Source: a virus (lineage: Duplodnaviria > Heunggongvirae > Uroviricota > Caudoviricetes). Taken from it: a stretch of 64,000 nt of DNA. Within the stretch, counting starts at the first letter, position 1. Every line of letters begins with the position of its first letter. Positions 1 through 64,000 of the stretch are shown here, piece by piece. Under the pieces are notes generated by a model. It was not told the DNA's origin and made no database searches. It worked only from the letters and a program-made list of their open reading frames with translations. Made by a program: the position numbers and the translations under genes. Where the stretch lies: positions 55,003-119,002 of IMG/VR virus record IMGVR_UViG_3300021479_000008. One strand, 5' to 3'.

Positions 1-27
1 AAACAGATCGAAATCCAAATTGTAAAA

Positions 28-552
28 CTAGTCATCCTGTTCCTCCGCTTCTTCCATTAGACGTCGCGCGCGTTTTGCTTGTTTTCGCATTACGTCGGTT
101 GCTGCCTGTCCCCGTACTGAGCGGAGTTCTGAACTTATTTCGCTGGCTTTCAACTTTGCGAGAATGTTCAACACTAAAAGTCTTTCCTTGTATGCTTCCG
201 TTAACTGCTTGGCAAATTCGTAGATTACTTCCGACTGGTCAACTTCTTTCTGGGCATTACGTATTTCGTGGTTCAGACTCAACCGTGCTTTGACTGCACC
301 TTCCGTAGTAACGTCATGCTTGTGTCTTATCTTGATTGACTCTTCTCCACTGATACGCAACAACCGTCTCTTTGCTGTGCTGACCTTTCCCGCCGACTGT
401 GCTTGAAACCTTCCCGCTTCTATGTACAAACTTGGCTGGGATAGGGAAGCTGTCTCGAGATTATCTGCACGGAAGAACAACTTCCGTACTAGACGTCTCA
501 CGTCTACGGACTGTTCCAACATCTCAACGATTTCTTGTCGATGCTTACTCAC
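28..552 (-). CDS. hypothetical protein
   Basis: 174-aa minus-strand ORF, co-oriented and tightly spaced with neighbours. Confidence 0.45.
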   Translation of the reverse strand: MSKHRQEIVEMLEQSVDVRRLVRKLFFRADNLETASLSQPSLYIEAGRFQAQSAGKVSTAKRRLLRISGEESIKIRHKHDVTTEGAVKARLSLNHEIRNAQKEVDQSEVIYEFAKQLTEAYKERLLVLNILAKLKASEISSELRSVRGQAATDVMRKQAKRARRLMEEAEEQDD

Positions 553-555
553 AGG

Positions 556-876
556 TTAGGCTTCCTTGTTGCATCTTTTCTCTTCTCGATCAGCTTTATC
601 CCATTCAACTGCACTTCCCGTAAGATTGATAGCTTGCTTACGAGTTATCGGCCACCCAAAATCTATTTGCTTAGCTTTCCCATTCAACACATACCGGTTA
701 GCTTCTTCTTCAAAGCCATCCTTTTCCAACTTCTTTTTAATTTTCTTTAATTGCTTACGCGTAATAACAATTTGTGACTTACCTTGGCGTAGAATGACTT
801 CATCTATCTCGTCTGAATCAACAGCAGGGGAAGTAACAAATTCGATGTTTTTCGCTTTTGCCATTTTTGTCCTCAT
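556..876 (-). CDS. hypothetical protein
   Basis: 106-aa ORF. Its ATG is about 10 nt downstream of an extended -10 promoter copy, with an RBS-like GAGGAC. Confidence 0.45.
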   Translation of the reverse strand: MRTKMAKAKNIEFVTSPAVDSDEIDEVILRQGKSQIVITRKQLKKIKKKLEKDGFEEEANRYVLNGKAKQIDFGWPITRKQAINLTGSAVEWDKADREEKRCNKEA

Positions 877-877
877 G

Positions 878-890
878 TATATTATACAGA
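878..890 (-). promoter_or_regulatory. sigma70-type extended -10 promoter (minus-sense TTTCTGTATAATA), copy 1
   Basis: Plus strand tattatacagaaa. The reverse complement gives a perfect TGnTATAAT in the intergenic gap upstream of the 556..876 gene. Confidence 0.55.
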
Positions 891-914
891 AACGCGATTC
901 CTATTTCTTTGTTT

Positions 915-1499
915 TCAATTTACCCAAGTATATCCCGAAGTAATAGCTCCAATAGTACAACCAATTACTCCAAACTTCTTACCAAGTTCCTTTTGGGTGT
1001 ACTTACCAGTAGCATACAACTTACGGATCTTACGGACATCTTTGGCTGAAAGCTTAGCATTAGCGGCATCTTCACCAGACTTTTGTTGATGATGACCTGG
1101 ATATGATCCTCGTCCCTTTTTAATCATATCAGCTATATTCTGCTGCTGAGTACCCAACCACAAATGTTTCGGATTTACACAAGGCGGGTTATCACAGGAA
1201 TGGCATACGCAAAGTCTTCTTCCACTACGTTTACGAACACGTCCAATAAAAAATACATAAGCAGCGACATGGGCCAACTTTACCTTTTTCTCAGGCCAAC
1301 GAAATTGACCATAACCTTCACTAGATACACTTCCTTTCCATTCCCAACACTCGTTTGGACCACCAATTTCAACATGACTAAGAAAAGATATAAAACGAAA
1401 TAAACGAATAGAACGAGGATACATCTCCATCACTAAAGACTTGTTCTTAATAAATTGAAAATATGACGTATGTTGAATTCCCATAAACTTTCGCCTCAA
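915..1499 (-). CDS. HNH homing endonuclease
   Basis: Motifs GYGxF, HVAAY and CVCHSCDNPxCVNPxHLWLGTxxxN, as in HNH_3 homing endonucleases. Paralog of 62663..63175. Confidence 0.75.
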   Translation of the reverse strand: MRRKFMGIQHTSYFQFIKNKSLVMEMYPRSIRLFRFISFLSHVEIGGPNECWEWKGSVSSEGYGQFRWPEKKVKLAHVAAYVFFIGRVRKRSGRRLCVCHSCDNPPCVNPKHLWLGTQQQNIADMIKKGRGSYPGHHQQKSGEDAANAKLSAKDVRKIRKLYATGKYTQKELGKKFGVIGCTIGAITSGYTWVN

Positions 1500-1501
1500 C
1501 T

Positions 1502-1514
1502 ACATTATACAGAT
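1502..1514 (-). promoter_or_regulatory. extended -10 promoter copy 2 (minus-sense ATCTGTATAATGT)
   Basis: TGTATAAT about 20 nt upstream of the HNH gene ATG, followed by a GAGG RBS. Confidence 0.5.
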
Positions 1515-1525
1515 TACATAAAACA

Positions 1526-4468
1526 TTATTTTCTGGCGTACTGAAGCGCCATATATTCGTCGTGAGAAATCTTGTGTTTCTTGCAGTATCTGTAGGCTTT
1601 CATCAATTTCTGATTTTCTCGGCACCATGCGTTCAGGAATTCTGGAATAGTCTTGATGTCTTCGCCTATGCCTTCTATCTGTACACCATACCTGAATCCA
1701 GCTTTCGGTTTTGCTTCGAGTGGTACCTTTTTCTTCAACTTAAAATCGTGTTCGATGATCCTAACTGGTTCCTTGACCATCAACTCATATCCCAACGGAA
1801 TGGCTTTCAACAGGTACTTCAACTTGACTCTGGCATACAACGCGTCGTGGACTTCTTTGACCAGATTCTTTAACAACTTGTATTTCTCCGGTTTACGTTC
1901 TATCGTTGCAACACTCATCGTAAGTATCTGATGTGCTGCACCTTGAATTGGGCTGTTGACACTTCTGTTCCAGTAACTCTTCCCAGCTTCTTCCTGTGCC
2001 TCCGTCATCAACTGGCGTTTGAATCCAAAGATGTTCGCGATGTACTTATGCTTCTCTACAAACTTACGATACCTATCCTGTAATTTCTTCACCCCCGGAA
2101 ATTTCTTAAAGTATGCTTCCAGCTGTTTGTTGATTTCTTTCAATGTCGTCTTTACACCTTTGGCTGTGACGAAATCAAATAAACCGGGACCCATCAACCC
2201 AAACACAATACCAAAATGGATGTTCTTGATCAACTTACGAAAACGATCGTTGTGGGCAATGATCTCTTTCCTCCATCCTGTTATCGCATGACCAACATCA
2301 ACGTGCGGATCTGGTTTATGCCACTTACCACAACCATGATTCTTCGGATTACAGAACCACTTCTTCTTGGATGAAAAAATACGTATCAGTTCTTTGTCGC
2401 CAGATTCTTCAGCTAGTTCTCGTAACTCATTCTGGGAGAAATCGTATCCAAGATAAACGTCGTAATCGGCGAACTGTTTCCACGTCTTATCGGTAAAGTC
2501 TCCGTGCTCCAACCAGTATTCATACAACTTCCACCAACGTTCGTCACTTACACTGACTTGTTTTATAAAAGGGTCACCATGAATATTCTGGAAGTTAATA
2601 ACATTGTCGTCTGTCCGTTCTTTACTCTTACCAGATGACATCCTACCTGTACTCGTGCCTGTCACTTTCCAGATTGTACGTAGGCGGCGATCATTGAGAT
2701 CAGCACAGTTTTTGTAACTATCCAACATACTAAGTGCTTTGTCTACTTCACGGAACTTCTTGACTGGTTTGAGCTTTTTGTGTTTCTGTTCTAGAATCTC
2801 CATCGTACCGGCACGAGTATTGGCTCCCGACTCCAGTGGCTCGATCCCAAGTTTTTCGTAGATCAACCACCACATCTGATCTGGCGATCCCGGATTCCAT
2901 TTCTTTTCTACCCACTTACCGGTCTTACGACTTTTGTATTTGACCTTTTTCGATCCAGCCAATTCTAACAACTGTTTCGATGCACGACGTTTACGGACTT
3001 TGAATAACGGCCGTATCTTCTTGTACCAACGATAATCAAAACACGGAAAGCATTCTCGGTCATGCTGCATCCTATACAATACTACACTGGCATCAATATA
3101 AACTCCCATCAACGGAGGATTACCGGCATGACGATTACCACGTTCTACTACCTTTTCAAGATGGCAGTCTGCTCCGTTGTACAACACCATCTTCTTCCAT
3201 GGAAGTCTTGCAAGATTCACTTTACCAGTTTTTTCGGCTTGATCTACTTTAGTCCAAGCATCACTTTTCTTAGTTTTTATGAACTCACGATACTTTAACG
3301 TAAGGCCTTCCGGATACTTGATGGCTTTGTATCCCATGTAGTCTGGATACTTACGATCGGAAATAGCTTCCAGTCCATAGGCTTTAGCATTCGGATCGAG
3401 GAAATATTCTCCGAGCAACGAATCGTACTGGGCTTTTACTGGAACACCAAGAAACCTGGTAGCGGAATCTGTATCGTGTGCCGCCATATGAGCCGATTTC
3501 CGTATCTTCGGATTCGTAAGAAGTTTTCGGAGCAACTTCTTATTCAACTCCCTAGCTGCTTGACTGGATCCTGAATCTGGGTGATCGACGGCAAAAGTAT
3601 AGCTCGTATCTTTCGTTTGACAGCCTATACAAAGTAATGCCCATTTTCCGTTGTCATCTGACTTACCGTGTTTGTCAAGCTTTCCTTCTTCCGTATCAAA
3701 GACTAAAGTATGACCACTCAACGCTTCTCGTTTCAAACGTCGGTAGGCGATACGGGCTTGCTTTCTAGTCGTGACTCCTCTTGAGTCCAATGTCTTGATG
3801 AAATAGAACTGGTCTCTGACGTTGTGCTTGCGCTTGAGAATGTTTCTGGCAGCATCTAGATCTGAACGGAAGCGTTTCAACGAATCATTGGCTGGCCTTT
3901 TGTCACCTGCGGAATAACCCTGCCGGATGAAATACGCGGGGTGATCTAAATAAACAACCCACGCTTTCAATGCTTCGGAAAAGAATACCCGCTTGTTATT
4001 GTTGAACTCTTTTCCGAGTACGGCTTTACCTGCTATCTGTCCGCATACTAAATGCAACCGTGCTTTGGATTTCTGTTTCGCTTGTTCCGTGTACAATGAA
4101 CAACACTTGATTTCTTCTTTAGTGGGAGTCCGCATCTTCAACGGAGGATATACATTTTTCATTACATCAACTGGAACGCACCTTACTACGTTCTGTATAT
4201 CTACCATATCTCGCGTGATGCCTACCCGCCTTAGTTCGTACCACAAAAACTTTCCGGCTGGACCAATAGCTTCCCGTCTCTTTTTATTCTCCTTCATTCC
4301 CGGTGATTGTAACCACACAAATATCTTACGTCCACGAACTTTGCCCATTATCTTATGAACACCATGTACTTTATCTAATGGACAGAAGTCGCACCCCTTT
4401 CCACGGAGTGGCTTTCCGGGTAATACATCTTCCGAACGTTGTATCTGGATAAGTGGGGTGAACGACAC
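1526..4468 (-). CDS. family A DNA polymerase with N-terminal family-4 UDG-like domain and 3'-5' exonuclease region
   Basis: Pol A motif A (YLGYDFSQNELRELAE), motif B-like (FGIVFGL) and motif C (VHDA). The N-terminus has GKGCDFCPL ... QSPGMKENKKRREAIGPAGKFL, resembling the UDG family 4 GEAPG...G.PF.G.AG..L pattern. Confidence 0.85.
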   Translation of the reverse strand: MSFTPLIQIQRSEDVLPGKPLRGKGCDFCPLDKVHGVHKIMGKVRGRKIFVWLQSPGMKENKKRREAIGPAGKFLWYELRRVGITRDMVDIQNVVRCVPVDVMKNVYPPLKMRTPTKEEIKCCSLYTEQAKQKSKARLHLVCGQIAGKAVLGKEFNNNKRVFFSEALKAWVVYLDHPAYFIRQGYSAGDKRPANDSLKRFRSDLDAARNILKRKHNVRDQFYFIKTLDSRGVTTRKQARIAYRRLKREALSGHTLVFDTEEGKLDKHGKSDDNGKWALLCIGCQTKDTSYTFAVDHPDSGSSQAARELNKKLLRKLLTNPKIRKSAHMAAHDTDSATRFLGVPVKAQYDSLLGEYFLDPNAKAYGLEAISDRKYPDYMGYKAIKYPEGLTLKYREFIKTKKSDAWTKVDQAEKTGKVNLARLPWKKMVLYNGADCHLEKVVERGNRHAGNPPLMGVYIDASVVLYRMQHDRECFPCFDYRWYKKIRPLFKVRKRRASKQLLELAGSKKVKYKSRKTGKWVEKKWNPGSPDQMWWLIYEKLGIEPLESGANTRAGTMEILEQKHKKLKPVKKFREVDKALSMLDSYKNCADLNDRRLRTIWKVTGTSTGRMSSGKSKERTDDNVINFQNIHGDPFIKQVSVSDERWWKLYEYWLEHGDFTDKTWKQFADYDVYLGYDFSQNELRELAEESGDKELIRIFSSKKKWFCNPKNHGCGKWHKPDPHVDVGHAITGWRKEIIAHNDRFRKLIKNIHFGIVFGLMGPGLFDFVTAKGVKTTLKEINKQLEAYFKKFPGVKKLQDRYRKFVEKHKYIANIFGFKRQLMTEAQEEAGKSYWNRSVNSPIQGAAHQILTMSVATIERKPEKYKLLKNLVKEVHDALYARVKLKYLLKAIPLGYELMVKEPVRIIEHDFKLKKKVPLEAKPKAGFRYGVQIEGIGEDIKTIPEFLNAWCRENQKLMKAYRYCKKHKISHDEYMALQYARK

Positions 4469-5604
4469 TAGTTCGTCTCCTGTTTACTTGTGACACACAA
4501 CCAATACTTCCCGGCTGTGATATAACTTACACCATGCTTTTGATCGACACGTACAACCATTCCTTGTTTTTTCGTTTTACTTACCAAGAAGCCAAACACA
4601 GGCTCTAAGCTGTCCAGAGGCCAATTTACCTTCAACGAAGCTGGTAGATGCTTTACTATCGGTAACCATTCCTTAAATCTAACACCCGGTAGATTAGTGG
4701 TTACCTGGAGGAGATTATCTCCCTTACTACCACGTACATTCACGACCCAGTCTTTTCTTTGTGCCCCTTGGAGATAATAACCAAGCCTCAACATGATGCG
4801 AGACATTCTACGCGACGAGGCGGTAAAACTGACTGGGAATGTTTCTGACTTCTTTGCGTTCTTGGTTATCTCGCGAAGGGGAAATTTCTCTATCGCGGCT
4901 TCACTGACTGGTTGCCACAATACTCCACGATCGAACTTCAGGACTACATACTTCCCTATCCAGTTTACACTTTTAAGTCCTGTCTCTGTTAGTAGACGTA
5001 TCATCTGGAGTGGGAACGGGATTGACGATTTAAGCTTACTCTTTTCTGGATCCCCCGTACCGAAATAATATACCCTGTCAGACGCGGCGTAGGCTTTGAT
5101 GGCTGCTGAACCTTTTCTAAGATAGACGCAGCTAAGGTACGGGACCATCGTATCACTGACAGCACAATTCTGTCCGCAGGTTAATAACGCGCGTACATCG
5201 TCGGTAATTGGTACAACACTTTCTTTTTCTTTGAGAATACGTTTGAGATCACCGTATCCGACTATGTCTTGCTGGGATTGGAATTCCGCGGAACGGGAAC
5301 CATGCTTAACGGTTAATTGTTTCTTATGGAAAGTGAACTCGAATAATGCTTTATTCTTGAGTGCTCTGGATGCATACACAAAGGGAGTGAAGAGTCTACG
5401 ATCTATAAAAAATTCACCTTCCCACTTTCCGTCTCCGTTTATACCTACTTCTCCCATGATATACGAAGCGACTGCAATCGTTATCTTCGATCCTTTTCCC
5501 CGTATCCATAAAAATTCACTGGAAGATAATCCTACCTTCTCGGGTATCAAGTCCAACAAGTGTAAAGCGGAAATTAAACGGCTACGTCTTATTGTCCACA
5601 TCAT
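4468..5604 (-). CDS. hypothetical protein (replication-module accessory, possible processivity factor)
   Basis: 378-aa ORF translationally coupled to the polymerase gene. No recognisable motif. A role as a processivity factor is suggested only by its size and position. Confidence 0.4.
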   Translation of the reverse strand: MMWTIRRSRLISALHLLDLIPEKVGLSSSEFLWIRGKGSKITIAVASYIMGEVGINGDGKWEGEFFIDRRLFTPFVYASRALKNKALFEFTFHKKQLTVKHGSRSAEFQSQQDIVGYGDLKRILKEKESVVPITDDVRALLTCGQNCAVSDTMVPYLSCVYLRKGSAAIKAYAASDRVYYFGTGDPEKSKLKSSIPFPLQMIRLLTETGLKSVNWIGKYVVLKFDRGVLWQPVSEAAIEKFPLREITKNAKKSETFPVSFTASSRRMSRIMLRLGYYLQGAQRKDWVVNVRGSKGDNLLQVTTNLPGVRFKEWLPIVKHLPASLKVNWPLDSLEPVFGFLVSKTKKQGMVVRVDQKHGVSYITAGKYWLCVTSKQETN

Positions 5605-6758
5605 AAATTTATTGTTGTTCCTACTACACTTTTATCTTTAGCCAAGGAAAGAAACTCAGCACGAACTGTTGGGTTTGTTTTGAATATTCCGTCAAGACTG
5701 GATGTCTCTACAAAACTGTCTGGTTGATTTACTCCACGCATTATCATACAATAATGTCTTCCAGTGACTATACATCCAGCTCCTTTGCATCCCTTAAGAG
5801 TCATAAGAGCTTGCGTAACATCTTGAGTAAACCGTTCTTGTATTACAGGGCGGCGTGCTAATATAGTAACCAGCCGCGACAATTTCGATAACCCCAATAC
5901 ACGTCCACCTTTACTTTTTGATGGTATATACGCAACTGTTACGTGATAATCAACTGGAAGCAGGTGATGGGGACACATCGAAAAAGCACGTATATTTTTA
6001 CTCAAGATCATTTGACTATTTGTGCAAGGAAAACCTTCCATTAAAATATCTTTTACTTGACCGTCTGTATCTTTCACCCCCTCAAATATCTCAGCATACG
6101 CACGTGCCACTCGTTTGGGAGTTGCCTTAAAATTCTCATCTTTCAAATTCAACTTAAAAGCTTGCTTCAAACCTTTGAAAATATAATGTACTCCTTTTTC
6201 GATATTTCTAATACCAAAAAACTTTGCTTTGGCTTTGTCTTGCTCGGCATGTAACTTTCTGTGACAAACATTACACAAGACTGCCAAATTTTCAATAGCA
6301 TTATTACCTAATTCTGTAGATATGTTTACTCCATCTCTATGGTGAACATGGAACTCACGCCTATGTAAATCTTTTTTAGTAATACCACAGCGTTCACAAA
6401 CATATCCGTAATGTTTTAACGCCCTTTTTCTATATCCAGTATATTCTTCTCTTCGCATTTCGCGTTGCTTGGGATCCTTAAACTGGAGAATGGCGTCTTG
6501 CTTTCTTTTTTCCATTAACTGGCGAGCTTTTTTCTTACCGAATTGTTGTTCATAACTTTTTCCTCTTGTAGCTATTCCGCGAATATATTCTAAATACTCG
6601 CAATCAAGTTTAGCTCCGGGGAATTTTTTCTTATACTTTCTACTACTAATACCATGCATATATCTCAAATGGGTATTAGTAATACGTTCAAACTTTTTCT
6701 TACACAACTTACAACGAACATATTTCTTTAATTTTAGATTCTCTAAATTAACTAGCAT
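5601..6758 (-). CDS. folE: HNH endonuclease domain fused to GTP cyclohydrolase I (FolE)
   Basis: C-terminal half has FolE motifs (FSMCPHHLLPV, YIPSKS, GLSKLSRLV, ARRPVIQERFT). N-terminal ~190 aa carries an HNH motif (HVHHRDG ... NLAVLCNVCHRKLH). No internal Met precedes the FolE core, so this is probably a true fusion. Confidence 0.75.
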   Translation of the reverse strand: MLVNLENLKLKKYVRCKLCKKKFERITNTHLRYMHGISSRKYKKKFPGAKLDCEYLEYIRGIATRGKSYEQQFGKKKARQLMEKRKQDAILQFKDPKQREMRREEYTGYRKRALKHYGYVCERCGITKKDLHRREFHVHHRDGVNISTELGNNAIENLAVLCNVCHRKLHAEQDKAKAKFFGIRNIEKGVHYIFKGLKQAFKLNLKDENFKATPKRVARAYAEIFEGVKDTDGQVKDILMEGFPCTNSQMILSKNIRAFSMCPHHLLPVDYHVTVAYIPSKSKGGRVLGLSKLSRLVTILARRPVIQERFTQDVTQALMTLKGCKGAGCIVTGRHYCMIMRGVNQPDSFVETSSLDGIFKTNPTVRAEFLSLAKDKSVVGTTINL

Positions 6759-7114
6759 ACGACTATGGCTCCGTTCTCGCCGTCTTCTGAGACTTCCACT
6801 GAATGTATCTTGTATGTTCCATCTGCTTCGACGAATGAGATTATGTCTTCAGCGATCATCTCACATGACTTTGCACCAAACTGGTGTATAGAACTTCCAC
6901 CGGAGAACAGCTCATCTACTCTTTCACGAAGAGTAATAAATTCAACGTCACGATCATTATGCCCTACTTGCACTGTTACCTTTACGTGGAACTCATGCCG
7001 ATGATTATCGCGCAAATACTTAACTTCACTGGGTGCATCCGGCCATCTATGAAAACCTACAAATCGTGTCGTACAGTACACATACGTTTTTGCGTCTAGC
7101 ATTATTTCCTCCAA
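6752..7114 (-). CDS. queD: QueD-like 6-carboxy-tetrahydropterin synthase (PTPS family)
   Basis: ~116-120 aa with the His-rich zinc motif (DNHRHEFHVKV) typical of QueD/PTPS. The likely true start is the ATG at 7102, with a GGAGG RBS and a promoter copy immediately upstream. Confidence 0.7.
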   Translation of the reverse strand: MEEIMLDAKTYVYCTTRFVGFHRWPDAPSEVKYLRDNHRHEFHVKVTVQVGHNDRDVEFITLRERVDELFSGGSSIHQFGAKSCEMIAEDIISFVEADGTYKIHSVEVSEDGENGAIVVC

Positions 7115-7116
7115 GC

Positions 7117-7129
7117 TTATTATACAGAA
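7117..7129 (-). promoter_or_regulatory. extended -10 promoter copy 3 (TTTCTGTATAATAAGCTTGGAGG cassette)
   Basis: Perfect TGTATAAT followed by AAGCTTGGAGG and the ATG of queD. The 23-nt cassette is identical to copy 4. Confidence 0.6.
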
Positions 7130-7138
7130 ATGGAAAAG

Positions 7139-8119
7139 CTAAACAGCAAGACTCTGCCAGCGCGTTTTTCCCGAGCGTACAACCTCTTTCAAATGCTGGA
7201 TACGGTTACAGAATATGTATACGTTGTACATTGATCTGGCTGCCCCGTCTGTCAACAGTTGCTTCGGATCGAATCCATTGTCCTCGATCTCATGGTTTAT
7301 CTCACGCTGTTTATTCTTCGGAAGATCGAGATACTCTATACCACGTCCTTGACCATGCCTACGATCACTAAGATGAATATACCCAAACGTATCGTTAACA
7401 CCCGCACTGGTACTAAGAATACAACCGAATGCCGCGACTTTGGCCCACGTCGCACTGTCGACCGAGTACCATTCGTACCCATACATTAACGAAAGACTCG
7501 TAACCGCCAGACCGTGGAGCAGCACTCCATACTTAGCCGCAATATTAAAACACCTGTCGTAATAATACCGCATGTACTTATTACTACGTTTGACCGATCC
7601 TAGACAGATCAACTTATGTCCTTCCTCACAATACCTTTTCAACCACTCATCTGGCTGGTCACCGTGATATACCGGTACTGGACGAATACCCAGTTTCTCT
7701 AACTGTTTCTGCATCGCATAGATAACCGGACAGTCTCGGACGTAATCAAAATTCACAACGAAGTCCCATTTCTTTCCTTCTTTCAAAACATACTGGGCAT
7801 AGGTCTCAACTACCTTATCACGAAGCTTATCCGTATCTTTCACACTCCACTTACCACTTTTCTTTCTCAGACCCAATACCTTCAGCTTATGGAACGAATG
7901 TGCCGCGGAATCCATCATTACACCCATTCCTTTTTTCTCGGCAATCTTCAACGATTCGGCTATTTTCTTACTGTAGTAGAATCCATCCGGCGAAGTGTAT
8001 GCGTAACTGAAACAGCGGTATTTGGCTCCGTTTTTGATGAAAGCATCTTCACCCATTCCAGACGAGCCCACTCCGGAGAAATACAACAGAGGACGTTCTT
8101 CTTTCAGATGTAATTTCAT
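7139..8119 (-). CDS. dpdA: tRNA-guanine transglycosylase superfamily protein, DpdA-like (putative DNA 7-deazaguanine transglycosylase)
   Basis: 326 aa. MMDSAAHSF resembles the TGT DSGGFQ motif, LHGLAVTSL resembles GGLAVGE, and YSVDSATW sits at the position of the second catalytic Asp. The TGT CxCxxC zinc site is absent. Lies among FolE and QueD. Confidence 0.5.
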   Translation of the reverse strand: MKLHLKEERPLLYFSGVGSSGMGEDAFIKNGAKYRCFSYAYTSPDGFYYSKKIAESLKIAEKKGMGVMMDSAAHSFHKLKVLGLRKKSGKWSVKDTDKLRDKVVETYAQYVLKEGKKWDFVVNFDYVRDCPVIYAMQKQLEKLGIRPVPVYHGDQPDEWLKRYCEEGHKLICLGSVKRSNKYMRYYYDRCFNIAAKYGVLLHGLAVTSLSLMYGYEWYSVDSATWAKVAAFGCILSTSAGVNDTFGYIHLSDRRHGQGRGIEYLDLPKNKQREINHEIEDNGFDPKQLLTDGAARSMYNVYIFCNRIQHLKEVVRSGKTRWQSLAV

Positions 8120-8120
8120 A

Positions 8121-8801
8121 TCACCTACACTGGAACAACGGTCTCGCGTCTCGGTCGTCGAACTTAAGTAAGTCGCGTACTAACTGCGGTGCTTTAATCA
8201 AAGGCTTGTACCACGACTTATGTAAGTAGGCTTGAAACAAATTCTCTCGTAACTCAGGATACGGGTATATAATTACGTCATCGAATCCAGCTGGAGATAG
8301 AAGATTATCTATGATCCACATATTCGGTCTATTTCCCATATCCGTTAGCGGGGTCGTTCCTTCACGTTGGACTTCATTTGGCAGAGCGATTTCAAACCAC
8401 AACGTATCAGTCTTTTCACGGATCACGGAAAGTATATCTACGGCCGCTTGTAGTCCTATCTTGTCCTGCTGGTAACAACCCATGTCTACCAACACATGAT
8501 GGAGAACAGCTAATAAAAGCACACAATCACATTTGCCTAATGACTTTATCTGTTCAAAAGATATTCTGGAACAAATGAATGGAATGTCTTTGTACTTATT
8601 TCTTGCGACTAGAAGTGATAATAGGTCAGAATCAATACCTACAACGTTTGCACCAGCCTGTTTCAATGCATTAGTTACATATCCTTTACTACAACCAATA
8701 TCGAGAACGTTCTTATCCTGGAAGTTATAATGATCTAGCATTGTCTGGATACGGGCATTACTTCGACGCTGATAATTTTTCTGCACAATGCATCCTCGCA
8801 A
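8121..8801 (-). CDS. class I SAM-dependent methyltransferase
   Basis: Motif I VLDIGCSKG, acidic motif II (VVGIDSD) and motif IV-like (VLLLAVLHH). The track start is a TTG. An ATG at about 8741 is the more likely start. Confidence 0.7.
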   Translation of the reverse strand: MRGCIVQKNYQRRSNARIQTMLDHYNFQDKNVLDIGCSKGYVTNALKQAGANVVGIDSDLLSLLVARNKYKDIPFICSRISFEQIKSLGKCDCVLLLAVLHHVLVDMGCYQQDKIGLQAAVDILSVIREKTDTLWFEIALPNEVQREGTTPLTDMGNRPNMWIIDNLLSPAGFDDVIIYPYPELRENLFQAYLHKSWYKPLIKAPQLVRDLLKFDDRDARPLFQCR

Positions 8802-9402
8802 GATTATCTATGCTATTGGGAGTAAAGCTCCACCATACAATCTTCTTTTTATCTATTAACTGCAACATACCTGTGATCATCCAAGCAATACCCTCACGTA
8901 CGTTCTTATTCATAAATCTATGCCCGTTATCTACGTACGGAGCGTCAGTATCAAGATGAATAAGTACATCATAATCAAATGTGTGATTCAAACTTTTCAT
9001 TACCAATTCTTCCAACTCTTTCTGTGGTGCGTCTTGTCCACACAAATACAATCCACAAGCGGCACGAACTAACGATGCACTATCGGCTACGAAATCTTTT
9101 TTACCATTCTCCAGCTCAAACTGGGCTTCATGCATCGCTTTCTCGAACTCAAACTTCAGTTTTATACCCCAAGCGTTCCAACGATACTCTGCCCATTCTT
9201 CTCCGTATTTCTTGACTACTCCCTCATACGGATCTGGTATATGTTCTACACTGAGCTTTTCAGCCAGAAGTTTTGACATCGTTGTCTTTCCCGTACACTC
9301 CGCTCCAACGAATGCTATTTTCATAAACCCCTCAACTGAACCAATCGAGAAACGATTTGATTGTGTATCATAGCTGGTGATCGAACTGTACACTTGGCAC
9401 AT
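8758..9402 (-). CDS. P-loop NTPase (kinase-like)
   Basis: Walker A GAECTGKTT. The likely start is MKIAFVG at about 9324, overlapping the upstream stop by 4 nt. The fold resembles small nucleoside/nucleotide kinases. Confidence 0.5.
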   Translation of the reverse strand: MCQVYSSITSYDTQSNRFSIGSVEGFMKIAFVGAECTGKTTMSKLLAEKLSVEHIPDPYEGVVKKYGEEWAEYRWNAWGIKLKFEFEKAMHEAQFELENGKKDFVADSASLVRAACGLYLCGQDAPQKELEELVMKSLNHTFDYDVLIHLDTDAPYVDNGHRFMNKNVREGIAWMITGMLQLIDKKKIVWWSFTPNSIDNLARMHCAEKLSASK

Positions 9403-10313
9403 TGACCATGTAACGGCCTTCCTTCTACCTCGTGTTCCATCATCTCGTGGCGCAAAGTCTTAACTATGTGATTGTTCCAGATTTCTTCGAGACTCTGCTC
9501 GTAAAGATTCCCATAGTAATTGATCTCTTCCTTTCTGGGAGTAAAAATCATGCAACAACTCACCACGTCCCCGTTATGTGCTATACTGACTGACGTAAAT
9601 GGGTTCAAGCACAAACCAAGGTGACTAGTTGCTTCGTTAATACCACTGATGCCTACTCTATCTTGCATTCCCTCGAAACAATCGTAGATCGTACGTACTA
9701 CGGCGAAACGATCCCACCCTTTTTCTTTCATGACTTGCTGCAACGCTTCCAGATCACCACTCTTTTCTACCAACGGTGTTTTCACCAACTGGAGTTCGAT
9801 CATTGGAATACGACCATGAGCTAGATTCTTTCTGGCTTCGATGAACTTGAAAAACTTATCGAGATTACGGTATAGGTCTTTCAAATGTGCGGGGAAGCGC
9901 ATCCTGTGGTATGTCTCAGGATCGACAGAATCGACTGAGATCGTTAACGCATCTAACATTCCCAACGTAACGTCTATGCTTGGTTTTTCCATACTCAAGC
10001 CATGAGTAGAAAGACCTACCAAGACTCCAACTTCATGCTTTAGGTAATTTACTATCTCGAACAACTTTGGATGCAACGTAGGTTCTCCGGCCATCTGCAA
10101 TTCGATGTAATGACTACCACCAAAGTCCCCGCGTTCTTTCATCAGCTTCAACAACTTCATATCAACAAGGCCCGGTTGACGGCCTAGATGTGTACTGCGC
10201 AGGCACATTGGACATTCTAAGTTACAGGCTGAACACGTTTCGATGTTGGAAATTTCTGGTAAGTGTTTGAAACTTTGTCCTTCACTATGCTGATACGTAT
10301 TTATCCCTTCCAA
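9321..10313 (-). CDS. radical SAM enzyme with C-terminal SPASM/twitch-like Cys cluster
   Basis: CSACNLECPMC is a CxxxCxxC motif and AGEPTL is a GGEP-type SAM motif. C-terminal Cys cluster (CC...C...C). TTG start with a GGAGGT RBS. Does not look like a canonical QueE. Confidence 0.7.
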   Translation of the reverse strand: MEGINTYQHSEGQSFKHLPEISNIETCSACNLECPMCLRSTHLGRQPGLVDMKLLKLMKERGDFGGSHYIELQMAGEPTLHPKLFEIVNYLKHEVGVLVGLSTHGLSMEKPSIDVTLGMLDALTISVDSVDPETYHRMRFPAHLKDLYRNLDKFFKFIEARKNLAHGRIPMIELQLVKTPLVEKSGDLEALQQVMKEKGWDRFAVVRTIYDCFEGMQDRVGISGINEATSHLGLCLNPFTSVSIAHNGDVVSCCMIFTPRKEEINYYGNLYEQSLEEIWNNHIVKTLRHEMMEHEVEGRPLHGQCAKCTVRSPAMIHNQIVSRLVQLRGL

Positions 10314-10789
10314 GTCTTACCTCCATTCAAACGTCGGTAAACATTAGCTACAGCTATATCAAACTTTTTGGCTAAATCATGAACTGTATACTTACTACTA
10401 TTCCACATCTTCTTCATTTTACGTAACTTTTTAGTGGTTAATTTGCCTCGTGCTATTACACCATTATCAGCGGCATGTTGTTGATTACCCTTTGGGGTAA
10501 TATATTCTAAATTATCTGAACACGCATTCGATTTATCCAAATCTTTATGATTTATTTCCATTCCTTTTGGACGTGGGCCTATGAATTTTCGTGCAACTAA
10601 TCTATGTACTGGAATATATCTTGTCTTGCCATATATACTTACACTAACTTTCAGATATCCATCTTTATCGAAATATCCGGTAAGAATCTTACCAACGCGT
10701 GTACCATTACCTGGTTTAGCTCGGCGGATTCTACCTAAATTGGAGACTTCGTAGTAACCCCTAAGGCAAGCCTTCCATTGTTCTTTCAC
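10301..10789 (-). CDS. HNH homing endonuclease (NUMOD4/HNH_3 type)
   Basis: YEVSNLGRIR N-terminal motif and INHKDLDKSNxxxxNLE...N HNH motif. Confidence 0.75.
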   Translation of the reverse strand: MKEQWKACLRGYYEVSNLGRIRRAKPGNGTRVGKILTGYFDKDGYLKVSVSIYGKTRYIPVHRLVARKFIGPRPKGMEINHKDLDKSNACSDNLEYITPKGNQQHAADNGVIARGKLTTKKLRKMKKMWNSSKYTVHDLAKKFDIAVANVYRRLNGGKTWKG

Positions 10790-11835
10790 ACAGTCTCCAA
10801 AATATCAAATAGATCTTCGAAAAACGAATCGTCAATCAATTTTTGATGGAATTGACTTTTGAATGGTGTATGTTCAGCTATATGCTTAAAACCAGAATCA
10901 CGCGTTACTACATCGCGTAACTTATCACAAAGATCGGAATATCCACGATAGCGAAATGGATCACGAAATATTTCCCGGTATGCCAGACGATCTGGCACAA
11001 TAGGATAACATCCCAACATCACAGCTTCGATCATACTTATACCAAACATTTCAAGCAAAGCCGTAGAAACAACAACTTTTGACTTCGCCAATAACTGGTA
11101 GTAACTTCGCTTATCAAGTTTTTCATCACGTGTACGTACAGCGATCCAATCTTTAGGTAGAATTTTTTCGTCGTGGATCAGCTTACGAAACAACTCAGGC
11201 TGTTTGTCTTCGGTGAGGCGATGCGGAAAGACTACTATGTTCTCTTTTTTACTTGGATATTCTAACAACTCTTTTGGTACTTCTACCTTCCAAGGAATAA
11301 CTTCAATTTTATGGTTTGGAATTATACGAGTTTCCAACAATACCCGTTCGTGGTATTCTGAGGCGACGACTACCCTATCGTAGATCTTGAACCAGGCGTT
11401 TTCTAGTTCCTCCCCCCACACATACATATTACTACGTGTAACAAAATCCCACACGTCCCAATTACCGTCATGGAACAACCCGACGAATCTCCAGTCGTGA
11501 CATTTCAATCCGTCACGTATGTAGGCTAACTGTTCTACTGGGAACCATCCATCCTGGAAAAGGAATACAACGCGTTCGTTACGGGGAATCGTACCGTCGT
11601 CTATTAACTGGCAGATACGTTGAATCTGACTAGCTTTAGCGTAGTGCGTTCCAACCACGTCTAGAAAAGCCCCATCTTTTATTTCTGATCGTAGCGTAGA
11701 TGGATGTATCGGAATCGTTGTATATCCCTTCTTGCACAACTCAACGTGAAACCAGTTTGCCCACTGAGCACTATACCGACTTTCTAACTCCTCAATTGGA
11801 ACATTTACTACGATCATGTTTCCTCCAGAAATCAA
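10786..11835 (-). CDS. GT-B fold glycosyltransferase (GT4/GT1-like)
   Basis: EMFGISMIEAVMLGCYPIV matches the E-x7-E nucleotide-sugar-binding motif of GT4 enzymes. The likely ATG start is at about 11817 (GGAGGAAAC-ATG). Confidence 0.6.
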   Translation of the reverse strand: MISGGNMIVVNVPIEELESRYSAQWANWFHVELCKKGYTTIPIHPSTLRSEIKDGAFLDVVGTHYAKASQIQRICQLIDDGTIPRNERVVFLFQDGWFPVEQLAYIRDGLKCHDWRFVGLFHDGNWDVWDFVTRSNMYVWGEELENAWFKIYDRVVVASEYHERVLLETRIIPNHKIEVIPWKVEVPKELLEYPSKKENIVVFPHRLTEDKQPELFRKLIHDEKILPKDWIAVRTRDEKLDKRSYYQLLAKSKVVVSTALLEMFGISMIEAVMLGCYPIVPDRLAYREIFRDPFRYRGYSDLCDKLRDVVTRDSGFKHIAEHTPFKSQFHQKLIDDSFFEDLFDILETV

Positions 11836-11837
11836 AT

Positions 11838-11925
11838 CGTGTACGACAGGATTCGAACCTGTGGCTCACACGGTGTACAACTTTATTCCCCCATAGGCAG
11901 GTACTTCACCGTCCGAGTCTAGCCG
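11838..11925 (-). tRNA. tRNA-like element (T-arm plus acceptor signature; complete cloverleaf not resolved by hand)
   Basis: Minus-sense ACAGGTTCGAATCCTGTCGTACACG is a canonical T-stem/T-loop. It sits in a 200-nt gap free of ORFs. A second T-arm-like hairpin (ATGGAGTTCGATAATCCAT) lies about 100 nt upstream. Confidence 0.3.
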
Positions 11926-12031
11926 ATGACGTGTCATCGTTTCTATGTCAGGCTTTGGCCGCATGGATTATCGAACTCCATCCTCATCTCGCCCACATAC
12001 ACGCGCTCCAACTTTACAGGTCGGAGCAAGC

Positions 12032-12625
12032 TTATTCTCTTGTCCACTTCTTATCGCCAACTTTGTAATTACTGACACGAAGCCGGCCGTGAGAGTCATC
12101 CACGTCCCACTTCCAGCCTTTGGAATGACCCTTACGCAGACCACGAATAATAAACACGGGATTGCCGCCTGCCTTCTCGATAAACTTCTTGAGTTTCTTT
12201 AGATCGACTCCGCCTTTAACGGCTGCCTGTTTGAATGCTTGACCCAATATGGATTCGTCCTGGTAAGGTATCTTCCACGTCATCCACTGAGCGCCTTTTG
12301 GTCCCCGCTTTTTCCCCGACTTGCCTTTCTTTTCTTTCTTTTCTTTTTTCTCTTTCTCAGGCTTATCCTTTTTCTTCTTTTTATCTTTCTTTCCTTTCTT
12401 CACCTTTTTCTCCTTCTTGTGTTTCTTCTTTTTCTTGTCCTTCTTCTTAGCGTGTTCGGATTCACTTTCTGATTCTTCTTCCTCTTCTGATTCTTCGGCC
12501 TGACTTTCTGATTCAGATTCACTTTCTACTTCGGACTCATCTTCATCGTGCGCCATATTTTCTCCTTTAGAGTTTATGTCTAATAAACAACCTACAAAAT
12601 CTTTCGTCCCCACAGTTACTACCAC
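12032..12625 (-). CDS. highly charged protein (acidic Glu/Ser-rich N-terminus, Lys-rich centre, conserved C-terminal domain)
   Basis: Low-complexity stretches ESESESE and KKKDKKKKKHKKEKK. The likely start is MAHDEDE at about 12556. The composition suggests DNA-binding or histone-like behaviour. Confidence 0.45.
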   Translation of the reverse strand: MVVTVGTKDFVGCLLDINSKGENMAHDEDESEVESESESESQAEESEEEEESESESEHAKKKDKKKKKHKKEKKVKKGKKDKKKKKDKPEKEKKEKKEKKGKSGKKRGPKGAQWMTWKIPYQDESILGQAFKQAAVKGGVDLKKLKKFIEKAGGNPVFIIRGLRKGHSKGWKWDVDDSHGRLRVSNYKVGDKKWTRE

Positions 12626-12791
12626 ATGCTATTGAATCTGGATCGTACTTACGTTCTTTTCCAAAACACAATAGCTTTGACTTGGCACGTTCCTTGTAAC
12701 AACTAAAACATATACTGGTAGATGGGAAATACAACCCATTCTTAACGTCATCTACCGTATACCTTACTGAACACAACAAACATGGAAACAT
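12567..12791 (-). CDS. small Cys-rich hypothetical protein
   Basis: 74 aa with 8 Cys; possible zinc ribbon. Confidence 0.35.
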   Translation of the reverse strand: MFPCLLCSVRYTVDDVKNGLYFPSTSICFSCYKERAKSKLLCFGKERKYDPDSIACGSNCGDERFCRLFIRHKL

Positions 12792-13055
12792 CTATTCCTC
12801 TTCATCTGACGCTTCATCTGTAGGATCGTCTGGTGTAACCTTTAACCAACCGAAACCTATTACATGACCATCATCTGAAAACTCGACTGACCATCGTCTC
12901 GTATCTTGGTCTGGAAACATTGGCCTATACTTCCCTTTCAACTCAGCCTCAACTGCTTTGGATGCGACTGACTCTTTTTGTGCTTTCTCTCTAGCTGCTA
13001 GTAGCTTTACATGATCAGCTTCATCCATCTTCAATACTCTGTGTGCTCGTCTCAT
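12792..13055 (-). CDS. hypothetical protein
   Basis: 87 aa with an acidic C-terminus. Confidence 0.4.
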   Translation of the reverse strand: MRRAHRVLKMDEADHVKLLAAREKAQKESVASKAVEAELKGKYRPMFPDQDTRRWSVEFSDDGHVIGFGWLKVTPDDPTDEASDEEE

Positions 13056-13064
13056 ATTTTTCTC

Positions 13065-13370
13065 CTACGAAAGATGCTTACTCAATGGCTTACCCATCTC
13101 CGTCATATAGATCGAACCTGCACTGACACGAATTGTCTTTCCACGCATCTTAAACTTACGCTTCTTGGCAATTGCCTTCTTGAACAACGCTGTCAGCTTA
13201 TCATCACAATCGATGATTCGTTTATCCTCCTTGCTCTGGAGACGGTGCTTCTTGATGTACTTCCAAAGCAACTTCATCATCTTTCCACGTGAGATTTTCT
13301 TTTCCTTGATTACATCTCGTAGCTCCGGCGAACACTTCATTTCCTTCATCAAACCTTTTCCTTTTGCCAT
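13065..13370 (-). CDS. SWIB/MDM2 domain protein
   Basis: SPELRDVIKEKKISRGKMMKLLWKYIKKHRLQ...IIDCDDKLTALF matches the SWIB domain consensus (LSPELAxxLG...R.EVVKKLWxYIKxxNLQ...I.CDxKLKxLF). Confidence 0.7.
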   Translation of the reverse strand: MAKGKGLMKEMKCSPELRDVIKEKKISRGKMMKLLWKYIKKHRLQSKEDKRIIDCDDKLTALFKKAIAKKRKFKMRGKTIRVSAGSIYMTEMGKPLSKHLS

Positions 13371-13981
13371 TACTCCTCCTCTTCGTCTTCGGATTCACTC
13401 GCGTCATCATCTCCATCGTTACTAATTGCTTCGGCTTTTACAACACCATCAATTACGTCGTTCTCGAACTTCGGTTCATCCCACACTTCAATATAGTAAC
13501 GTTCTTGTTCTAGCTCGGCAACTAAAAACGGATCGGGCATTGGCTGATACGACAGTTCATCAACTTTAAAACTGACATACGGAACAACGTCTTTGATCTC
13601 CAATGCCTTTTGGAGTACAAATTCTGGAATTGGCTTCTTGTACTTCGTGATATCTGTCATACTCCAAGCTACACGGAACTTGTAATGCTTGCCACTTCGT
13701 TGCAGATGTTTTTCGGCTTCTTTCAACTTTTGTTGTTTGTACTCACTGATGCTTCGATTGGAGAATGGTTCGATACCAAGCTTCAATAACGCACGAGCCA
13801 ACACTTTCGGTTTGTGTAACACCTGGGATAGAACAGTATACCCCAACTTATCGTGCGCTCGACGTGCTAGTGAACGGACCTGTTTCTTAACTTCGGGGAT
13901 TACAACTTCACCACGAACTAGAATACTACTTACACTTTTCATACTTCCTCCTATTGAATTTGACCTATAACTGGCATACAC
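13370..13981 (-). CDS. hypothetical protein with acidic C-terminal tail
   Basis: 203 aa. The C-terminus is DDDASESEDEEEE. Confidence 0.4.
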   Translation of the reverse strand: MYASYRSNSIGGSMKSVSSILVRGEVVIPEVKKQVRSLARRAHDKLGYTVLSQVLHKPKVLARALLKLGIEPFSNRSISEYKQQKLKEAEKHLQRSGKHYKFRVAWSMTDITKYKKPIPEFVLQKALEIKDVVPYVSFKVDELSYQPMPDPFLVAELEQERYYIEVWDEPKFENDVIDGVVKAEAISNDGDDDASESEDEEEE

Positions 13982-14793
13982 GCGTGGTCATACGGAAGAT
14001 CGAACAACTTCATGCTCAACGTGTTGAGACATTCCGGTGAACGCATGATATGCGTACAGTCTTGCAACGTTAACTGCTCGGGTAGTGCCAACTCACGGAA
14101 CTCCTTTGCTGCTTTCTCGAACGGTTTTCCTTTCTTGTGGACTTTATTTGCGTACCAAAACCAGTTGATGAACTCACCTTGCAGATGCAACGATCCTCTT
14201 TGGTAGATGTTTACCAACGAAGGAACAACGAAACACTGGGTTAGCATATTGCTGTAGATACTGTCTGGTGAAGTGACTAGGTCGGGGATTCTTCCGACTA
14301 CATCGTCAACACTTGCGTCTCCGTTTACACTCAACTTCAACTGCATAGCTTGGATACTCGTATGCGGTATTGCTACCAACTTTCCGTTTACCTTGATACA
14401 ACCACGCTGCATCGCTAAATACTTCTCGATGTATTCGTTTACGTAGAACTTATGTAAACGATGGTACAACGCGGTACTGAATGTTGACCACTGGGGATTG
14501 TACTTGTGTTTACCTTTCGTGAGGAAACGGAAGGCCATCGCCATACCGTCTTCTATCATGTCTTCGACACTTATCCACCACCTTGTTTGTGCGGGAAGTT
14601 TCTTCCATGTACTCCACGCGTGCTGTGCTACCATCTTACGGTAGCTTTCAAGGTTTATACTGGAGCTCAACTTTTTACAACGACTCATTGGACGCCTCCG
14701 ATGATGTAAAATGCCCTGAAAATGAAAATGCCCTCGGAGTTGACGTAGCTCCAAGGACCTCTTAATTGTAATGAAATTCGCGTTCTTTTGCAA
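13951..14793 (-). CDS. sigma-70 family RNA polymerase sigma factor-like protein
   Basis: VEDMIEDGMAMAFRFLTKGKHKYNPQWSTFSTALYHRLHKFYVNEYI resembles sigma region 2 (DLIQEG.IGL..A...F....FSTYA...IR..I). Confidence 0.5.
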   Translation of the reverse strand: MQKNANFITIKRSLELRQLRGHFHFQGILHHRRRPMSRCKKLSSSINLESYRKMVAQHAWSTWKKLPAQTRWWISVEDMIEDGMAMAFRFLTKGKHKYNPQWSTFSTALYHRLHKFYVNEYIEKYLAMQRGCIKVNGKLVAIPHTSIQAMQLKLSVNGDASVDDVVGRIPDLVTSPDSIYSNMLTQCFVVPSLVNIYQRGSLHLQGEFINWFWYANKVHKKGKPFEKAAKEFRELALPEQLTLQDCTHIMRSPECLNTLSMKLFDLPYDHACMPVIGQIQ

Positions 14794-14821
14794 GTCTTTT
14801 TATCTCCAATGATAATGCATA

Positions 14822-15862
14822 TCAGGGGATGCTGAACAAAATATGTCTCCGACCTAGGATGCTTGCCAATTCGTACTGGGAAAGGAGTAATCCAACGCGA
14901 CGAAATGCGTGGGAAGTCTTTCCTGTCTTACTTCGTTTAAATCTTCTTACTGACGTGAAACGCGAGAACATTTCTTCGAGATCTTTCCTTACTTCTTCCG
15001 AAAGTATGTCCGAATCTATGTCTGTTACCAACTTACACAGCTTGTAGTTTCCACACAGAGCTGGCCATACCTTTTGTACTCCATCTGGAAATACCTTCTT
15101 GTACTTTTTCTCAACGTATTCGTTGATTGGTAGATTTACTACGGAAGGATCAAGACCTGCTTTTAACAATTTCTTCGCTACCACTTTACCTATGTTCTTC
15201 AGATGGGAAATGTTATCCGACGAGTCTCCGGTAAAAGCTCTGAACTTGGCCCAGTTCCGTGGTCTTACTCCGTACTTTTCTATTACCATTTTCTTGGTGA
15301 CCATTTCCGCTTTTCCGGCTTTTACTCGCGTGAGTATTTTTACACGTTTACTGAGCAACTGGTAGAAGTCGTGATCCCCACTATGGATTATGACTTCAAC
15401 GTTTTTATCTAACTCGTGTATTCTGGTGGTAAGCATGGCGATTAAATCGTCACATTCCAAGGACTCTACTTCCAGACTTCGTATACCGGCTCCACGAAGG
15501 ATTAACTGCAATACTGGCAACTGCAACAGGGCACGTTCTCGTGGGGTTTCTGGATACTTACTTTTCTGCTTTGGGATGTTCTTATGTCTCTGTCCTTTGT
15601 ACCCAACATACTTCTTCTTTTTCTCGTTGTGGACTTCTATCTGGGGGAAACTGCCCATAAATTTGTGACGCCACGTATCACCGCGCCCGTCCCATACCCA
15701 CACAATGGCTGCGTCGGGAAAACGTTTACTGATATTTAGCATAGTGCTAAGACAGCCGAATAGTGCTCCGGTTGGAAACCCATCTTGCCTACTTAGGTTG
15801 TTGAATACAGCTTGCATTCGATAAAGCAGATTTTTCGAATCTATTAAAACTACTCGTCTCAT
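14822..15862 (-). CDS. 5'-3' exonuclease / flap endonuclease (Pol I 5'-exo, T5 D15 family)
   Basis: VLIDSKNLLYR, IVWVWDG, ECDDLIA, SGDHDFYQLL and FTGDSSDNISHLKNIGKVVAKKLL (H3TH) motifs. Confidence 0.8.
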   Translation of the reverse strand: MRRVVLIDSKNLLYRMQAVFNNLSRQDGFPTGALFGCLSTMLNISKRFPDAAIVWVWDGRGDTWRHKFMGSFPQIEVHNEKKKKYVGYKGQRHKNIPKQKSKYPETPRERALLQLPVLQLILRGAGIRSLEVESLECDDLIAMLTTRIHELDKNVEVIIHSGDHDFYQLLSKRVKILTRVKAGKAEMVTKKMVIEKYGVRPRNWAKFRAFTGDSSDNISHLKNIGKVVAKKLLKAGLDPSVVNLPINEYVEKKYKKVFPDGVQKVWPALCGNYKLCKLVTDIDSDILSEEVRKDLEEMFSRFTSVRRFKRSKTGKTSHAFRRVGLLLSQYELASILGRRHILFSIP

Positions 15863-16179
15863 AACCCACCATTTGGATAACGATGCAAATGAGTAGGCCC
15901 ACGTTGTTCTGGTTGTATCTGATGGTAAGGAGCAACATATCTTCCTGTTCTTCCCGATACATTCTCCAAATCAATTCCACGTTGCCGCAATGTTCCCCAA
16001 GCATGTTTCTGGCACTGGTGTAAACCTTCATGCCCACGACCACCTAAACAACGTACATCTTTATAATTCAAAGGCGGACGCATCTGTGATGACTTCATAA
16101 ACTCCAAATCACATATCGGACAACGTTGTGGACATTGGCGCGGAGGCAGAGGCACTGTCCCTTTTTTAGTTCTACTCAT
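15859..16179 (-). CDS. hypothetical Cys-rich protein
   Basis: 106 aa with CPQRCPIC. Overlaps its neighbours by 4-8 nt. Confidence 0.35.
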   Translation of the reverse strand: MSRTKKGTVPLPPRQCPQRCPICDLEFMKSSQMRPPLNYKDVRCLGGRGHEGLHQCQKHAWGTLRQRGIDLENVSGRTGRYVAPYHQIQPEQRGPTHLHRYPNGGL

Positions 16180-17131
16180 CAGAAGACCTCCATGCTTGTA
16201 ACTTCAACAACAGCGAATCGGTGAACGGAATCGGTTTCTCAAGGCGATTGACTATTTCCTTGTGGTCCAACTCATCTGGGTCACGGGAATCGAAATCATC
16301 GTCACTCAACATACCTTTTGGTAGGATTACCTTTACCGATTTCTTTTCGTCACGTAACCGTTTGTGTATATGCTCCAACCCTTTTACACCAGCACCGTCG
16401 GGATCCAGCCAAAGTAACACTCTCTTGTAATGATGCAACAGACTAACCTGGTCTTCTTGCAGGGAATGTCCCAACAATCCTATGGAATCAATTCCCATCT
16501 TCCGACTTACACGTTCTATGACTAGAGCTGGAATTGCTGACTCACTGAGGACACACGTAGAGTGTTTTTTCTCTGGCAGATTGTAAAGACACTTGGCACC
16601 TATGGAATTCTTGTACTTCGGTTCCAACTTCCCGGTAAAGTCTCTCCCAGTGAATCCAACTAACTTGCCACTTAGCCATACTGGAAATATTGCCCGGTAG
16701 GAGTAGTCTTTGTCTACTGTCGTGAAGCCGATCTTCTTTTCTACGATCTGGTCTCCACTAATACCTCTGTCACGAAGATATCTCCACGCGACCTTGTTCC
16801 AGTGATAATCATTTTCGCTTGGATGCTGTAATTCTCGGAAACCTTCTGGGAGTTCGATCTGTTCCATCCTCTTTTTCTTCTTTCTTTTACGTTGCTTGGC
16901 TTCTATTTCTCCGGTATCTAAAGCGTCCTGGAGTTTGCTGAATGTATAATCTGCGTTCTTGCTACTCCACTCACAACTATCATTAAAGCAATGCGCATAC
17001 CCGGTTTCGACGTTTACTCCTAATCGAAATCTTTGATCGTTACACCAAGGACAGCAGATATAAATTTCTGAACTATCTCGTCCTTTATGGTAATCAATGC
17101 TTGCTGCTTCCAACGCTTCGATAAGGTTCAT
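16172..17131 (-). CDS. DNA primase (zinc-binding domain plus TOPRIM)
   Basis: N-terminal CPWCND...HCF zinc ribbon. TOPRIM-like VLSESAIPALV ... LDPDGAG. Confidence 0.75.
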   Translation of the reverse strand: MNLIEALEAASIDYHKGRDSSEIYICCPWCNDQRFRLGVNVETGYAHCFNDSCEWSSKNADYTFSKLQDALDTGEIEAKQRKRKKKKRMEQIELPEGFRELQHPSENDYHWNKVAWRYLRDRGISGDQIVEKKIGFTTVDKDYSYRAIFPVWLSGKLVGFTGRDFTGKLEPKYKNSIGAKCLYNLPEKKHSTCVLSESAIPALVIERVSRKMGIDSIGLLGHSLQEDQVSLLHHYKRVLLWLDPDGAGVKGLEHIHKRLRDEKKSVKVILPKGMLSDDDFDSRDPDELDHKEIVNRLEKPIPFTDSLLLKLQAWRSSDE

Positions 17132-17313
17132 ACTTTATGCGGTTCTCCAGTGGCTTGTAACATAGCATATGCGATTTCTTTGAAACTTTCTCGCAATATC
17201 TGTTCAGCTTCCTTCAACGTTTCCTCATTTCTTACGTGTAAGGCCAACAAATTAAAATCAATAATTAACGTAGTACCTTTACTTTTGACGTACTCACTCA
17301 TGCTTACTCCCAT
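17128..17313 (-). CDS. hypothetical small protein
   Basis: 61 aa, overlapping in operon fashion. Confidence 0.3.
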   Translation of the reverse strand: MGVSMSEYVKSKGTTLIIDFNLLALHVRNEETLKEAEQILRESFKEIAYAMLQATGEPHKV

Positions 17314-17776
17314 GCGTATGATGTCTGTGTTTCTTCTTCTTATCTTTCCTAAGACTGGTATACTGCCACGTACGTTTACTTTCTTTATCTATGGCAAACT
17401 TCTCTATTGCTTTGGCCATTATTTTCGTTGCATGGAGGCGTTCCTGGAGATAATCCATTACAGGACCCCATCCTTCTTTTTTGTGGTGAAGTCCTTTCTT
17501 CATGACCCGTTTCAACTCACGGTATCGAGATTCGGCACACAAAGCCCTAACGAATTCGGTGACTGCATCGGCAAAGCTTATGGCTGCTTTCTCATCGGTT
17601 TTTGTTCCCCACGAAGCTAGACGCGATGACTCAGCTTTGAACTTGGCGGCTAACAGATTTCGTATATCTTGTGATGTTTTCATTTTCGTGACAACCACAA
17701 AAGTATAAACCCGAATATAACTATCGCCAATACAATACCACCCCAGAATGGTAACGTAACCCACCACCATGACCAA
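17294..17776 (-). CDS. hypothetical protein
   Basis: 160 aa, co-oriented. Confidence 0.4.
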   Translation of the reverse strand: MVMVVGYVTILGWYCIGDSYIRVYTFVVVTKMKTSQDIRNLLAAKFKAESSRLASWGTKTDEKAAISFADAVTEFVRALCAESRYRELKRVMKKGLHHKKEGWGPVMDYLQERLHATKIMAKAIEKFAIDKESKRTWQYTSLRKDKKKKHRHHTHGSKHE

Positions 17777-17883
17777 GTAATTTTTCCTAACAACTTAAGC
17801 GTCACAAATACTATCCCTAACAATCCTACTACACCTATTCCACTTGAACTACTACTTGAATGTTCTGACATTCCAACCTCCAC
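17680..17883 (-). CDS. small membrane protein
   Basis: 67 aa with a Gly/Ile/Val-rich hydrophobic segment. Confidence 0.35.
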   Translation of the reverse strand: MEVGMSEHSSSSSSGIGVVGLLGIVFVTLKLLGKITWSWWWVTLPFWGGIVLAIVIFGFILLWLSRK

Positions 17884-17888
17884 GGATA

Positions 17889-18122
17889 TTACAACACCAC
17901 ACGTACCAAAGATTTATGTGAAATAACCTCACGATTATGATTCTGAACTTCATGTACTACATGCTCAGTAATTTCTGGATCTGCAATGTACGAATCGTAC
18001 TCACCATCATACGAAACCACTTCCCGATCTCGCGGAAATTCGCACAACTTAAGTAGAAGATCAGCTACCGTCATATTCCAACCTCCAAGCTTATTATACA
18101 GAAACCCTATATCTATTCTCAA
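17889..18122 (-). CDS. hypothetical small protein (likely true start ATG at about 18074)
   Basis: The track ORF extends through the upstream promoter cassette. An internal ATG has a GGAGG RBS. Confidence 0.35.
   Translation of the reverse strand: MRIDIGFLYNKLGGWNMTVADLLLKLCEFPRDREVVSYDGEYDSYIADPEITEHVVHEVQNHNREVISHKSLVRVVL
18091..18103 (-). promoter_or_regulatory. extended -10 promoter copy 4 (TTTCTGTATAATAAGCTTGGAGG cassette)
   Basis: Identical 23-nt promoter+RBS cassette to copy 3. Confidence 0.6.
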
Positions 18123-19483
18123 TCTTTGTTGTGGTTCATGTTCCGTACTGCTTTTATGGTAGCCTCGGAGTCATAGAACGTAGCACGCTCAAAGTCTCCC
18201 ATGAATGGAAATCCCCATTTTGGTGGTCCGTGTTTATGCTTGGCTACGAACAGATACTTCCCATCCTCCCCAAATTCTTCCGGTCCGTCGCCTATACCTA
18301 TACACAAGGCACATTTTCGTAGCTTACGGATATCGTCTGCGGCGTCGTCTCCGGTGACTACCATCTTCCGTACTCCGCTTTTTCCTCTCTTTGCTTGGGC
18401 CATGACCCAACCCCATACTGACCGTCTAGCAAAGAAGGACTTCAGGTCGCGGTATATTTCTCCTATCTCTCTCCGTTCTCCACTGTCCCCTTTGTAATGC
18501 TCGACTGGAGTAATTCCTTCGTCTGCATCTACTATGACTACATCGGCGGCAAAACCTTGGTTACGATACGTTTCCCAGACTTCTTCCATTCTACCGACTG
18601 TCATCCCACCGTCTGTTCCATCGACTATACGAATATGGGCTCTCAATTTCTTTAGCTTACGACGTAACCGCCTTTTTAACTTGGTGGAATAGTCTACCAA
18701 CCTGTACATCTTGATACCCGCGAAACTGGCATCGAGTCTGTCCTCGACCATGTCCATACTATCTTCCAACGTAAAGATTAAGGCGTTGTATCCCTGCAAC
18801 GCATATACCTGGGCAAGGAATACTGCTGCTGTGGATTTTCCAACGTTATACTTGGCGAGGATAATTCCGAACTGACCTCTATCGAATGTATGGGCTCTCT
18901 TGTCAAACTGTTCTATCATCAGGAATGGAAAACGTTTTGATGCTCTCTTTTCTCTTCTTTTGATACGCTTGTCGACTTCACCTTCCGACGTGAAATTACT
19001 TACCTTCAACGAATTATCGTATGTCTCCAACGCGTCTCGGCATATTCTACGGAAACGGCTGTCACTTAATTCCCCCTTTTCCTGGAGATTAATTAATTCT
19101 TTAATGGCGTTGGTTTTGTTCTTACGACGTTTGTAATCTAATACCTTCTTCTCTATGGCCTCGACTGCTACTGGAGTCTTACTGCGGATACGTTCTACTA
19201 ACTCGATTAGCTTATCTTTCTGTTTCCTGCCTATGTGCTTTCCCTGTTCGCGAATAAAATCTAAAGCGAACGTTCTTAGCATTCCTCCTATCGGTTCCCG
19301 ATAGTCTCGCCAGTACTTAAATGCTATCTGACTGACCCAATACGCTTCCTGCATACCTTCCCCTTTACGGGGAGTAAAGTCCTTCTCGGAAAGTATACCC
19401 GACATCCGTTTCAAAAAGTTCCTGTCTTTACATGCGGGAACTAATAAATTTTCCTGGAAGTCTCCATCACGCATGTAGCTCAT
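18119..19483 (-). CDS. DnaB-like replicative DNA helicase (RecA-fold C-terminal domain)
   Basis: Walker A AKYNVGKST. DnaB/T7 gp4-like organisation. Confidence 0.7.
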   Translation of the reverse strand: MSYMRDGDFQENLLVPACKDRNFLKRMSGILSEKDFTPRKGEGMQEAYWVSQIAFKYWRDYREPIGGMLRTFALDFIREQGKHIGRKQKDKLIELVERIRSKTPVAVEAIEKKVLDYKRRKNKTNAIKELINLQEKGELSDSRFRRICRDALETYDNSLKVSNFTSEGEVDKRIKRREKRASKRFPFLMIEQFDKRAHTFDRGQFGIILAKYNVGKSTAAVFLAQVYALQGYNALIFTLEDSMDMVEDRLDASFAGIKMYRLVDYSTKLKRRLRRKLKKLRAHIRIVDGTDGGMTVGRMEEVWETYRNQGFAADVVIVDADEGITPVEHYKGDSGERREIGEIYRDLKSFFARRSVWGWVMAQAKRGKSGVRKMVVTGDDAADDIRKLRKCALCIGIGDGPEEFGEDGKYLFVAKHKHGPPKWGFPFMGDFERATFYDSEATIKAVRNMNHNKD

Positions 19484-19986
19484 CGGACAATTACCTGTTG
19501 ACGTTCTTCTTCGGTCAAGACTCGTACAAATTCAAATACACCATGTGGATCGTAATCGTCTCCATACCTTACCTCTTCTACACCCAGATAATTTGTTGGG
19601 CACGTATGTTCGTTGTAATAGTACTCATGATGATCTGGATACACTATCGGATCCGTCGTTCCACCACCGACTGCTCCTGGTAAAGTTATCGAATTTAGAA
19701 ATTCCATTCCACTGACTACAATCTTCAACTTTGGATCGTCACAGTACCGAAGCTCGATGAATACCGTTCGCTTGTTCGTTTCAACGAAAGTAAGTTCCGC
19801 ACCATCACTGGTTCTGACTCCAGTCCAACTTCTACCGCAATCATCTTCATCACAATACCACGGTCCGAATGTTCTACCTATTTCAACTTGATCTACCTGA
19901 TGTTCTGACTTACCGCAATTAGGACAAAGTATATATTCGCGCGTTACTGTCTTAGCTTTCACTACTCCTCCTGCTGGTTGAAACAC
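19480..19986 (-). CDS. hypothetical zinc-ribbon protein
   Basis: CPNCG ... CDEDDCG. Confidence 0.4.
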   Translation of the reverse strand: MFQPAGGVVKAKTVTREYILCPNCGKSEHQVDQVEIGRTFGPWYCDEDDCGRSWTGVRTSDGAELTFVETNKRTVFIELRYCDDPKLKIVVSGMEFLNSITLPGAVGGGTTDPIVYPDHHEYYYNEHTCPTNYLGVEEVRYGDDYDPHGVFEFVRVLTEEERQQVIVR

Positions 19987-20570
19987 GTTTCACTACGGAA
20001 TGGATTGTCACGATAATTGAATTTCTTCATACGATCTTCGATCTGTTCTCGCAATAAGGCTTCTTCCTGTATTCGATTCTGGTAATGGCGGAAGTATTTC
20101 TGAGGAGAGCTGAACTTGAGAAGGCTTTTGATTCGTATGCCTGTGTGCATACGCTCTAGTTCGCATTGTATGATCTCTTCCCGACGTTCTGCCATCCATA
20201 CGAGTACGTTCTCGTTGTCGGGGTATGTTCTGGAAATAGCGTCACGGAGAATCTGTTCTGATTTCTTTCCCGTCAACGTACTGATTCGTACACCCAACCC
20301 ACGACTTATCTTTTTGGTTTTGTTCTTCAGGAATGACTGCCAGAACGGTAACAACGTACTGAGGATGAACTTCAAACTTACCTTATACTTCATTTCCCAT
20401 GCTCGTAGCGTCAGTAACCGTAACTGGTCACCTTCACTAAGATACAACATTACGTTCCTAACGTTCTTGCCTTGGTATACCTGGAGATAGTCTTCTACTC
20501 TTTTGGCGTACCTTAACGCTGTTTTGTTTAACTGTTTCAATTCCTGTTCGATTACGTCTTCTCGGTCCAT
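19962..20570 (-). CDS. hypothetical protein
   Basis: 202 aa. Confidence 0.4.
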   Translation of the reverse strand: MDREDVIEQELKQLNKTALRYAKRVEDYLQVYQGKNVRNVMLYLSEGDQLRLLTLRAWEMKYKVSLKFILSTLLPFWQSFLKNKTKKISRGLGVRISTLTGKKSEQILRDAISRTYPDNENVLVWMAERREEIIQCELERMHTGIRIKSLLKFSSPQKYFRHYQNRIQEEALLREQIEDRMKKFNYRDNPFRSETCFNQQEE

Positions 20571-20648
20571 ATGTATATATATATATCCGGTATTCTATAC
20601 CTAACGTTATAATACTAATAGGTATATTTCTACGAATATACCTTAGGT
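20571..20648. promoter_or_regulatory. AT-rich intergenic control region with a (TA)8 microsatellite and GGTATA/TATACC inverted repeats (candidate terminator plus promoter)
   Basis: Inverted repeat ggtatatttctacgaatatacc lies directly after the helicase stop and is followed by a U-rich tract in minus sense. (TA)8 lies just upstream of the next ATG. Confidence 0.4.
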
Positions 20649-22271
20649 TTATTCCTTACGGAATAAAGGGAAAAATTCTCGAAATTGTTTTTCACTGAAT
20701 CGCAACACATCTTTGGCATTCTGTTTCATACTTAGGTCTGGGTTGAATTTTGTACTGACTACAACAATTCCCGCTTTTTTCAATGCACGTTTTCTCTTCT
20801 TGGCTGCCTTGGTGAACCAGTTGGGGCTTACCGTACTTTCTGGAATGCTACTAACGTCACTTATGTCTATCTGAATGAAGCCCTTTTTGTCTTTGTGCTT
20901 ACGTACTCCTCTTCCGAATATCTGTACGGCATCGTTCGTACTAGGTTTTGCACTTGCATTTATTAGGAGGTCTATTCTCTTTACGTCAACTCCCTTCTTA
21001 AACACTTTATTTACCACTAGACACCTAATACTTCCTTTCTCGAATCTGTCCTTACGTTCAAACCTTTTCTCAACTTTTATACCTTTTCCTTTGTACGTTC
21101 CACTTACTATTCCGTACTTGATACCCCGTTCTTTCAACCTAGAGCTTATTTCTTCCAGATGACGTAACCTGTCTACCACTACAATTACATACTTTCCCTT
21201 TTTTATGGCTCTTTCTACCAGCCTAACGACTAACGTGTTTCTTTCTCCGTTCCTTACGATGTATTTACTGTACGCCTCCTCGTGTTTCCAATTCTTACTG
21301 TCTGGGTTAAAGGAATTACTATACTCCAGACTAACGGAGATACCTTTGCTGAGTACGTTTTCTTTCATTCCAGTCTTGACTGGATATTGGTAAATGACCG
21401 GCCCAGTCAACGCGTACGCATTTAGCCGTACCGGCTTCTTGCTAAGACCTAACGTTGCGGTCAGTCCTATTACGGAAAGTGGTTTCATTATCTTGATTAC
21501 GTCAAAGTTTCTACGACTAAGTGCCTCATGGATTTCGTCAACGAAAACTATTTTTACGTTCTTGAACCAACGCAAAAACTTACTATCGTTTCTATGTAAA
21601 TGTAATGTCTGGATAGTGGCTACGGTTACACGTTGCAGCTTGAATTTTGATTTACCTACGTATCCTACCTTTTCACCTAAATGCTTAGCGATATCTTTCT
21701 GGGCCTGTTCTAGTAACACTAGCTGGTCAACTATAAATAACACTTCACAGTTGAATCTGGAGGAGATTGCAGCCGCTATCCGTGTCTTCCCACTTCCTGT
21801 GGCAGAGAGGATAAGACCTCCTCTTCCCTTTCTGATTGTCCCATAAGCCATATCAACACATGCGTTTTGGAAGTCATACTGGTCTTCTGATACCAACCAT
21901 TTCCTATTACTTGTAGTTCGGGGTACATTTACTTTCTCTTTTATCTTGAACTTGACATTTTCCTTCTCCTCTATCTCTTTCCGGAGAGCCCAGAATAGTC
22001 CCGCGGGAAGTCTTCCGCGCTTTAGGAATTTTATCTTACCATCCCAGCTCGGTACGTAATCGTGATCGTCGCTGTGGTTCCTGCCTGGGTACTGGTGACA
22101 AATTTTACACTGCCTGAAATGTGGACGACTACGAATTATGTGGTGGTAGTTTGGAACACTAAAACTAAAATAGGGAAGTAGCGGAGTATAGTCGTACTCT
22201 GGATCGAAGACTGCAGCGTTGTTCTTTATTCTAATACGTACTTTTTCCATTATCCTTCCAAAACGTAACAA
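20649..22271 (-). CDS. SF2 (DEAD/DEAH-like, UvsW/RecG-type) DNA helicase
   Basis: Motif I SATGSGKT, motif II VDEIHE and motif III LTATLG. Confidence 0.75.
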   Translation of the reverse strand: MLRFGRIMEKVRIRIKNNAAVFDPEYDYTPLLPYFSFSVPNYHHIIRSRPHFRQCKICHQYPGRNHSDDHDYVPSWDGKIKFLKRGRLPAGLFWALRKEIEEKENVKFKIKEKVNVPRTTSNRKWLVSEDQYDFQNACVDMAYGTIRKGRGGLILSATGSGKTRIAAAISSRFNCEVLFIVDQLVLLEQAQKDIAKHLGEKVGYVGKSKFKLQRVTVATIQTLHLHRNDSKFLRWFKNVKIVFVDEIHEALSRRNFDVIKIMKPLSVIGLTATLGLSKKPVRLNAYALTGPVIYQYPVKTGMKENVLSKGISVSLEYSNSFNPDSKNWKHEEAYSKYIVRNGERNTLVVRLVERAIKKGKYVIVVVDRLRHLEEISSRLKERGIKYGIVSGTYKGKGIKVEKRFERKDRFEKGSIRCLVVNKVFKKGVDVKRIDLLINASAKPSTNDAVQIFGRGVRKHKDKKGFIQIDISDVSSIPESTVSPNWFTKAAKKRKRALKKAGIVVVSTKFNPDLSMKQNAKDVLRFSEKQFREFFPLFRKE

Positions 22272-22492
22272 GTAGATACAGCTATCGTAATATTACCCAA
22301 AGCCACACTTCCATCTTTCTGCCACTGTTCGGAAGAAATATACTGATCCAAGAAAGCTTTCCGTACTTCAATCGCACGTAAATTCTTCGGAGCAACAACC
22401 AACGTCTCAGCCTCATCGGCTGCCCCTTGTCCTTGAGTATGCTTCATTCCAATTCGCCATACCTGCATAACCTTCATGGTAATTTCTCCCAT
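22250..22492 (-). CDS. hypothetical small protein
   Basis: 80 aa. Promoter copy 5 lies directly upstream. Confidence 0.4.
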   Translation of the reverse strand: MGEITMKVMQVWRIGMKHTQGQGAADEAETLVVAPKNLRAIEVRKAFLDQYISSEQWQKDGSVALGNITIAVSTCYVLEG

Positions 22493-22496
22493 GCTT

Positions 22497-22509
22497 ATAT
22501 TATACAGAA
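22497..22509 (-). promoter_or_regulatory. extended -10 promoter copy 5
   Basis: Minus-sense CTTCTGTATAATATAAGC-ATG. Confidence 0.5.
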
Positions 22510-22545
22510 GTGTAAAAGCTATTTTCTATGCTGATGAACAGTGAG

Positions 22546-25500
22546 TTATTGGAAAAGTACGTAAGGAATCGCTATTGATGTATTCTTAACATTGGCGTAT
22601 GTCCAAGGAACAATTCCACCTGTTGATGCTGGTAGCGCTCCTCCAACTGGTACTGTAAAAGCTATGGCGAAATTCGTAAAAGCATTATTTATGCCTGTTC
22701 TAAACCAATCTATAAAATCAGAAGCTGTTGGAGGATTGTTCGCCCCAACGGATAAAAATCCAGCGTGTGTTAGCATAGCTAAAAGTATATCTGTTGTAAA
22801 CGCAAACCAATATGCTCCAGCTGGTAATGTTACTGGAGGAAATGTAGCAGTTACGTTTTCATTAGCCAATGGACCAACAATCGAAAATAGGGCATTAGCT
22901 AGTAACGTAGTACCATCTATACTATAAATACCACACGAAAAATGACCTGTACTTGATGGTACACTGGAAACAAATATAGTAGCTGAACTGAACGTACACT
23001 CAACTGGTAATACCATACGAATCATTGGAACAATCTGCCCGAAAGTTACCTGACTTTGGCAAGCCACATTCTGGTTACTGATAGAATTTGTATCGAATGG
23101 AAGTATAAATCCAAATACGGAATTCCATGGAGCTTGATTCTGTGGAATTGCCGCTCCTCCACCACCTCCGCCTATTACAGGTATACCTGACGACCCTCCC
23201 CAAACTATTACTGACGGAATACCATCTCCCAATCCGTCAAACGGAGTTACTTTTATCAGACGAGGACTTAACCAGTCAGCTGCCGGAAGTGGGGACTGTT
23301 TAAGTAATTGCGGGTTCGACGGGTGGTCGACTGTGTACTTACTTAACACAACTCCACTGGATACATCGAACGTTTCTACTCTATGCCCATCTGGTAGTCC
23401 TGTGGCTAATCCCCACGTCAAATTCTGTGACTGTACTTCAACGGCTAATCCTGAAATCGATGGTACTGTAAACGATGGCACTACTGTCGTAAGCGAATAA
23501 TCCCACTGTAGATTGAAAAAATATACCGCCAATCCACCTATACGACTACCTGGAGTTAGGGCTTCCAACAATCCCAACGCTGTAGCTATATCCGGTTGCG
23601 TTAAATCAATCACCAAATCCGACGGAGCGAATACTGGGCGCTGTATTAACGTTCCCGGTTGTGCCCCCGGAATAAACGATGCTATGATTACACTGGAAGA
23701 AAATCCCGCGACTAATCCTACCAACGGTACTAACTGTACCCCTCCTGCAAGACTTGTTGCATAGGTAAACGATGTCGGTGTCGGTGTTGCTAAGACTACA
23801 ACTGTCGTACTGAATACCGCACCATTTGTCAATGCTTGTGAAAACGGAGCTATGAACGTTGGATTGGCTCCATACCATGCCCCAATTACTACTGTCTGTC
23901 CTGGGGTAAAACCATGATTCCCTTGTGTATAAACTGTACCTATTCCATTTATTATCGAACCACTGGCTAGGAGATTATACCCGTTTCTTGAAACTAACTG
24001 CAACGTACCAACGCTTGAGTTCTGAGACTCCAATGAACTACCGATGATATCTGGATACGGTGGACCGTATTCTATCGTACCAACGAATGGATTTGTCTGT
24101 GATTGAACACCATGCGATCCTAAAACACTCAATACTCCCGATGCTGCAATTATACGAAAACCATTGAACGAAGCGTCTGTAGGACACGTGGCGTATACTA
24201 TATCTCCTTCTATAAAATCTATCTGATTATTGCCTCCCCCTACGAATGATCCCGCTAACACGTATATCGTTGTTGTAGGTTGTCCTGTTTCTGCAAACAA
24301 TGACGTTGGTGGGAACGTATTTGGTCTTGCATCTCTATAAAACTGGTAAACTAACTGACTTGGATTGGTATTTGGTATCTCAACTATTTCCTGAAATGCA
24401 AAACCTGACGATGACAGCGCACGAAGTTCTAGTCCATAAATATCACGCACATCTCCGGCGTAATCAGTGACTATTTTCGAGGCGTCACTACTTACCAATG
24501 TCGGAGGATTCGGTATTAACGGATACTGGACACGCAGAGCTTTACTGAATCGTGAAAACTGAGAACCATTCAACGTTCTAAGATACCACGTTTGATCTCT
24601 ACTCGTTCTCGGCAACGTGAATACTGGAACGGTGAATAATCCGACTCTTCCTTGGTTCGCTATCCCCCATCCTGAATCTACATTCCTGACTTCACAGGCT
24701 GTAATCGGCGGTGCTCCAAGATTTACCGTTACATAATTTCCCGTCAACGAATCGACTACATTTACTATAACGGCATTATCCAACGTAGGCAGGAAAGCGT
24801 TCAATACCTGCGGTAGTGTTATCGGATTTGGAGGCTGGACTGTTTGCTTTGGCGTTAGAACGTTCTGGTCTCGTTCTAAAAATGCTGGTAGTAATTTCTC
24901 CAAGTACAAGTCAGGACCGTAATCGACTGTAATCGTCATTACTTCCTGACGAAGTTCTATCAACTGGATCGTGACTGTATTTACGTAGAAGTTCTGTCCT
25001 GTTATTCCTCTGTTCGGAGAATTGATATACAGGAACCTACCCGTTCTCGGGTAATCGTATAACGAAGGAGCATACAACGATTCAAACTTATTCGGTATCG
25101 TTTGTACGGTATACGTTCCTTGGAACTGGGGATATTCTCTGTCTAAGATCGCTGCTGCGGCTGCGGCTTCACACTCTGCTGACGTTCTGGGCAACGGAGA
25201 CAAATTCAACATTATGGCAGCACGTACACCATTATCTCCGGAAATCACGGCTTCGTTGGCTATGGCTATCGGATCTGTGACTCTGGCGACACTTTGGCCT
25301 GCTGCCCAACTCTGGAACCGTATTCTGGCTCCGACTGACGGAATATCGTCGGTATAGAACGATAACTCAAATACCTCTCCTTGCTGCGATATCTGGGCTG
25401 ACTGATTTACCTGTCCGACTCCCAACTGGTATACTATCGGTGCTGACAACTGGGATGGTAACCATGGCAGGTTCCCACCTGATGCTCCTGTCAACGATTG

Positions 25501-27363
25501 AACTGTTAAGTATCCCTGCGGCGGTAGACTCAACAGAGTATAGTTTATCGAACAGTTCAAGTTTATACAGTTTACCAGACAGTACAGACCAAACGGTGGC
25601 AGATTTATGTTCGTCAACGAAAACTTCGTTACCACCGGCGGAGGAGCGGCTGGGAATAGTCCAAATAACGGATTTCTCTGCTCTATAACATACTGACCTA
25701 GGCTAACGTCAGTAATTACCCACGTAATAGTTCCCGATGAAGTCAGATTTTGGGCACCATACGTTGCTGTTTGCGTTAAATTGGTATACGGACGCGTAAA
25801 CCTTGTCGGTGCTCCGGCTCCTATCCACGTCTGCAACGTATACTGGTGGTTTACTTGCGTTACTATGGGCTGTCCTACGTAAGCTCCACTGAATATTGGT
25901 TGGATTACTATACCGGCTGCACCCGATGCTGTTACGAATACCGCGTTTGCTGGGAATGATATCTGTCCCGTGTCCGCTGTCGGTCCATACGGATTCGCGT
26001 ATATGGCAGAGCTCTGGACTATCAATGTCCAACTACCTGTTCCCTGTGTTACTGAAACGACGGTAAATACATGTCCGTTCAGGAACGATGCATTCGTAAA
26101 CAACGAAGCGTTCAGAACGTTTCCGGGAAGGATATTCGTCGGTGCTGTACCGGCTATGATTAGATTTACTAGCTGGGTGTTACCGTTGACTATCTGTACT
26201 CCTGATACCGCGAACGTACCAAGGTTTTGTTGTCCCGTTATTCCAAATCCACACAAAACGTTTCCGGGAATGAAATTATTTACACCGAATACTGAACCTA
26301 TCAAACCGTTACAGGCATCGTTAAACGTTATCGAACCATGCTGGAGATTGAGTCCGCCACCAAGCTCAAGACCATTCTGCGCCTGAATATACGTAGCATT
26401 CTGAACTGGTAAGTAAACTCCGGTTAACCCTTTCTGGACTATATTCAAAGCACCAAGAGCGTTTCCGTTACTATCGGTGAGTATTTCTACTCCCAACGGA
26501 TCGTTGACAGTCCACGTTCCTTGGGTAAAACTAGCTTCCGTCCAATCGTCCTGCAACAACGTTAAAGACGTTCCTTGAAATACCTGATGACGTAACTGGA
26601 AGTTACTTGTAAAACCATCACCTATGAAGTAGTTATCCCAGTTTGTCTGCGGCTCCGTGTCTCCCAACACTATACAATCGTTTACTGGTGGAACGGTTAC
26701 AACGTTTGTTCTCAACTGAGCCGGTGCCAACTGACGCTCTTTCATGTTCTGGTCGTCGTAGGCAATACCCAACGGAGCGTCACCGAATGGCTGGTAGATG
26801 ATTTTCTTGTTTATTACTTTATAGTAGTAGCGATTCTGATCTGCGAATGTCTTGGCTATATCGGAAAACGTCTGGGCTGGATCGTACTGGTAATAAGGAA
26901 CTAACGTTCCTGTGGCCATTCCTGAAAAATCCCACGGGATTCCCGGAGCCAATGCTGTGGCTATAGACTGGAGTATTTGTGTATCTGTCTGGTTTACGAA
27001 TGCTGGAATGAAAGAAACTGTGTTACAGTTGATTAACCACTCATCCGACGTTGCATGTACGTTGTAATTGTACAACTGATACTGTATCTGGACTCCGGAT
27101 GCTTCACTGAGACCCAGAAAACTACGTTCTGGAACAGATGTTATGAAACCCGTGAATAGTATCTTGTTTGGGAATATCTCCGACTGTACTGTTATGTATG
27201 AACCACGTGGTGGAGGGACGAATGCTGCGTCTACATTACTTAACTGGAAGGAAAATAACGTAGGAACGTTTATACTGTCTTGCAGATTCGCAGAACCATC
27301 AACTACATACCTAGTATAGTCAATCGCAGGCTTGTTTTTTGCGACTTGGATTAAAAACTTCAT
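22546..27363 (-). CDS. tail fiber / host-specificity protein (1605 aa)
   Basis: Giant Thr/Ser/Gly/Asn/Val-rich protein immediately downstream of the tape measure gene, with a Gly-rich segment (GGGGGAAIP). Confidence 0.6.
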   Translation of the reverse strand: MKFLIQVAKNKPAIDYTRYVVDGSANLQDSINVPTLFSFQLSNVDAAFVPPPRGSYITVQSEIFPNKILFTGFITSVPERSFLGLSEASGVQIQYQLYNYNVHATSDEWLINCNTVSFIPAFVNQTDTQILQSIATALAPGIPWDFSGMATGTLVPYYQYDPAQTFSDIAKTFADQNRYYYKVINKKIIYQPFGDAPLGIAYDDQNMKERQLAPAQLRTNVVTVPPVNDCIVLGDTEPQTNWDNYFIGDGFTSNFQLRHQVFQGTSLTLLQDDWTEASFTQGTWTVNDPLGVEILTDSNGNALGALNIVQKGLTGVYLPVQNATYIQAQNGLELGGGLNLQHGSITFNDACNGLIGSVFGVNNFIPGNVLCGFGITGQQNLGTFAVSGVQIVNGNTQLVNLIIAGTAPTNILPGNVLNASLFTNASFLNGHVFTVVSVTQGTGSWTLIVQSSAIYANPYGPTADTGQISFPANAVFVTASGAAGIVIQPIFSGAYVGQPIVTQVNHQYTLQTWIGAGAPTRFTRPYTNLTQTATYGAQNLTSSGTITWVITDVSLGQYVIEQRNPLFGLFPAAPPPVVTKFSLTNINLPPFGLYCLVNCINLNCSINYTLLSLPPQGYLTVQSLTGASGGNLPWLPSQLSAPIVYQLGVGQVNQSAQISQQGEVFELSFYTDDIPSVGARIRFQSWAAGQSVARVTDPIAIANEAVISGDNGVRAAIMLNLSPLPRTSAECEAAAAAAILDREYPQFQGTYTVQTIPNKFESLYAPSLYDYPRTGRFLYINSPNRGITGQNFYVNTVTIQLIELRQEVMTITVDYGPDLYLEKLLPAFLERDQNVLTPKQTVQPPNPITLPQVLNAFLPTLDNAVIVNVVDSLTGNYVTVNLGAPPITACEVRNVDSGWGIANQGRVGLFTVPVFTLPRTSRDQTWYLRTLNGSQFSRFSKALRVQYPLIPNPPTLVSSDASKIVTDYAGDVRDIYGLELRALSSSGFAFQEIVEIPNTNPSQLVYQFYRDARPNTFPPTSLFAETGQPTTTIYVLAGSFVGGGNNQIDFIEGDIVYATCPTDASFNGFRIIAASGVLSVLGSHGVQSQTNPFVGTIEYGPPYPDIIGSSLESQNSSVGTLQLVSRNGYNLLASGSIINGIGTVYTQGNHGFTPGQTVVIGAWYGANPTFIAPFSQALTNGAVFSTTVVVLATPTPTSFTYATSLAGGVQLVPLVGLVAGFSSSVIIASFIPGAQPGTLIQRPVFAPSDLVIDLTQPDIATALGLLEALTPGSRIGGLAVYFFNLQWDYSLTTVVPSFTVPSISGLAVEVQSQNLTWGLATGLPDGHRVETFDVSSGVVLSKYTVDHPSNPQLLKQSPLPAADWLSPRLIKVTPFDGLGDGIPSVIVWGGSSGIPVIGGGGGGAAIPQNQAPWNSVFGFILPFDTNSISNQNVACQSQVTFGQIVPMIRMVLPVECTFSSATIFVSSVPSSTGHFSCGIYSIDGTTLLANALFSIVGPLANENVTATFPPVTLPAGAYWFAFTTDILLAMLTHAGFLSVGANNPPTASDFIDWFRTGINNAFTNFAIAFTVPVGGALPASTGGIVPWTYANVKNTSIAIPYVLFQ

Positions 27364-27390
27364 TTGAGTAGGTTATTAAAGGCATCGTGG

Positions 27391-27449
27391 CTGCGTTTAC
27401 GTGGTTTGAGACGAATACTTTTCCGTTTTGAGTGGTTTTGGTGGTTGGA
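27391..27449. repeat. 59-bp element, copy A (near-identical to 49042..49100)
   Basis: ctgcgtttacgtggtttgagacgaatacttttccgttt..agtggttttggtggttgga. 57 of 59 nt match copy B. Lies in the gap between the tape measure and tail fiber genes. Confidence 0.7.
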
Positions 27450-27465
27450 ACGTAAAAACGGCAGT

Positions 27466-30400
27466 TTATACACCTTCTCGTCTAAATCCCGCACTCCCAT
27501 AACGACCTCGCGTTTCGTACACTTTCTGCAACATTGCTTCAAAACTTGTCCCGCTACTCGAACCAACACTCATACTTGTATAAAGACTTTGCAGGGCTTT
27601 AATGTTTGCAGCTTCCGATTCTAACTGGGATTGCCGTGCTGTGATAACTGCCATCTCAATATTCGCACGTTTATTCGTAAGATTAAACAACTGGTTGTGT
27701 ACTGTCAATGATGTACTATCTGTTGCTCCACCAAATATTGCAGACGACTTTATTTGTGGAGTAGCAACTGGTCCCATCATAAAACTATGAATCCCATTTA
27801 TCATACTAACGATTGGCTTCGGAAGGACCCATTCCCCTTTATGACCGAATATCAATCCAGTACGACTGATTTCTCCACCTAAAGCATACTGAGGAGCGTT
27901 TGGATACTGATTCAATCCACCTGGGGGTGTTCCTCCACCCGGCGGAGTACCCCCTCCTGTTGACGTTCCCCCACTCTGCAACCAACTCACCAACCCCGTC
28001 ATATCGTATCCCTCGACTTCTCCCTGAGATACGTACTGTGACGCATCGGCTGCTGCGGCCGAATACTGTTTATTCAAAATCATATTAGGAAAATTCGGAT
28101 CGAGTGAAGCTACATACTGAGCCGCACTAGCATCTGTGGCTGGAACCAGAGATAACCAATTCGTAGCCCCATACTGTCCGGTAATCGTACCGGGTGGAAC
28201 GTACTGAGATAATCCCAACATCTGCATCAACGCATAAAGTATTCCTGTTCCTGTTGGTAATGCTCCTCCGGCCTCCATACTCGTCAACGTCTGCATTATG
28301 CTACCAGTTGACAGTCCAGTTCCCAACGAAGATACTATCTGGGATAAGGCTGCGATCTGAGCGACTTGAACGTTGATCTGTGATTCTTGTGCTGAGAGTA
28401 ACTGATTCTCCAATCCTATTCTGGTAGTTGCTAGATTGAATATCTGTGTTTCGGCTTGAACCTTGTACTGCTCCATACTAATCTGTTCGTTGATCTGTTC
28501 CAACTGCATGTCACGCTGATAACGGAGGACACCGATCTCTTGTCCTTTCGTCATTGCGGTTGTACGTTGACGAGTCAATACTCCTTGCGTCAATACGTCG
28601 TACTCCGACTGGGCTTCCTGATTTATCAACTGCTGTCTCTGGTACTCAAGATTGATTAACGTCAACCCATCTTGAATCGCTTGTTGCTGTGCGGTATTAA
28701 GCTGATTACTCAACGTTGTAACGTACTGTTGCAGACTGGCAGTTAGGTACTGGTTGGCATTTGCTACTTCCTGTGCGTTGCCTTGCGCAGCGGAAGCGAA
28801 TTGCTGATACTTTTGAATGATCGTATCCAACGACTGGATGTATTCTTGGAATTGGATCGGAGCTGACAACTGGATAAGTGATTGATTCAGATTCTGCAAC
28901 AACACTGTTTGTTCGTTTACTAACTGTTGAATCTGAGAGTCGATCTGTTGTATTACTGCTTGAGCCTGGGATGGGGTATATCCCTTTTTAGCGCCACCTC
29001 CTTTACCACCTTTTTTACCAGCTCCACCTGATGACAACATCGCTATTGCTTGTTGTCTCTCTGCTCTTAGATCTGCAATGGCTTGCGTCAACGATATCGT
29101 ACCAGCTTGTAGATCGGAAACTATTGACTGCAACTGTGTTTGAATCTTGTGAATATCTTGCTGTAATTCTTTATTCTTGGAACCGAAAATACCGCCTAAC
29201 GTTGCACCGACTCCTAACCCAATCAATCCGCCAAACGGAACACCAAGCTTAGAACCAAATTCCGCACCGGCCATACCACCACTCAACGCACCACCAGCTC
29301 CCGACTTACCGGCGGTGAGTCCTTGAATTAGCCCCATTACTCCTTGAATCACACCTGATAAGTCGTCACCAAAATGCTTCAACCTTTCACTAGCCGATTT
29401 CGAAGAATTAAATAGCTCTGTAAAACTTTTACCCAATGAACTGAAAATATTGGATGGCCCTTCCCCAGTCTCTTGTTGCTTCTGCTTTATTGCATCCTGG
29501 CGTTGACCGAATACTCCAATATTCTGAGACGATTGCTGCATCTGCCCGAATAATTCTGATATCCCGGCTGCCGTTTTGCTTCTGGGAAAGACTCCGGCCA
29601 AACCACTTATAGATCCGAATATACCACTCAACTGCGTCGATACGTCTTTCAACTTAATCAATTCTTGCGTTAACTTCTGAATCGACAACATCGTTTGTTC
29701 TATATCTTCCTGTCGTTTTAACTCCGCGTCTGATCCTGGTGCGAATTTCTGTGCTTGTAAAGCTTGCAGGTGCTGTTGGGCTAACGAAGCTAACTGTTGT
29801 TTCGCACTGACTTCCAATCCAAACGATCTGCCTGTTATGTCTCCGGCTGCTATCTGTGCTTGTGTTTGTAACGGACGTGTTTGCAACTGGTATTGGGTTT
29901 GTAGTGCACGTAAACGTACCTCATCTTCAGACTGATCCAACAAAGCTAACTTCTTGTTTCTATCTTCTCTATTTTTATCTTGCTCGTCTTCTATCTTTTG
30001 TGTCTCGGCTCTATTCTTCTTTGCGACGGCTAGCTGATTATCCAATCCATTCTTAACTGCGAGATACTCAGCTATGATTAACGTTCTACGCTTGTCGAGA
30101 TAATCGTCAGCAGAAACCAGACCTTCATGGAAATCTTTCTCCAACAAAGCTTGACGTGTGGCGATACCTTCTTTAACTATCGCTGTTAGATGCTCTTCAT
30201 GACTACGCTTTGCTGTTTCTGTGTCTTGCTCAAGTTGCCGATCCGCAGCATAATTCTTTTCCTGAAACGCTGTGTTTTCTTTCTCACGTTTATCCTGAGC
30301 AGAAAGATTCTCTTTCTCAATCTTCTCTTGGGTAATCTTATGTGGTTCGGCTGTATCTTTTGCCGTCTTCGTTATGAAACCAATCTGGGCTTTTCTATCG

Positions 30401-32292
30401 TCTTCGATCTGCTTTAGTCTGGCAGCATGTTGCTCGGCATATAATTGCTTTTCACGGGTAACTTGCTGTTCAAGACTAATACGTCCGGCTTCGTAATCCT
30501 GTTTTGCAAGATCGATCTTACGTTTGTTGTACTCGACTTCAATATCGTACTTCAACTGGGCTGTTTCTTTAGCGATCTGCAACTCCAACTGTTGCTGTTG
30601 TTTTAACGCCGGAATGTTAAGATTCAAATCGTGTTGTGCACCTGCTGCTGGAGTTGGCTTTTGACCATACCTGAACTGGGCCGCGTCTAATACGTCTTTT
30701 CCGTACTGGATACGGGAATCATTTATCTCCTGTTCCATTGCTGTACGGATTTTCTTTACTTCATCGAACTTACCATGCATCACTGCATCGAGTATGTCTC
30801 CAGTATGACTTATCTTGATGGCAGCTTCGTTTACGTATTCTGCCATCGTAAGGAAACCAATGGACAACTGGGAAATAAAAGTACGGAATGGATCTGTTTT
30901 CTTTTGCAGCGAATCTAACGATGTTCCAACACCAAACAATGCCGATGCGAGACGGGAGTAAGCATCTATCTCTGCTCCGACTAGATGCAAAGTAGCAATA
31001 AACAACTTCAGGGCAGGAGTGACTACTTCTAACGTATCGCCGATCTTAGTTCCTATCCAAGTTACAAATGCTGACAACTTAGGTTGTATCTGAGTAATGA
31101 TTGACGATAATTCACTAACTACGTTCTTAAATCCTTCACTACGGGAAATGGAAACAGCCATATCGTCCATCAAATTCTTCTGGACGATTTGCCATTGCTT
31201 CAACAACTCTGGAAGCGTTGCGGCAGGAGTACCTATAGCTCTTTCTCTGGCTTCCAACGCAGCTAATACCTGATTGAACTGCATTGTGTTTCTAGTGTTA
31301 GCATCGGTTGCTGCACTTACTCCTTTCAGAGCGAGCTCTTGTCTAGTAAGGCCTGTGACCATTGCAAGAATCTGGGTACGGCCTGTTTTCGATGCTCGTT
31401 CCAAGGCGGTCATTGCTTGGGTAGCGTCTTTACCTTGTGCACGTGCAAGATCGACAGTTGCTTTTACCAATCTGGCTATATCGTCTGTACTAACCTTCAG
31501 ACCTTGCTGCATGTAGTTATTGGCAATACGATACAACTGAACGTCATCCGCCAATCCACGTGTTGCAGTACGTAACTTATTCAAGTACTCATCTGGAGAT
31601 ATTCCAGCCCGTGCTGTAAGTTTCTCAAACTGTTCTCGCAACTGAACTGCCGGACCAGTGGCTTCTACTAACGCTTCTCCCAAAGCGTGTATCTTCTCTC
31701 CAGCTTTACCAAGAAGCTCTATTACACCGGCACCGATTAATCCTCCGGCTAATACCCCACCTGCCACACTTCCAAGTACACCCCCTCCTGCCAGTCCACT
31801 GGCAAACCTTCCTATACCCGCCAGTAACCCGCCTTCATTTCCCGTTCTTGTTGTACCGGCTGCGCCCCGTGCTTGTATTTTTGTTTGTTGTTCTGACAAC
31901 CTGACTTGTTGCTGGAGAATGCGGAGACGTTCCTGTTCAAGACGTAAGTTACCAGTTGCTATGGTTTGCTGTTTCTTCGATTCGGCTGTTTCTAAGGCAC
32001 GTTGCTGGATGGTGGTTTTTATCGTTTCTTGATTTTTACGTTCCCACTGAGCCTTTGCGGCGTCAATGGCTTGCAACGTTCTCGCTTCTGCCGTTAACCG
32101 TTTCTGTTCTTCTATCTGCTTACGAGTGAGATCAATCTGCTCCTTTTGAATACTCTTCATCGATGTCGCATCAGCTTTGGCTTTCTGGTTTATAGCGTCA
32201 AGCTGACTACGCATCTGACGGACAGTGGCTTGCCACCCAGCGGTATCGATGACTGACTTTATCAGGAGCTTTTTGGTAATATCACTCGCCAT
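27466..32292 (-). CDS. tail tape measure protein (1608 aa)
   Basis: Long coiled-coil, Gln/Ala-rich protein with Gly-rich segments. Positioned after the chaperone pair and before the fiber. Confidence 0.75.
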   Translation of the reverse strand: MASDITKKLLIKSVIDTAGWQATVRQMRSQLDAINQKAKADATSMKSIQKEQIDLTRKQIEEQKRLTAEARTLQAIDAAKAQWERKNQETIKTTIQQRALETAESKKQQTIATGNLRLEQERLRILQQQVRLSEQQTKIQARGAAGTTRTGNEGGLLAGIGRFASGLAGGGVLGSVAGGVLAGGLIGAGVIELLGKAGEKIHALGEALVEATGPAVQLREQFEKLTARAGISPDEYLNKLRTATRGLADDVQLYRIANNYMQQGLKVSTDDIARLVKATVDLARAQGKDATQAMTALERASKTGRTQILAMVTGLTRQELALKGVSAATDANTRNTMQFNQVLAALEARERAIGTPAATLPELLKQWQIVQKNLMDDMAVSISRSEGFKNVVSELSSIITQIQPKLSAFVTWIGTKIGDTLEVVTPALKLFIATLHLVGAEIDAYSRLASALFGVGTSLDSLQKKTDPFRTFISQLSIGFLTMAEYVNEAAIKISHTGDILDAVMHGKFDEVKKIRTAMEQEINDSRIQYGKDVLDAAQFRYGQKPTPAAGAQHDLNLNIPALKQQQQLELQIAKETAQLKYDIEVEYNKRKIDLAKQDYEAGRISLEQQVTREKQLYAEQHAARLKQIEDDRKAQIGFITKTAKDTAEPHKITQEKIEKENLSAQDKREKENTAFQEKNYAADRQLEQDTETAKRSHEEHLTAIVKEGIATRQALLEKDFHEGLVSADDYLDKRRTLIIAEYLAVKNGLDNQLAVAKKNRAETQKIEDEQDKNREDRNKKLALLDQSEDEVRLRALQTQYQLQTRPLQTQAQIAAGDITGRSFGLEVSAKQQLASLAQQHLQALQAQKFAPGSDAELKRQEDIEQTMLSIQKLTQELIKLKDVSTQLSGIFGSISGLAGVFPRSKTAAGISELFGQMQQSSQNIGVFGQRQDAIKQKQQETGEGPSNIFSSLGKSFTELFNSSKSASERLKHFGDDLSGVIQGVMGLIQGLTAGKSGAGGALSGGMAGAEFGSKLGVPFGGLIGLGVGATLGGIFGSKNKELQQDIHKIQTQLQSIVSDLQAGTISLTQAIADLRAERQQAIAMLSSGGAGKKGGKGGGAKKGYTPSQAQAVIQQIDSQIQQLVNEQTVLLQNLNQSLIQLSAPIQFQEYIQSLDTIIQKYQQFASAAQGNAQEVANANQYLTASLQQYVTTLSNQLNTAQQQAIQDGLTLINLEYQRQQLINQEAQSEYDVLTQGVLTRQRTTAMTKGQEIGVLRYQRDMQLEQINEQISMEQYKVQAETQIFNLATTRIGLENQLLSAQESQINVQVAQIAALSQIVSSLGTGLSTGSIMQTLTSMEAGGALPTGTGILYALMQMLGLSQYVPPGTITGQYGATNWLSLVPATDASAAQYVASLDPNFPNMILNKQYSAAAADASQYVSQGEVEGYDMTGLVSWLQSGGTSTGGGTPPGGGTPPGGLNQYPNAPQYALGGEISRTGLIFGHKGEWVLPKPIVSMINGIHSFMMGPVATPQIKSSAIFGGATDSTSLTVHNQLFNLTNKRANIEMAVITARQSQLESEAANIKALQSLYTSMSVGSSSGTSFEAMLQKVYETRGRYGSAGFRREGV

Positions 32293-32294
32293 AG

Positions 32295-32834
32295 CTATCG
32301 CCTAAGTTTGTATGCATCACGTATCTGTTGGGTGACTGGATCGGATTCGTCAACCATCTTAATAGCTCCCATGTCGGGGAACGGAATATTCAGGCAAGCA
32401 AAATACCTCTTAGCTTCCTCGCCTGTAACCTGAGATAGAACAATTTCTCCTTTCCTCGCGACTAGTTTTCCACGTGCGTCGTAAATATCTTCCTTCGCGT
32501 AGAATTTCTCCGGCAAGTCGGCTGGAATGTGATCGTTTGGTCCGTAGATTCCATGTTTCTTTTTCTTCATTGTACCTTCTTCTTGTACTTCAGTTTCATC
32601 TTCTTCTGTCTCGTCTGTCTTGATCTTGTTCTTGAAATGGAAATGCTGTTCCTGTGATCTCCATGCCATCAATACTAATTCTGACGTTGTGAACTTTTTC
32701 CGTATCTCACGCAACGGCAACTGAAATGTCTCCACCAAGGAACAAGCTGCTGCTACACTTGGATACTTGGCCCTTCCAACATCGTCTTTGTCTTCAGGCC
32801 ACTTAGGGAGACGCGCGAGAAAAAATCCCGTATT
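32295..32834 (-). CDS. frameshift extension of the tail assembly chaperone (gpGT-like C-terminal part)
   Basis: The -1 frame opens at a TAG two codons upstream of the U_UUU_UUC slip site and runs to 32295. A fusion product of about 390 aa is predicted. Confidence 0.55.
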   Translation of the reverse strand, partial: NTGFFLARLPKWPEDKDDVGRAKYPSVAAACSLVETFQLPLREIRKKFTTSELVLMAWRSQEQHFHFKNKIKTDETEEDETEVQEEGTMKKKKHGIYGPNDHIPADLPEKFYAKEDIYDARGKLVARKGEIVLSQVTGEEAKRYFACLNIPFPDMGAIKMVDESDPVTQQIRDAYKLRR

Positions 32835-33469
32835 CTATTCACCTTCAACTGGGCTTCAACGATGTTCCATTGACGATTGGAACTGATATTGCTTTGTACC
32901 CACTTACGAGTAATTTCTGGATCATCTCCAAATGGATTCAAGACTATAACTACGGCATCGGCCAAGGCTCCCAACGATTCGTCTATCAACTCAAGAACGG
33001 CTTTGGCTTTATCCTCAAATTGCATATCCATACCCGCTTGAGTAAAAGCTTTCAACGATTGGGCTTTTTCGATCAACTTTTCCTTGAACTGGTGGTAGAA
33101 CTTCAATTCGGAATCTTGGGGAAGCTCACGAATGGTAAACGTCTTCGTTTCTTCATGTGTCTTACCGACGTTTACTGGCAACGTGAACGTATCGTATTCC
33201 TGGGATAAGAGTGCTTGGAGATCTTCGTGCGTGGGCGGTTTTTGTTCTTCTTCGATCTGAGTACGTATGCGCGTAAGCTCCGCTTGCATTACTTTCTCGT
33301 ACTCTTTTCTTACACCGTCAAGCTCTTCATCTTTCCATACCTTCAACAACATCTCACATTCTTTACGTACTTCGAGATACACCTCTCCCCGAATACGGTG
33401 CTTCTCAATCCATTCTGGTGTTTGTGTTACTGTGGCAGGTTGTACTTCGGTTTCTTTTACTTCTTCCAT
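32753..33469 (-). CDS. tail assembly chaperone (gpG-like)
   Basis: Acidic 238-aa protein between the tail tube gene and the tape measure gene. Ends 15 nt before a -1-frame ORF and has a slippery heptamer near its 3' end. Confidence 0.6.
   Translation of the reverse strand: MEEVKETEVQPATVTQTPEWIEKHRIRGEVYLEVRKECEMLLKVWKDEELDGVRKEYEKVMQAELTRIRTQIEEEQKPPTHEDLQALLSQEYDTFTLPVNVGKTHEETKTFTIRELPQDSELKFYHQFKEKLIEKAQSLKAFTQAGMDMQFEDKAKAVLELIDESLGALADAVVIVLNPFGDDPEITRKWVQSNISSNRQWNIVEAQLKVNRIRDFFSRVSLSGLKTKTMLEGPSIQV
32819..32825 (-). other. programmed -1 ribosomal frameshift slippery heptamer U_UUU_UUC
   Basis: Minus-sense GAU UUU UUC in the chaperone reading frame. Both P- and A-site codons re-pair as UUU in the -1 frame. 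Confidence 0.6.
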
Positions 33470-33506
33470 AATTGATCTCCAGTCTAAACTGCTTAATTAG
33501 GAACAA

Positions 33507-34277
33507 CTAGTTACAATGGTGATGTTTACTGCTGATTATCTCAAACACTGTACTGGAATAATGCTTCAACGCACGTTCAATTTTACGTTTGATATGTGGT
33601 AACAACCAACCTTTGACCTCTATAAACTTAAACTCATCTGGTAGATAGAAATCAGGTGTCCAAGTTTTAACAGGACGTACCCCAACATCAAAAGTGAACG
33701 CTTCGTACAACCATTTCTTTCCTTTCCTATCAAGATATTTAGCGTAGTTTACTTCGGACTTACAACGCATTGCTATACGACCGCACTTTCCATTATACCA
33801 AACCGTACGTGGGCCGCGCGGTCGTCCGACTGGGTCTTGCCCTTTCATCGTAGCTTTAAGTTTTGGAACAGTGACTTCGTGGTGGATTTTAAGACGCGCT
33901 GCACGACGTACTGGATCGGCCCAGGCTGTTTTCATTGCTGCAATACGCTTTGCACGTTTCTTTTTGTTCCTCCATGCTTTCTTTTGACCTTTGATCATTG
34001 CTTTTGTTACACGTTCTATGACGCCTGTTTCTCGACGAGTAGCTACGCGGCGTGCATAATTATCTTCCAATTCTTCCTTAGACGTGTTCTTGTAGTAATC
34101 ACTAACAGCTTTACGTCCTTTGGCAGATTTATTCCTACGTATCAACTTTCTAATAGCTTTAGCAGAAGCGTGTCGTGAAGCAGCGTGTGAGGCTGGATTA
34201 TGACCACGGGCGTAATCTTTTCCTTGGTTCACTACAGCCTCACACTCGGGTTTGCATTTACACGTTTTCATTGTCAC
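33507..34277 (-). CDS. putative homing endonuclease (PD-(D/E)XK-like) inserted in the tail module
   Basis: C-terminal TPDFYLPDEFKFIEVKGW has a D ... E.K nuclease-like motif. Basic Arg/Lys-rich N-terminus. Promoter copy 6 directly upstream. Confidence 0.4.
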   Translation of the reverse strand: MTMKTCKCKPECEAVVNQGKDYARGHNPASHAASRHASAKAIRKLIRRNKSAKGRKAVSDYYKNTSKEELEDNYARRVATRRETGVIERVTKAMIKGQKKAWRNKKKRAKRIAAMKTAWADPVRRAARLKIHHEVTVPKLKATMKGQDPVGRPRGPRTVWYNGKCGRIAMRCKSEVNYAKYLDRKGKKWLYEAFTFDVGVRPVKTWTPDFYLPDEFKFIEVKGWLLPHIKRKIERALKHYSSTVFEIISSKHHHCN

Positions 34278-34290
34278 GTATCCTCTGTAT

Positions 34291-34303
34291 TTATTATACA
34301 GAA
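34291..34303 (-). promoter_or_regulatory. extended -10 promoter copy 6
   Basis: Minus-sense TTTTCTGTATAATAAATACAGAGGAT...ATG. Confidence 0.5.
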
Positions 34304-34316
34304 AACACAGAACAAC

Positions 34317-35366
34317 TTAAATACCAACCGCCTCGTTGCTACGCATGTAATACCCCTTGTAGGCTACCACAGTTTCACCATCAAGCGGGTCGTCGAATGC
34401 TAGTGCGTTGAACTGTGCATCCAACTGACTTCCATGCTGGTCTGTAGTACCAGAGTTCTCAATCGTCCAGTCCGCAGCAATGTCTTTGTTCTGGGCAATT
34501 GACAGGTGGGGGTAATAGATCACCAACTGAGCAGTGTCAACTGTGTTCGATTGGAACAAACCTGACCACTCAGAGATAAACGTACCACCTTCTCTGGCTA
34601 GGAATCCTTTGATCGGAATAACTTTGAACTGTGCTCCAGCGGCAAAGGCTCCTGTCTGTGTGTTCAAGTTTGGACCACTTGCTGACGATGGGAACGATCC
34701 ACCACCAACGAATGGCTGGTCTAGTGTCAACGTCAACCCGTTTATACCGACTACCCTTGCGACGTAATCCGTATTCTTTCTAAAGTAGTCAATGTCCGTT
34801 ACTGCGTTCTGGTATACAGGAACACCGGCATCCGACAATGCTGATCCGAATGTTCCAACTACATAGTCGATGTCCATAGCGATGTAACTGCCTACATAGA
34901 TCTGGACTGTGGCTGGGATACGGTCTAACGTTAACGTTGGTGCTGTGTTCTGCGGTGCATTCCAGGCTACCGGGCTGCCTGGGTTGTAGACTGTGGCGAT
35001 TGCAAATGGAGAACCCGATGCTGACAACGGTCCAATGTTTCCACCGGCCAAACCAGTGGCTGCCAGAATGTTGAATACGTTGGAACCTGTTGCCAACTTC
35101 CACTGCATTCTTCCGTACTCGTTGAACTGGCACTCGAACGATTCTGCTACCTGACCGCGGTACTGTGCACGAATGGCTCCACGATAACCAGACGTTACTT
35201 GACCGATCTTCGATCCGACGGTCAGCTTAAAGTTTTTAATCCACCCAAGGTCTGCCATACCAAACGGTGGATAATACGAATCGAATGGACCCTGTGTCAT
35301 ATCAACGATGGTTGGCCCAACTAACGTACTGGCAATGGCCGATCCTTGGGCATAGTTATACGGCAT
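34317..35366 (-). CDS. major tail (tube) protein
   Basis: 349-aa Gly/Ala/Thr-rich protein upstream of the chaperone pair and preceded by a 324-nt leader. No sheath-sized gene is present. Confidence 0.45.
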   Translation of the reverse strand: MPYNYAQGSAIASTLVGPTIVDMTQGPFDSYYPPFGMADLGWIKNFKLTVGSKIGQVTSGYRGAIRAQYRGQVAESFECQFNEYGRMQWKLATGSNVFNILAATGLAGGNIGPLSASGSPFAIATVYNPGSPVAWNAPQNTAPTLTLDRIPATVQIYVGSYIAMDIDYVVGTFGSALSDAGVPVYQNAVTDIDYFRKNTDYVARVVGINGLTLTLDQPFVGGGSFPSSASGPNLNTQTGAFAAGAQFKVIPIKGFLAREGGTFISEWSGLFQSNTVDTAQLVIYYPHLSIAQNKDIAADWTIENSGTTDQHGSQLDAQFNALAFDDPLDGETVVAYKGYYMRSNEAVGI

Positions 35367-35690
35367 GAAGTAAGCGCGCCATCCAGCACCTACAACTAAT
35401 TTATTTTTTCTGAACCATTTGTTACTCTTCCATACTGGAAGGAGCTAGTCATTTCTGCTAGCTTCTTACGGTTGTCATTCCCGTAATGAGCGGACTATTG
35501 CATCACCCGTAGGTGTCTTCTCGCTTAGTCTCTCAGCCTGCTTTCGCTTGGCCCTCGTTGGCATCTCAGCGTCCGAGTCAATCAGAGAAGATTTAACCAG
35601 CCCCGCAGTTAAGGCTGTTGTAAACTTTTTGGAAAACTCATTTCTTTCTCCTTTTTACCGCCTTAGGCGGCTGGGATTAGCGTTGCATCC

Positions 35691-36239
35691 CTACGACGCA
35701 ATCGCATCCGACATATCTACCAAACGGGTCATCGCCGACCCATAGATGACTCCAGTTGCTTTGTCGAGCTTGGAATGAAACTCCAGTGGCTTCCATTCGA
35801 TTACCTCCGGAGGATTCAAAGGAGTACCAGTCCAATTATCGTTATTGTCTTCCGCCCAACTCAGCTTGGGAGCATATCCTGGAGCCGACGCATAGAGTAA
35901 CTCGCCCTTCATAGCTTCCAACGTTCTGAATCTCGTCCCACGACTCGCCTGACGTATCCCTTGTACCAGCTCTTGTCCTTTATTGATCCAGACCCATTGA
36001 ACTTGGCGCAGCAAAATCGGTATATATGTCGAATAACCGTCTCTTCCGATTGGAACATCTCCCACGTTAAGGAGATAAAAAGCGTCGAACTTTACGTTCT
36101 TGTTTGGCCAGTCTTGTGCGTCCAACATTCCGGCGACTACGTTACCAGCTTTCAGTCCCAATACAGTACGCTTCGTTACCGCATTGATACGTGCCCGCCA
36201 GTACTGGTAGAAGCTGTCCACTGCATCAACACTTGGCAT
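35691..36239 (-). CDS. hypothetical virion protein
   Basis: 182 aa in the head-tail region. Confidence 0.4.
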   Translation of the reverse strand: MPSVDAVDSFYQYWRARINAVTKRTVLGLKAGNVVAGMLDAQDWPNKNVKFDAFYLLNVGDVPIGRDGYSTYIPILLRQVQWVWINKGQELVQGIRQASRGTRFRTLEAMKGELLYASAPGYAPKLSWAEDNNDNWTGTPLNPPEVIEWKPLEFHSKLDKATGVIYGSAMTRLVDMSDAIAS

Positions 36240-36247
36240 TTATTTCC

Positions 36248-36730
36248 TCACATCTGTCGTGTCATGTAGAGATTTTTCAAGATACTATACTTCTCCGGTC
36301 CAAAGAACAACTGCAACTTCTCTTTCCATTCTTCCGACGGTGGTTCCATGAGCAGACCATAGAATAAAAATCCCAGCCAGAAGCCTTCACTGACTTTGAG
36401 ATTCTTCCAACTGTTACAATTCATTGTGAATGTAGCTCCGAAGAAATCCTTTACGTCTCTCATGTCTGCGTCTGACATAATCGCATCTTTGAAATTGGAA
36501 CGATGAAGGTCTGCTCCTTTCCACGTGGTAAACATCACGTTACTGCCTTCAAAGTTGGCGTAACGAAGATTGCAATTCACGAACTTACTGTATGGCAATC
36601 TGGCAGAACGGAAGTCTGCTCGCTCAAGATCCATTCCGGTGAAATCGCAATCGTGTAGTGACATGCTACGAAAATCCTTCTTACGTTCCTTACAGATCTT
36701 TTCCAACTGTTCCCGCGTAAATTGTCCCAT
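36248..36730 (-). CDS. pentapeptide repeat protein
   Basis: Tandem A(D/N)LxxAxL-type pentapeptides (DCDFTGMDLERADFRSARLPYSKFVNCNLRYANFEGSNV...GADLHRSNFKDAIMSDADMRD). Confidence 0.65.
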   Translation of the reverse strand: MGQFTREQLEKICKERKKDFRSMSLHDCDFTGMDLERADFRSARLPYSKFVNCNLRYANFEGSNVMFTTWKGADLHRSNFKDAIMSDADMRDVKDFFGATFTMNCNSWKNLKVSEGFWLGFLFYGLLMEPPSEEWKEKLQLFFGPEKYSILKNLYMTRQM

Positions 36731-36739
36731 ACCTACCTC

Positions 36740-37237
36740 TTATCCAAGAACCAACGTTTTAGTGTCATCTACGTCGTCAAGAATTGGATCCCCATCTTCA
36801 ATGACCTGGAAAGAATCTCGTAACTGACCCGTATCGACTGGAGCAGAGTCTTGAAGTAACTGCTTGCACAACTTCATGGCTCGTACTCCAGCCTTTTGTA
36901 TTTCTGTAGTAATATCTTTCGGGTTAGTACTCGAAAACTTTGCTCTTTCTAATTCTTGACTTAACGCATCCCAAAAATCGTTCTCGTGAATAGACACAAA
37001 ACCGAATGGGGCCTGTATGCTTAACCAGACTTGTTCTCCACTTGGATTAGTACCCAAAACGGTCTTGGGACCAGGCTTTGTCTGTCGTGCCGAACCCCAC
37101 TCCCACACTTCTGCATAGGCGGCTGCATCTCCAGTAGCAGCGACACCGACGGATATCTCCTTGTCGTGTTCTGCAAACTCGAGCAGGAACTCGTCAAGTC
37201 TTTCTATCGACAACGTACCTGATATCGTCGGTATCAT
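36740..37237 (-). CDS. hypothetical virion protein
   Basis: 165 aa in the head-tail joining region. Confidence 0.4.
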   Translation of the reverse strand: MIPTISGTLSIERLDEFLLEFAEHDKEISVGVAATGDAAAYAEVWEWGSARQTKPGPKTVLGTNPSGEQVWLSIQAPFGFVSIHENDFWDALSQELERAKFSSTNPKDITTEIQKAGVRAMKLCKQLLQDSAPVDTGQLRDSFQVIEDGDPILDDVDDTKTLVLG

Positions 37238-37238
37238 A

Positions 37239-37652
37239 TTACTGGAGAATCTGGAGAATACCTACCAACTTGTTGTAAATCGCCGAATCAGCTGCACTCG
37301 TGATCGGACCACCGGTTGGTGCTGTGTAAGAAGCGATAACCTGTGAACCTCCTACGAGATATGCAAGTTTCGCGGCCATTGACTGTGCGTCACGCAATAA
37401 CGAATACACCATGCCTTGCAGATCCTGCAGAGGACCAGCGGCGGCTTGTGCATTCGTTTGGGCGGTAGCACTAAATCCGGTTGTAATGACTGAGTTAAGA
37501 TCGGTAATGATGGTGGTTGAGTTCGAAGCTGCACCACCAACCTGGGGAAGATGTTCTCCAGCGTCGATCTGAGCTTGGGTAAAACCTTCCTTGAGCAGTT
37601 CTTCGTTGGACATCTTTACGTACTTTAACTTCAACAGTTCTTTGATTGACAT
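37239..37652 (-). CDS. hypothetical virion protein
   Basis: 137 aa. Confidence 0.4.
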   Translation of the reverse strand: MSIKELLKLKYVKMSNEELLKEGFTQAQIDAGEHLPQVGGAASNSTTIITDLNSVITTGFSATAQTNAQAAAGPLQDLQGMVYSLLRDAQSMAAKLAYLVGGSQVIASYTAPTGGPITSAADSAIYNKLVGILQILQ

Positions 37653-37661
37653 TTCTCCTCC

Positions 37662-38006
37662 TTAGACTCTGCCCCGAAAGGCTGGGTTGAATTGGGTACT
37701 GCTACGCTTGAATGATTCGGTTACGGGGGATAGATCTGAGACAGGTACTGTTCTCCGTTCTACCATTCCCATCGGTTTACGAATGCTTACGGTTGCGGTT
37801 TCGTCGTTCATGGCCAACACAGTACAGACTGTTACTTCACTGGTGGATGGTCCTGTACGACTTGTGTTTCTACGTATCAAAGCTTGATCTTGTACTTTGA
37901 TACTTCTCGGTACCTGAATTGTTGGACTACGACTATCGACATATTCTCGAAGATTCATGTGTTCCTCCTTACTAAAAATTAGTAGCGGTGTGTTCTCCAT
38001 TAGCAC
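37662..38006 (-). CDS. hypothetical protein
   Basis: 114 aa. Confidence 0.35.
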   Translation of the reverse strand: MLMENTPLLIFSKEEHMNLREYVDSRSPTIQVPRSIKVQDQALIRRNTSRTGPSTSEVTVCTVLAMNDETATVSIRKPMGMVERRTVPVSDLSPVTESFKRSSTQFNPAFRGRV

Positions 38007-38280
38007 GTTCTCGAATCATAGCTGATTGTCTTCCACCTGAACTAGCCGGATTACCTTTATAATATGTATGCGTAATCATACCATGTTCTTCTTTTGAACC
38101 TGACGAATGATGATACTTAAATCCCCGATCTGCCATCCCCTTATGAAGACTATTCAACTGTTCTTTCTCTGAACTATTCCATTGTGGCTTGCGACCACTA
38201 CCGGGTCCACCTGCCTGCAATGACTGGATTACTTCCTGACTGTCTTCTACGTCTTGCATGTAATCGCGAATGGTAGACAT
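37972..38280 (-). CDS. hypothetical protein with GGPGSGR motif
   Basis: LQAGGPGSGRKPQW. The same motif is present in 42507..42836. Confidence 0.35.
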   Translation of the reverse strand: MSTIRDYMQDVEDSQEVIQSLQAGGPGSGRKPQWNSSEKEQLNSLHKGMADRGFKYHHSSGSKEEHGMITHTYYKGNPASSGGRQSAMIRERANGEHTATNF

Positions 38281-38301
38281 AACGTTCCTCCTAACGTTCT
38301 C

Positions 38302-38847
38302 CTAAGTGGGCTGTACTATCTCTCCTGCACTGGTTGGTAATTCGTTCTCGTGGTATGTTGCAGTGATTCGCCATAACAACGTTCTACCACCTGCCGAATC
38401 ACGGTCTATCTTTTCTATGGAATACAATCTATCGGCATACACAATACCTACGACTGATGTTGTTTGCGGTCCGGTTTGGTTTGTCCCACCGTCCCACTGC
38501 CGGAATACGTTATATGGATCGAGTATCGTAGGATACATCTGCATCATGTTCTGAACGAATGTTTGACTGATACGAAACAGCTTTGTTCCGAATTGCATCC
38601 TGGCTGCGTCTAATCCCTTATTGTCCGATCCTACGGCTTTTACTTCTGGTGGTGGATCAATCAAAATATCGGTAAAGCCTGACTGATCTGCACCAACGTT
38701 GGCTGGAGTATATCCAACGCCTACCTCCTCAAAGTTCCCTTCTGGAGCGAAATTCTGTGCACGGAGAAACACTTCCAAGCCAGCTCGCATAAAACGCTGC
38801 TGTGAATCCATCATATCCTGCAAACCTTGGAGATACAACCCACCCAT
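38302..38847 (-). CDS. hypothetical virion protein
   Basis: 181 aa. Confidence 0.4.
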   Translation of the reverse strand: MGGLYLQGLQDMMDSQQRFMRAGLEVFLRAQNFAPEGNFEEVGVGYTPANVGADQSGFTDILIDPPPEVKAVGSDNKGLDAARMQFGTKLFRISQTFVQNMMQMYPTILDPYNVFRQWDGGTNQTGPQTTSVVGIVYADRLYSIEKIDRDSAGGRTLLWRITATYHENELPTSAGEIVQPT

Positions 38848-38854
38848 AATTACC

Positions 38855-39739
38855 TCAATAACACATCACAGTCTTAAACGGATCACACAGGCGCTCGATG
38901 TACGTATCAATCAAATCTGGAGTAAAACTGACGTTGGCTGTCCCGCCCAACGAAATCGAACGCAATGCAGTAACTCCACCACCACGGGCTAGATAGTTCT
39001 TAACCAAACCGGCACAAGCACGTTTTATCGGTGCTGGCATAAAAAGTGGATGAAAACCCGACGAGTAATTCGCGACGATCTCCTTATACTGAGCTAAATA
39101 TAACCCGGCTGGTATCCAAATTTCCCCAGTCTGTACATCGAAGTCTGACTGCGTAATGTCTATGTTCGTCCAGTTCGGTGGACCACCGAAGAAAGCGGCT
39201 ACCTGGAGAATGTTTGCACCGTAGTTTAAGTCGGGGTAAATACCTGCATTGTCACGACGACCGTAACTGTATCTTCCACTCAATCCAATGATTGGGCTTA
39301 TCGTCGATCCCGGTACTCCACTTATCGGTGTCGTATTGGGAGTAAAACCTGTGTAGAAGTAATTCGTAAACAACAGGTCTTTTCCCTCGGCTGGGAAACC
39401 TTTCGGTGTCGGGGGAATATAGTTAGCAGAGGCCATCAACTGCTGCTGCACAGATACGGGAATTGCAACGAGAGGCTTGAACGTCAATCGGACTATGTTT
39501 CGAGAAACGGCTTGCATCAAAAGACGTTCAAAATACGTACTGTATACCAACGATCCCTGTCCCGTTCCGTCTACCCGACCACAGTGTACATCTATCAGTA
39601 CCGATGCCGCGTCTATCAACGTAAGGATCGCCGGCTGACGGTTTGCGTCGGGTAGGTCGTACATTCGCAGCTCGTTCGGCAAAATAAATCTCGGTACAAA
39701 AGAACCTCTTGCCGGGAGCGGTTGTGGAGTAGAACTCAT
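38855..39739 (-). CDS. hypothetical virion protein (possible decoration/head completion)
   Basis: 294 aa, directly downstream of the capsid gene. Confidence 0.4.
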   Translation of the reverse strand: MSSTPQPLPARGSFVPRFILPNELRMYDLPDANRQPAILTLIDAASVLIDVHCGRVDGTGQGSLVYSTYFERLLMQAVSRNIVRLTFKPLVAIPVSVQQQLMASANYIPPTPKGFPAEGKDLLFTNYFYTGFTPNTTPISGVPGSTISPIIGLSGRYSYGRRDNAGIYPDLNYGANILQVAAFFGGPPNWTNIDITQSDFDVQTGEIWIPAGLYLAQYKEIVANYSSGFHPLFMPAPIKRACAGLVKNYLARGGGVTALRSISLGGTANVSFTPDLIDTYIERLCDPFKTVMCY

Positions 39740-39758
39740 TTTATCTCCAATGTGATTC

Positions 39759-39782
39759 GGAGGCGGCTTTTACACCGCCTCC
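39759..39782 (-). terminator. GC-rich 8-bp hairpin (GGAGGCGG-N8-CCGCCTCC) 14 nt after the capsid gene stop; no U-tract
   Basis: Perfect inverted repeat in the 57-nt capsid/next-gene gap. Likely a partial terminator or mRNA-stabilising hairpin. Confidence 0.4.
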
Positions 39783-39796
39783 TACGTTATCGATAA

Positions 39797-40828
39797 TTAC
39801 CGGACCGTGAAGCAGTGCGAATGTGCATAGCTCGCGCCTTTTACCACAACAGCACTGAATTTCAGGATCACGTACTGTGCGGCAAGGTTTCCCACCAATC
39901 CCAACTGCCAAATTCTAGGTACTGGTGAAGTCAACCAATGCACCTCAACGAACTCCTCCGACATGATGAAACCTTCATATTGCAGATACTGTGAATTGGT
40001 TACTGGGTTAATACCCACTGACTTGAGTGTAGGTAGAAATGGTTCTGGAACGAGTGGTAATAGTCCCGCCTGAGTAGGTATTGCCTTCACGATAACTCCG
40101 GGGGATATCTCCGTTTCGTTATAATAAAGTTGGAAGGCTTTCGCTTCCTTGTCGATTAGATCACAGAACATCGGAGACGAATACCACGCACTCGGCTTCA
40201 CTTCGAAGTCTGTACGGGATACCATCTGGGCGACCTGCGTCTTGATGTTGTCGATAATCGAACCGCTTGCAGGAATATTCAGGTTCTGGGAATATCCCGG
40301 AGGCGCTCCACCACCGACAATCAACGTTGGGGCACTCACGATCTGACCGCTTACTCCGAAGTACTGGAGTGATGTTGGGACTATCAGGTTCGTATCCGTT
40401 CCAGTCCACAACATCTGGTCGTGCAGCTTCAGGACTGAATCGACAGCATCGGTTAGATCCTTGGCTTCCAGATATGCAAACTGTCCTTGTTGCTGGTTGA
40501 CTTCAACATCGAATACTGAAAAGTTCAACTGGGCAACGAGTGCTTTCAACGTGACTACGTTTTCTTGACGGGTTGGTTGTCCGGCTACAGGTACGATCAC
40601 CCGTGGATCCGTTACCGTAGCGGTTTCAATGGCAGTCTGCTCGAAGTAACGAGAAGGCTGTCCTGTTGCTGGAGTTTGACTCACACGCTGTCCGAAAACA
40701 CCGCGCCGTTTTACCAGATCAAAGATTTCGGCTTGGTATTTATTCGTTTCAATCGCGCCTGGAGCCATGAAATCAGCAGCAGCTTGCAAACTTCCGATTG
40801 CCCTTGCTCTACCATGTCCGAGAAACAT
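39797..40828 (-). CDS. major capsid protein (HK97-fold candidate)
   Basis: 343 aa, follows the protease/scaffold gene, and followed by a strong hairpin. Typical size and position. Confidence 0.5.
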   Translation of the reverse strand: MFLGHGRARAIGSLQAAADFMAPGAIETNKYQAEIFDLVKRRGVFGQRVSQTPATGQPSRYFEQTAIETATVTDPRVIVPVAGQPTRQENVVTLKALVAQLNFSVFDVEVNQQQGQFAYLEAKDLTDAVDSVLKLHDQMLWTGTDTNLIVPTSLQYFGVSGQIVSAPTLIVGGGAPPGYSQNLNIPASGSIIDNIKTQVAQMVSRTDFEVKPSAWYSSPMFCDLIDKEAKAFQLYYNETEISPGVIVKAIPTQAGLLPLVPEPFLPTLKSVGINPVTNSQYLQYEGFIMSEEFVEVHWLTSPVPRIWQLGLVGNLAAQYVILKFSAVVVKGASYAHSHCFTVR

Positions 40829-40863
40829 ACTTTATCTCCTACTGTTTTGATTTCGGAAGCTCT

Positions 40864-42510
40864 TTAGCGTCCGCCCTGCGTTACGTAGTCGTCTTCCATC
40901 AACCCGTCTTGGATGAACTTGTTCTTGAGTTCAATCCGCTTAACGACTGGCAATACCATTCCTGACTCCGTGGCTTTGGCGAAAATGTGATCCACGGCTT
41001 CGTTGGTAAACTTCTGTCCTGCTGCTTTGATTTCTCCAAGGTTGTATCCAGCCTTTCCGGCGAGTACGACTAGATCGCGGGAAGGAGCTGAACGACGGTC
41101 TTCTTTTTCTGCGAACGTTTCCAACTGTGCTTCCATCGTTCCGATACGAGTGTGCAACTTACCGATCTTCTTCTCGGCGGCTGCTTTCATCGTAACAAGT
41201 GCTTTCTTCAGCTGTTTGTTCTGCTTTGTCGTAGCTTGCAACTGGAGTGCTGCTGCTTCTACAACACGGTTGGAAGTACGTTCATTACGGGCACTGGAAT
41301 GCAACCGGCCTTTCGCGACATTACCTGGCATGTATTCTCCTTGATGTGGAGGCTTTGTGACTTTCGTCTTACGGCCTTTGTTCTTGGAGTCCTTATTGAC
41401 TTCACCAGGCTCTTCGTCGGCTGGGTCGATCTCCAGATCCTCCATCGCATCTACTTCTGATGCGGAAGCGTCGGACGAAGATGAATCGGATTCGTCATCC
41501 TGAGCATCTGCTTCCATATCGTCATCGTCATCGTCGTCGTCATCCTCGTCCTCATCTTTACCTTTTGCAGCCATATCGTCATCATCGTCGTCTTCGTCAT
41601 CCTCGTCCTTACCTTTGGCGTGAAGGATGATTTCTTCGTCATCGTCGTTATCGGAATCGGAAGCGGCCTGGATTAGATGCAAGTTACGCAACTCATCCAT
41701 TCCCTCCAATACTCGTTCGTTGCTGGCTTTGATTTCGTTTACAAGGTTTGTCCCAAACTCTCTCAGACCACTGGTAAGGGACGTAGTAATTGCCTGGGTC
41801 ACTAGGGCCATGTTCCCTGAATCTTGTCGTGAGGCCGCGGCAACTTTATCCTTCTTCTGTTTCTTCATTACCTTTTCTCCTTCTTCGCCCTCTGCCGCGG
41901 CCTTCGCAGCAGCGGCGAGCGATTGAGCGACTAAACTAGTTTTTCTGTACGCGGCGGCATCTTTACGTAATATCGTCGCGCCTGTGAACGTGAACTTGGA
42001 CAAATCCCAAACTTCCGATTTCTCATCATCAACCCAAACGGAACTCAATTCCATTGACATTCCTAGATCTTTTCTGTTTCTAAGATCTTTGTCTATCTCC
42101 GGAAAATCTTTTTTCCATAAATAACCGGCTACACACACATTCTTTCCATCCATCCATGCCCTGGTAATGACTCCTACTTTGTGGCGTGTTGCGTGGGAAT
42201 TAAGATCATGTGTATCGTAGTTAATCGCCATCCCCGGCAACGTTGGTAGTAGTTTCTTTGCTACCTCCGATCGTACTAAAATCCTGTGTCCTTCCGAACC
42301 GTGTGGTGGTTTGTTCGATGGCTCATCGCATACTAACAATATTCCATCGAAGGGAAGCTTATTATCGTGATCTTTTACTTGTGCTGCTTTAGAAAATGAA
42401 ATGACTGATCCGGCATATAGAGCGTACACTTTCTTGGCTAGATTACAAGCGCACTCATTGCCGCATGCGCATTCTTTCAATAGCCTTTGGCCGAATCGTC
42501 TCATAATCAA
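40864..42510 (-). CDS. prohead protease/scaffold-like fusion protein with acidic tandem repeat and C-terminal coiled coil
   Basis: Located between portal and capsid genes. Central Asp/Glu repeat (KGKDEDDEDDDDDDM twice). C-terminal coiled coil. Confidence 0.4.
   Translation of the reverse strand: MIMRRFGQRLLKECACGNECACNLAKKVYALYAGSVISFSKAAQVKDHDNKLPFDGILLVCDEPSNKPPHGSEGHRILVRSEVAKKLLPTLPGMAINYDTHDLNSHATRHKVGVITRAWMDGKNVCVAGYLWKKDFPEIDKDLRNRKDLGMSMELSSVWVDDEKSEVWDLSKFTFTGATILRKDAAAYRKTSLVAQSLAAAAKAAAEGEEGEKVMKKQKKDKVAAASRQDSGNMALVTQAITTSLTSGLREFGTNLVNEIKASNERVLEGMDELRNLHLIQAASDSDNDDDEEIILHAKGKDEDDEDDDDDDMAAKGKDEDEDDDDDDDDDMEADAQDDESDSSSSDASASEVDAMEDLEIDPADEEPGEVNKDSKNKGRKTKVTKPPHQGEYMPGNVAKGRLHSSARNERTSNRVVEAAALQLQATTKQNKQLKKALVTMKAAAEKKIGKLHTRIGTMEAQLETFAEKEDRRSAPSRDLVVLAGKAGYNLGEIKAAGQKFTNEAVDHIFAKATESGMVLPVVKRIELKNKFIQDGLMEDDYVTQGGR
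41515..41625. repeat. tandem ~57-nt duplication encoding an acidic repeat
   Basis: ccatatcgtcatcgtcatcgtcgtcgtcatcctcgtcctcatctttacc... is repeated with minor changes. Confidence 0.6.
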
Positions 42511-42836
42511 TCTGGAAACAATCTACTCATCTTAACGTTAACTCTACGTCCAACACTGCTACTCAACTTCTTCATGTGATCGTCAAAATCTTTTGGCTTA
42601 ACGTTTGCGTTTGCAAGAGTATGCTTAACCTGCTCTTTATTAGCGTTATAAATAGCATTTGCTTCGTCGTTACGACCAGCCGCTCTATGTACATTTTCTT
42701 CGGGGCGCCTAAAATTAAGTTGGTTACCGATACGCTCTGCAAAACGCGTAAACTCTTGATCGGTCATTCCGGTTCCCTTGTGTCTACCACTGCCGGGACC
42801 ACCGCAATGCAACGTTATTGTAGTACGTAGGTCCAT
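42507..42836 (-). CDS. hypothetical protein with GGPGSGR motif
   Basis: LHCGGPGSGRHKG. Shares the motif with 37972..38280. Confidence 0.35.
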   Translation of the reverse strand: MDLRTTITLHCGGPGSGRHKGTGMTDQEFTRFAERIGNQLNFRRPEENVHRAAGRNDEANAIYNANKEQVKHTLANANVKPKDFDDHMKKLSSSVGRRVNVKMSRLFPD

Positions 42837-42839
42837 ACC

Positions 42840-44897
42840 TTAAATCCTCTTGTTCCCTGGGCCGGGCCGGAAGCGTCTCAACGGCTGCCCTGTTTGCAAT
42901 ACCCGATCTTTACCGGCTTTGTCATCTAGTGTTCCATCTGGTTTACGCTTGTAAATGCCACGTACTGCATTCTTCCTGTTTCGCTGATCGGCATTCGGTC
43001 CCAACGTACCACGCTTATTTATTGTTTTTTCCAGAAGACTGTCACCCGCGTCATCGTTGTAAAACTTCCGTAACTGCATTTTCTCGTCTAACGCAGTGAC
43101 TGGATCGGGAAGTACCTCGTCGGCTAGTTTATCTTCCTTTAACTTTTCAAAATATTCCTGTAATTCTGTTGATATGGTATCGAGAATTCCAGGCTGTTGG
43201 GCTTCCATTTGATCGGGAAGCGTATCTGGTGAAGGCAACAAACCTAGCTGGTAATACATTTCGATCATCTCAGGGGAAAGGTTGGCAACATCTTGGGCAC
43301 TGAACTTCATACTTCCCGTACCCAACGATCCCGGTGAAGATGCTCCACCTCCCGTTCTCATACCTCCACTTGGTGCTCCCATTCCCATGCCACCGCCTGA
43401 GCTACTGGCACTTCCTGTCATCTTGGCTTGAGCTTCTACCAACAGTAACTGCTTCTGCATCATGGTCAAACGTCCCCAAGGACCTGGCAACGGTGGTAGG
43501 TTATTCTTCTTTCTTACTTCATCACTCGTGATGGCGTCCATCGTATACAGACGCTGGTCGATAACCGTTCTGGTAATAGGATCAGGATCATCAAGGTTTT
43601 GGAACTCAAATTCCAGGTCTTTCCAGTTTAAGTCGTCATGCAACCACTGCCGGGTAAATGCTGCTTGAAACCTCGTCGCGACTGGGACTACTGCGTTCTT
43701 CCAGTCAGAGTCCGCCATGACTTGCGCTGTCGCTTTGTTTTGATGGTCGTCCAGATTTAATGCTTGTGGGGAAAGGTCGAAGGCGGCGGCTATGATGACG
43801 ATTAGGAATTTCTGCCAGTCAAGCATGAAGTCTTCTATCGTGACTGGCTTGATATCGATTGTCTTTGGTGCTTTGACTCCGGCTACCATTGCCAGCTTCG
43901 ACTGGCCTTCCAATTCGTTCATTACTTGTCTACGCAATTGCTGGATATGGGCAGTATTGATTGTCTGTTCCCACCAGAGCCATGTCTTATGTATCTGATC
44001 GGCTCCGGCTTTCGCGGACATATCTTGCACACCAAGAAACGCGTTAACGCTGTTGAATCCAACTTCCATCCTTCCCAGACCGAAAGGAGTGGCGGTACGG
44101 ATGTTGTCACGAATGACTAATAGCTCATCAGAAAGGAATGTAACTATACCACGCTCGCCTTTCAGTCCCGTCATCTGGGCATAACGTGGTCTGTCGGGAG
44201 CTGACTCGGTCCAATCCAAAAACATACGAATCGTACTTCCGTCGACTGCCCACATCTTGGTTGGACGTTTGAAATACGGAGTCGTTCTATGCTCGATGAC
44301 TCCCATCCCGACTAACAGGAAATCTTCCAGTGCCATCTCCAACAGATCACGGAAACTTTCTCCGGTATTATTCGGACGCTTCAACGTTTCTGTGGCGATA
44401 CGTATACGCTTCTCACGGTCGGGATCTTTATCGTCGACGAATTCTTTGGTGGGTTTGATCTGCCACTTAAACTGCAGTACGGAATTCTTTACCAGATTCA
44501 TCGCCCGACGAGGAATCGGTGTTTCGGAGAATCGACGAATGCTATAGGGAGTATTTTTGAGTACAGGGACGTTCAACCGATGTAAACTTTCGGGCATGTA
44601 CGGGTATGCCCACGACTGCCTATCGACGATATCGAATTGCTTGGCGTCTCGCGCGGCTTCGATTTCCGCGACTTGGCGGGATTTTACCATTGCCCATTCG
44701 TTACGGGGAGTGCTGAGTAATTCCTGGGCGTGGGTGACTTGCAGAAGCTTTATGACTTCTCTGGTGACGAGATACTTTGCCGTCTTGGCTTTGAGGTCTG
44801 CCCTCCAAGACGTGAGGAACTTCCAAAGCATCTTCAAAAGGTTCATGACAGTATTCCGACGATGCCTCATACTAGCAAACTGCAACGTCACTGTCAA
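42840..44897 (-). CDS. portal protein
   Basis: 685-aa protein at the head of the virion module, preceded by a terminator and a sigma70 promoter. A likely alternative start is the ATG near 44846. Confidence 0.55.
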   Translation of the reverse strand: MTVTLQFASMRHRRNTVMNLLKMLWKFLTSWRADLKAKTAKYLVTREVIKLLQVTHAQELLSTPRNEWAMVKSRQVAEIEAARDAKQFDIVDRQSWAYPYMPESLHRLNVPVLKNTPYSIRRFSETPIPRRAMNLVKNSVLQFKWQIKPTKEFVDDKDPDREKRIRIATETLKRPNNTGESFRDLLEMALEDFLLVGMGVIEHRTTPYFKRPTKMWAVDGSTIRMFLDWTESAPDRPRYAQMTGLKGERGIVTFLSDELLVIRDNIRTATPFGLGRMEVGFNSVNAFLGVQDMSAKAGADQIHKTWLWWEQTINTAHIQQLRRQVMNELEGQSKLAMVAGVKAPKTIDIKPVTIEDFMLDWQKFLIVIIAAAFDLSPQALNLDDHQNKATAQVMADSDWKNAVVPVATRFQAAFTRQWLHDDLNWKDLEFEFQNLDDPDPITRTVIDQRLYTMDAITSDEVRKKNNLPPLPGPWGRLTMMQKQLLLVEAQAKMTGSASSSGGGMGMGAPSGGMRTGGGASSPGSLGTGSMKFSAQDVANLSPEMIEMYYQLGLLPSPDTLPDQMEAQQPGILDTISTELQEYFEKLKEDKLADEVLPDPVTALDEKMQLRKFYNDDAGDSLLEKTINKRGTLGPNADQRNRKNAVRGIYKRKPDGTLDDKAGKDRVLQTGQPLRRFRPGPGNKRI
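44868..44896 (-). promoter_or_regulatory. sigma70-type promoter TTGACA-17-TAGTAT (minus strand)
   Basis: Perfect -35 element, 17-nt spacer and a near-consensus -10, just upstream of the ATG near 44846. Two CCGACTTACCTA direct repeats lie upstream, at about 44917..44928 and 44949..44960. Confidence 0.55.
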
Positions 44898-45025
44898 GAA
44901 CTAATTAAAAAGCCACACCGACTTACCTATATTAAGCTTCTCTTCTTATCCGACTTACCTAAATATATAGCAAGTACGCGTAATAAGTACAACTAACGTA
45001 TTCTACGTTCTTTACGTAACTAGAC

Positions 45026-45063
45026 ACAAAAATAGCCGGGATACCGATGCTCCGGCTCCCGGC
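45026..45063 (-). terminator. rho-independent terminator (AGCCGGGA...TCCCGGCT hairpin followed by a U-tract)
   Basis: 8-bp perfect GC stem followed in minus sense by AUUUUUG. Lies 15 nt downstream of the SPFH gene stop. Confidence 0.65.
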
Positions 45064-45077
45064 TATATAACTACAGC

Positions 45078-46064
45078 TTACTTATTTTCAGCTGGCAATT
45101 GCAACAACAATCCAGACCCGCCTGCCTGTACACTTGGTACTTGTCCGTTCCACTTCCAAATCATATCGTGTTGATTGTTCAATCTGTACCACGAAATCAA
45201 CCTGTCATCGATAGAAGATGACTTGATACGATTGGCTTCGGCTTCTCCTTTCGCACGAGCAACCATGGAATTACCTTGTCCTTCAGCTTCGGCTACAGCC
45301 TTCTTAGCGTCGGCTTCGGCTTGGGCGACTTCATTCTGTTTCTGTAACGCCAGCTGTGTGGCTTGTACCTTCATGTTGATTGACTGGATCACTGCTTCGG
45401 GCGGTCTTGGTGATCCGATGATTCCGAACTGCTCGATTTTTACTCCGTACTGGTCTAGCTTTTCATCTAAACATTTCTCACTGTCTTTCAACCACGGTCC
45501 ATTATCTCCCATGATCTGTTCGATGTTGTACGAACCGGCTGTATCGTTAATACACGTCCTGGCAACGGAGTGAAGAAATCCATTGTTGAATGCCGACAGA
45601 TCGTCGCTGCGGAACTTGATGTAGAAGGCAGGGACCTTATCCGCCGTTAGCGTGTACGAAAGATTAAAGTCTCCACGTACTGTCATGGAATCTTTCGTAT
45701 TGAAAGTAATCTCTTCGTTCACTGGATTACCTTCCTTCGTATCCGCTGTCCACGTTACCGATTGCATGTACGTAGGATATTCGATAATCGACGTGGAATA
45801 AGGATTATACCAAACACGTCCCGTCTTCAACGTTACATCCTGTACTCCACGTTGTGTTCCACTTTGATCTACTTCTATCCCAACCATTCCCGGACCAATT
45901 CTGGTGGTACATACTATAAACAGAATCAATACCACAACAGCACATATCCCAAGCCCAATGATCTGCAAAGTCCTACTCATGTTTATCTCCTTTTTCGGTT
46001 GACTCATTTGATTCGGATAAGTCGATTGTCTCGGTACCTTCACTTTTAACCCTCCTTTGTACAA
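45078..46064 (-). CDS. SPFH/band-7 (stomatin/prohibitin/HflK-like) domain protein with N-terminal transmembrane segment
   Basis: TM helix (LQIIGLGICAVVVLILFIV), then IGPGMVGIEV...TKDSMTVRGDFNLSYTL and an Ala/Glu-rich coiled-coil tail. Confidence 0.65.
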   Translation of the reverse strand: MYKGGLKVKVPRQSTYPNQMSQPKKEINMSRTLQIIGLGICAVVVLILFIVCTTRIGPGMVGIEVDQSGTQRGVQDVTLKTGRVWYNPYSTSIIEYPTYMQSVTWTADTKEGNPVNEEITFNTKDSMTVRGDFNLSYTLTADKVPAFYIKFRSDDLSAFNNGFLHSVARTCINDTAGSYNIEQIMGDNGPWLKDSEKCLDEKLDQYGVKIEQFGIIGSPRPPEAVIQSINMKVQATQLALQKQNEVAQAEADAKKAVAEAEGQGNSMVARAKGEAEANRIKSSSIDDRLISWYRLNNQHDMIWKWNGQVPSVQAGGSGLLLQLPAENK

Positions 46065-46227
46065 ATTTCAATACCAAACCACCTCCAACCAAAAACCAAA
46101 AACAGACTCCAAGAATACCTCCGATGTAAGTTAAGTCTGACGGACGATTCATTCCATCAAAACATAACTTGAGAATGTAGCCGCTTGCTACAACGAATAC
46201 TACTACAACTAATATTTTTATTTTCAC
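45973..46227 (-). CDS. small membrane protein (two hydrophobic segments)
   Basis: 84 aa with ILVVVVFVVASGYIL and GGILGVCFWFLVGGGLVL. Confidence 0.4.
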   Translation of the reverse strand: MKIKILVVVVFVVASGYILKLCFDGMNRPSDLTYIGGILGVCFWFLVGGGLVLKFVQRRVKSEGTETIDLSESNESTEKGDKHE

Positions 46228-46625
46228 TTGATCACCTTCACTTTCACTTTGGCTTTCTTTGCACGGTTGACCATATCCTTCGTACCTTTTGATTGTTTGA
46301 TATTGGAATGGAACGCGAGTACCTTTACTTTAATATCTTCATCCATACCCAACGTTCCCAAGTTTGTTAACATACACAAAAGCTCCAACTGTTTCTGGTT
46401 ACGGATTGGACCGGCTGCCTTCTTGTAGAAATCCCAATTAGCCGGACATTCGATTACTTGAATGCCTAACTTCTGAGCAACAACTCTGGATAAATAGTCC
46501 GCTCCTAACGCTCCTCCTTCGATCACGTACGCAATGGGGTGTTTCTTGTGTTCCTTTTTCAACACACGAAAGATTTTATCCTCATCATCCCATTCTCGGT
46601 CTCCACAACACAAAACAATTTTCAT
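46224..46625 (-). CDS. DUF2493/SLOG-superfamily protein
   Basis: MKIVLCCGDREW...IEGGALGADYL...AGPIRNQ pattern typical of the phage-associated DUF2493 family. Confidence 0.5.
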   Translation of the reverse strand: MKIVLCCGDREWDDEDKIFRVLKKEHKKHPIAYVIEGGALGADYLSRVVAQKLGIQVIECPANWDFYKKAAGPIRNQKQLELLCMLTNLGTLGMDEDIKVKVLAFHSNIKQSKGTKDMVNRAKKAKVKVKVIK

Positions 46626-46823
46626 TTAGTCTCCTGGTAATAGATTCAAATTGGCAAGTACGATAATTCCGTTTTCGGATATACCATACACTCCGTTAAC
46701 TTTGTAGGCATATCCGTTCTCAACCAAAATATCTGCCAATTCAGGGTAGGTCGGTTTCTTTGTAACTACACACAACGATTGCAACTGTTCAACACTGGCG
46801 AATGGTGGATATTTACCTTTCAC
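46626..46823 (-). CDS. hypothetical small protein
   Basis: 65 aa, operon-style overlap. Confidence 0.3.
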   Translation of the reverse strand: MKGKYPPFASVEQLQSLCVVTKKPTYPELADILVENGYAYKVNGVYGISENGIIVLANLNLLPGD

Positions 46824-47008
46824 TCGACTACCCTCACAGTCACCTCTACGGCTTTCGCCTTGGTTAGGTCCTTTACCTTCAACTGCTTTTTGGCTTGTTC
46901 CTTACTGATGTAGATATTCGTAAACAACAAATCTTCTTCATCAGAGGCGAAACGTACTACATGCTTGCAGTCTTTGTCTTGCTCTAACTTCAACGTAACG
47001 TGGGGCAT
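46820..47008 (-). CDS. hypothetical small protein
   Basis: 62 aa. Confidence 0.3.
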   Translation of the reverse strand: MPHVTLKLEQDKDCKHVVRFASDEEDLLFTNIYISKEQAKKQLKVKDLTKAKAVEVTVRVVE

Positions 47009-47211
47009 TATGTCTCCTTCTTCTTAAACTGCATTGTAATAAAAGCTTCATCTGATGATCCCAACGAAACAAACTGCAAACTGATTATATTCCAACCCTG
47101 TTTTGCATACAACGTCATAACACCAATTACTCTATCGCGGAAATGGTAATGAAAATATTCCTCTTTATTTCTTTTTAGATGTTCAATCTTATGTTCTATC
47201 TCCACTTTCAT
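47008..47211 (-). CDS. hypothetical small protein
   Basis: 67 aa. Confidence 0.3.
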   Translation of the reverse strand: MKVEIEHKIEHLKRNKEEYFHYHFRDRVIGVMTLYAKQGWNIISLQFVSLGSSDEAFITMQFKKKET

Positions 47212-47495
47212 TCTCCTATTCCTAAAACTTCTCGTTCTTTTCTGGATAGTTTCTTCAACGCTTGCTTCTTCAACTTCTTTCTTCGTTTCTCTTCTTTCTC
47301 ACGTTTGATACGTTGACGATCAATGCGATCATGCCGTTCTACCCACTTCTTTGTTTTCTTTGAGAGCTCATCCCAAAGCGTAGACCCAACTCTAGTACTG
47401 CGAATAGCTCGTGCTAATTCACATGCGGCTTGAGTTGCATTTTCTAACTCACGATATGTATCAGAGCTTGGCCATCCATCACTGCTACAAGGCAT
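47208..47495 (-). CDS. hypothetical small basic protein
   Basis: 95 aa with a Lys/Arg-rich C-terminus. Confidence 0.3.
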   Translation of the reverse strand: MPCSSDGWPSSDTYRELENATQAACELARAIRSTRVGSTLWDELSKKTKKWVERHDRIDRQRIKREKEEKRRKKLKKQALKKLSRKEREVLGIGE

Positions 47496-47791
47496 TACTT
47501 TACCTCCTTACTATCAAGATGTTCGTGTACGTTCTGGGTATGGTTGTCAATTGGATTCTTCCCTAACGCATTCTCATATATTACCTGACTAAGTGGAATC
47601 GGAACAGTTGCCCCATAACGATCCTTTATATACACTTTTAATTGTGTACATAAAGCCTCACGCGCAAATTTCTTATCTTTAGATGCAACAAACGTCTCCA
47701 ACAATGAAATCAACATCGTTGCACTATGTGCGTGAAGTGTATACTCAACTCCACCCTCTCGTATTGTACATATAACATTTGGTACATCCAT
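47495..47791 (-). CDS. hypothetical small protein
   Basis: 98 aa. Confidence 0.3.
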   Translation of the reverse strand: MDVPNVICTIREGGVEYTLHAHSATMLISLLETFVASKDKKFAREALCTQLKVYIKDRYGATVPIPLSQVIYENALGKNPIDNHTQNVHEHLDSKEVK

Positions 47792-48420
47792 TATCGTTTC
47801 CTCCGTTTGTGCTTTTTCTCCAACTCAGCTTTCAATCTTCTGTTCTCGTGTTCTACGGCTTGTACCAACTCATCGGCCGTACTGACTTGCTGTTTCATCA
47901 ACTTATTTTCTTCTTCCAACCGTTTCAACTGGGTGGTAAGAACTAGGTTTGCTTTCTTCGCACTCTGTCCCAACAAATCCAATCGCTGCCATGCATCTTC
48001 TGATTCTTGAAGGCAACCCTCTGGGAAGCGATCACCTGGGTGTAACCGTACTTCGGACAACTGACGCTTAAAGAATACAGCGACCTCTATACCGTGATAG
48101 GAAACAACCAATGCTCGTCCCAACATGTCCAGACGTTCCGTTCTCCAACCCGGAGTATTCGGCAACGTCATGGCGTGTGCTCCGGTCGTGACTGTCTTCA
48201 ACGTGCCAATGACTATTTCCCGGTCTACTTTCGACATCTGATTGATTGTTAGGACTGTATACTTGAGCTTGTCGTATACATACCCAACGTGAAAGCGTGG
48301 ACCAGCGTGGGGGCTTATCTGGTTTGTCGGACCACCAGGCTTTACTCCGGCAGCCGGACGTTTCCATTTACTCTTCTTCGGTTTCTTCTTACTCCACAAC
48401 TTAAGTTTCTTCTTTTTCAT
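47791..48420 (-). CDS. hypothetical protein (Lys-rich N-terminus, C-terminal coiled coil)
   Basis: 209 aa. Confidence 0.4.
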   Translation of the reverse strand: MKKKKLKLWSKKKPKKSKWKRPAAGVKPGGPTNQISPHAGPRFHVGYVYDKLKYTVLTINQMSKVDREIVIGTLKTVTTGAHAMTLPNTPGWRTERLDMLGRALVVSYHGIEVAVFFKRQLSEVRLHPGDRFPEGCLQESEDAWQRLDLLGQSAKKANLVLTTQLKRLEEENKLMKQQVSTADELVQAVEHENRRLKAELEKKHKRRKR

Positions 48421-48643
48421 ATTTAGCCCAATTTTTGGCGTTGATCACTTCTAACTCTTTCGACATACTCCATCCGCGTCCGTTTGTTCTATGTTGAACA
48501 GCTTTAAACTTAATGGCTTGTTTTACAGCTCTTGCCCAAGTTCCACATCGTACCACGATTATATCTGTTTCGATTACAATAGCTGCCCAACGATATCTTG
48601 ATATTTTGAATACACGAAATTTACAATAATTATCTAGACTCAT
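48401..48643 (-). CDS. hypothetical small protein
   Basis: 80 aa. Confidence 0.35.
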   Translation of the reverse strand: MSLDNYCKFRVFKISRYRWAAIVIETDIIVVRCGTWARAVKQAIKFKAVQHRTNGRGWSMSKELEVINAKNWAKYEKEET

Positions 48644-48816
48644 TCTTTTCTATCCTTTACACCGAATACGGATTCGTCGGCTTTGCGGAAGTGTTCATTC
48701 AACTCGGCTAACTGGGCAGCTATTTCCTGGAGCATGGAACACTTAAAGTCTTCGTGTGTAGCTACATATGACTCGTCTGATTCAAACTCCAACTTACGAA
48801 TCTTTTCACTTGTCAT
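48640..48816 (-). CDS. unannotated small ORF (~58 aa) with AGGAG RBS and ATGA overlaps at both ends
   Basis: Minus-sense TAGGAGCCGAAG-ATG ACA AGT GAA ... ends TGA overlapping the next ATG. It fills an otherwise empty 170-nt gap. Confidence 0.4.
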   Translation of the reverse strand: MTSEKIRKLEFESDESYVATHEDFKCSMLQEIAAQLAELNEHFRKADESVFGVKDRKE

Positions 48817-49124
48817 CTTCGGCTCCTAGGACTCAAGATTCTTTCGTTGAACTGTTCATCGGTCTCACCGACTACACGTTGATGTTTTTGACTGTACCGT
48901 TCGCATTCTGGATGGAACTTACACCCTTGTCCAAATGGATGTGATTCGTGATGACAACCACAATCACACAAGTAAGAATGCTCAATCCCACATACTGAAC
49001 ACGAATACTTGATTGGGAGTGGGTTGTACGATGCTGTTTGCCTGCGTTTACGTGGTTTGAGACGAATACTTTTCCGTTTATAGTGGTTTTGGTGGTTGGA
49101 GTGGTTTTTACGTGCTAACGGCAT
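48813..49124 (-). CDS. Cys/His-rich zinc-finger-like protein; N-terminus encoded by the 59-bp repeat
   Basis: CSVCGIEHSYLCDCGCHHESHPFGQGCKFHPEC. The N-terminal NHQNHYKRKSIRLKPRKR is encoded by repeat copy B. Confidence 0.45.
   Translation of the reverse strand: MPLARKNHSNHQNHYKRKSIRLKPRKRRQTASYNPLPIKYSCSVCGIEHSYLCDCGCHHESHPFGQGCKFHPECERYSQKHQRVVGETDEQFNERILSPRSRR
49042..49100. repeat. 59-bp element, copy B (near-identical to 27391..27449)
   Basis: See copy A. Confidence 0.7.
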
Positions 49125-50023
49125 TGTTTCTCCTTCAACTTTTGAATTGTTTTACTCAACTGAAACTCCAACTGTGCCGGGCTTACGTATACTGGGTCAA
49201 TGTGACACCACGAAAGGTTTGGATTACCAACAGGTAAAATGTAGTAAGGAGCAAGGCAACGAGGATACATAAGAAAGGTAGGTGTTTCCTGGGACGCTCC
49301 CATGTGGCTAACGCCATTGTCAATCGTCACGAGCAACGCGGCTTTCTGGAGAATTAACATTAACCGATTTAGTGGGATACCAAACATTGCATCTCCAAAC
49401 TTGTCAAAGCCATCTGGTAGTATATCTGTTGGTGCTCCAACGAAGCGGATCGGTACATCGGGAAACTCTTTCTTCAACAAACGCAACATTGGTAACCACT
49501 TTGGAACGGGAAGCATTTTATTAGGTGGGAGGCCGGGAGTATTCTTGTCACGGCTCTCACAACTGGCAGAGAACATGGAAATGATAATACAACCAGCTAA
49601 TAAACCTAATGGTTCATGTGGACCTTCCATCCATTTTCCTTGAGCGGTTGTATCTGGAATATAAATAGGCTTTACTGCTTCGTTGCCCGGTGCCAACTTT
49701 ACGCCCAACAAATCAGCATAACTTCGTGCTAGGTGCTGTTGTTTATCGCGACTTACGATGAATGCTTTGTTGACGTCGAAAACGTGTTCAAAATCGAAAG
49801 TAATTCCTTCTGGCCGATTGAATACTGTTCCGAATGTATGAATTAACGTTCCCGGATTCCACAAATCGCGTACCATACCTTCATACAAACACGCGACGTG
49901 ATCTGGAAGCGTTGACATCCACACATCAACTGGTTGTGTTTGTTGTTCTATCCATTCGCGTAATGATGGCCCAACGTAAAGGCCGTCGCCTATCAAATTG
50001 TGACTAGTAAATAATACCTTCAT
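49115..50023 (-). CDS. glycosyltransferase family 9-like (heptosyltransferase fold)
   Basis: N-terminal MKVLFTSHNLIGDGLY resembles the GT9 start (MKILIIRLSALGDVL). C-terminal LVTIDNGVSHMGASQETPTFLMY resembles GT9 ([25 protein letters not shown]). Confidence 0.55.
   Translation of the reverse strand: MKVLFTSHNLIGDGLYVGPSLREWIEQQTQPVDVWMSTLPDHVACLYEGMVRDLWNPGTLIHTFGTVFNRPEGITFDFEHVFDVNKAFIVSRDKQQHLARSYADLLGVKLAPGNEAVKPIYIPDTTAQGKWMEGPHEPLGLLAGCIIISMFSASCESRDKNTPGLPPNKMLPVPKWLPMLRLLKKEFPDVPIRFVGAPTDILPDGFDKFGDAMFGIPLNRLMLILQKAALLVTIDNGVSHMGASQETPTFLMYPRCLAPYYILPVGNPNLSWCHIDPVYVSPAQLEFQLSKTIQKLKEKQCR
49689..49700. repeat. GGTGCCAACTTT motif copy (in GT9 gene)
   Basis: Exact 12-mer on the plus strand. 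Minus-sense AAAGTTGGCACC. Confidence 0.8.
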
Positions 50024-50235
50024 TGTGCCTCCCTACACTTAAATGGTTTATGCATCTGGACACGAATCGACTGCACTATTGTCTCAACTAAAAACTGTTT
50101 ATCTTCATTTGGAAGTGTAGACCAAGAGTAATGAGCTAAACGTGTACTTGTCAACTCATTAGAAACTATAGTTTCAGCAGCACTAGTTGCTGCTATCCTA
50201 AGACGTTTGTTGAATACATTATCCGGCAATATCAT
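50020..50235 (-). CDS. hypothetical small protein
   Basis: 71 aa. Confidence 0.3.
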   Translation of the reverse strand: MILPDNVFNKRLRIAATSAAETIVSNELTSTRLAHYSWSTLPNEDKQFLVETIVQSIRVQMHKPFKCREAQ

Positions 50236-51104
50236 TTCTCCTCCTTCGCTCTACGTACTAAAGTTCTCGGCCCATCGGGCGTCATCGAATACTGGATAAG
50301 GTTGTTCAACAACACCAACACTGCTTGGTAACGTCTACTATTATTCACTATTCGTCTTCCTGTTTGATATCCCAAATTGTCTATCTCAACTTCCTGTGAA
50401 GCGGCTTCGGATAAGACTGGAAGCAACTGACATACTGCTGGCAGGACTCCTTTCGAGCGTGCTGTCTTTTTCAGGCCTACGACTAACTTCCTGTCGAATG
50501 TTAGATGCCCTTCCGCGTCTAGACTGTACGGAGCGTTTAACTTGTCGACTTGCAGGACCAATTTCTTATCTTCTACCGTGACTGGTTTGAGCATGTCTTG
50601 CAGCATCGTGATAAAGCGATCGTACTTGTCGGTCAGCTTCTCACGTCTTACGGAAAGTTTTTTCTCTTTCCGGTTGAACAAGCGATTGACTTTACTGAAC
50701 AACGGTGGTTTATATGACTTCAATACTTTCTCATAAGATACAATTGCAACAGTGTACAATGGTAATTTGGCTAATGGAGATTTTATCTCTAAAGCTCTTG
50801 AACGAGCTCGCAGCATCTCATTCAAATACCCCAACTGACCACGACTGAATCCAACACCTGATTCTTTTTTGTACTTTACGTACACGTAGGCTTTATCGTA
50901 CCAGTCCAAGGCTCTGACTAAAACCTGGATACGCTGGCCTATGTCACTGGTAAGGTATCCTTTGTAGATACGTATGAGTTCTCCACGGTGTGGTCTCTTA
51001 GGTCTTGGAGGAGCTATCGGTTTTGCTGGACGTACTCGTTTCGTTCTTGTTTTCTTGCGTAGCATACGCCTCCTCTTCTTCAAGCTCAATCCCATTTCCA
51101 ACAA
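50232..51104 (-). CDS. hypothetical protein
   Basis: 290 aa with a very basic N-terminus. The true start is possibly internal. Confidence 0.4.
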   Translation of the reverse strand: MLEMGLSLKKRRRMLRKKTRTKRVRPAKPIAPPRPKRPHRGELIRIYKGYLTSDIGQRIQVLVRALDWYDKAYVYVKYKKESGVGFSRGQLGYLNEMLRARSRALEIKSPLAKLPLYTVAIVSYEKVLKSYKPPLFSKVNRLFNRKEKKLSVRREKLTDKYDRFITMLQDMLKPVTVEDKKLVLQVDKLNAPYSLDAEGHLTFDRKLVVGLKKTARSKGVLPAVCQLLPVLSEAASQEVEIDNLGYQTGRRIVNNSRRYQAVLVLLNNLIQYSMTPDGPRTLVRRAKEEK

Positions 51105-51312
51105 AGCCGACTACAATCTTTGTCAACAACTGAATCAACTCAAAGATCGTCAACTTGTATTTCTTTTCGACAGCTGCAATCCCATCGTGCAACTCAGATT
51201 CGGCTTTACACCTACGAATATAGTTCGTATGGCGAATTGAGACTGGTACTTTTCTATCGTGCAACGTAACCTCCTTTACGCTTTCGTATCTTCTCTTCTC
51301 GTCGCAAGACAC
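50998..51312 (-). CDS. hypothetical protein (overlaps both neighbours; uncertain)
   Basis: 104 aa. Large overlaps (107 nt downstream with 50232..51104, 59 nt upstream with 51254..51658) suggest a misassigned start here or in a neighbour. Confidence 0.25.
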   Translation of the reverse strand: MSCDEKRRYESVKEVTLHDRKVPVSIRHTNYIRRCKAESELHDGIAAVEKKYKLTIFELIQLLTKIVVGFVGNGIELEEEEAYATQENKNETSTSSKTDSSSKT

Positions 51313-51658
51313 GAAGCGCTTTCTTGATTATGTCAAGCTTGATTTTTCTCTTGTACCGGAGTGCCAACTTTTCAAGCGTATATTTCTTTTTCTTTATCCG
51401 CTTGAATATACGATCGGCAGCGGCTCTCACGTCACTGGGTACATGCTTGTAACGCTTCTCACGTTTCATGTGCTTGAATACTTGTTTCGCACACTCAACG
51501 TGATACGTTACTCGCGGTTGACGTGCTGACAACTGTCTGGCGTTCTCCGGCAACTGGGCCGGCCACGGATGGTAGCCAGCTTTTGGATCGACAACAGGAG
51601 CGTCGATAATTGGTTTGTTGCATAGATCGCAAATATACCAAGTACAGAAGCGAATCAT
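51254..51658 (-). CDS. hypothetical basic protein
   Basis: 134 aa with a Lys/Arg-rich C-terminus. Confidence 0.4.
   Translation of the reverse strand: MIRFCTWYICDLCNKPIIDAPVVDPKAGYHPWPAQLPENARQLSARQPRVTYHVECAKQVFKHMKREKRYKHVPSDVRAAADRIFKRIKKKKYTLEKLALRYKRKIKLDIIKKALRVLRREEKIRKRKGGYVAR
51358..51370. repeat. GAGTGCCAACTTT motif copy (variant)
   Basis: One mismatch from the 12-mer. Confidence 0.6.
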
Positions 51659-51949
51659 TATCTCTCCTATACGTCTCGCCCAAACACACGCTTGAATACT
51701 GACGGTTGTTCCTGTTTCTTGTACTCTTGTACAAACTCGGCAAACTGGGCCAACGCTTCACGCAAGAGAACAAAGTAAGCTTCCAACTTACCGGCTTGAT
51801 TCGTTCCCAACTTACGTATCTCATCTGGTGTCATAAGACTCCTTACTGTGCCAATAATGATTGTTTAATAAACGTTTCTAGGTAAGTGATTGACTGTACC
51901 ACTACAACTACCATTACTATCAACAAGAAAAATGGTACAACGATATCTT

Positions 51950-52258
51950 TCATAGCTTTACTCCTCTCATTTGATTTTGTAATTGTTCACGTGCTCGTTC
52001 TTCGGAAAATTTTGGATGAATACCACCTTTGGAACGAAGTGTTATACGACGTTGACGTTTCTCTTCGGGTGTCATGCTATTTCTACGTTCTAGTCTTTTT
52101 GCCTGAGAGTTAACTTTATCCTGTATCTGTTCATTGGTAAGCTTCACTTTCAGTAAACACTTTTTCAACTGACGCCGCAGACGATGCGTTAATACTGGTT
52201 TATGTATCTGGAAGTCAATGCTCAACTTAAGTTTTGATTTCTTTGCACGTTTATCCAT
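51950..52258 (-). CDS. hypothetical basic protein
   Basis: 102 aa with a strong GGAGGAGT RBS. Confidence 0.4.
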   Translation of the reverse strand: MDKRAKKSKLKLSIDFQIHKPVLTHRLRRQLKKCLLKVKLTNEQIQDKVNSQAKRLERRNSMTPEEKRQRRITLRSKGGIHPKFSEERAREQLQNQMRGVKL

Positions 52259-52509
52259 ACTCCTCCTTTATTCAACTGCTCCAGCTGCACTCAGTGATTG
52301 TCCGGCGGCCTTACATGCATTCTTTCTAATCGCAGACATCGTTTTGAATGCAGCTGGCGCACTGGAATGCGCCACGTGGGTAATCAATACGAAGCTGGTA
52401 TAGTCTTCATATCTTTCATTAAACGTCCTAGGATTCGTCCCACGATAATACTATTGGGTGTGGATCTTCGTAGTCTTCATCGTCGAAGTCGAAGGTTCAC
52501 AGAGACACC

Positions 52510-52866
52510 TCACTTTTCTTTAAGCGATTTCCGTTTTGACTGATCGATTGGCTCGATTTCCTTACCCACATACTTACGGGACATTCTGGCACAAAGATGG
52601 TAGAGAATCTTCGTTGCCCCTTCGAGTACATCGGCGACTTCGGTAATGCGATCGTAGTCCTTGTCGTTGACTTCTGTGGAAGGAATTTCGGTTTGACTTT
52701 CCAACTCTCTCGCGTCTTGCTGGATCTTTACCAGTTCGGTGAGAGCATTATCCAATCGCCGGACAATCTTGTCCGCTCGGTTGAGATACTTCTTGTCTGT
52801 CTTAGCTTTCGTTTCTTTTTCTTCTGTTTCCAATTTCTCGATTGCAACAACGTTTCCAGTCTTCAT
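52510..52866 (-). CDS. hypothetical protein
   Basis: 118 aa. Follows a 243-nt non-coding gap. Confidence 0.4.
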   Translation of the reverse strand: MKTGNVVAIEKLETEEKETKAKTDKKYLNRADKIVRRLDNALTELVKIQQDARELESQTEIPSTEVNDKDYDRITEVADVLEGATKILYHLCARMSRKYVGKEIEPIDQSKRKSLKEK

Positions 52867-53123
52867 TAGTTCTCCTTTTCGGTTGTGGTTTCGGTAACTT
52901 CTGTTTCTTCTACTGCAACTAAGAGCTCATTTACATCTGGCATGTGGGTACTGATTTCTTTTGCTAGTTTGGCACGTAGTTCACGATTCTCTTTCTGCAA
53001 CTTACGTACTTTACGATTCAACGCAGCAACTTGTTCAGCATACTTAAGTTCCCAATTAACTTCTGTTTTCTTTTTTACTGCCATGTTTCCTCCTTGGGTG
53101 GTATGCATTATACATCGACTCAA
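52866..53123 (-). CDS. hypothetical coiled-coil protein
   Basis: 85 aa with a heptad-like LKYAEQVAALNRKVRKLQKENRELRAKLAKE. Confidence 0.35.
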   Translation of the reverse strand: MSRCIMHTTQGGNMAVKKKTEVNWELKYAEQVAALNRKVRKLQKENRELRAKLAKEISTHMPDVNELLVAVEETEVTETTTEKEN

Positions 53124-53310
53124 CTCCCATCAATGCACACGTTGCTAATAACTCAAAATAGTGTCGTCTAGGATCCTCGCGTAAGCTTGCCTCCTTTACT
53201 AGTGTATGAACATAATCTTTTATATACTTCCGTTTCGGTGGACGTTCCAGTTTTACTTGTAGCTGGAGTAGGTTTACTATACCGACGTGGAAAGCTTCAC
53301 GCTTTAACAT
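53056..53310 (-). CDS. hypothetical small protein
   Basis: 84 aa. Confidence 0.3.
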   Translation of the reverse strand: MLKREAFHVGIVNLLQLQVKLERPPKRKYIKDYVHTLVKEASLREDPRRHYFELLATCALMGVESMYNAYHPRRKHGSKKENRS

Positions 53311-54022
53311 TTTTCTTTCCTTGTAACTCTTCTTTCGTTATAGAGAACAACACTTCAGCTTTCGGACCACCGTGTAGCCGCCAAGTCGTTCCATCGAAAC
53401 TAGGAACAAGACCCAACATCCACAACTGTACGGCTGGACCAAATGGGTACTGCCCACGTGGATGTTTGATATACTTCCACTTTGGTATCTTAAAAAACGA
53501 TCCAATATAGGCCCACACGCTGTCCCCCACGCTGGCCCACACGCTGTCCCTCACGCTGGCCCTCACGCTGGCCCACACGCTGGCCCTCATGCTGGCCCAC
53601 ACGCTGTCCCCCACGCTGGCCCTCACGCTGGCCCTCACGCTGTCCCATTTACGAAGCAACTGAATATGTTGCTTCGTAATTACTGGGGGAGTTATCTTGA
53701 ACGGATGAACAATTTGCTTCTTTACCAAAATCTTATACAGCTTCGTTTCCCACTTCTTGTGGACTGCTAACGCAGCCTCTTTGTGTTTTCCATTGAACCA
53801 CGCAGGAGTAATAGCCTGATCGACTTTCAACTCCCATATATCTGGAGCAAGGTAATTGTTATTCTTCGGACTTATCTCAACACGGGCAAATTCCATCAAC
53901 ATAGGATCAGAAGTTTCGTCTTTGAACTTGGCCAATTCCAAAAGATCGGTGTGCGAGTCAACTCCAAACTTCCACGTGACTGCAGCGTTTCTGGCAACGA
54001 TACAACTAAAGGCATTGCACAT
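53297..54022 (-). CDS. hypothetical protein with internal (W/R)ASV tetrapeptide repeat array
   Basis: 241 aa. The central 44 aa (SVRASVRASVGDSVWASMRASVWASV...) are encoded by a 12-bp tandem repeat. Confidence 0.45.
   Translation of the reverse strand: MCNAFSCIVARNAAVTWKFGVDSHTDLLELAKFKDETSDPMLMEFARVEISPKNNNYLAPDIWELKVDQAITPAWFNGKHKEAALAVHKKWETKLYKILVKKQIVHPFKITPPVITKQHIQLLRKWDSVRASVRASVGDSVWASMRASVWASVRASVRDSVWASVGDSVWAYIGSFFKIPKWKYIKHPRGQYPFGPAVQLWMLGLVPSFDGTTWRLHGGPKAEVLFSITKEELQGKKNVKA
53481..53618. repeat. tandem 12-bp repeat array (~11 copies of cacgctggccc(a/t) / cacgctgtccc(c/t))
   Basis: Near-perfect dodecanucleotide tandem repeats within the 53297..54022 CDS. Confidence 0.8.
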
Positions 54023-54357
54023 TACTTTGCTCCTTTGAATTTCTCATTCTTTTCAATGTTCAACGAAACCTGCCGTACTCGGTTTTCTTTTTCTAACCGC
54101 CGCTCGTACGACTTCCAGCGCTTGCCCCACAGCTTCCGCGCGACAACTTCCCACTCTTGGTGCCAACTTACGTTCGTTCTCTTGAAAGATGTGTAAAGAA
54201 ATTTCCATTCACTATCTTTCGGGTTGAATACCTTAAGTTTTTGCAACTTCATTGCACGCTTGATACGCTCACACAGTTTCTTTTCTTCCGTTTGCTTACT
54301 CTTGATCTCATCGCGCAATGACTTCAACTGGGAGATAACTTCTGTGGATAGCTTCAT
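54022..54357 (-). CDS. hypothetical protein
   Basis: 111 aa. Confidence 0.35.
   Translation of the reverse strand: MKLSTEVISQLKSLRDEIKSKQTEEKKLCERIKRAMKLQKLKVFNPKDSEWKFLYTSFKRTNVSWHQEWEVVARKLWGKRWKSYERRLEKENRVRQVSLNIEKNEKFKGAK
54169..54179. repeat. GGTGCCAACTT motif copy
   Basis: 11 of 12. Confidence 0.6.
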
Positions 54358-54644
54358 AGAAATATCCCTTCAGCTGCATCTAACGCTTTCGACGTATCTT
54401 GTTCACACCACAACTCATACGCTTCTTGGGCTGCTTTTTCTTTCTGCTTGAAAATACAACGCCGTATCGCCATACGCATGGAAACATCGACAAGATGGTG
54501 GGGAAGGATAATACGCAAGACGTCTTGGAATTCTTGTTTACCAAAACGCTGGAAACAATCCATCAATGTTTCGTTAGGGGCGACGGCATAGTTCTCTGTC
54601 AACGTCGCCAGCAGCTTCTTCTCCGCAAATGTTAGAGCTGGCAT
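54354..54644 (-). CDS. hypothetical protein
   Basis: 96 aa. Promoter copy 7 and an AGGAG RBS lie upstream. Confidence 0.4.
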   Translation of the reverse strand: MPALTFAEKKLLATLTENYAVAPNETLMDCFQRFGKQEFQDVLRIILPHHLVDVSMRMAIRRCIFKQKEKAAQEAYELWCEQDTSKALDAAEGIFL

Positions 54645-54659
54645 AATTCTCCTCTCAGT

Positions 54660-54672
54660 ATATTATACAGAT
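54660..54672 (-). promoter_or_regulatory. extended -10 promoter copy 7
   Basis: Minus-sense AATCTGTATAATATACTGAGAGGAGAATT-ATG. Confidence 0.5.
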
Positions 54673-54686
54673 TTGGTTGATCGTTT

Positions 54687-54983
54687 CTACATGTGGCAAT
54701 TGTCACAATACGAAAGCGAGAAATTCACCGACTCATCTGTATCGATATGCGTGGCTGGTTCACCGCACTTGTCGCATTGGGCACGGTGTATGTTCGGGTC
54801 AGCTGGAAACAACTTGACGGCTTTCTTGTGTTGCCAGCTCGCTTCGTGTGCTTTGACTTCCTCTTTTCGCAACATATAGTTGCAGGGATCACATTCGTAT
54901 ATCTCACCACCTGGCTCTTCGTGACTGACTCCATGTGGATGACCCGGTGGGAAATTGTCCATACGACCGACTAATCTTGTCAT
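54687..54983 (-). CDS. zinc-finger-like small protein
   Basis: CDPCNYM ... CDKCGEPATH ... CDNCH. Confidence 0.4.
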   Translation of the reverse strand: MTRLVGRMDNFPPGHPHGVSHEEPGGEIYECDPCNYMLRKEEVKAHEASWQHKKAVKLFPADPNIHRAQCDKCGEPATHIDTDESVNFSLSYCDNCHM

Positions 54984-55001
54984 CTTAAGCCTCCAGTATT
55001 G

Positions 55002-55400
55002 CTAACGTTTAGGCCAAATATATGGAAGATTATCTGGAACCTTCCACTTGAATTGGCTGTAGTACAGCTTATCTTTTCTCAACAGGTTACTTCTATGCGA
55101 ACGATGAAACTTCTTGTTTCCAACAAAAGGCGGAAAACGTACCTGGGTATTGCGTGGAATAGGTATCGTATTTTTATACCCACGGTGTTTCCACTCTTGA
55201 ATCATACAACGCAGGTAGTAACGAAGAGCTGGCTGATATCCTTTCCACATTTTCACAGCTGGATGATACTGCCAGCCTTTCGATTTACCTTGCAGCACGT
55301 TAAGTATCTGCATGGCTTCGACTCGTTGTTTTCCAAGTCTTTTGTTGTCTAGACACGCGGCTGACTTTTGAAAGCTAGCATACGGAAGAAATGTCTGCAC
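55002..55400 (-). CDS. possible pyrimidine-dimer DNA glycosylase (DenV-like); weak
   Basis: The N-terminal pattern LDNKRLGKQRVEAMQIL loosely resembles Pyr_excise LADQHLMAEYREL. Remote similarity only. Confidence 0.25.
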   Translation of the reverse strand: MQTFLPYASFQKSAACLDNKRLGKQRVEAMQILNVLQGKSKGWQYHPAVKMWKGYQPALRYYLRCMIQEWKHRGYKNTIPIPRNTQVRFPPFVGNKKFHRSHRSNLLRKDKLYYSQFKWKVPDNLPYIWPKR

Positions 55401-55798
55401 TAAGCCTCCAGAATGTCTTCGAACGTTTGTTGTTCCGGTACACGTTTACTAGAACGTTTTGGCAAAGGAGCGGGAACGTCTTGGTGCTCGTTTGCTATTT
55501 CGACTAACTGCTTAACGTATTTCTTCAATTTCTTTGCTACTATTTTCGTTTGTGCTGGAGTAAGGTTCTTGTACTTGAGAGACTTTTGTGCTACGTCGGT
55601 TAGAAAGTTCCCGTCGTAGCCATTGAATCCCATTCCATTGTCAACGATTGTGGCTTGTACTTCCTTCTCCATACTCGTCTGACGCTTGTACAAGCCCTGT
55701 AACATCTTCCAGATGATCTTGGAGTGTGGATAACCGTTTAGCTTACCTTCCGGTTTCTCCAAGACCATCCGGATGCGTTCTGCGTCGAAGTGGATCAT
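55400..55798 (-). CDS. hypothetical protein
   Basis: 132 aa. Confidence 0.4.
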   Translation of the reverse strand: MIHFDAERIRMVLEKPEGKLNGYPHSKIIWKMLQGLYKRQTSMEKEVQATIVDNGMGFNGYDGNFLTDVAQKSLKYKNLTPAQTKIVAKKLKKYVKQLVEIANEHQDVPAPLPKRSSKRVPEQQTFEDILEA

Positions 55799-56004
55799 CT
55801 CCTGTCTCGCTCCATTTCTGGTTCGGGTTCACGTAACATTTCTTCCAGCTCTTTTCGCAGGGAGTCTGGAAGGGAAGTATCGGATAACATACATCTGATC
55901 TCCGGCAGCGTCAATACACCCAAGACTTCTTCCATGTCTCCTCCTAGTACAACCAATGTGTTGGCCACGAATAACCACAACGGTTGCAATCCATCTGGAT
56001 ACAA
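55795..56004 (-). CDS. hypothetical small acidic protein
   Basis: 69 aa. One of several overlapping small ORFs in this stretch. Confidence 0.25.
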   Translation of the reverse strand: MYPDGLQPLWLFVANTLVVLGGDMEEVLGVLTLPEIRCMLSDTSLPDSLRKELEEMLREPEPEMERDRR

Positions 56005-56204
56005 CCACTGTCAGGTGTCGCGTAGCCGTTATCAACCAAGTCGTGTCCCTTCAACTTACACACTGTGTAGAACAACACACGAGACTTCAATGTATAATAA
56101 GCATCCACCACCCGGTAGAGTAGTGGATGCTTGAACAGGAACTCTTGATTGTGGTAGTCACGTTCCATCTCAGCGTAATCTGCATCCAATAGATTCGTGA
56201 TCAC
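55944..56204 (-). CDS. hypothetical small protein (GTG start)
   Basis: 86 aa. Begins 26 nt downstream of a GGTGCCAACTTT motif copy. Confidence 0.3.
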   Translation of the reverse strand: MITNLLDADYAEMERDYHNQEFLFKHPLLYRVVDAYYTLKSRVLFYTVCKLKGHDLVDNGYATPDSGCIQMDCNRCGYSWPTHWLY

Positions 56205-56206
56205 GA

Positions 56207-57682
56207 TTAGTTCACCGACGCTTTCTGCTCGGTGCCAACTTTACCGAGCACGTTTTCCATTGTCTCTTCTACGGCATGACGCTTGACGATCATGGTAATC
56301 ATGTCTTTCGATTCTTCCAACGTCATGTAAGGAGCGTGCAACCTTTTCAGTTCTGGCGACGTGGAGCTCATGTAAAGCATGTCTCCCTTCATCATCAACC
56401 CTTCGGCACCTTTCGTATTGATAATCGTCTTGGAATCTGCCAACGACGGCAACCGGAAGCTGAGACGCGCGGGGAAATTGGCTTTGATGCTTCCCTTGAT
56501 CTGCTTCACGTCTGGACGTTGAGTGGCCGCGATGCAATAGATACCACTCGCACGAGAACGAGCGACAACGGTGCTGAGCTTGTCACTGTTCATTTTCGCT
56601 TCACTACGTTCCAGACTCGGTCCCATCAGGTCCGCGAGTTCGTCGATCACGATGATAATGTACGGCATTTTCTTTTCTGCTGGCTGCCGTTCATTGTACT
56701 CGTGAATGTTGCGAACGCCCTGCATACCGAACTTATCCAGCCGGTCTTGTGTTTCGTCAATCGCATTCTGGAGATAGTTCATCGTGTGATACAGATTGGT
56801 CGCAATCGGATGCCACAGGTGCGGAAGAGCGTCAAAATGCTTGAACTCCACACCTTTCGTGTCGGAGATAATCAACTTGATTTCGTCCGGCGACATCGTC
56901 CAGCAAACCGTATCCACAACTGCGTGCAATAACGTAGACTTTCCGCCACCGGTCGTTCCGGCGATCAACAGGTGTGGAAGTGACGTCAAATCGTCCACGT
57001 ACGGCTCACCATCTGCCGTGATACCGAAGTTAACGGGAATCGGCAGGTGCCAATTTTTGTCTTCGGAATGATCACGAGCGTCTTGCATAAACTCCACGGC
57101 ATGACTCAACGTGTCGCGGAATTGCACGATCTGTCGCTCTTTGTTGGGAATAAAGAAACCGACTGCGGACTCACCGGGCATTCTCTTGATCAGAACGGCT
57201 TCGGCTCCGAGGGCTACGGCTACGTCTTTGTGGATACTTTCAAGGTGGGCGACTTTCGTTCTGGCGAGGGGAAGGTAGCGGTACGTGCTGATGATTGGAC
57301 CGACGCTGACTGGTCCGACAAACTGGGCGTGTTTGCCGAGGACTTCAATCTTTTCGTTGATTACATCGACAACTTCTTGCTGCTCGTCGGTGAGACGCTC
57401 TTTGGCTTTGGATGCTTTCTCGTTGCGGGACTTCGCACGAGCTGAACGACGGTCTTCCTTCTTTACCTCACGGTCGGCTTTGTCCAACTTCTCTTTTGCC
57501 GACGAGGACAACTTGACACGGGCAAGACGAGTACGATCACTGTGGGATTCTTCCCGACGCTTTCCTTTTCTGGCACCTTTGGTATGGACGCATGGCTTGT
57601 TCTTCCACGCAGAGCAGACTGGGCAAATTACGTTGAGGCTGACATCTTCCGACTTACGTGACTTTTTCATGTTTTTCTCCAC
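56207..57682 (-). CDS. FtsK/SpoIIIE-family DNA translocase-like ATPase with N-terminal zinc finger
   Basis: Walker A IAGTTGGGKSTLL and Walker B IIIVIDELADLM. N-terminal CPVCSAW..C. Confidence 0.65.
   Translation of the reverse strand: MEKNMKKSRKSEDVSLNVICPVCSAWKNKPCVHTKGARKGKRREESHSDRTRLARVKLSSSAKEKLDKADREVKKEDRRSARAKSRNEKASKAKERLTDEQQEVVDVINEKIEVLGKHAQFVGPVSVGPIISTYRYLPLARTKVAHLESIHKDVAVALGAEAVLIKRMPGESAVGFFIPNKERQIVQFRDTLSHAVEFMQDARDHSEDKNWHLPIPVNFGITADGEPYVDDLTSLPHLLIAGTTGGGKSTLLHAVVDTVCWTMSPDEIKLIISDTKGVEFKHFDALPHLWHPIATNLYHTMNYLQNAIDETQDRLDKFGMQGVRNIHEYNERQPAEKKMPYIIIVIDELADLMGPSLERSEAKMNSDKLSTVVARSRASGIYCIAATQRPDVKQIKGSIKANFPARLSFRLPSLADSKTIINTKGAEGLMMKGDMLYMSSTSPELKRLHAPYMTLEESKDMITMIVKRHAVEETMENVLGKVGTEQKASVN
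56231..56242. repeat. GGTGCCAACTTT motif copy (3' end of FtsK-like gene)
   Basis: Exact. Confidence 0.8.
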
Positions 57683-57698
57683 ACGACTGAATTTTGTA

Positions 57699-57920
57699 CT
57701 ACTGATTTCTCAACCCATCTACTATTTTCTGTTTGGCAATGGCTTCGGGCGAATCGGCTGGAACCCACTGCTGATTAACCCAACGCATCGAACAAATAGC
57801 GTCACGATGCTCGTACGAGAGTGTTGAGCCGGCAAAGAACACTCCACCACACTCCGGACAAAAACTTCGTTTGATAAGCTCCTGCAACTTCGGACTCAAC
57901 CGGTCTTCACTATACGTCAT
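57699..57920 (-). CDS. zinc-ribbon small protein
   Basis: CPECGGVFF. Confidence 0.35.
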   Translation of the reverse strand: MTYSEDRLSPKLQELIKRSFCPECGGVFFAGSTLSYEHRDAICSMRWVNQQWVPADSPEAIAKQKIVDGLRNQ

Positions 57921-57929
57921 ACGGACCTC

Positions 57930-58196
57930 CTACTTCGCGTTTTGAACGGCTTTAACAACCTGCTGCAACTCCAACCACAAAACTTTTGTTAACGTTCGGA
58001 GTTCACGAGAGCCGCCTTCTTCGTAACTTGTCATTAAACGTTCAATGGCTGCATCTGTCTGGGGAACATCGCACGTGAGTTTTTCAACGTTTCGAAGCAA
58101 GCGATTGTGAAACTCAACGACACGTTCCTGAGCGCATTGCTGTATGCGTTGCTGGATACGAGCATCAACACGCGGGTCCTGAACTAGACGCTCCAT
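57930..58196 (-). CDS. hypothetical small protein
   Basis: 88 aa. Confidence 0.35.
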   Translation of the reverse strand: MERLVQDPRVDARIQQRIQQCAQERVVEFHNRLLRNVEKLTCDVPQTDAAIERLMTSYEEGGSRELRTLTKVLWLELQQVVKAVQNAK

Positions 58197-58258
58197 AGAA
58201 ACACCTCACGTAAGAAATTTGTGCGTTTATAGTATTCGCACCCCACTCACCACAACAA

Positions 58259-58543
58259 CTACGCAGCGTGTTTCTTCGTCTTGGCCGGTGCCAACTTTTT
58301 CAACGCGAGCTGGATACGAACACGGTGGGGATTGTTCCGCTTTGCACCTTTGTTGTAGTGAATTGAAACGCAACGGTGACCCTTCTTCGAACCGCAACGC
58401 TTCTCGGGGCAATCCACCTTCAACGCGTCGACGATGGGAACAACCTTCTTGGTCTTTTTGCTGGTGGTTGACTTGGCGGACTTCACTGACTTCTTGCTCG
58501 ATCCAGACTTCGACGAATGCTTCGATTTGCTTGACATTTCCAT
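58259..58543 (-). CDS. basic Ser/Lys-rich DNA-binding-like protein (histone H1-like composition)
   Basis: SKSKHSSKSGSSKKSVKSAKSTTSKKTKK with an AAGGAG RBS. Confidence 0.4.
   Translation of the reverse strand: MEMSSKSKHSSKSGSSKKSVKSAKSTTSKKTKKVVPIVDALKVDCPEKRCGSKKGHRCVSIHYNKGAKRNNPHRVRIQLALKKLAPAKTKKHAA
58287..58298. repeat. GGTGCCAACTTT motif copy
   Basis: Exact. Confidence 0.8.
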
Positions 58544-58683
58544 TTTCTCCTTTTGATTTTTTTTTTGTTACTGCAACTTCTGTGCAAGGTTCACAAACAT
58601 CACTGCAAAATCTTCCTTCGTGATAAGACCATCAAAATACATCTCGATGATCTTATCTGCTTCACGTCTAATCTCTTCCTGCG

Positions 58684-58911
58684 TCACGCGGTGCCAACTT
58701 TCCCAACGAACACGCCGTTTGCCATCACGATACGACACTTGCCACTACGGGAACGGCTGCTGTTCCAACGTTTGGTGGTGGTATGTACACGAACGGCTCG
58801 CATCAACTTTTCCTCTTCACTCACATATTGCCGGCTAGGACGACTGTGGAGATTGCTCACTAACGCCGAAGTTAGTGCTTCTCCGTTTAGAGTGATATTG
58901 CTCAGGTCCAT
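58684..58911 (-). CDS. hypothetical small protein
   Basis: 75 aa. The 3' end is encoded by a GGTGCCAACTTT motif copy. A further ~50-aa ORF overlaps downstream in another frame. Confidence 0.3.
   Translation of the reverse strand: MDLSNITLNGEALTSALVSNLHSRPSRQYVSEEEKLMRAVRVHTTTKRWNSSRSRSGKCRIVMANGVFVGKVGTA
58690..58701. repeat. GGTGCCAACTTT motif copy
   Basis: Exact. Confidence 0.8.
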
Positions 58912-58937
58912 AACTCCTCCACGAAACTACGTGAGTC

Positions 58938-58950
58938 AGGTGCCAAACTT
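58938..58950. repeat. GGTGCCAAACTTT motif copy (1-nt insertion)
   Basis: Variant with an extra A. Lies in the gap 27 nt upstream of the next start. Confidence 0.6.
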
Positions 58951-59310
58951 TTACAGCTTCACAAAACGAATGAAACCGACGGTGGAAACTGTTCCACTAC
59001 CGCCCTGCAAACTTTCTGCATAGGCATACTTTCGACCGATTCTTGTAACGATTGCACGGCTCCACTTGTACAACGTCGAACCACAGTACGTAACTTTCAC
59101 GTGGTCTCCAACATTCAGTTTCTTGATCTCGGCAATCTTTTCTGCTTCGTATTCTGCATCGGCTTTTGCACGTTGTTTGTTTGTCATACTGCCTCCTATT
59201 TTCACGTTGATTTCTACATCCATATTCGCACGTTTAGGGCATCTTTTTCGGATGCCCTTTATACACTTCGTGCATGGTCTTATGGTAGTGGAATCGGGAA
59301 TTAAATACAA
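58951..59310 (-). CDS. hypothetical protein
   Basis: 119 aa. Confidence 0.4.
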   Translation of the reverse strand: MYLIPDSTTIRPCTKCIKGIRKRCPKRANMDVEINVKIGGSMTNKQRAKADAEYEAEKIAEIKKLNVGDHVKVTYCGSTLYKWSRAIVTRIGRKYAYAESLQGGSGTVSTVGFIRFVKL

Positions 59311-59395
59311 GAGAAAAAACGATTATTTTTCACTGTGTTTATAGGGGTCCGGAGTGATCGATAATTAAAAGCACTAGTGTTTACTGGAATTTCAG

Positions 59396-60661
59396 CTATT
59401 TCCCATCGACCACTTTCCGGAATGCCAATCCACTGCTTTTCGCGATGATACGGACTCGCGAATGCTGTTCAAGTTCTCCGGAAGCGATCATGTGGGCAAT
59501 CGGCTGCACGATCATCTTTTCGATGGTACGCCGCAAGTGGCGGGCACCATATCTTACATCCGTTCCTTCTTTCAACAACATATCTGTGGCAAGGTCTGTA
59601 CACTGGATGCGGATATCGTGTGCGATCAAACGCTGCTCAACATTACTAATTTCCATCTGCGTTATCTTCTGCAACGTGTCATGCAAAAGAGGATTAAATA
59701 CCTGTACCTCGTCAAGCCGGTTAAAGAATTCTGGGGTGAATTTCTGTCTCGCGGCTTCTATCGAGGCACGACGCATTTTCTTCTGTACATCCGGTGCCAA
59801 CTTTCCTTTCGCTTCTTTCAGGATATTCATTATGTCTTCCGAGCCAAGGTTTGACGTCATGATTACAACGGTATGGCTCAGATCGACGTCTTGATCGTCT
59901 ATACGAAGCGAGGCTCTGTCGAGTATTCCCATAAGCAACTTGTAGAGCAATACAGTTGCTTTCTCGATTTCGTCCAGCAGGAGAATACCCAACGGTTTTC
60001 CCGTGTTAGTGGAAAGGGAAATATTTTCGTCGGTAAACAACCTGTCCCCGAATTTGCGGAAGGAAAACATCGTTGCCATTTCTCCACAGTTGAATTTCAC
60101 CATCTTCGTACGACTGGAGAAATAGTACTCGGCTAATGCTTCTGCAATTCTCGTCTTGCCCACTCCGGTCGGACCGAGAAGCAGGTAAATGCCTCTCGGC
60201 TTGTACGGGTCACAGATATCGGCATCGATCTTGGCCACTAGATTGGCAAACGATTCCACGGCGTCGTCTTGACCGACTACACGATGCTTGAGAAATCGGA
60301 TTACCTTTTCTATTTTCTCCGACCGTTTCTCCGGATGAAGATGGATTGTCTTTCCGGTGAAGCTTACTGCTGGCAGTTCTTTTGGCAACGACGATGTCTT
60401 GGGTGCCAACTTTGCTTCTTTCTGCCGATACAGAATGTAATGACGAGCAAACTTCCGTTTTGGAGTTAGTCCACGATAGTGATCACGCATACACGACGGA
60501 GCAGTACAGAAATAGTTCTCTATCTTCCGCGGTATGCGTGGAATCTTATGGCGCTTACGACGTGGTTTGTTTTTCTTCATCTTCCCGGCTCCAGAAACCA
60601 ATACTTCATCAACGCTAAATATCCGTGATGAAGCTCTGGAGCGAATTTTCTCAACAACCAA
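59396..60661 (-). CDS. Clp-family AAA+ ATPase (ClpX/ClpA D2-like) chaperone
   Basis: VVGQDDAV, Walker A LLLGPTGVGKT, Walker B LLLDEIEKA, sensor and arginine-finger region GARHLRR. The basic N-terminal extension may not be translated (TTG start in the track; an ATG lies at about 60580). Confidence 0.6.
   Translation of the reverse strand: MVVEKIRSRASSRIFSVDEVLVSGAGKMKKNKPRRKRHKIPRIPRKIENYFCTAPSCMRDHYRGLTPKRKFARHYILYRQKEAKLAPKTSSLPKELPAVSFTGKTIHLHPEKRSEKIEKVIRFLKHRVVGQDDAVESFANLVAKIDADICDPYKPRGIYLLLGPTGVGKTRIAEALAEYYFSSRTKMVKFNCGEMATMFSFRKFGDRLFTDENISLSTNTGKPLGILLLDEIEKATVLLYKLLMGILDRASLRIDDQDVDLSHTVVIMTSNLGSEDIMNILKEAKGKLAPDVQKKMRRASIEAARQKFTPEFFNRLDEVQVFNPLLHDTLQKITQMEISNVEQRLIAHDIRIQCTDLATDMLLKEGTDVRYGARHLRRTIEKMIVQPIAHMIASGELEQHSRVRIIAKSSGLAFRKVVDGK
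59793..59804. repeat. GGTGCCAACTTT motif copy (in Clp ATPase gene)
   Basis: Exact. Confidence 0.8.
60402..60413. repeat. GGTGCCAACTTT motif copy (in Clp ATPase gene)
   Basis: Exact. Confidence 0.8.
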
Positions 60662-60770
60662 GCTTGCTTGTACTGTTCAAACTGTAGCCAATGCATACAA
60701 CCTCCATACATAGAAATCCCAGGCTTTGTGACGGCCTGGCTGATACACTTCGTGCATTGCTCATTATATG

Positions 60771-60783
60771 ATATTATACAGAA
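60771..60783 (-). promoter_or_regulatory. extended -10 promoter copy 8
   Basis: Minus-sense CGTTTCTGTATAATATCATATAAT, about 95 nt upstream of the Clp ATPase start. Confidence 0.5.
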
Positions 60784-60830
60784 ACGTGCAATGGAAAATT
60801 ACAATCAGGAATTATAAGGTGTTTAGAGGA

Positions 60831-62672
60831 TTAATCTGTGGACGGTTTCCACTCTTGTGGAATCTCACCATACTTCTCGCGACGAATATGCTCAGGCACC
60901 AAATACCCAAGTTGTACTTGGCGGACGATTTGGGCAATGGAGTAGGACAAAACCCTATCGTCGTGACAACCGGGCATGGCTTCTGGTCTTCCTCTTTTCT
61001 CTTGGTTGCGAACGAACGTTGTCATTTCTTTGAGCAGGCCAACGCTATAGATTTTGTTGGGAAACGAAGCGACGTATTCCTTGGCACGATTCAATGCAAG
61101 AGGACGGGTTTTTTCGGTGGTGGGAAACCCGAGTTTTTCACGCATCCTGCCTCCGCCTGTAGTCCCATCGTCGGAATGCCCCGCCTTAACGTTCTTCCAA
61201 TACCCGGCAAGAGTCCAATCAATATGCTTGTACAGGTTCATATACGACTCTGCACGTTCCAACGTGAGGATTACCGCACCACCTTCGTTGTTACGTTCTA
61301 CTGCAATCAACGCATCGTTATACCTGCGACCCAACACTGCCAGATCCCACGCAAATTCCTCCGGCAAAACCTGGTCACGATATTCTGCTACCTGTTCTCC
61401 TGTTTCCTGGTCGATGACTTCTCCAACACTCCAGTCTAGTTTTCCGGTGCCAACTTCGATTCCCGATGCAACGTCAGCACCGATAATGTACATACGATGC
61501 GGACGTTCTTTCCTGTATATTTCCAACTTCGGGTGGACTTCATGGGGAGTGTATACCAATAGTTCCTGGTAACGGTACCGAACCACTTCACTGTCAAAGA
61601 AGGCTCCACCAGTGCTCAAGAAACAGGTCGTGGAATCTTCCGGGTATTTCTCATCGAACTCATGGCGAAACGCTTCCTTTGTTTTCCTCCGCCAATGCAT
61701 CTGGTACATGTCGACGGTATGACCAAGTTTCTCTTGGGCACCGATAAATAGCAATTCTTCTTTTGTTAACGTCTTAGAATCGATCGGTGTGGCTTCACGA
61801 TATTCTTCGTGCATGTTCCAGCTATGGAAATGGAAAACAAACTCACGGTACCCTTTTCCAGTATCCATCGCACGCTGACACTCTTCGTGGAAATACCCAC
61901 CAAATCCATTTGCTGTGGAAACAAGATCCAGTGTTCCTTCATCTGGAATTGCGGCCTTCATATTGGACATTGTTTCTTCTGGATTATGTTCCCAACGTGC
62001 GACTTCATCTGCCATTACGTGAGAATAAGTATAGCCTTGACCGGCTTCTGTGTCCTCTGCACTGGCACAACGTATGGCAACGTCTATAGCGTCAAACACT
62101 AATTCTCTACGATTAGAGTACGTCGTGTGAAGTAAATGCCGCCTCAATTCTCGTGCAAAGGAATTCTGTGCCTTATCGAATGGATTGACTTCAGCGAAAT
62201 GCTGGAGACAACGTTTCAGCATTATGAAACAGTCAGTGGCTGTCGTCCCGTTGCGGGAGATAAGTAACCCATTCTCACCCGGGTTAAGAATGCAGGGAAT
62301 GAAGATTCTACGTAGGGCGGTGTAGGTGGTATACCCGGCTTGTCTAGGCTTAAGGAATATGTTTCTCTTTCCAAGTCGTTTCTCGATATCCTGCTGAATA
62401 TTATTCATCAGGAAAGGGACTAGGTTCTTGTTCCAGAACTTCAGCTCGTTACTTAGTAAAGTGTCTTCACCTTCCTTATGTGGTTTTTTCTGAATCCAAC
62501 AGAAACGGAACATGAACTCTTTCGCTCCGTAGTTCTGCCACATAGACTGGAGTAGGAATAACTGATCTTGTACTCTCTTTGGATCGGGGCCTGTGTATGC
62601 AGAACGCGAGCGGGAAAAGCCATAAGGAACAGGGGGGCGTTGTAACGTTGGTGGTGAAAGGCCTATGCCCAT
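60831..62672 (-). CDS. terL: terminase large subunit
   Basis: 613 aa. N-terminal ATPase with Walker A-like KPRQAGYT, and a C-terminal nuclease region. The HNH endonuclease gene lies immediately upstream. Confidence 0.8.
   Translation of the reverse strand: MGIGLSPPTLQRPPVPYGFSRSRSAYTGPDPKRVQDQLFLLQSMWQNYGAKEFMFRFCWIQKKPHKEGEDTLLSNELKFWNKNLVPFLMNNIQQDIEKRLGKRNIFLKPRQAGYTTYTALRRIFIPCILNPGENGLLISRNGTTATDCFIMLKRCLQHFAEVNPFDKAQNSFARELRRHLLHTTYSNRRELVFDAIDVAIRCASAEDTEAGQGYTYSHVMADEVARWEHNPEETMSNMKAAIPDEGTLDLVSTANGFGGYFHEECQRAMDTGKGYREFVFHFHSWNMHEEYREATPIDSKTLTKEELLFIGAQEKLGHTVDMYQMHWRRKTKEAFRHEFDEKYPEDSTTCFLSTGGAFFDSEVVRYRYQELLVYTPHEVHPKLEIYRKERPHRMYIIGADVASGIEVGTGKLDWSVGEVIDQETGEQVAEYRDQVLPEEFAWDLAVLGRRYNDALIAVERNNEGGAVILTLERAESYMNLYKHIDWTLAGYWKNVKAGHSDDGTTGGGRMREKLGFPTTEKTRPLALNRAKEYVASFPNKIYSVGLLKEMTTFVRNQEKRGRPEAMPGCHDDRVLSYSIAQIVRQVQLGYLVPEHIRREKYGEIPQEWKPSTD
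61446..61456. repeat. GGTGCCAACTT motif copy (in terL)
   Basis: 11 of 12. Confidence 0.6.
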
Positions 62673-63175
62673 GTCTTGTTATGCACAATATTCCAAATAT
62701 TAGCCTGGGTAACACTGAACTTTTTACCAAGGCGTTTTTGTGTATAATGTTTTTCATTATACAAATATCTAATCTTTTCCACAACTTCTTTTGTCAGCTT
62801 TGAACTGGGATTATCTATACCGTATAACGTTTTTCTTCTACCTTTACGCAACATATCTTGCATATTCTGGGTATGGGTACCTAACCACAAATGATATGGA
62901 TTAACACACTTAGTATTATCACAAGAATGGCATACATCTAAACCTTTTCTTCTACCAACAAACAACTCATACGAAGCTATGTGTGCATACTGAATATGTT
63001 TCTCTGTCCAACAAAAATAACCATATCCATCATCACGAATTGATCCTTGCCATTCCCAACACTCATCTTCCTCCCCAAAGTGAACTAATTTAAGAAAACG
63101 TTTGAATACTAAATACTTACCATAGCGAGGAAAATCTAATCTAATACGGCGTTTAATTTTTGAAATGCCGGCCAT
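62663..63175 (-). CDS. HNH endonuclease (paralog of 915..1499) adjacent to terL
   Basis: CWEWQGS ... GYGYF ... CHSCDNTKCVNPYHLWLGTHTQN ... RKGRR. Confidence 0.75.
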   Translation of the reverse strand: MAGISKIKRRIRLDFPRYGKYLVFKRFLKLVHFGEEDECWEWQGSIRDDGYGYFCWTEKHIQYAHIASYELFVGRRKGLDVCHSCDNTKCVNPYHLWLGTHTQNMQDMLRKGRRKTLYGIDNPSSKLTKEVVEKIRYLYNEKHYTQKRLGKKFSVTQANIWNIVHNKTWA

Positions 63176-63177
63176 AA

Positions 63178-63735
63178 CTACCGAGCCACCTCATCGGGAT
63201 TAGAACCACGAGAAATTGATGCCCCAGAAGTAGTAACAGATTTCATATCAACCATGCTCTCACGCAATATACGTTTAACGTCTTCATCACCATCAAAATA
63301 GATTACACCCAACACTTCTGCTGCATTGATAATACGATAGTACTTATCGTCCAAGTAACTTCCAACTGGCATACCAATATAATGCGGAAAAGCAACTCTA
63401 TCTCCTACTTGAACTGGACAACGATGGTGAATATAATCTGTCTCCATCTTACCGTTTCTCTTAACTTGCCGTTCTTCTACCCACGGCTCAAATACTGATA
63501 TAACTATACTTTCATATACAACTTTGTTTTGAGCTGTGTCTGGAAGTAGGATCCCTCCGGACGTAATCATGTCTTTCGGAAGGACGCGCACTACTATTTT
63601 CCCTTTCAACGGAATGAAACGATGCTTACCACTAGCAAGTTTATAAAGTTCATATACTGTTTTTCTAAGCTGTTCTTCCAAAATATCAACTTGTTCCTCA
63701 ACACTAGGAATATGTACTTTCTTAATCGTTACCAT
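63178..63735 (-). CDS. GroES-like co-chaperonin (T4 gp31 analogue) with N-terminal extension
   Basis: [27 protein letters not shown] resembles GroES [35 protein letters not shown] resembles VKVGDIVIF. C-terminal AEVLGVI. Confidence 0.6.
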   Translation of the reverse strand: [185 protein letters not shown]

Positions 63736-63980
63736 TACTGTTTCCTCCCTGTTATCTCATCTAACGTTCTGGCATGTTCTAAAGCTGACTTCAAATTGTT
63801 TTCTGTTCCCGGTACCAAGGCTGACTGTTTCGTTGGAAGTTTTATCCATACCGTTTGCAACTGCATCATAGGATTTATACCCACTATCTTGAACAAGAAT
63901 ATTGCACCACACTTCGGACATACATCCAAGTTCTCATGGGTGAATGCTACAATGCTACACGTTCCTGAATTGGCTATCAT
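63735..63980 (-). CDS. hypothetical protein (zinc-ribbon CPKCG)
   Basis: 81-aa ORF. The upstream region continues to the window edge. Confidence 0.3.
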   Translation of the reverse strand: MIANSGTCSIVAFTHENLDVCPKCGAIFLFKIVGINPMMQLQTVWIKLPTKQSALVPGTENNLKSALEHARTLDEITGRKQ

Positions 63981-64000
63981 TGGACGCGGTATCCGTGCTG

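Follow-up and report, generated by a model that had tools for sequence, protein, structure and literature searches.

What reads the short sequence that recurs in front of genes in this stretch of an uncultured phage genome of about 119 kb? The initial annotation had attributed it to the host, describing perfect TGnTATAAT elements, that is, extended -10 promoters for sigma-70. The sigma-70 holoenzyme needs a -35 element or a TGn extension besides the -10 hexamer. Phage-specific promoters and phage sigma factors are the classic means of timing phage gene expression; the pairing of the two is a known principle, not a new one, and to our knowledge only a handful of such pairs have been worked out.

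We determined how often the sequence occurs in the window, meaning the whole stretch of 64,000 nucleotides analysed here. The sequence common to all copies, TCTGTATAAT, is present eight times on the minus strand, which is the coding strand (881-890, 1504-1513, 7119-7128, 18093-18102, 22499-22508, 34293-34302, 54662-54671, and 60773-60782), while 0.18 occurrences are expected and none of 100 shuffled sequences reached eight. It is absent from the plus strand of the window. The eight minus-strand copies first reported were thus borne out, their coordinates being off by 1 to 2 nt. Five of the eight share the exact 13-mer TTTCTGTATAATA, and the other three are variants beginning with CTTCTG (at 22498) or AATCTG (at 54661) or reading AATCTGTATAATG (at 1503-1515). 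The hexamer TATAAT is exact in all eight, as it is in every copy found in related phages, but TATAAT alone occurs 32 times in the window versus 33.9 expected, so that it is the extended motif that is in excess. All copies lie in gaps between co-directional minus-strand genes, of 36 to 68 nt for seven of them and of 123 nt for the copy at 60772.

We then examined the anatomy of the element. Its information content is limited to positions -18 to -6, and the best match to TTGACA upstream averages 2.64 of 6 positions versus a background of 2.52 over 33 non-redundant copies, so that no -35 element was detected. The sole upstream information peak, TAA/TAG, was rejected as a -35 candidate, since these letters are the upstream gene's stop codon. 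The TG of the motif abuts the hexamer and occupies positions -14/-13, while that of an extended -10 promoter lies at -15/-14; hence, no copy matches TGNTATAAT, contrary to the perfect TGnTATAAT first described, and the only two matches to TGNTATAAT in the window are elsewhere, at 33792 and 45804. In agreement, a promoter scan listed three motif copies (18092, 22498, and 54661) and scored each as having no TG at that place. Shifting the hexamer to rescue the TGn (TGT+ATAATA) would lose the essential A at -11, and this register was ruled out by inspection. The TG is not conserved either, since one lineage has a C in place of the T (TTTCCGTATAAT in relatives L005 and L018), while the G at -13 and TATAAT are invariant across copies. 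With the TG out of register and not conserved and no -35, the extended -10 mechanism proposed for host sigma-70 was not supported. Like extended -10 promoters, the element has a perfect TATAAT, dispenses with a -35, and is conserved immediately ahead of the hexamer; it differs from them in the place of the TG, in the T-to-C change, and in conservation reaching -18.

The genes that follow the copies belong to all functional classes, with no clustering before structural (late) genes. At 880..892, TTTCTGTATAATA is followed by a GAGGA beginning 6 nt past the hexamer and by ATG 864, which opens a 102-aa gene; the 22-mer TTTCTGTATAATATACATGAGG at this copy is the same in L003 (12860, the copy after polA) and L008 (1995). 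The diverged copy AATCTGTATAATG at 1503..1515 lies right after the polA stop codon and upstream of an HNH endonuclease gene (ATG 1484, end 915). At 7118..7130, TTTCTGTATAATA with AAGCTTGGAGG precedes ATG 7102 of a queD-like gene, with folE and polA coming next, and copies are also found in L002 (7205), ahead of a small gene in the presumed equivalent position before folE, and in the same region of L001 (2149). The copy at 18092..18104, again TTTCTGTATAATA with AAGCTTGGAGG, is located just after a DnaB-like helicase gene, and ATG 18074 opens a 61-aa gene. The identical 23-nt block of promoter and ribosome-binding site noted earlier is real, spanning 7108-7130 and 18082-18104 (family D18, 100% identity), and so is the over-extension of ORF 17889-18122 through a copy, the real start being ATG 18074, which corrects only the mechanical ORF list. 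At 22498..22510, CTTCTGTATAATA follows a 1605-aa tail-region gene and precedes ATG 22477 of a 75-aa gene and then a helicase gene (20649-22271). Within the structural gene block, TTTCTGTATAATA at 34292..34304 stands before ATG 34271, opening a 254-aa protein. In a block of small genes, AATCTGTATAATA at 54661..54673 precedes ATG 54644 of a 96-aa gene, and AATCTG, its variant, is usual among the copies of relatives L002/L017 and L021. The last copy, TTTCTGTATAATA at 60772..60784, lies 47 nt past the stop codon of the terminase large-subunit gene. The claim that the copies lie directly upstream of gene starts therefore stands for the others and fails for this one, where the ATG 8 nt past the hexamer opens a mere 37-codon ORF and a leader of about 190 nt with small ORFs separates the copy from the ClpX-like gene (ATG at 60580). 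Nor do the eight copies by themselves define the transcription units, as had been proposed, since other signals are found at 14765-14793 and 44869-44897; in front of the portal gene, a canonical -35/-10 promoter takes the place of the motif.

The distance from the motif to the translation signals was regular. Among 39 copies from the window and the relatives, 33 have a purine 7 nt past the hexamer. The base at this place mostly coincides with the start of the Shine-Dalgarno sequence; in about seven genes it lies in or beside the start codon, a leaderless layout. Where a Shine-Dalgarno core is present (22 copies), it begins 6 nt past the hexamer in 11. About seven genes begin 5 to 10 nt past the hexamer without a Shine-Dalgarno sequence: called starts of this kind are L016:4059, L017:1402, L018:11830, L002:12859, and L023:3368, and two more are L001:2163, which is not a called start, and L003:6951, which shares its frame with a called ORF.

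We next addressed the conservation of the motif. The relatives are uncultured phages of about 120 kb, with a G+C content of 36 to 52% and PolA proteins down to 41% identical. They contain about 25 further copies, on the coding strand and many of them at the same gene junctions, namely, after polA, near the folE cluster, after an FtsK-like gene, after terminase, and before endonuclease VII genes. In L018, the copy at 11816 occupies the same terminase junction as copy 60772, and an HNH gene starts 7 nt beyond it. Over the window and the relatives together, [TC][TC]GTATAAT was found 38 times on the coding strand versus 2 times on the other, and another exact copy lies beyond the window in the same phage (L023:3356). 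In L006, the relative with a sigma gene that is most distant (25% identity), 23 kb contained no motif copy, and no replacement motif was found there. No close relatives were found among cultured phages by megablast or by tblastn of a structural gene, PolA being at most about 24% identical; IMG/VR searches with the exact 23-mer and with the terminase returned nothing, and no phage promoter of such sequence turned up in the literature searched for the motif strings.

Because the -10 hexamer is exact and the copies are intergenic, restricted to the coding strand, fixed in spacing, and conserved over large distances, it is very probable that the eight elements are promoters to which ribosome-binding sites are fused. 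As for their reader, the window encodes a divergent member of the sigma-70 family, a protein of 245 aa (13951..14688, minus strand), which is the candidate. Its family comprises about 270 cluster representatives and gives a weak Pfam region 2 signal, while Pfam Sigma70_r4 had no hit in the family (0 of 86 members), which has a conserved C-terminal helical domain; if the C-terminal half were region 4, a -35 element would be expected. PHROGs searched with the family and genome contigs searched with the gene returned no relative, and the AlphaFold model was mediocre (pLDDT 67) and gave nothing significant in Foldseek.

The sigma-like gene itself is preceded by a promoter of another kind, the canonical host-type TTGCAA-17-TACAAT at 14765..14793 (minus strand), in contrast to the motif class. 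A canonical -35/-10 pair stands before the sigma gene in the window and in L003/L008, L006, L007, L011, L012, L021, and L022, three of them with a perfect TTGACA; this arrangement holds for nearly all relatives examined. In L009, the gene lies directly behind a motif copy. Since these phages have separate canonical -35/-10 promoters, the motif constitutes a second promoter class. The leader between the promoter and the sigma-like gene contains a stem-loop followed by a T-run (14730..14759, minus strand), with 17 predicted pairs in three genomes, 4 of them showing compensatory changes, and a similar hairpin in L021.

On this basis, we propose that the motif represents a lineage-specific, -35-independent promoter read by the phage sigma factor, a reading to which we assign a probability of about one in two. 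The promoter would consist of the single block t-T-T-C-T-G-T-A-T-A-A-T-a, from about -18 to -6, with neither a -35 nor a correctly placed TG. Transcription would begin about 7 nt past the hexamer, at the purine, and a start on the first Shine-Dalgarno base would give a leader of 10 to 15 nt, while a start in or next to the start codon would give a leaderless mRNA. Each copy could thus serve as a compact expression cassette re-initiating transcription inside the long co-directional gene array. The likeliest reader would be the bacterial core RNA polymerase carrying the divergent sigma factor, which would be made first, from its canonical host-type promoter, resulting in a two-step cascade like those of phiEco32 gp36 or SPO1 gp28. 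What we infer here from sequence is that the elements act as promoters, where transcription starts and, most of all, that this sigma factor goes with this motif.

The proposed pair resembles known systems only in part. In phiEco32, middle and late promoters consist of the single element tAATGTAtA, read by gp36, with starts 6 to 8 bp downstream and no -35 (PMC8948821). Here, too, there are a single conserved block in the -10 region without a -35, a sigma-70-family protein of the phage's own, and a common hexamer, TGTATA; the start 6 to 8 bp downstream, measured in phiEco32, is predicted here. However, the consensus here is longer and different (TTTCTGTATAATA, with a full TATAAT), and the alignment of the sigma-like family (A3) had no significant similarity to gp36 in hhalign (E of 0.11). 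The phages, of about 120 kb and uncultured, are unrelated to phiEco32, and the link between sigma and motif, experimentally established there, is a candidate link here. In T4, late promoters read TATAAATA and are recognised by gp55. Like them, the present elements are confined to the -10 region, have an 8-nt core, lie near gene starts, and are scattered through the genome, with a minimal phage sigma factor as the proposed reader; they differ in the core, GTATAATA, which has a 5-nt upstream extension, and in not being limited to late genes. The comparison of the family alignment (A3) with gp55 was not significant either (hhalign E of 0.012, probability of 3.6%). The motif and the sigma factor may work like the gp36 and gp55 systems while belonging to neither family. 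With the SPO1 cascade of gp28 and then gp33/34, the proposal shares a sigma gene behind a host-type promoter, expressed early and redirecting core polymerase to phage promoters, but SPO1 promoters are bipartite (-35 and -10) with other sequences, while the present analysis has so far turned up a single sigma-like gene and a single motif class.

The phage sigma factor might be dispensable if the host polymerase, guided by its primary sigma factor alone, read these sites as strong promoters, TATAAT doing most of the work and TTTCTG being a host-specific extension. The perfect hexamer in every copy of every genome, an exact host-type -10 consensus, would fit this, as would a spacing between hexamer and predicted start like that of sigma-70-type open complexes and the presence of copies before genes of all functional classes, with no single temporal block. 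In L009, moreover, the motif copy stands in for the canonical promoter of the sigma gene, which is simpler to reconcile with a host-read promoter than with an auto-activated one. However, promoters with neither a -35 nor a TG at -15/-14 are established to be weak or inactive with sigma-70 alone, and the same phages use a clear TTGACA-type -35 where host recognition is expected. A block of 12 to 13 nt that is near-invariant over a G+C range of 36 to 52% is also unlike ordinary host promoters, which vary, and sigma-70-like sites overall are fewer in the window than in shuffled sequence. We consider recognition by the host alone unlikely. A variant in which the host primary sigma reads TATAAT with a phage helper that binds TTTCTG or remodels the polymerase, leaving the phage sigma to other promoters, would follow the models of T4 MotA/AsiA and Thermus phage P23-45 gp39/gp76, and the anatomy is the same, a -10 consensus with a conserved upstream block and no -35. 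The many small genes of no known function in the 46 to 59 kb block could encode a helper, and late genes are not preferentially preceded by copies; yet no candidate helper was found, the sigma-like protein being the sole transcription protein recognised, and a search of intergenic regions revealed no second conserved promoter-like motif that the phage sigma could serve, which makes this variant rather improbable.

Two further readings dispense with the promoter as the primary function. Were the block to act in RNA, as a translational enhancer, an operator for an RNA-binding regulator (following the logic of T4 RegA), or an RNA processing site, its strict confinement to the coding strand, its A/U richness, the Shine-Dalgarno core lying most often 6 nt past the hexamer, and the start codon placed directly after the block where that core is absent would all be accounted for. 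Such a model gives no reason to expect an invariant core that coincides in some 35 copies with TATAAT, the bacterial -10 consensus. Searches revealed neither a conserved secondary structure nor an Rfam match, and no real gene start adjoins copy 60772; we therefore regard action in RNA as very improbable. The repeats could also be mainly recombination or homing sites at gene boundaries, serving module exchange or as endonuclease targets, with incidental promoter activity. The identical 23-nt blocks, the inserted HNH gene flanked by motif copies, and the frequent occurrence of the motif before endonuclease genes in relatives point in that direction, but strict orientation, fixed distance to translation starts, and identity to the -10 hexamer would be left unexplained, homologous recombination would be inefficient over repeats this short, and junctions keep the motif in genomes lacking endonuclease genes there. 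This last reading appears scarcely credible.

Within the preferred reading of a promoter used by the phage sigma factor, since the cassette is short and self-contained, we propose that it may travel with inserted genes. Homing endonuclease genes of T4 often carry their own promoters, and two copies had been thought to drive such genes here. For the HNH gene at 915-1484 this was supported: its product has a weak HNH_3 match (7e-4, below the Pfam cutoff) and is 47% identical to the HNH protein encoded at 62663-63175, which matches HNH PHROG families at 1e-28 to 1e-13. A motif copy flanks the gene on each side, while in L001, L002, L003, and L007 the gene is missing between polA and the 174-aa ortholog (51% identity), and polA is followed by one motif copy and a gene of 172 to 175 aa, directly or via a small gene. 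In line with the earlier suggestion of a mobile cassette with its own promoter, the HNH gene, absent at this junction in four relatives, thus looks like an inserted, free-standing cassette carrying its own motif copy, with a putative homing function. In contrast, the product of 33507-34277 has no support as a homing endonuclease, its sole matches being a weak C-terminal likeness to T7 endonuclease I (E of 0.03) and resolvase/endonuclease PHROG families; 33507-34271 contains no recognisable HNH or GIY-YIG domain.

Sequence alone has thus provided a candidate promoter/sigma pair for a whole clade of uncultured phages of about 120 kb: the motif is precisely defined, a start site is predicted, and the candidate sigma gene lies behind a promoter of host type from which it would be set going. 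The cascade is testable in vitro without culturing the host and could yield a compact orthogonal promoter/sigma pair, while the motif serves to correct gene starts and to flag inserted genes with their own expression signal, such as the HNH endonuclease gene.

A second motif in these genomes, aAAGTTGGCACCgg, is 14 nt long, oriented, and intragenic. Examined as a -24 element for sigma-54, GTTGGCAC was rejected, as no TTGC/TGC is found at the required spacing and its copies fall within ORFs, in each of the three frames. More tentatively, and with somewhat less than even confidence, we suggest that a family of phage sigma factors not described before drives -35-independent transcription from TTTCTGTATAATA throughout the clade, its C-terminal domain reading TTTCTG and its transcripts starting exactly on the Shine-Dalgarno sequence or the start codon, so that the mRNAs would have a minimal leader or none, and that aAAGTTGGCACCgg adds a layer of directional control.

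Scans of the window for tRNAs and Rfam families found nothing. Two proteins of about 1600 aa were considered as a phage RNA polymerase and rejected, having no Pfam, PHROG, or PDB match and no DxDGD motif; one is rich in A, Q, and L, like a tape measure protein, and the other is rich in G, T, and V, like a tail protein.

The exact 13-mer TTTCTGTATAATA occurs five times in the window, at 880, 7118, 18092, 34292 and 60772, always on the minus strand, with none expected by chance. The shorter TCTGTATAAT adds copies at 1504, 22499 and 54662, giving eight minus-strand matches where 0.18 are expected, and none on the plus strand; the eight minus-strand copies of the initial annotation are therefore confirmed, although its coordinates were 1 to 2 nt off. 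TATAAT alone was not over-represented in the window (32 found versus 33.9 expected), indicating that the signal resides in the extended block. The identical 23-nt block previously noted in two copies was borne out (7108-7130 and 18082-18104). All substantial ORFs of the window are tightly packed on the minus strand, and seven copies lie between two genes in gaps of 36 to 68 nt. Copy 60772, in a 123-nt gap after the terminase gene, departs from the earlier claim that every copy directly precedes a gene start: the ATG 8 nt past its hexamer (the TATAAT of the motif) opens just 37 codons, and the ClpX-like gene, located after this ORF, is preceded by a leader of ~190 nt. A 15-mer, ATGCACGAAGTGTAT, is present twice on the minus strand in the non-coding stretches flanking the ClpX-like gene (60743-60757, in the leader downstream of copy 60772, and 59261-59275), with a short hairpin after both copies.

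The window belongs to a metagenomic phage contig of ~119 kb, for which no close relative was found among cultured phages; many related contigs of ~116 to 128 kb exist in metagenomes. Its recognisable gene products are a PolA with a UDG-like domain fused to it, FolE, a QueD-like protein, and radical-SAM and methyltransferase proteins; a DnaB-like helicase, a primase and a flap endonuclease; the portal and the terminase; and ATPases resembling ClpX and FtsK, a GroES-like protein and several HNH proteins. Stretches of ~20 kb around PolA, terminase and the sigma-like gene (13951-14688) were compared among relatives with 35 to 58% PolA identity and 36 to 52% G+C. The block was found, in coding-strand orientation and within short gaps, in all examined relatives except the most distant, L006 (fetched stretches are designated L001 to L023), with copies at L001:2149 and 9222, L002:7205 and 12841, L003:6938 and 12860, L004:13595, L005:2119, 6200 and 13593, L007:10030 and 13069, L008:1995, L009:639, L014:4698, L016:4046 and 17418, L017:1389 and 15825, L018:11816 and 13991, and L021:747 and 5279. 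Several gene junctions are common to the window and these copies: behind the polA stop, either immediately or with one gene in between (L001 to L005 and L007); before the small gene that itself precedes folE (L002, matching copy 7118); and immediately behind terminase (L018). A further exact copy, L023:3356, lies ~6 kb past the window's upper end in a second assembly of this phage. Over the window and all relatives, [TC][TC]GTATAAT occurs 38 times on the coding strand versus 2 times on the other.

Invariant across copies are the G abutting the hexamer (G-13) and TATAAT itself, after which A is the usual next base. Ahead of the G stands TTTCT, AATCT, AACCT or AATTT, and TTTCC in L005 and L018; conservation thus does not extend to the T of the supposed TG. 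The motif had been described as a perfect TGnTATAAT, an extended -10 for the host RNA polymerase; this description proved wrong, since the TG adjoins the hexamer with no intervening base, and TGNTATAAT matches none of the copies, its only two matches in the window lying elsewhere. Copies 18092, 22498 and 54661, listed by a promoter scanner without any TG extension flagged, are the only window copies with an even passable -35. The information content of the aligned copies is restricted to -18..-6; a weaker peak near -30 was rejected as a promoter element, since it stems from the stop codon (TAA/TAG) that ends the upstream gene. In 33 non-redundant copies, the best TTGACA match at 16- to 18-nt spacing averaged 2.64 of 6 positions versus 2.52 at random positions, hence no -35 element.

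Downstream of the hexamer, the Shine-Dalgarno (SD) core starts after 6 nt in 11 of the 22 SD-bearing copies (range mostly 4 to 9), and a purine is present 7 nt past it in 33 of 39 copies. In about seven cases without an SD, a start codon lies 5 to 10 nt past the hexamer. Five coincide with the starts of called genes (endonuclease VII at L016:4059 and at L017:1402; HNH at L018:11830; L002:12859; L023:3368), L003:6951 shares its frame with a called ORF, and no gene call begins at L001:2163. Transcription would begin ~7 nt past the -10 hexamer, yielding mRNAs that start at the SD or are leaderless. The geometry is as predicted for such a promoter and thus lends independent, indirect support to both promoter function and start site. 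We consider the copies very probably to be promoters; judged from its sequence, the motif is a conserved, phage-lineage-specific promoter motif that was mis-described as an extended -10.

The host-type promoters of these phages carry -35 elements, placing the motif in a different class. A canonical -35/-10 pair precedes the sigma-like gene in most genomes: TTGCAA-17-TACAAT in the window (14765-14793, minus strand), TTGCGA-17-TACAAT in L003 and L008, TTGACA-17-TAGAAT in L011, TTGACA-16-TATAAT in L007, TTGACA-17-TATAAT in L021, TTGACT-17-TATAAT in L006, TTGCAA-17-TATAAT in L022, and TTGCAT, ~18 nt, TACAAT in L012. It is often trailed by a conserved hairpin with compensatory changes. In the window (14730-14793, minus strand), the promoter is immediately followed by a stem-loop and T-run before the RBS; L003 and L011 retain this hairpin with compensatory changes, L021 has a similar one, and the element may serve as an attenuator, or as a stabilising stem-loop at the 5' end, that governs sigma production. 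In front of the portal gene stands TTGACA-17-TAGTAT, its TG correctly placed (44869-44897, minus strand), within a regulatory region (44847-45077, minus strand) that also contains a terminator-like hairpin with T-run (45027-45063) and, between hairpin and promoter, two direct repeats of TAGGTAAGTCGG (44950-44961 and 44918-44929). Over 1-60 kb, sigma-70-like -35/-10 matches were fewer than in shuffled sequence (26 versus 40.6, 22 versus 32.7 and 19 versus 26.3), and intrinsic-terminator-like sites showed no excess over shuffles in the whole window.

The first clue to a phage sigma came from a relative in which the gene following that for the flap endonuclease bore a faint Sigma70_r2 mark; 13951-14688 (minus strand, 245 aa) is homologous to this gene. 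A 13-member alignment gave weak Sigma70_r2 matches in 7 members and a sole PDB match, FliA region 2 (E = 0.1). An exhaustive profile search then retrieved 272 cluster representatives, and a profile of 86 of these matched 80 PDB sequences at E ≤ 1; among the 60 matches listed, all were sigma factors (FliA at 9e-8, RpoD, SigA, RpoS and SigH). Sigma70_r2 was matched by 40 of the 86 members (best, 1.3e-8) and region 4 by none; no PHROG was found for the family, nor any significant similarity to phiEco32 gp36 or T4 gp55. From these profile matches, we conclude that the product is a divergent sigma-70-family protein.

The motif is probably paired with this newly recognised phage sigma family, and we favor the phage's own sigma as its reader, at a probability of about 50%. 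The closest documented parallel is the phiEco32 promoters, likewise a single element without a -35, where a phage sigma reads the conserved tAATGTAtA and starts lie 6 to 8 bp downstream (PMC8948821). Motif and sigma are in this respect a further example of an already known kind of system; the main point of interest is that their pairing is now directly testable. Three observations count against the phage sigma: the L009 sigma gene itself lies directly behind a motif copy, L006 has the sigma gene and no motif copy in the 23 kb searched, and the copies precede genes of mixed function, not a late block.

Recognition by the host sigma alone is the less probable reading, a hexamer that lacks -35 and TGn alike being a poor substrate for the primary-sigma holoenzyme; the host sigma assisted by a putative phage helper appears unlikely. 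A signal acting at the RNA level is improbable, and recombination or homing sites are more improbable still, even with endonuclease VII and HNH genes also preceded by the motif in relatives.

Two homing endonuclease genes had been credited with their own promoter copies; this holds for one only. The product of 915-1484 has weak Pfam matches and is 47% identical to that of 62663-63175, which strongly matches HNH PHROG families, making it a credible HNH endonuclease. One motif copy separates polA from a downstream 172- to 175-aa gene in four relatives (the 174-aa window product, 28-552, is 51% identical to its L003 counterpart), whereas in the window the HNH gene lies between a diverged copy next to polA (1503) and a consensus copy (880), with a 102-aa gene beyond the latter. 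Copy 880 is the same over 22 nt as the L003 and L008 copies. By this comparison, the HNH gene appears to have been inserted, either arriving with a motif copy of its own or gaining one. The other gene, 33507-34271, does not warrant the name of homing endonuclease: the C-terminus of its product bears just a weak resemblance to T7 endonuclease I (PDB E = 0.03) and resolvase/endonuclease PHROG families. A GTP cyclohydrolase I ORF (5601-6758, minus strand) bears an N-terminal HNH domain (residues 121-172) versus plain FolE proteins of 188 to 211 aa in relatives. This points to the fusion of an endonuclease gene with folE, or to its insertion in front of folE.

A second oriented motif, aAAGTTGGCACCgg, occurs on the minus strand at 49689-61456 (also 26723, 35089, 51360 and 57046). 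At ≤1 mismatch, AAGTTGGCACC gave 13 matches (8 exact) versus 0.79 expected; every match is on the minus strand, and the 49.7- to 61.5-kb block holds 10 of them. The aAAGTTGGCACCgg copies lie inside ORFs in all three reading frames, which points to a signal acting at the DNA or RNA level. The closest relative, L016, has four copies (12248-16404), and L017 and L018 have none; a sigma-54 site was rejected, as no TTGC lies at the required spacing. An 84-nt direct repeat, 85% identical (27366-27449 and 49017-49100), has one copy between two ~1600-aa genes and the other where a 103-aa ORF begins; each encodes the basic peptide NHQNHxKRKSIRLKPRKR. Those two adjacent minus-strand genes (22546-27363 and 27466-32292; 1605 and 1608 codons) have no Pfam, PHROG or PDB match and no similarity between their products, one A/Q/L-rich (tape measure protein-like), the other G/T/V-rich. 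Two long minus-strand stretches have no convincing ORF: 11818-12031, ending in a tRNA-T-arm-like GGTTCGAATCC, for which ARAGORN and Rfam report nothing, and 35367-35690, beginning with a GC hairpin. At 53486-53671, ~14 tandem 12-nt units (GGCCCACACGCT, plus strand) within a 241-aa ORF encode a four-residue peptide repeat.

Follow-up and report, generated by a model that had tools for sequence, protein, structure and literature searches.

Among the nearest known systems is the dDG pathway of Cellulophaga phage phiST, in which 100% dDG is reached with FolE, QueD, QueE, DpdL and DpdA3 (Cui/Hutinet et al., NAR 2023, PMC10516641). dDG was not formed in E. coli by the dpdA and dpdL genes of Acidovorax phage ACP17 alone (PMC10516641), and the DNA of Pseudomonas jumbo phage PA5oct withstands G-site restriction enzymes and behaves as G-modified (PMC12191111). 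In the huimycin pathway, the GT4-family protein HuiG (PF13439) glycosylates N2 and HuiC (PF08241) methylates O6 of free 7-deazaguanine (PMC7439116); glycosylation at N2 indicates that a deazaguanine base can be the acceptor of a glycosyltransferase (GT).

The locus studied here is located in a window of 64,000 nt (the whole stretch of DNA that was analysed) from an uncultivated phage with a circular genome of ~118.9 kb. Together with FolE, DpdL and DpdA it encodes a glycosyltransferase (GT4w), a radical SAM enzyme (rSAM), a P-loop NTPase (AAA_28) and a methyltransferase, four proteins that, as the initial annotation pointed out, are outside the dPreQ0, dADG, dG+, dPreQ1 and mdPreQ1 routes, and that are also outside the fdPreQ1, dDG and dCDG routes. 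On gene content we lean, with clear reservations, towards a DpdL-type 7-deazaguanine pathway in which the base would be glycosylated and the sugar then tailored.

Architecture of the gene block

The eight open reading frames of the block were all found to be real and to lie on the minus strand at positions 5601-11835. Overlaps of 4 nt (GT/HNH), 13 nt (HNH/rSAM), 4 nt (rSAM/AAA_28), 29 nt (AAA_28/methyltransferase) and 7 nt (DpdL/FolE) were observed, and the methyltransferase and DpdA genes are separated by a 1-nt gap. Terminator-like sites were looked for on the minus strand inside this region and none was present. Domain, family and fold matches bore out the initial reading of the block as a DpdA-centred 7-deazaguanine DNA-modification block.

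DpdA and the supply of the deazaguanine precursor

The 326-aa protein encoded at 7139..8119 (minus strand), previously described as a TGT/DpdA-like protein lacking the zinc site, matched phrog_887 (3.9e-31) and, by tblastn, annotated phage DpdA genes, including that of 9g (4e-17); a Pfam search of this protein gave no match. The 27 best PDB matches obtained by Foldseek with its AlphaFold model (pLDDT 87.5) were all Zymomonas TGT (E 2.4e-6, TM ~0.5). Residues D70, S71, D125 and D221 were invariant in 35 homologues, and the CxCxxC zinc motif was sought and found to be absent. The protein is thereby confirmed to belong to the TGT superfamily, within the DpdA family of DNA guanine transglycosylases. 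No similarity to the phiST DpdA3 was detected; the protein resembles DpdA1/2 and is not of the DpdA3 subfamily.

The adjacent gene (6752..7102, minus strand) was called as 116 aa, the longest ORF (120 aa) starting at 7114. The 120-aa protein had been taken for QueD, which was rejected since L-RDN-HRH-E-F replaces CxxxHGH and the PTPS match falls under the Pfam cut-off (E 0.0027). Its sequence YLRDNHRHEF fits LxxxHRHxF, the signature of DpdL (PMC10516641), and the protein matched phrog_17812 (2e-25) and showed 37% identity to phiST CGPG_00067 and 35% to the ACP17 DpdL. The so-called QueD is therefore DpdL, which has a T-fold and for which decarboxylation of 7-carboxy-7-deazaguanine has been proposed; this role is a proposal from the literature (PMC10516641), and it was counted against the glycosylated-base reading. 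The true, canonical QueD gene of this genome lies ~5 kb past the end of the window (L009:4360-4923; PF01242, 1.6e-28).

The FolE gene (5601..6758, minus strand) encodes a fusion, as initially stated, with the HNH domain at aa 121-172 (PF01844, 1.2e-6) in frame with FolE at aa 200-373 (PF01227, 1.1e-50; NCBIfam NF006826, 7.9e-52, over its cut-off). In relatives, FolE is a separate protein of 196-215 aa. Canonical QueC and QueE, which had not been recognised previously, were both absent from the 64-kb window, and no QueE was present in the 84 kb examined of the 119-kb genome.

GT4w and its co-occurrence with DpdL

The gene at 10786..11817 (minus strand; 343 aa as called, with the longest ORF starting at 11835) was correctly recognised at the outset as a GT4 glycosyltransferase. 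The protein, a retaining GT-B enzyme, matched PF00534 (7.7e-7) and PF13439 (3e-4), contained the invariant motif E256-x7-E264, and its AF2 model (pLDDT 93.4) gave LmbT, BshA, MshA, GlgM and SenB as best Foldseek matches.

Among 80 viral loci anchored on DpdA, GT4w was found in 20 of the 25 DpdL-positive loci and in none of the 55 that were DpdL-negative (Fisher 1.5e-14). The census comprised 44 DpdL+GT4w lineages (GT4w below 60% identity between lineages), with loci that are phylogenetically non-independent and an rSAM-anchored set skewed towards rSAM. It gave a BtrN-like radical SAM enzyme in 27 lineages, a different one (rSAM2) in 9, one of these two families in 36/44, QueE nearby in 36/44 and the AAA_28 NTPase in 5. 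The gene set was constant and its order shuffled, GT4w adjoining DpdA in 22/46 arrangements and frequently overlapping the dpdA start. A GT4w-anchored search of 185,579 species genomes returned short MAG contigs only, in which the visible neighbours were again DpdL, DpdA or rSAM. GT4w thus accompanies DpdL almost constantly in modules of the DpdA1/2 type, and its family is essentially restricted to DpdL/DpdA-type viral contexts. It adjoins DpdL in ACP17, PA5oct, Phosso and BUCT-ZZ01, and the GT4w-DpdL-QueE unit is present in the cultured phages ACP17 and PA5oct. Dozens of viral contigs that are unrelated to one another thus combine GT4w and the sugar-oxidising-type rSAM with DpdL and DpdA, which suggests that the DNA base is probably decorated with a sugar. 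Several observations were counted against this reading: QueE did not turn up in the 84 kb examined, phiST forms plain dDG with DpdL and no GT, some isolates (Roos, Bakedbeans, RHph_I1_18 and MA9V-3) carry DpdL without GT4w, in three relatives of this phage (L015, L096/L016, L097) the GT-rSAM pair is found at a distance from DpdA, and the structural neighbours of GT4w act on small molecules, so that GT4w might not act on DNA at all.

Alternatively, the DNA product might be plain 2'-deoxy-7-deazaguanosine, with GT4w, rSAM, AAA_28 and the methyltransferase directed at some other target (for instance a protein of the virion, a glycan of the host or a further metabolite) and having no more than an early-gene neighbourhood in common with the pathway. 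phiST attains its dDG without any GT, the GT-rSAM pair may stand apart from DpdA as just described, and the genome holds several further GT genes, namely a GT9-like gene (49115-50023) and, both in L009, a GT2 gene and a 739-aa GT1-like gene. We nevertheless regard this explanation as unlikely, given the absence of GT4w from DpdL-negative loci and from QueC-type clusters, its persistence with DpdL and DpdA through 44 lineages of shuffled gene order, its confinement to such viral contexts and the failure of the ACP17 dpdA and dpdL genes alone to yield dDG. As for the suggested contribution of the GT9 gene, nothing ties it to the module, and its GT9 match is sub-threshold (E 0.005).

The lack of QueC and QueE in the window had suggested that host preQ0 might be inserted by DpdA and the resulting dPreQ0 hypermodified by the methyltransferase, NTPase, rSAM and GT. 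Every DpdA tested to date inserts preQ0 (PMC10516641), and huimycin is itself preQ0 tailored by a GT and a methyltransferase (PMC7439116). This route is nonetheless very improbable here. Apart from the reassignment of the supposed QueD to DpdL, QueC was mutually exclusive with both DpdL and GT4w over the 80 DpdA-anchored loci, and in close relatives the same slot is occupied by QueC or DpdL, never by the two together. With QueC excluded and QueE usually there, the branch point appears to be CDG and not preQ0.

A pterin-derived product had also been considered. A glycosylated pterin (cyanobacterial biopterin glucosides are known pterin glycosides) or a deazapurine small molecule is conceivable as the product of FolE, a PTPS-like T-fold protein and a GT, or DpdA might act on tRNA; moreover, small molecules are the substrates of the structural neighbours of GT4w. 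We consider it scarcely credible that the block has no DNA product. DpdA is present in nearly every module and its nearest characterised relatives modify DNA; PA5oct, which bears the GT4w-DpdL-QueE unit, shows G-specific restriction resistance; and the presence of QueD and QueE alongside the module in the majority of lineages speaks against a pterin.

Radical SAM enzyme, AAA_28, methyltransferase and HNH insert

The radical SAM gene (9321..10313, minus strand) encodes a protein matching PF04055 (2e-11) and PF13186 (SPASM, 4e-12), with invariant cysteines C30/C34/C37 and C235/C253/C305/C308. Its profile matched BtrN in the PDB at 2.8e-16, with the four auxiliary cysteines aligned, and QueE at just 6e-4, so that its identification as QueE was rejected. 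The earlier view that it is not a canonical QueE was right, and the cluster then called SPASM-like is a four-cysteine site of the twitch type. Of its strong homologues in IMG/VR, 24/28 lie beside DpdL and GT4w. The enzyme is a BtrN-like twitch enzyme with an auxiliary [4Fe-4S] domain, of the sugar/cyclitol alcohol-oxidising type, and its predicted role is in sugar oxidation or tailoring.

GT4w and rSAM might instead make or deliver the base, for example through a transient, nucleoside-like glycosyl carrier of CDG or DG on which DpdL and DpdA would then act, leaving dDG or a small sugar-free derivative in DNA. The kinship of GT4w with the small-molecule enzymes LmbT, BshA, MshA and SenB, that of AAA_28 with nucleoside and nucleotide kinases, and the insufficiency of dpdA and dpdL in E. 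coli are compatible with this. It seems to us rather improbable, as such a carrier is without precedent in deazaguanine pathways and phiST manages without GT4w. In addition, the BtrN-like rSAM, rSAM2 and an X-domain are interchangeable as third component, which looks like a decoration diversifying and less like an essential core step.

AAA_28 (8758..9324, minus strand), initially described as a kinase-like P-loop NTPase, is NadR-kinase-like and matched PF13521 (2e-12) and phrog_2107 (6.8e-14). An orthologue fills the equivalent slot in L014, and an AAA_28 protein (PF13521, 5e-11) lies between GT4w and DpdA in L098-L102, L116 and L123. It is a recurrent optional partner, mostly adjoining DpdA, and may be a kinase or ATPase cofactor.

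The class I SAM-dependent methyltransferase (8121..8786, minus strand), also correctly called, matched PF08241 (9.5e-9) and PF13489 (1.2e-8), its best PDB match being the methyltransferase domain of WbdD (2.3e-5). It was rejected as DpdM, which is DUF3109. No homologue was found in 50,697 phage records, and among ~160 loci it was present in this phage alone; it is a lineage-specific add-on. The proposal that the GT, rSAM, NTPase and methyltransferase are tailoring enzymes of the pathway thus gains from the recurrence of the first two with DpdL and DpdA, and is weakened for the methyltransferase.

The internal gene at 10301..10789 (minus strand) does encode an HNH endonuclease, of the NUMOD4/HNH_3 homing type (PF13392, 2e-11; PF07463, 6.5e-7; phrog_59, 9e-39). 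It is missing from the corresponding GT/rSAM position in L013 and L014, and the window has paralogues of it at other places, as do relatives. It is a selfish mobile insert and not a pathway enzyme.

Proposed pathway

By homology, FolE converts GTP into H2NTP, and the canonical QueD from outside the window makes CPH4. Following the family literature, QueE, from the host or the remaining 35 kb of the genome, would make CDG, from which DpdL, according to its proposed activity, would remove the 7-carboxyl to give 7-deazaguanine. DpdA, again by homology, puts the modified base into DNA in exchange for guanine. The conserved neighbourhood and fold of GT4w suggest that it puts a sugar on the deazaguanine, before or after insertion into DNA. 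The C7 freed by DpdL would be the most economical acceptor, since the association of GT4w with DpdL, and never with QueC, would then be accounted for; the alternative is N2, as in huimycin. On similar grounds, the BtrN-like rSAM may oxidise or remodel a hydroxyl of this sugar. AAA_28 and the methyltransferase could provide further lineage-specific decoration in this phage, or AAA_28 may serve as an ATPase helper of DpdA. G would then be partly or wholly replaced by glycosylated 7-deazaguanine, which would shield the phage DNA from host nucleases. No description of a glycosylated purine analogue in DNA was found within the searchable literature.

Comparison with known systems

This phage shares with phiST the FolE, the LxxxHRHxF DpdL, the lack of QueC and a TGT-superfamily transglycosylase beside replication genes. 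It differs in possessing GT4w, the BtrN-like rSAM, AAA_28 and the methyltransferase, all four absent from phiST, and in its non-DpdA3 transglycosylase, remote QueD and the QueE not found in 84/119 kb. In ACP17 (gp119-gp126) and PA5oct (gp162-gp168), GT4w (30-31% identity to this phage) is directly beside DpdL (28-35%) with QueE close, whereas the BtrN-like rSAM, AAA_28 and methyltransferase are lacking and the product of the gene upstream of GT4w has diverged too far to match the DpdA profile built here.

The dPreQ0/dG+ systems of the Queuovirinae 9g and CAjan have in common with this locus FolE, a homologous DpdA (~26% identity, E 4e-17) and the logic of post-replicative base exchange. Their sets combine DpdA1 with FolE, QueD, QueE and QueC/Gat-QueC, without DpdL or a GT, and were mutually exclusive with the DpdL/GT4w sets in the census. 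In huimycin and dapiramicin, enzymes alike by Pfam family, a GT4-family GT and a class I methyltransferase, decorate 7-deazaguanine made by FolE, QueD and QueE; huimycin is however an actinomycete secondary metabolite, QueC-dependent, with no DpdA, DpdL, radical SAM tailoring enzyme or DNA involved. BtrN (2-deoxy-scyllo-inosamine dehydrogenase, 4M7T) has the CX3CX2C core and C-terminal twitch of the rSAM, ~25% alike where aligned, in the context of butirosin biosynthesis.

In the T-even phages, the base of glucosyl-hydroxymethylcytosine is a pyrimidine whose hydroxymethyl handle is made before replication and is used by alpha- and beta-glucosyltransferases, and GT4w folds closest to GT4 small-molecule enzymes, not to the T4 glucosyltransferases. 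The proposal for GT4w would nevertheless have the same outline, a phage GT-B enzyme placing a sugar on a non-canonical DNA base to counter restriction.

Organization of the gene block

The eight ORFs between positions 5601 and 11835 (minus strand) encode HNH-FolE, DpdL, DpdA, a methyltransferase, an AAA_28 NTPase, a radical SAM enzyme, an HNH_3/NUMOD4 endonuclease and a GT4-type glycosyltransferase (hereafter named, together with its homologues, GT4w). Each ORF abuts or overlaps its neighbour, in agreement with the contiguous block described in the initial annotation, and no minus-strand terminator-like sites were detected within 5601-11835 in a scan of the window. The block runs directly into a clamp-like gene (4468-5604) and then into a family-A DNA polymerase gene fused to a uracil-DNA glycosylase (1526-4468, minus strand). 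The minus strand carries all ORFs of substance in the 64-kb window, whose composition is uniform (GC ~41-50%). Exact-sequence look-up found the window in three independent assemblies, on contigs that are circularly permuted and 118,911-119,002 bases long, and coordinate arithmetic gave a genome of ~118,854 bp. No isolate comes near this phage: the block yielded no match by megablast against 50,697 phage records, and the identity of the terminase to that of any isolate is at most 28%.

Several other features of this genome were observed. The uracil-DNA-glycosylase domain of the polymerase (PF03167) is N-terminal and kept across the phage family; in the related contig L010 the polymerase ORF has 1345 aa, an insertion being possibly the cause. 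Downstream of the polymerase, two relatives (L007:18546-19034 and L012:17003-17584) encode a protein with the dGTP diphosphohydrolase N-terminal domain PF18909, which could deplete dGTP; the 162-aa protein in the equivalent position of the window phage (L004:19732-20220) had no detectable similarity to it. A 197-aa protein (12032-12625, minus strand), in which a Ser/Glu repeat of extreme acidity is followed by a stretch rich in lysine and by a C-terminal domain that is conserved, is also present upstream of the module in the relatives L007, L013 and L014. The structural region contains two adjacent giant ORFs (22546-27363 and 27466-32292, minus strand) of 1605 and 1608 aa. In one flank of the same genome (L008:14939-15205) the gene of an 88-aa PP-binding protein resembling acyl carrier proteins separates those of RecA and the clamp loader, as it does in L007.

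FolE, DpdL and the remaining precursor genes

FolE (5601-6758, minus strand) matched PF01227 at 1e-50 and scored over the cut-off of the NCBIfam FolE model. Its ORF carries in frame an N-terminal zinc-finger-like and HNH domain of ~190 aa, the HNH fusion having been annotated initially, and a stand-alone FolE of 196-215 aa is found in all relatives examined.

The initial annotation had the 120-aa protein of the block as QueD. The motif LxxxHRHxF, as opposed to CxxxHGH of QueD, separates the proposed 7-carboxy-7-deazaguanine (CDG) decarboxylase DpdL (Cui, Hutinet and colleagues, PMC10516641). The 120-aa protein contains the former as YLRDNHRHEF, with Leu in place of the catalytic Cys, and shares 37% identity with the DpdL of phiST and 35% with that of ACP17. 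Its PF01242 score was 18.1 bits, under the cut-off of 22.4, and no NCBIfam model matched. Judged by its sequence, this T-fold protein is DpdL, and the assignment as QueD had to be abandoned. The genuine QueD of the same genome was found ~5 kb past the 3' end of the window (L009:4360-4923; PF01242 1.6e-28, motif C-RYI-HGH). It adjoins a 739-aa GT1-like protein (L009:5163-7382) with a weak intein signal at the C-terminus and sits ~3 kb downstream of a GT2 gene (L009:573-1280); at least four putative glycosyltransferases are encoded in the phage genome.

QueC and QueE were searched for with Pfam in 20 further window proteins and in the precomputed annotation of the flanking 20 kb (±10 kb; L008 and L009). 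Neither QueE nor QueC was found in these 84 of 119 kb, and for the window, where HMMs built for this work were also used, the initial statement that they are not recognisable was confirmed. QueE may be encoded in the remaining ~35 kb (positions 15181-50326 of contig k141_5746251, ENA ERZ27253675) or be supplied by the host. Two metagenome scans were run for a QueE-bearing remainder of the genome; one gave no match, and the other gave an unrelated contig with the canonical QueE-QueD-QueC-FolE-DpdA set.

The transglycosylase DpdA

The 326-aa protein had been described as a TGT/DpdA-like transglycosylase without the TGT zinc site, and this description held. No Pfam model matched it, but it matched phrog_887, the PHROG of phage "queuine tRNA-ribosyltransferases", at 3.9e-31, and by tblastn it matched genes annotated as dpdA in 164 phage records, 9g among them. 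A search of PDB sequences with a profile built from 35 homologues gave no match even at E <= 1, so that a fold search was needed: with an AlphaFold model (pLDDT 87.5), the top 27 Foldseek matches were Zymomonas TGT (E 2.4e-6, TM about 0.5). The acidic and serine residues expected in the active site of a DpdA (DS..., ...VDS...) show little or no variation among the 35 homologues (D70, S71, D125, D221, S222), and we infer that the conserved Asp residues correspond to Asp102, Asp156 and Asp280 of TGT. The CxCxxC zinc motif is absent. The protein is a DpdA-type member of the TGT superfamily. Assignment to DpdA3 was rejected, as BLASTP against phiST CGPG_00065 (E 0.76) revealed no sequence relation.

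The glycosyltransferase GT4w

The domain match confirmed the glycosyltransferase (10786-11817, minus strand) as GT1/GT4. Its AlphaFold model (pLDDT 93.4) has a GT-B fold, and the nearest structures by Foldseek were LmbT, BshA, MshA, GlgM and SenB, retaining GT4 enzymes with small-molecule acceptors (E about 1e-9 and TM 0.6-0.68 for LmbT, BshA and MshA). T4 DNA glucosyltransferases were not among the 50 structural matches listed. The EX7E pair (E256/E264) is invariant. With this fold and this motif, GT4w is a retaining GT-B enzyme of GT4 type. The family comprises 692 representatives at 50% identity (E <= 1e-30) among 1.84 billion.

A second glycosyltransferase of GT9 type (49115-50023, minus strand) had been suggested as a contributor. 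This proposal was not sustained: the Glyco_transf_9 match is sub-threshold (E 0.005, 36 residues) and no link to the module was found.

The radical SAM enzyme

When a profile of 41 radical SAM sequences was compared with the PDB, the first match was BtrN (2.8e-16), the radical SAM 2-deoxy-scyllo-inosamine dehydrogenase, and QueE ranked 27th (6e-4). The invariant cysteines are C30/C34/C37 (CX3CX2C) and, at the C-terminal end, C235/C253/C305/C308, which align with the auxiliary-cluster cysteines of BtrN (CMVP...PCF...CKNC). On this alignment the protein is a BtrN-like enzyme of twitch type, a class whose members oxidise secondary alcohols on sugar-like rings. QueE was discarded as an identity, given the far better match to BtrN, the presence of the C-terminal four-Cys domain and the lack of any match of our QueE HMMs to the window's enzyme. 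The initial annotation was right that this is not a canonical QueE, but the Cys cluster that it called SPASM-like is of the four-Cys twitch type, the full seven-Cys SPASM pattern not being conserved.

A link to the radical SAM/glycosyltransferase cluster of Campylobacter phage CP220 was considered and dismissed, the only similarity, to the window's radical SAM enzyme, being too weak (E 3e-4, with 28% identity across 39% of the protein). The CP220 cluster (L003, 70690-79273) combines five genes for radical SAM enzymes with one amidinotransferase-like and two GT-A-like genes, and CP220 DNA is fully dADG-substituted.

Accessory genes of the block

Domain matches agreed with the initial description of the methyltransferase, the AAA_28 P-loop NTPase and the HNH_3/NUMOD4 endonuclease. 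The methyltransferase is not DpdM, a DUF3109/YkgJ-like preQ1 N-methyltransferase, since it belongs to the class I Rossmann enzymes and did not match DUF3109. Among solved structures it is closest to the methyltransferase domain of WbdD, a kinase-methyltransferase that caps a mannan; the match is weak (E 2e-5) and limited to the SAM-binding region, so that the idea of a kinase plus methyltransferase forming a methyl-phosphate was kept as a mere lead. AAA_28 might phosphorylate a hydroxyl of the sugar or, by analogy with DpdB, assist DpdA as an ATPase.

Neither the methyltransferase nor the internal HNH gene has a counterpart in the relatives L007, L013 and L014, which argues that the HNH gene is a selfish insert and the methyltransferase a private addition. 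At least four HNH/His-Me homing-endonuclease-like genes were observed in the 64 kb (915-1499, 10301-10789, 62663-63175 on the minus strand, and the FolE N-terminus). HNH paralogues occupy different positions in related phages, and homing elements thus appear to be active in the lineage.

Content of the same genomic slot in related phages

A scan of IMG/VR with the single DpdA protein gave no match, and the loci analysed here were obtained by alignment-based scans. DpdA homologues with 42-67% identity occupy the same position on contigs of phage size (94-127 kb), flanked by a SWIB-domain gene and by the clamp and polymerase genes. Two gene sets occupy this slot. The first, DpdL plus GT4w and sometimes the radical SAM enzyme, is present in the window, L007, L013 and L014; the second, QueC plus a GT2-like protein, in L010, L012 and L022. 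The two sets are never mixed in the relatives. GT4w orthologues in L007, L013 and L014 are 47-56% identical, radical SAM orthologues in L013 and L014 are 60-62% identical, and an AAA_28 orthologue occurs in L014. In the phages of the second set (L010:9207-10004 and 12684-13664; L012:5812-6723 and 8273-9226; L022) QueC is accompanied by a weakly GT2-like protein of 317-326 aa, and DpdA is 53-58% identical to that of the window. A module swap is seen here inside one phage family, with a putative glycosyltransferase adjoining DpdA in both versions.

Census of the module across viruses

All ORFs of 80 IMG/VR loci anchored on DpdA and of 48 anchored on the radical SAM enzyme were scanned with HMMs built for this work; the latter set inflates the share of that enzyme, and the loci are phylogenetically non-independent. 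Within the DpdA-anchored set 25 loci contained DpdL. GT4w was detected in 20 loci, each of them positive for DpdL, and in none of the 55 that lack DpdL (Fisher 1.5e-14, for loci that are not phylogenetically independent). QueC, present in 16 of the 80, was never found with DpdL or GT4w. Among radical SAM-anchored loci with a strong match to that enzyme, 24 of 28 had both DpdL and GT4w. The simplest account of this strict pairing, and of the exclusion of GT4w from QueC clusters, is that the sugar is attached where decarboxylation has left a free position.

Loci were collapsed into 44 lineages (GT4w <60% identity). The BtrN-like enzyme occurs in 27 of them, a share inflated by the radical SAM-anchored loci; a different radical SAM family takes the same place in nine, and eight have neither. 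QueE is nearby in 36 lineages, AAA_28 is present in five, and a ParB_N protein reminiscent of bacterial DpdB in nine. Gene order is strongly shuffled among lineages and the gene set persists, GT4w abutting or overlapping dpdA in 22 of 46 arrangements. A search of 185,579 species genomes with GT4w gave seven strong matches, all on short MAG contigs; wherever such a contig showed genes next to GT4w, these again encoded DpdL, DpdA or the radical SAM enzyme.

The second radical SAM family is unrelated to the first (307-498 aa, PF04055 8.5e-14). It was observed between DpdL and GT4w in L042 (7674-8996) and also in L044, L052, L061-L064, L067, L078, L079, L085 and L152, in lineages without the BtrN-like enzyme. 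A conserved domain of ~160 aa, the X-domain (FIGxExEGP...LFVPG...YYGAGN), was seen only in DpdL-GT4w modules without a radical SAM enzyme, either fused to DpdL (L036:7203-8042, L047:8079-8822, L084:7889-8785) or free-standing (L058:8372-8887 and L007:9534-10016, the latter a close relative). The one member scanned against Pfam, the free L007 copy, had no match; this domain may be a third alternative tailoring component. The ParB_N protein (L098:7387-8199; also L101, L102, L115, L116, L123, L131, L143 and L151) accompanies more divergent DpdAs in modules with DpdL, GT4w and the radical SAM enzyme.

In cultured phages, the isolates with a GT4w homologue (ACP17, the PA5oct group, Phosso, X1/BUDD, BCSR5 and BUCT-ZZ01) are almost exactly those with DpdL, the two genes being usually adjacent and QueE close by; of these isolates Phosso is a Sinorhizobium phage and X1 a Xanthomonas phage. 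DpdL without GT4w occurs in phiST and relatives, MA9V-3, Roos, Bakedbeans and RHph_I1_18, which indicates that the association belongs to DpdA1/2-like modules and not to every DpdL.

Proposed pathway and its implications

Homology assigns to FolE the conversion of GTP into H2NTP, to QueD that of H2NTP into CPH4, and to DpdA base exchange in DNA. Following the literature on their families, QueE would form from CPH4 the CDG that accumulates in E. coli ΔqueC, and DpdL, whose activity is a proposed one, would decarboxylate CDG to 7-deazaguanine. We further infer that GT4w would transfer a sugar onto the deazaguanine and that the BtrN-like enzyme would oxidise or remodel it. On chemical reasoning the acceptor would be C7, an electron-rich pyrrole carbon; N2 is an alternative, for which huimycin provides a precedent.

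We tentatively propose, at slightly less than even confidence, a widespread and virus-restricted pathway that places in phage DNA a glycosylated 7-deazaguanine with a C7- or N2-linked sugar, remodelled by a radical SAM enzyme, with DpdL exposing the attachment site. The same reading, held just as guardedly, would make the BtrN-like enzyme, the second radical SAM family, the X-domain protein, AAA_28 and the methyltransferase interchangeable components that give lineage-specific variants. Such variants, if real, would serve an arms race against modification-sensing nucleases, and with this product a purine analogue bearing a sugar would be known from a genome for the first time.

The observations of the initial annotation were largely right, save for QueD and the QueE/SPASM detail, and its interpretation was partly so. 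The finding outgrows it, as the "unusual tailoring enzymes" are a conserved, widespread module: the window belongs to an extensive gene set, nearly confined to viruses, in which DpdL and DpdA go together with a glycosyltransferase and radical SAM enzymes. This partnership may explain why dpdA plus dpdL of ACP17 gave no product in E. coli, and it offers a concrete hypothesis for the G modification of the culturable jumbo phage PA5oct. A new bulky G modification would be relevant to phage therapy, through evasion of restriction, CRISPR and END nucleases, as well as to sequencing artefacts and enzymatic DNA-labelling tools.

Comparison with known systems

To our knowledge, the eight 7-deazaguanine DNA modifications known all have small C7 substituents and none is glycosylated; we know of no glycosylated purine in DNA. 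Among 8 million full texts, a set exclusive of subscription-only papers, no publication was found that connects deazaguanine modification of phage DNA with a glycosyltransferase or with a radical SAM enzyme other than QueE. The words "glycosyl" and "sugar" are absent from the main text of the DpdL paper (PMC10516641). PA5oct DNA resists G-containing restriction enzymes, from which a modified G was inferred, its identity not being given (2025 preprint, PMC12191111).

In huimycin biosynthesis a free 7-deazaguanine is glycosylated at N2, the enzymes at work being a transferase of the GT4 family (PF13439) and a methyltransferase of PF08241 (PMC7439116); HuiG/HuiC share these two Pfam families with the window. 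The phiST branch, with DpdA3 and plain 2'-deoxy-7-deazaguanosine (PMC10516641; 266 Da neutral, seen in phiST as a peak of mass 267), shares with the window the DpdL motif and the absence of QueC (in 84 of 119 kb for our phage), but differs in its DpdA3. The core of FolE, QueD, DpdL and DpdA is an established system, whereas its extension by GT4w and the radical SAM enzyme, together with the predicted product, is undescribed.

Follow-up and report, generated by a model that had tools for sequence, protein, structure and literature searches.

The locus examined here raises the question of why a sequence of 59 nt should be present twice, almost unchanged, in one tailed-phage genome, once between two giant genes and once inside the beginning of a small one. 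In the window, that is, the whole 64,000-nt stretch of DNA that was analysed (positions 55,003 to 119,002 of record IMGVR_UViG_3300021479_000008), positions 27391-27449 (copy A) and 49042-49100 (copy B) are identical at 57 of 59 nt when compared on the plus strand. An exact part of 38 nt occurs twice in the window and in none of 100 dinucleotide-preserving shuffles, and a window-wide search for near-identical dispersed repeats returned this pair alone. The two-copy element described in the initial annotation is thus confirmed by the sequence and by the shuffle test. All long ORFs of the window are on the minus strand, which is therefore the relevant sense for the repeat. In this sense the frame NHQNH(S/Y)KRKSIRLKPRKR is open in both copies, so that the claim of a shared basic peptide frame also stands, with a Ser/Tyr difference. 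Both mismatches (C/A and A/T on the coding strand) fall within one codon, TCA (Ser) in A and TAT (Tyr) in B; over 19 codons there is no synonymous difference between the cores, and the single codon difference is non-synonymous. A tandem repeat is found elsewhere in the window, at 53486-53671, where about 15 copies of a 12-nt unit (GGCCCACACGCT-like) lie inside the ORF 53297-54022; this array may serve as an iteron-type origin or may encode a tetrapeptide repeat of the protein.

In an alignment of the two loci the similarity extends 5' of the core, in the sense direction, up to the start codon of the gene that contains copy B. The 5' flank is CTGCCGTTTTTACGT in A and ATGCCGTTAGCACGT with 9 additional nt in B, which as codons reads CTG CCG TTT TTA CGT in A and ATG CCG TTA GCA CGT in B. 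A similarity of this degree is significant, being reached by 1 of 2000 shuffles and by 9 of 3000 random genomic pairs. The 9-nt indel is one unit of the tandem repeat AACCACNNN (Asn-His-x), of which B has three units and A two, and the length of the homologous block is about 75 nt in A (27466-27391) as against about 84 nt in B. The changes between A and B at the 5' end are ATG to CTG, TTT against AGC, the repeat-unit indel and a 2-nt indel, and the significant part of the 5' flank carries 4 mismatches in 15 nt in addition to the two indels. On the 3' side, an extension of the match to 27366 that came from the repeat search was rejected, the 27 nt concerned, which lie inside the insert described below, showing no significant similarity (p = 0.72); a longer 3' flank compared with B was not significant either (p about 0.15). 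The core is more conserved (57/59) than the aligned flanks (about 66% identity; Fisher p = 6e-5), a contrast that is overstated since the test counts the 3' flank, whose homology is unsupported. The flanks directly adjacent to the two copies had been described as inverted relative to each other (acgtaaaaac versus gtttttacgt). These strings are literally present. They are accounted for by a palindromic ACGT common to both loci and by the indel of the 9-nt Asn-His-x unit, and do not represent terminal inverted repeats of an element.

Copy A is located between two genes that we call g1 and g2:

27391..27449, minus strand: core of copy A, 59 nt, matching 49042-49100 at 57/59 and encoding SNHQNHSKRKSIRLKPRKR in the frame of the candidate relay ORF (see below)
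27364..27465, minus strand: 102-nt lineage-specific insertion between the g1 stop TAA (27468-27466) and the g2 ATG (27363-27361)
27466..32292, minus strand: g1, a tape-measure-like protein of 1608 aa, the C-terminus (...RGRYGSAGFRREGV, then the stop) intact and collinear with relatives
22546..27363, minus strand: g2, a virion structural protein of 1605 aa, the start MKFL conserved in relatives, without a Shine-Dalgarno (SD) sequence

The initial annotation had placed copy A in a 100-nt gap between a tape measure gene and a tail fiber gene. The location is correct and the gap is one of 102 nt. The gene labels are roughly right in view of matches to Tunturi_4, a Tunturiibacter phage, in which g1 is 34% identical over 121 aa to gp13, an annotated tape measure, and g2 is 31% identical to gp15, a 'virion structural protein'. 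Pfam and PHROG searches with g1, g2, the Cys-rich protein discussed below and the small ORF through copy A gave no match. A pentapeptide-repeat protein is encoded at 36248-36730, within the tail-gene module. The genes g1 and g2 share one transcription unit, located between the 34.3-kb and the 22.5-kb copies of the motif TTTCTGTATAATAA, an extended -10 motif (TGnTATAAT-like) that is found on the minus strand at 880-911, 7108-7130, 18082-18104, 22498-22529 and 34282-34304. The copies of this motif directly precede a Shine-Dalgarno sequence and a gene start, and they are probably the main host-type promoters of the phage, with very short leaders.

In six independent relatives (42-69% amino acid identity) the g1/g2 junction is without the insert:

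L001/L011 (IMGVR_UViG_3300037114_000073): ccgTAATGaag
L007/L008 (soil metagenome 3300012362): catTAATGccg
L009 (ENA ERZ27321150): ttaTAATGaaa
L012: ttaTAAATGaaa (TAAATG)
L014: atcTGATGcta
L013: a gap of 16 nt

The C-terminus of g1 and the N-terminus of g2 (MKFLIQ...) in the window are collinear with those of the six relatives. Together with the empty junction, this indicates that the 102-nt spacer is a lineage-specific insertion. No close relative (>70% identity) was found, and a blastn search of GenBank phages with the junction DNA gave no match; the lineage that carries the insertion belongs to poorly known soil siphoviruses, distantly related to Acidobacteriota phages. The insert consists of a 5' part of about 75 nt that is homologous to the start of the Cys-rich gene, followed by a 3' part of 27 nt (27364-27390; CCACGATGCCTTTAATAACCTACTCAA in the sense direction) for which no source was detected in the window or in related loci. 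The 5' end of the insert (CTGCCGTTTTTA, 27464-27453) also agrees at 11 of 12 nt with the start of the g2 homologue in L007 (ATGCCGTTTTTA, 1072-1083); this could be a chance match, or the 5' end of the insert could be partly derived from a g2-type start. In the closest relative, L012 (IMGVR_UViG_3300047496_000044), the match to the g2 homologue has two gaps of about 500 nt (1653-2158 and 3150-3682), which are insertions within the gene.

Copy B, as had been reported, lies within the first codons of a Cys-rich gene, namely codons 9-28:

49042..49100, minus strand: core of copy B, codons 9-28 of the Cys-rich gene
48813..49124, minus strand: Cys/His-rich protein of 103 aa, with a His/Asn-rich basic N-tail of 40 aa followed by a zinc-knuckle-like core (about 39-103)
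49115..50023, minus strand: GT9-like gene, 302 aa, with its stop 7 nt inside the Cys-rich gene

The Shine-Dalgarno sequence of the Cys-rich gene, AAGGAG, is 5 nt upstream of the ATG (-8.8 kcal/mol) and is supplied by the last codons (Lys-Glu) of the GT9-like gene. In the relative L003 the orthologue has its start at the corresponding position, 4-5 nt downstream of an AAGGAG from the Lys-Glu codons of a GT-like gene, and has a tail of 21 aa, different in sequence from the 40-aa tail in the window. In L002 the Cys-rich gene is absent, and the L019 homologue has 5 residues before its first Cys. When 1.84 billion cluster representatives were scanned in full with HMMER, 18 proteins matched the Cys-rich core (E <= 0.001), and the 16 that were retrieved are small members of the family, 52-90 aa in length, with the signature CxxC..H..CDCG.xH..H..GGC..C..Y(S/T)Q. 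An Ile/Leu-Pro-Cys motif preceding the first Cys recurs in several of them. No match covers residues 1-31 of the query, every one beginning at residue 32 or later, and the N-tail is mostly 3-8 aa long among the 16 aligned members, reaching about 29 aa in a few. The tail in the window is composed of three Asn-His-x units and then KRKSIRLKPRKRR, and the basic peptide is absent from the 16 retrieved members. By these comparisons the basic peptide is unique to this phage and is situated in a part of the protein that varies freely.

An AlphaFold model based on the family alignment has a pLDDT of about 90 for residues from about 40 to 100 and a coil without secondary structure for the first 38 residues. 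Compared with the PDB by fold and by sequence, the Cys-rich protein had no significant match. It is probably a small zinc-knuckle-like phage protein with a His-rich, strongly basic and flexible N-tail, for which nucleic-acid binding would be plausible. We also considered whether the codons ATC-AAG in copy B might be a mutated ancestral start, in which case B would be an insertion too. This was set aside on the grounds that L003 has the same SD-proximal start and that the Ile/Leu-Pro-Cys motif recurs. The only promoter-like sequence in the two copies, TTGAGA-16-TATAGT (10/12), is found inside copy B on the plus strand (49057-49084), antisense to the genes. Both mismatches between A and B fall in the -10 hexamer of this site, where copy A reads TTGAGT, and there may be an antisense promoter in B that is not present in A.

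Our results suggest, with a probability of about 0.6, that copy A arose by an ectopic partial duplication of the start of the Cys-rich gene, a one-off scar that would be tolerated as a short relay ORF restoring translational coupling between g1 and g2. Copy B would be the native sequence, the rapidly evolving N-tail of a small zinc-finger-like protein, and copy A a duplicate of the 5' end of this gene, from just before the start codon to about codon 28, which together with the 27 nt of filler would have landed exactly in the g1/g2 stop/start junction. The findings that bear on the direction are that site A is empty in six relatives and that the start of the gene at B is positionally orthologous to that of L003, so that B need not be an insertion, to which may be added that the similarity with B begins at its start codon and that the N-tail is variable across the family; they make B to A the likelier direction of transfer. 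Among the explanations offered in the initial annotation, a recombination-generated module boundary is the one that agrees with the data, copy A having been inserted at a junction that is empty in six relatives and being homologous to the 5' end of another gene.

The duplication probably came about when two SD-start regions that resemble each other underwent illegitimate recombination or template switching, GAAGGAG-AAACA-ATG at B (spacer 5-6 nt) and GAAGGTG-TATA-ATG at the reconstructed ancestral g1/g2 junction (GAAGGTGTATAATG), a mechanism that we infer from the likeness of the two regions. The likeness at the 5' junction, GAAGG(A/T)G..AAAC..TGCCG, is significant, and part of it is native g1 sequence serving as the Shine-Dalgarno sequence; the 3' junction of the insert has no significant similarity to B. 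The near-identity of the core would then reflect a recent event or gene conversion and not a conserved nucleic-acid motif. Two features fit the duplication less well. The uneven divergence, with an intact core beside a changed 5' flank, is not predicted by a simple recent duplication, and the 27-nt filler is poorly explained.

If the repeat were an element in its own right, further copies might be looked for, and several searches were negative. The exact 29-mer of the element has no other copy in viral contigs, degenerate peptide patterns (SNHQNH[SY]K, RKSIRLKPR and others) were not found in viral, metagenome or genome collections, a word-indexed search with the 103-aa protein against 5.8 billion protein clusters did not find the element, and short-word blastn and tblastn of the window and of related loci brought up no additional, weaker copies. 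These results bear on the possibility that A and B are each an insertion of a very small non-autonomous mobile element that targets the space between an SD/stop and the next start. An SD-like GAAGG(A/T)G and the end of a gene directly precede both copies, as such an element would have it, the long N-tail is missing in most members of the Cys-rich family, and an insert of about 100 nt is the size of a MITE. However, the ends of the insert (ACTGCCG... and ...CTACTCAA) are not complementary and form no inverted repeat, there is no clear target-site duplication (at most an ambiguous AA), the 3' ends of A and B are not homologous, and the start of the gene at B is positionally orthologous to that in L003. 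With two copies only and the degenerate scans of viral, metagenome and genome collections empty, we rejected a MITE or other non-autonomous mobile element as a candidate, and we regard the idea that both copies are such insertions, and with it the mobile mini-element proposed earlier, as very improbable. Bacterial MITEs (Correia/NEMIS, RUP, ERIC) are elements of about 100 nt that lie between genes and are co-transcribed with them. The insert resembles them in size, in its insertion between genes and in co-transcription, and differs from them in lacking terminal inverted repeats, a target duplication and a family of multiple copies, and in that one of its copies is the coding sequence of a conserved gene.

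Two further classes of element were considered and set aside. The copies do not behave as the TR/VR pair of a diversity-generating retroelement (DGR), since neither copy occupies the 3' end of a target gene, copy A being outside the long genes and copy B at the 5' end of a gene. The mismatches are C/A and A/T, so neither copy can be a DGR template, and no reverse transcriptase domain was found among the 36 ORFs of the window that were scanned with Pfam. The remnant of a homing-endonuclease target, which had also been suggested, is not supported, as there is no endonuclease gene adjacent to A or B; the only HNH domain seen lies at a distance of 20 kb, as part of a GTP cyclohydrolase I gene. In that gene the HNH endonuclease domain occupies the N-terminal half, and a radical-SAM/SPASM protein and a glycosyltransferase are encoded nearby:

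5601-6758, 9321-10313, 10786-11835: GTP cyclohydrolase I-HNH / radical-SAM/SPASM / glycosyltransferase region

This group may be a deazaguanine-type DNA-modification module with an inserted or fused HNH domain.

A different explanation would be that the core is a cis element shared by the two loci, either an operator, perhaps one for the Cys-rich protein itself, or a CA-rich translational enhancer that coordinates g2 with the Cys-rich gene. The lack of synonymous differences over 19 codons, beside a diverged 5' flank, would be expected under selection on the nucleotide sequence itself. The core is also unstructured, is rich in A+C (75% compared with 51% for the whole sense strand), and lies within 90 nt of a start codon in both copies; CA-rich tracts upstream or downstream of start codons are known to enhance translation in E. 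coli. Against this, the element is absent at site A in six relatives and is absent from the orthologues and the family of the Cys-rich protein. A length of 59 nt is far above that of usual operators, an enhancer acting through its composition needs no exact identity, and the offset from the start codon differs, at +22 to +80 in B and -28 to -86 in A. Nor is there a conserved structure: the RNA folds around the copies have minimum free energies of -16.2 and -14.0 kcal/mol, no better than those of shuffled sequences (z = 0.11 and 0.75), and Rfam gave no match around copy A at E <= 1. A sigma-70-type promoter or an intrinsic terminator on the sense (minus) strand was found inside neither copy. 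We therefore consider a shared cis element unlikely. The initial annotation had listed a regulatory RNA or DNA element among its options, had proposed searching related phages and folding the RNA, and had named absence or divergence in related phages, with no transcript, structure or peptide associated, as what would speak against a conserved element. The element was absent from every relative, the folds revealed no conserved structure, and, as far as sequence analysis reaches, the picture is the one named as contrary to a conserved element.

A repeated motif near translation starts also calls to mind the start-associated sequences (SAS) of cluster K mycobacteriophages, which are reportedly 13 bp in length, present in many copies, conserved in the cluster and placed at a fixed distance upstream of starts. 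The likeness ends with the repetition of a motif near the starts of phage genes. The sequence studied here is 59 nt long, has two copies at differing offsets from the starts and, unlike a conserved multi-copy motif of the SAS or stoperator kind, is absent from all the relatives examined.

Turning to g2, its start has no Shine-Dalgarno sequence. The duplex with the anti-SD has an energy of +1.9 kcal/mol, the weakest of 86 gene starts (median -7), and between the g1 stop and the ATG there are 102 nt. Directly before the ATG, the final 27 nt of the insert put TAATAA in the g2 frame, so there is no alternative g2 start upstream. In the three closest relatives the g2 Shine-Dalgarno sequence is weak (-0.6 to -2.9 kcal/mol) and the ATG overlaps or abuts the g1 stop, and to judge from these sequences their g2 relies on the stop/start overlap or abutment, that is, on termination-reinitiation coupling. 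Translational coupling by termination-reinitiation has been described at ATGA or TAATG overlaps (PMC6728339, PMC10666635) and experiments in E. coli and Haloferax found it nearly lost once the gap was about 20 nt (PMC10666635). The insertion would have cut g2 off from this coupling. The suggestion of a translational coupling signal, made at the outset, thus holds in part: the insert destroyed the ancestral stop/start overlap, and the idea of coupling is retained in that the open frame through the insert may restore it. This frame is the following:

27360..27500, minus strand: candidate relay ORF of 46 codons, its ATG at 27500 preceded by the Shine-Dalgarno sequence GAGGT (-6.6 kcal/mol), translation predicted

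From 27569 onwards the relay frame has no stop until a TGA that overlaps the g2 ATG as ATGA (27363-27360). The arrangement is therefore one in which an upstream stop overlaps a downstream start that has no ribosome-binding site of its own. Ribosomes would start in this frame at ATG 27500 or else at GTG 27473, the latter overlapping the stop of g1 as GTGTATAA, would read about 37-46 codons, would end at the TGA on the g2 ATG and would reinitiate there. A further in-frame entry at CTG 27464 is weak. The Shine-Dalgarno energy of -6.6 kcal/mol at ATG 27500 is better than that at the equivalent ATG of L009 (-3.5) and of L001 (-2.8). The start signal that was copied is not intact, copy A having CTG where copy B has ATG. 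We propose that the insert has been kept because the copied segment supplies an open frame of suitable phase, and that it acts as a relay ORF through which ribosomes finishing g1 would reach the g2 start. The right phase has a prior chance of one in three, and the relay may be fortuitous. The initiation region of g2 has unusually little structure (-3.4 kcal/mol; of 62 gene starts, only 6 have less), which makes SD-independent initiation of g2 a live alternative; the unstructured A/C-rich leader could support such initiation without any relay. That the insert is more than a scar, either as a self-sufficient relay ORF working through two termination-reinitiations or as an operator linking synthesis of the zinc-finger protein to the tail-tip gene g2, seems to us rather doubtful; the first of these would illustrate a way for coupled operons to accommodate insertions.

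The same open frame can be read in two other ways. Copy A could be a real small gene for a free His-rich basic peptide of 35-46 aa, a paralogue of the Cys-rich tail, with a role for example in nucleic-acid binding or inside the virion. The frame is open and has an ATG with a Shine-Dalgarno sequence at 27500, the sole core difference is non-synonymous and leaves the basic motif intact, and the frame is placed within an operon of virion genes. We nevertheless find this distinctly unlikely, because the peptide has no homologue in 5.8 billion protein clusters or in 1.84 billion cluster representatives, the ORF is missing in all relatives, the start codon derived from B is CTG in A, and the identical synonymous sites favour recency over long selection at the protein level. 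Alternatively, the frame through copy A could be a C-terminal extension of g1, reached by a programmed +1 (or -2) frameshift that would add a basic tail to a fraction of the protein. The +1 frame indeed has no stop over the 35 codons that precede the g1 stop and the 34 that follow it, but there is no slippery or shifty-stop motif, at GUA-UAA-A the P-site tRNA cannot re-pair in +1, and no relative has such an extension of g1, so that a frameshift is extremely improbable.

Joints of illegitimate recombination and short ectopic duplications at gene boundaries are known in the mosaic genomes of tailed phages. The duplication proposed here resembles them in being a lineage-specific insert at a gene boundary, derived from another locus, between similar SD-start regions and absent in relatives. 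It differs in that the donor is in the same genome and the insert comprises about 75 nt with 27 nt of filler, and in that it landed inside the stop/start overlap of two essential giant genes. With regard to termination-reinitiation coupling, the closest relatives have TAATG or TAAATG with weak Shine-Dalgarno sequences, and the window has ATGA with no g2 Shine-Dalgarno sequence, as in known cases; what differs is that the predicted coupling would run through an intermediate short ORF with two hand-overs. The event thus belongs to a known category, the recombination scar at a gene boundary, the function proposed for it is the known one of termination-reinitiation coupling, and no new class of regulatory or mobile element is defined. 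The same-genome donor, the precise landing in the stop/start junction and the possible two-step relay are slightly unusual. If the relay is real, a coupled pair of essential genes would have survived an insertion of 100 nt, which would provide a natural test case and bear on how far tightly packed phage operons tolerate recombination. Otherwise the insert is a small datable scar, of use mainly as a marker of recent intragenomic recombination.

Two other features of the window may be mentioned. At 12303-12550 there is a long low-complexity tract, polypyrimidine on the plus strand, where the minus strand codes for a Lys/Glu/Arg-rich repeat. At 1526-4468 a family A DNA polymerase is encoded that has an N-terminal domain of the uracil-DNA-glycosylase superfamily.
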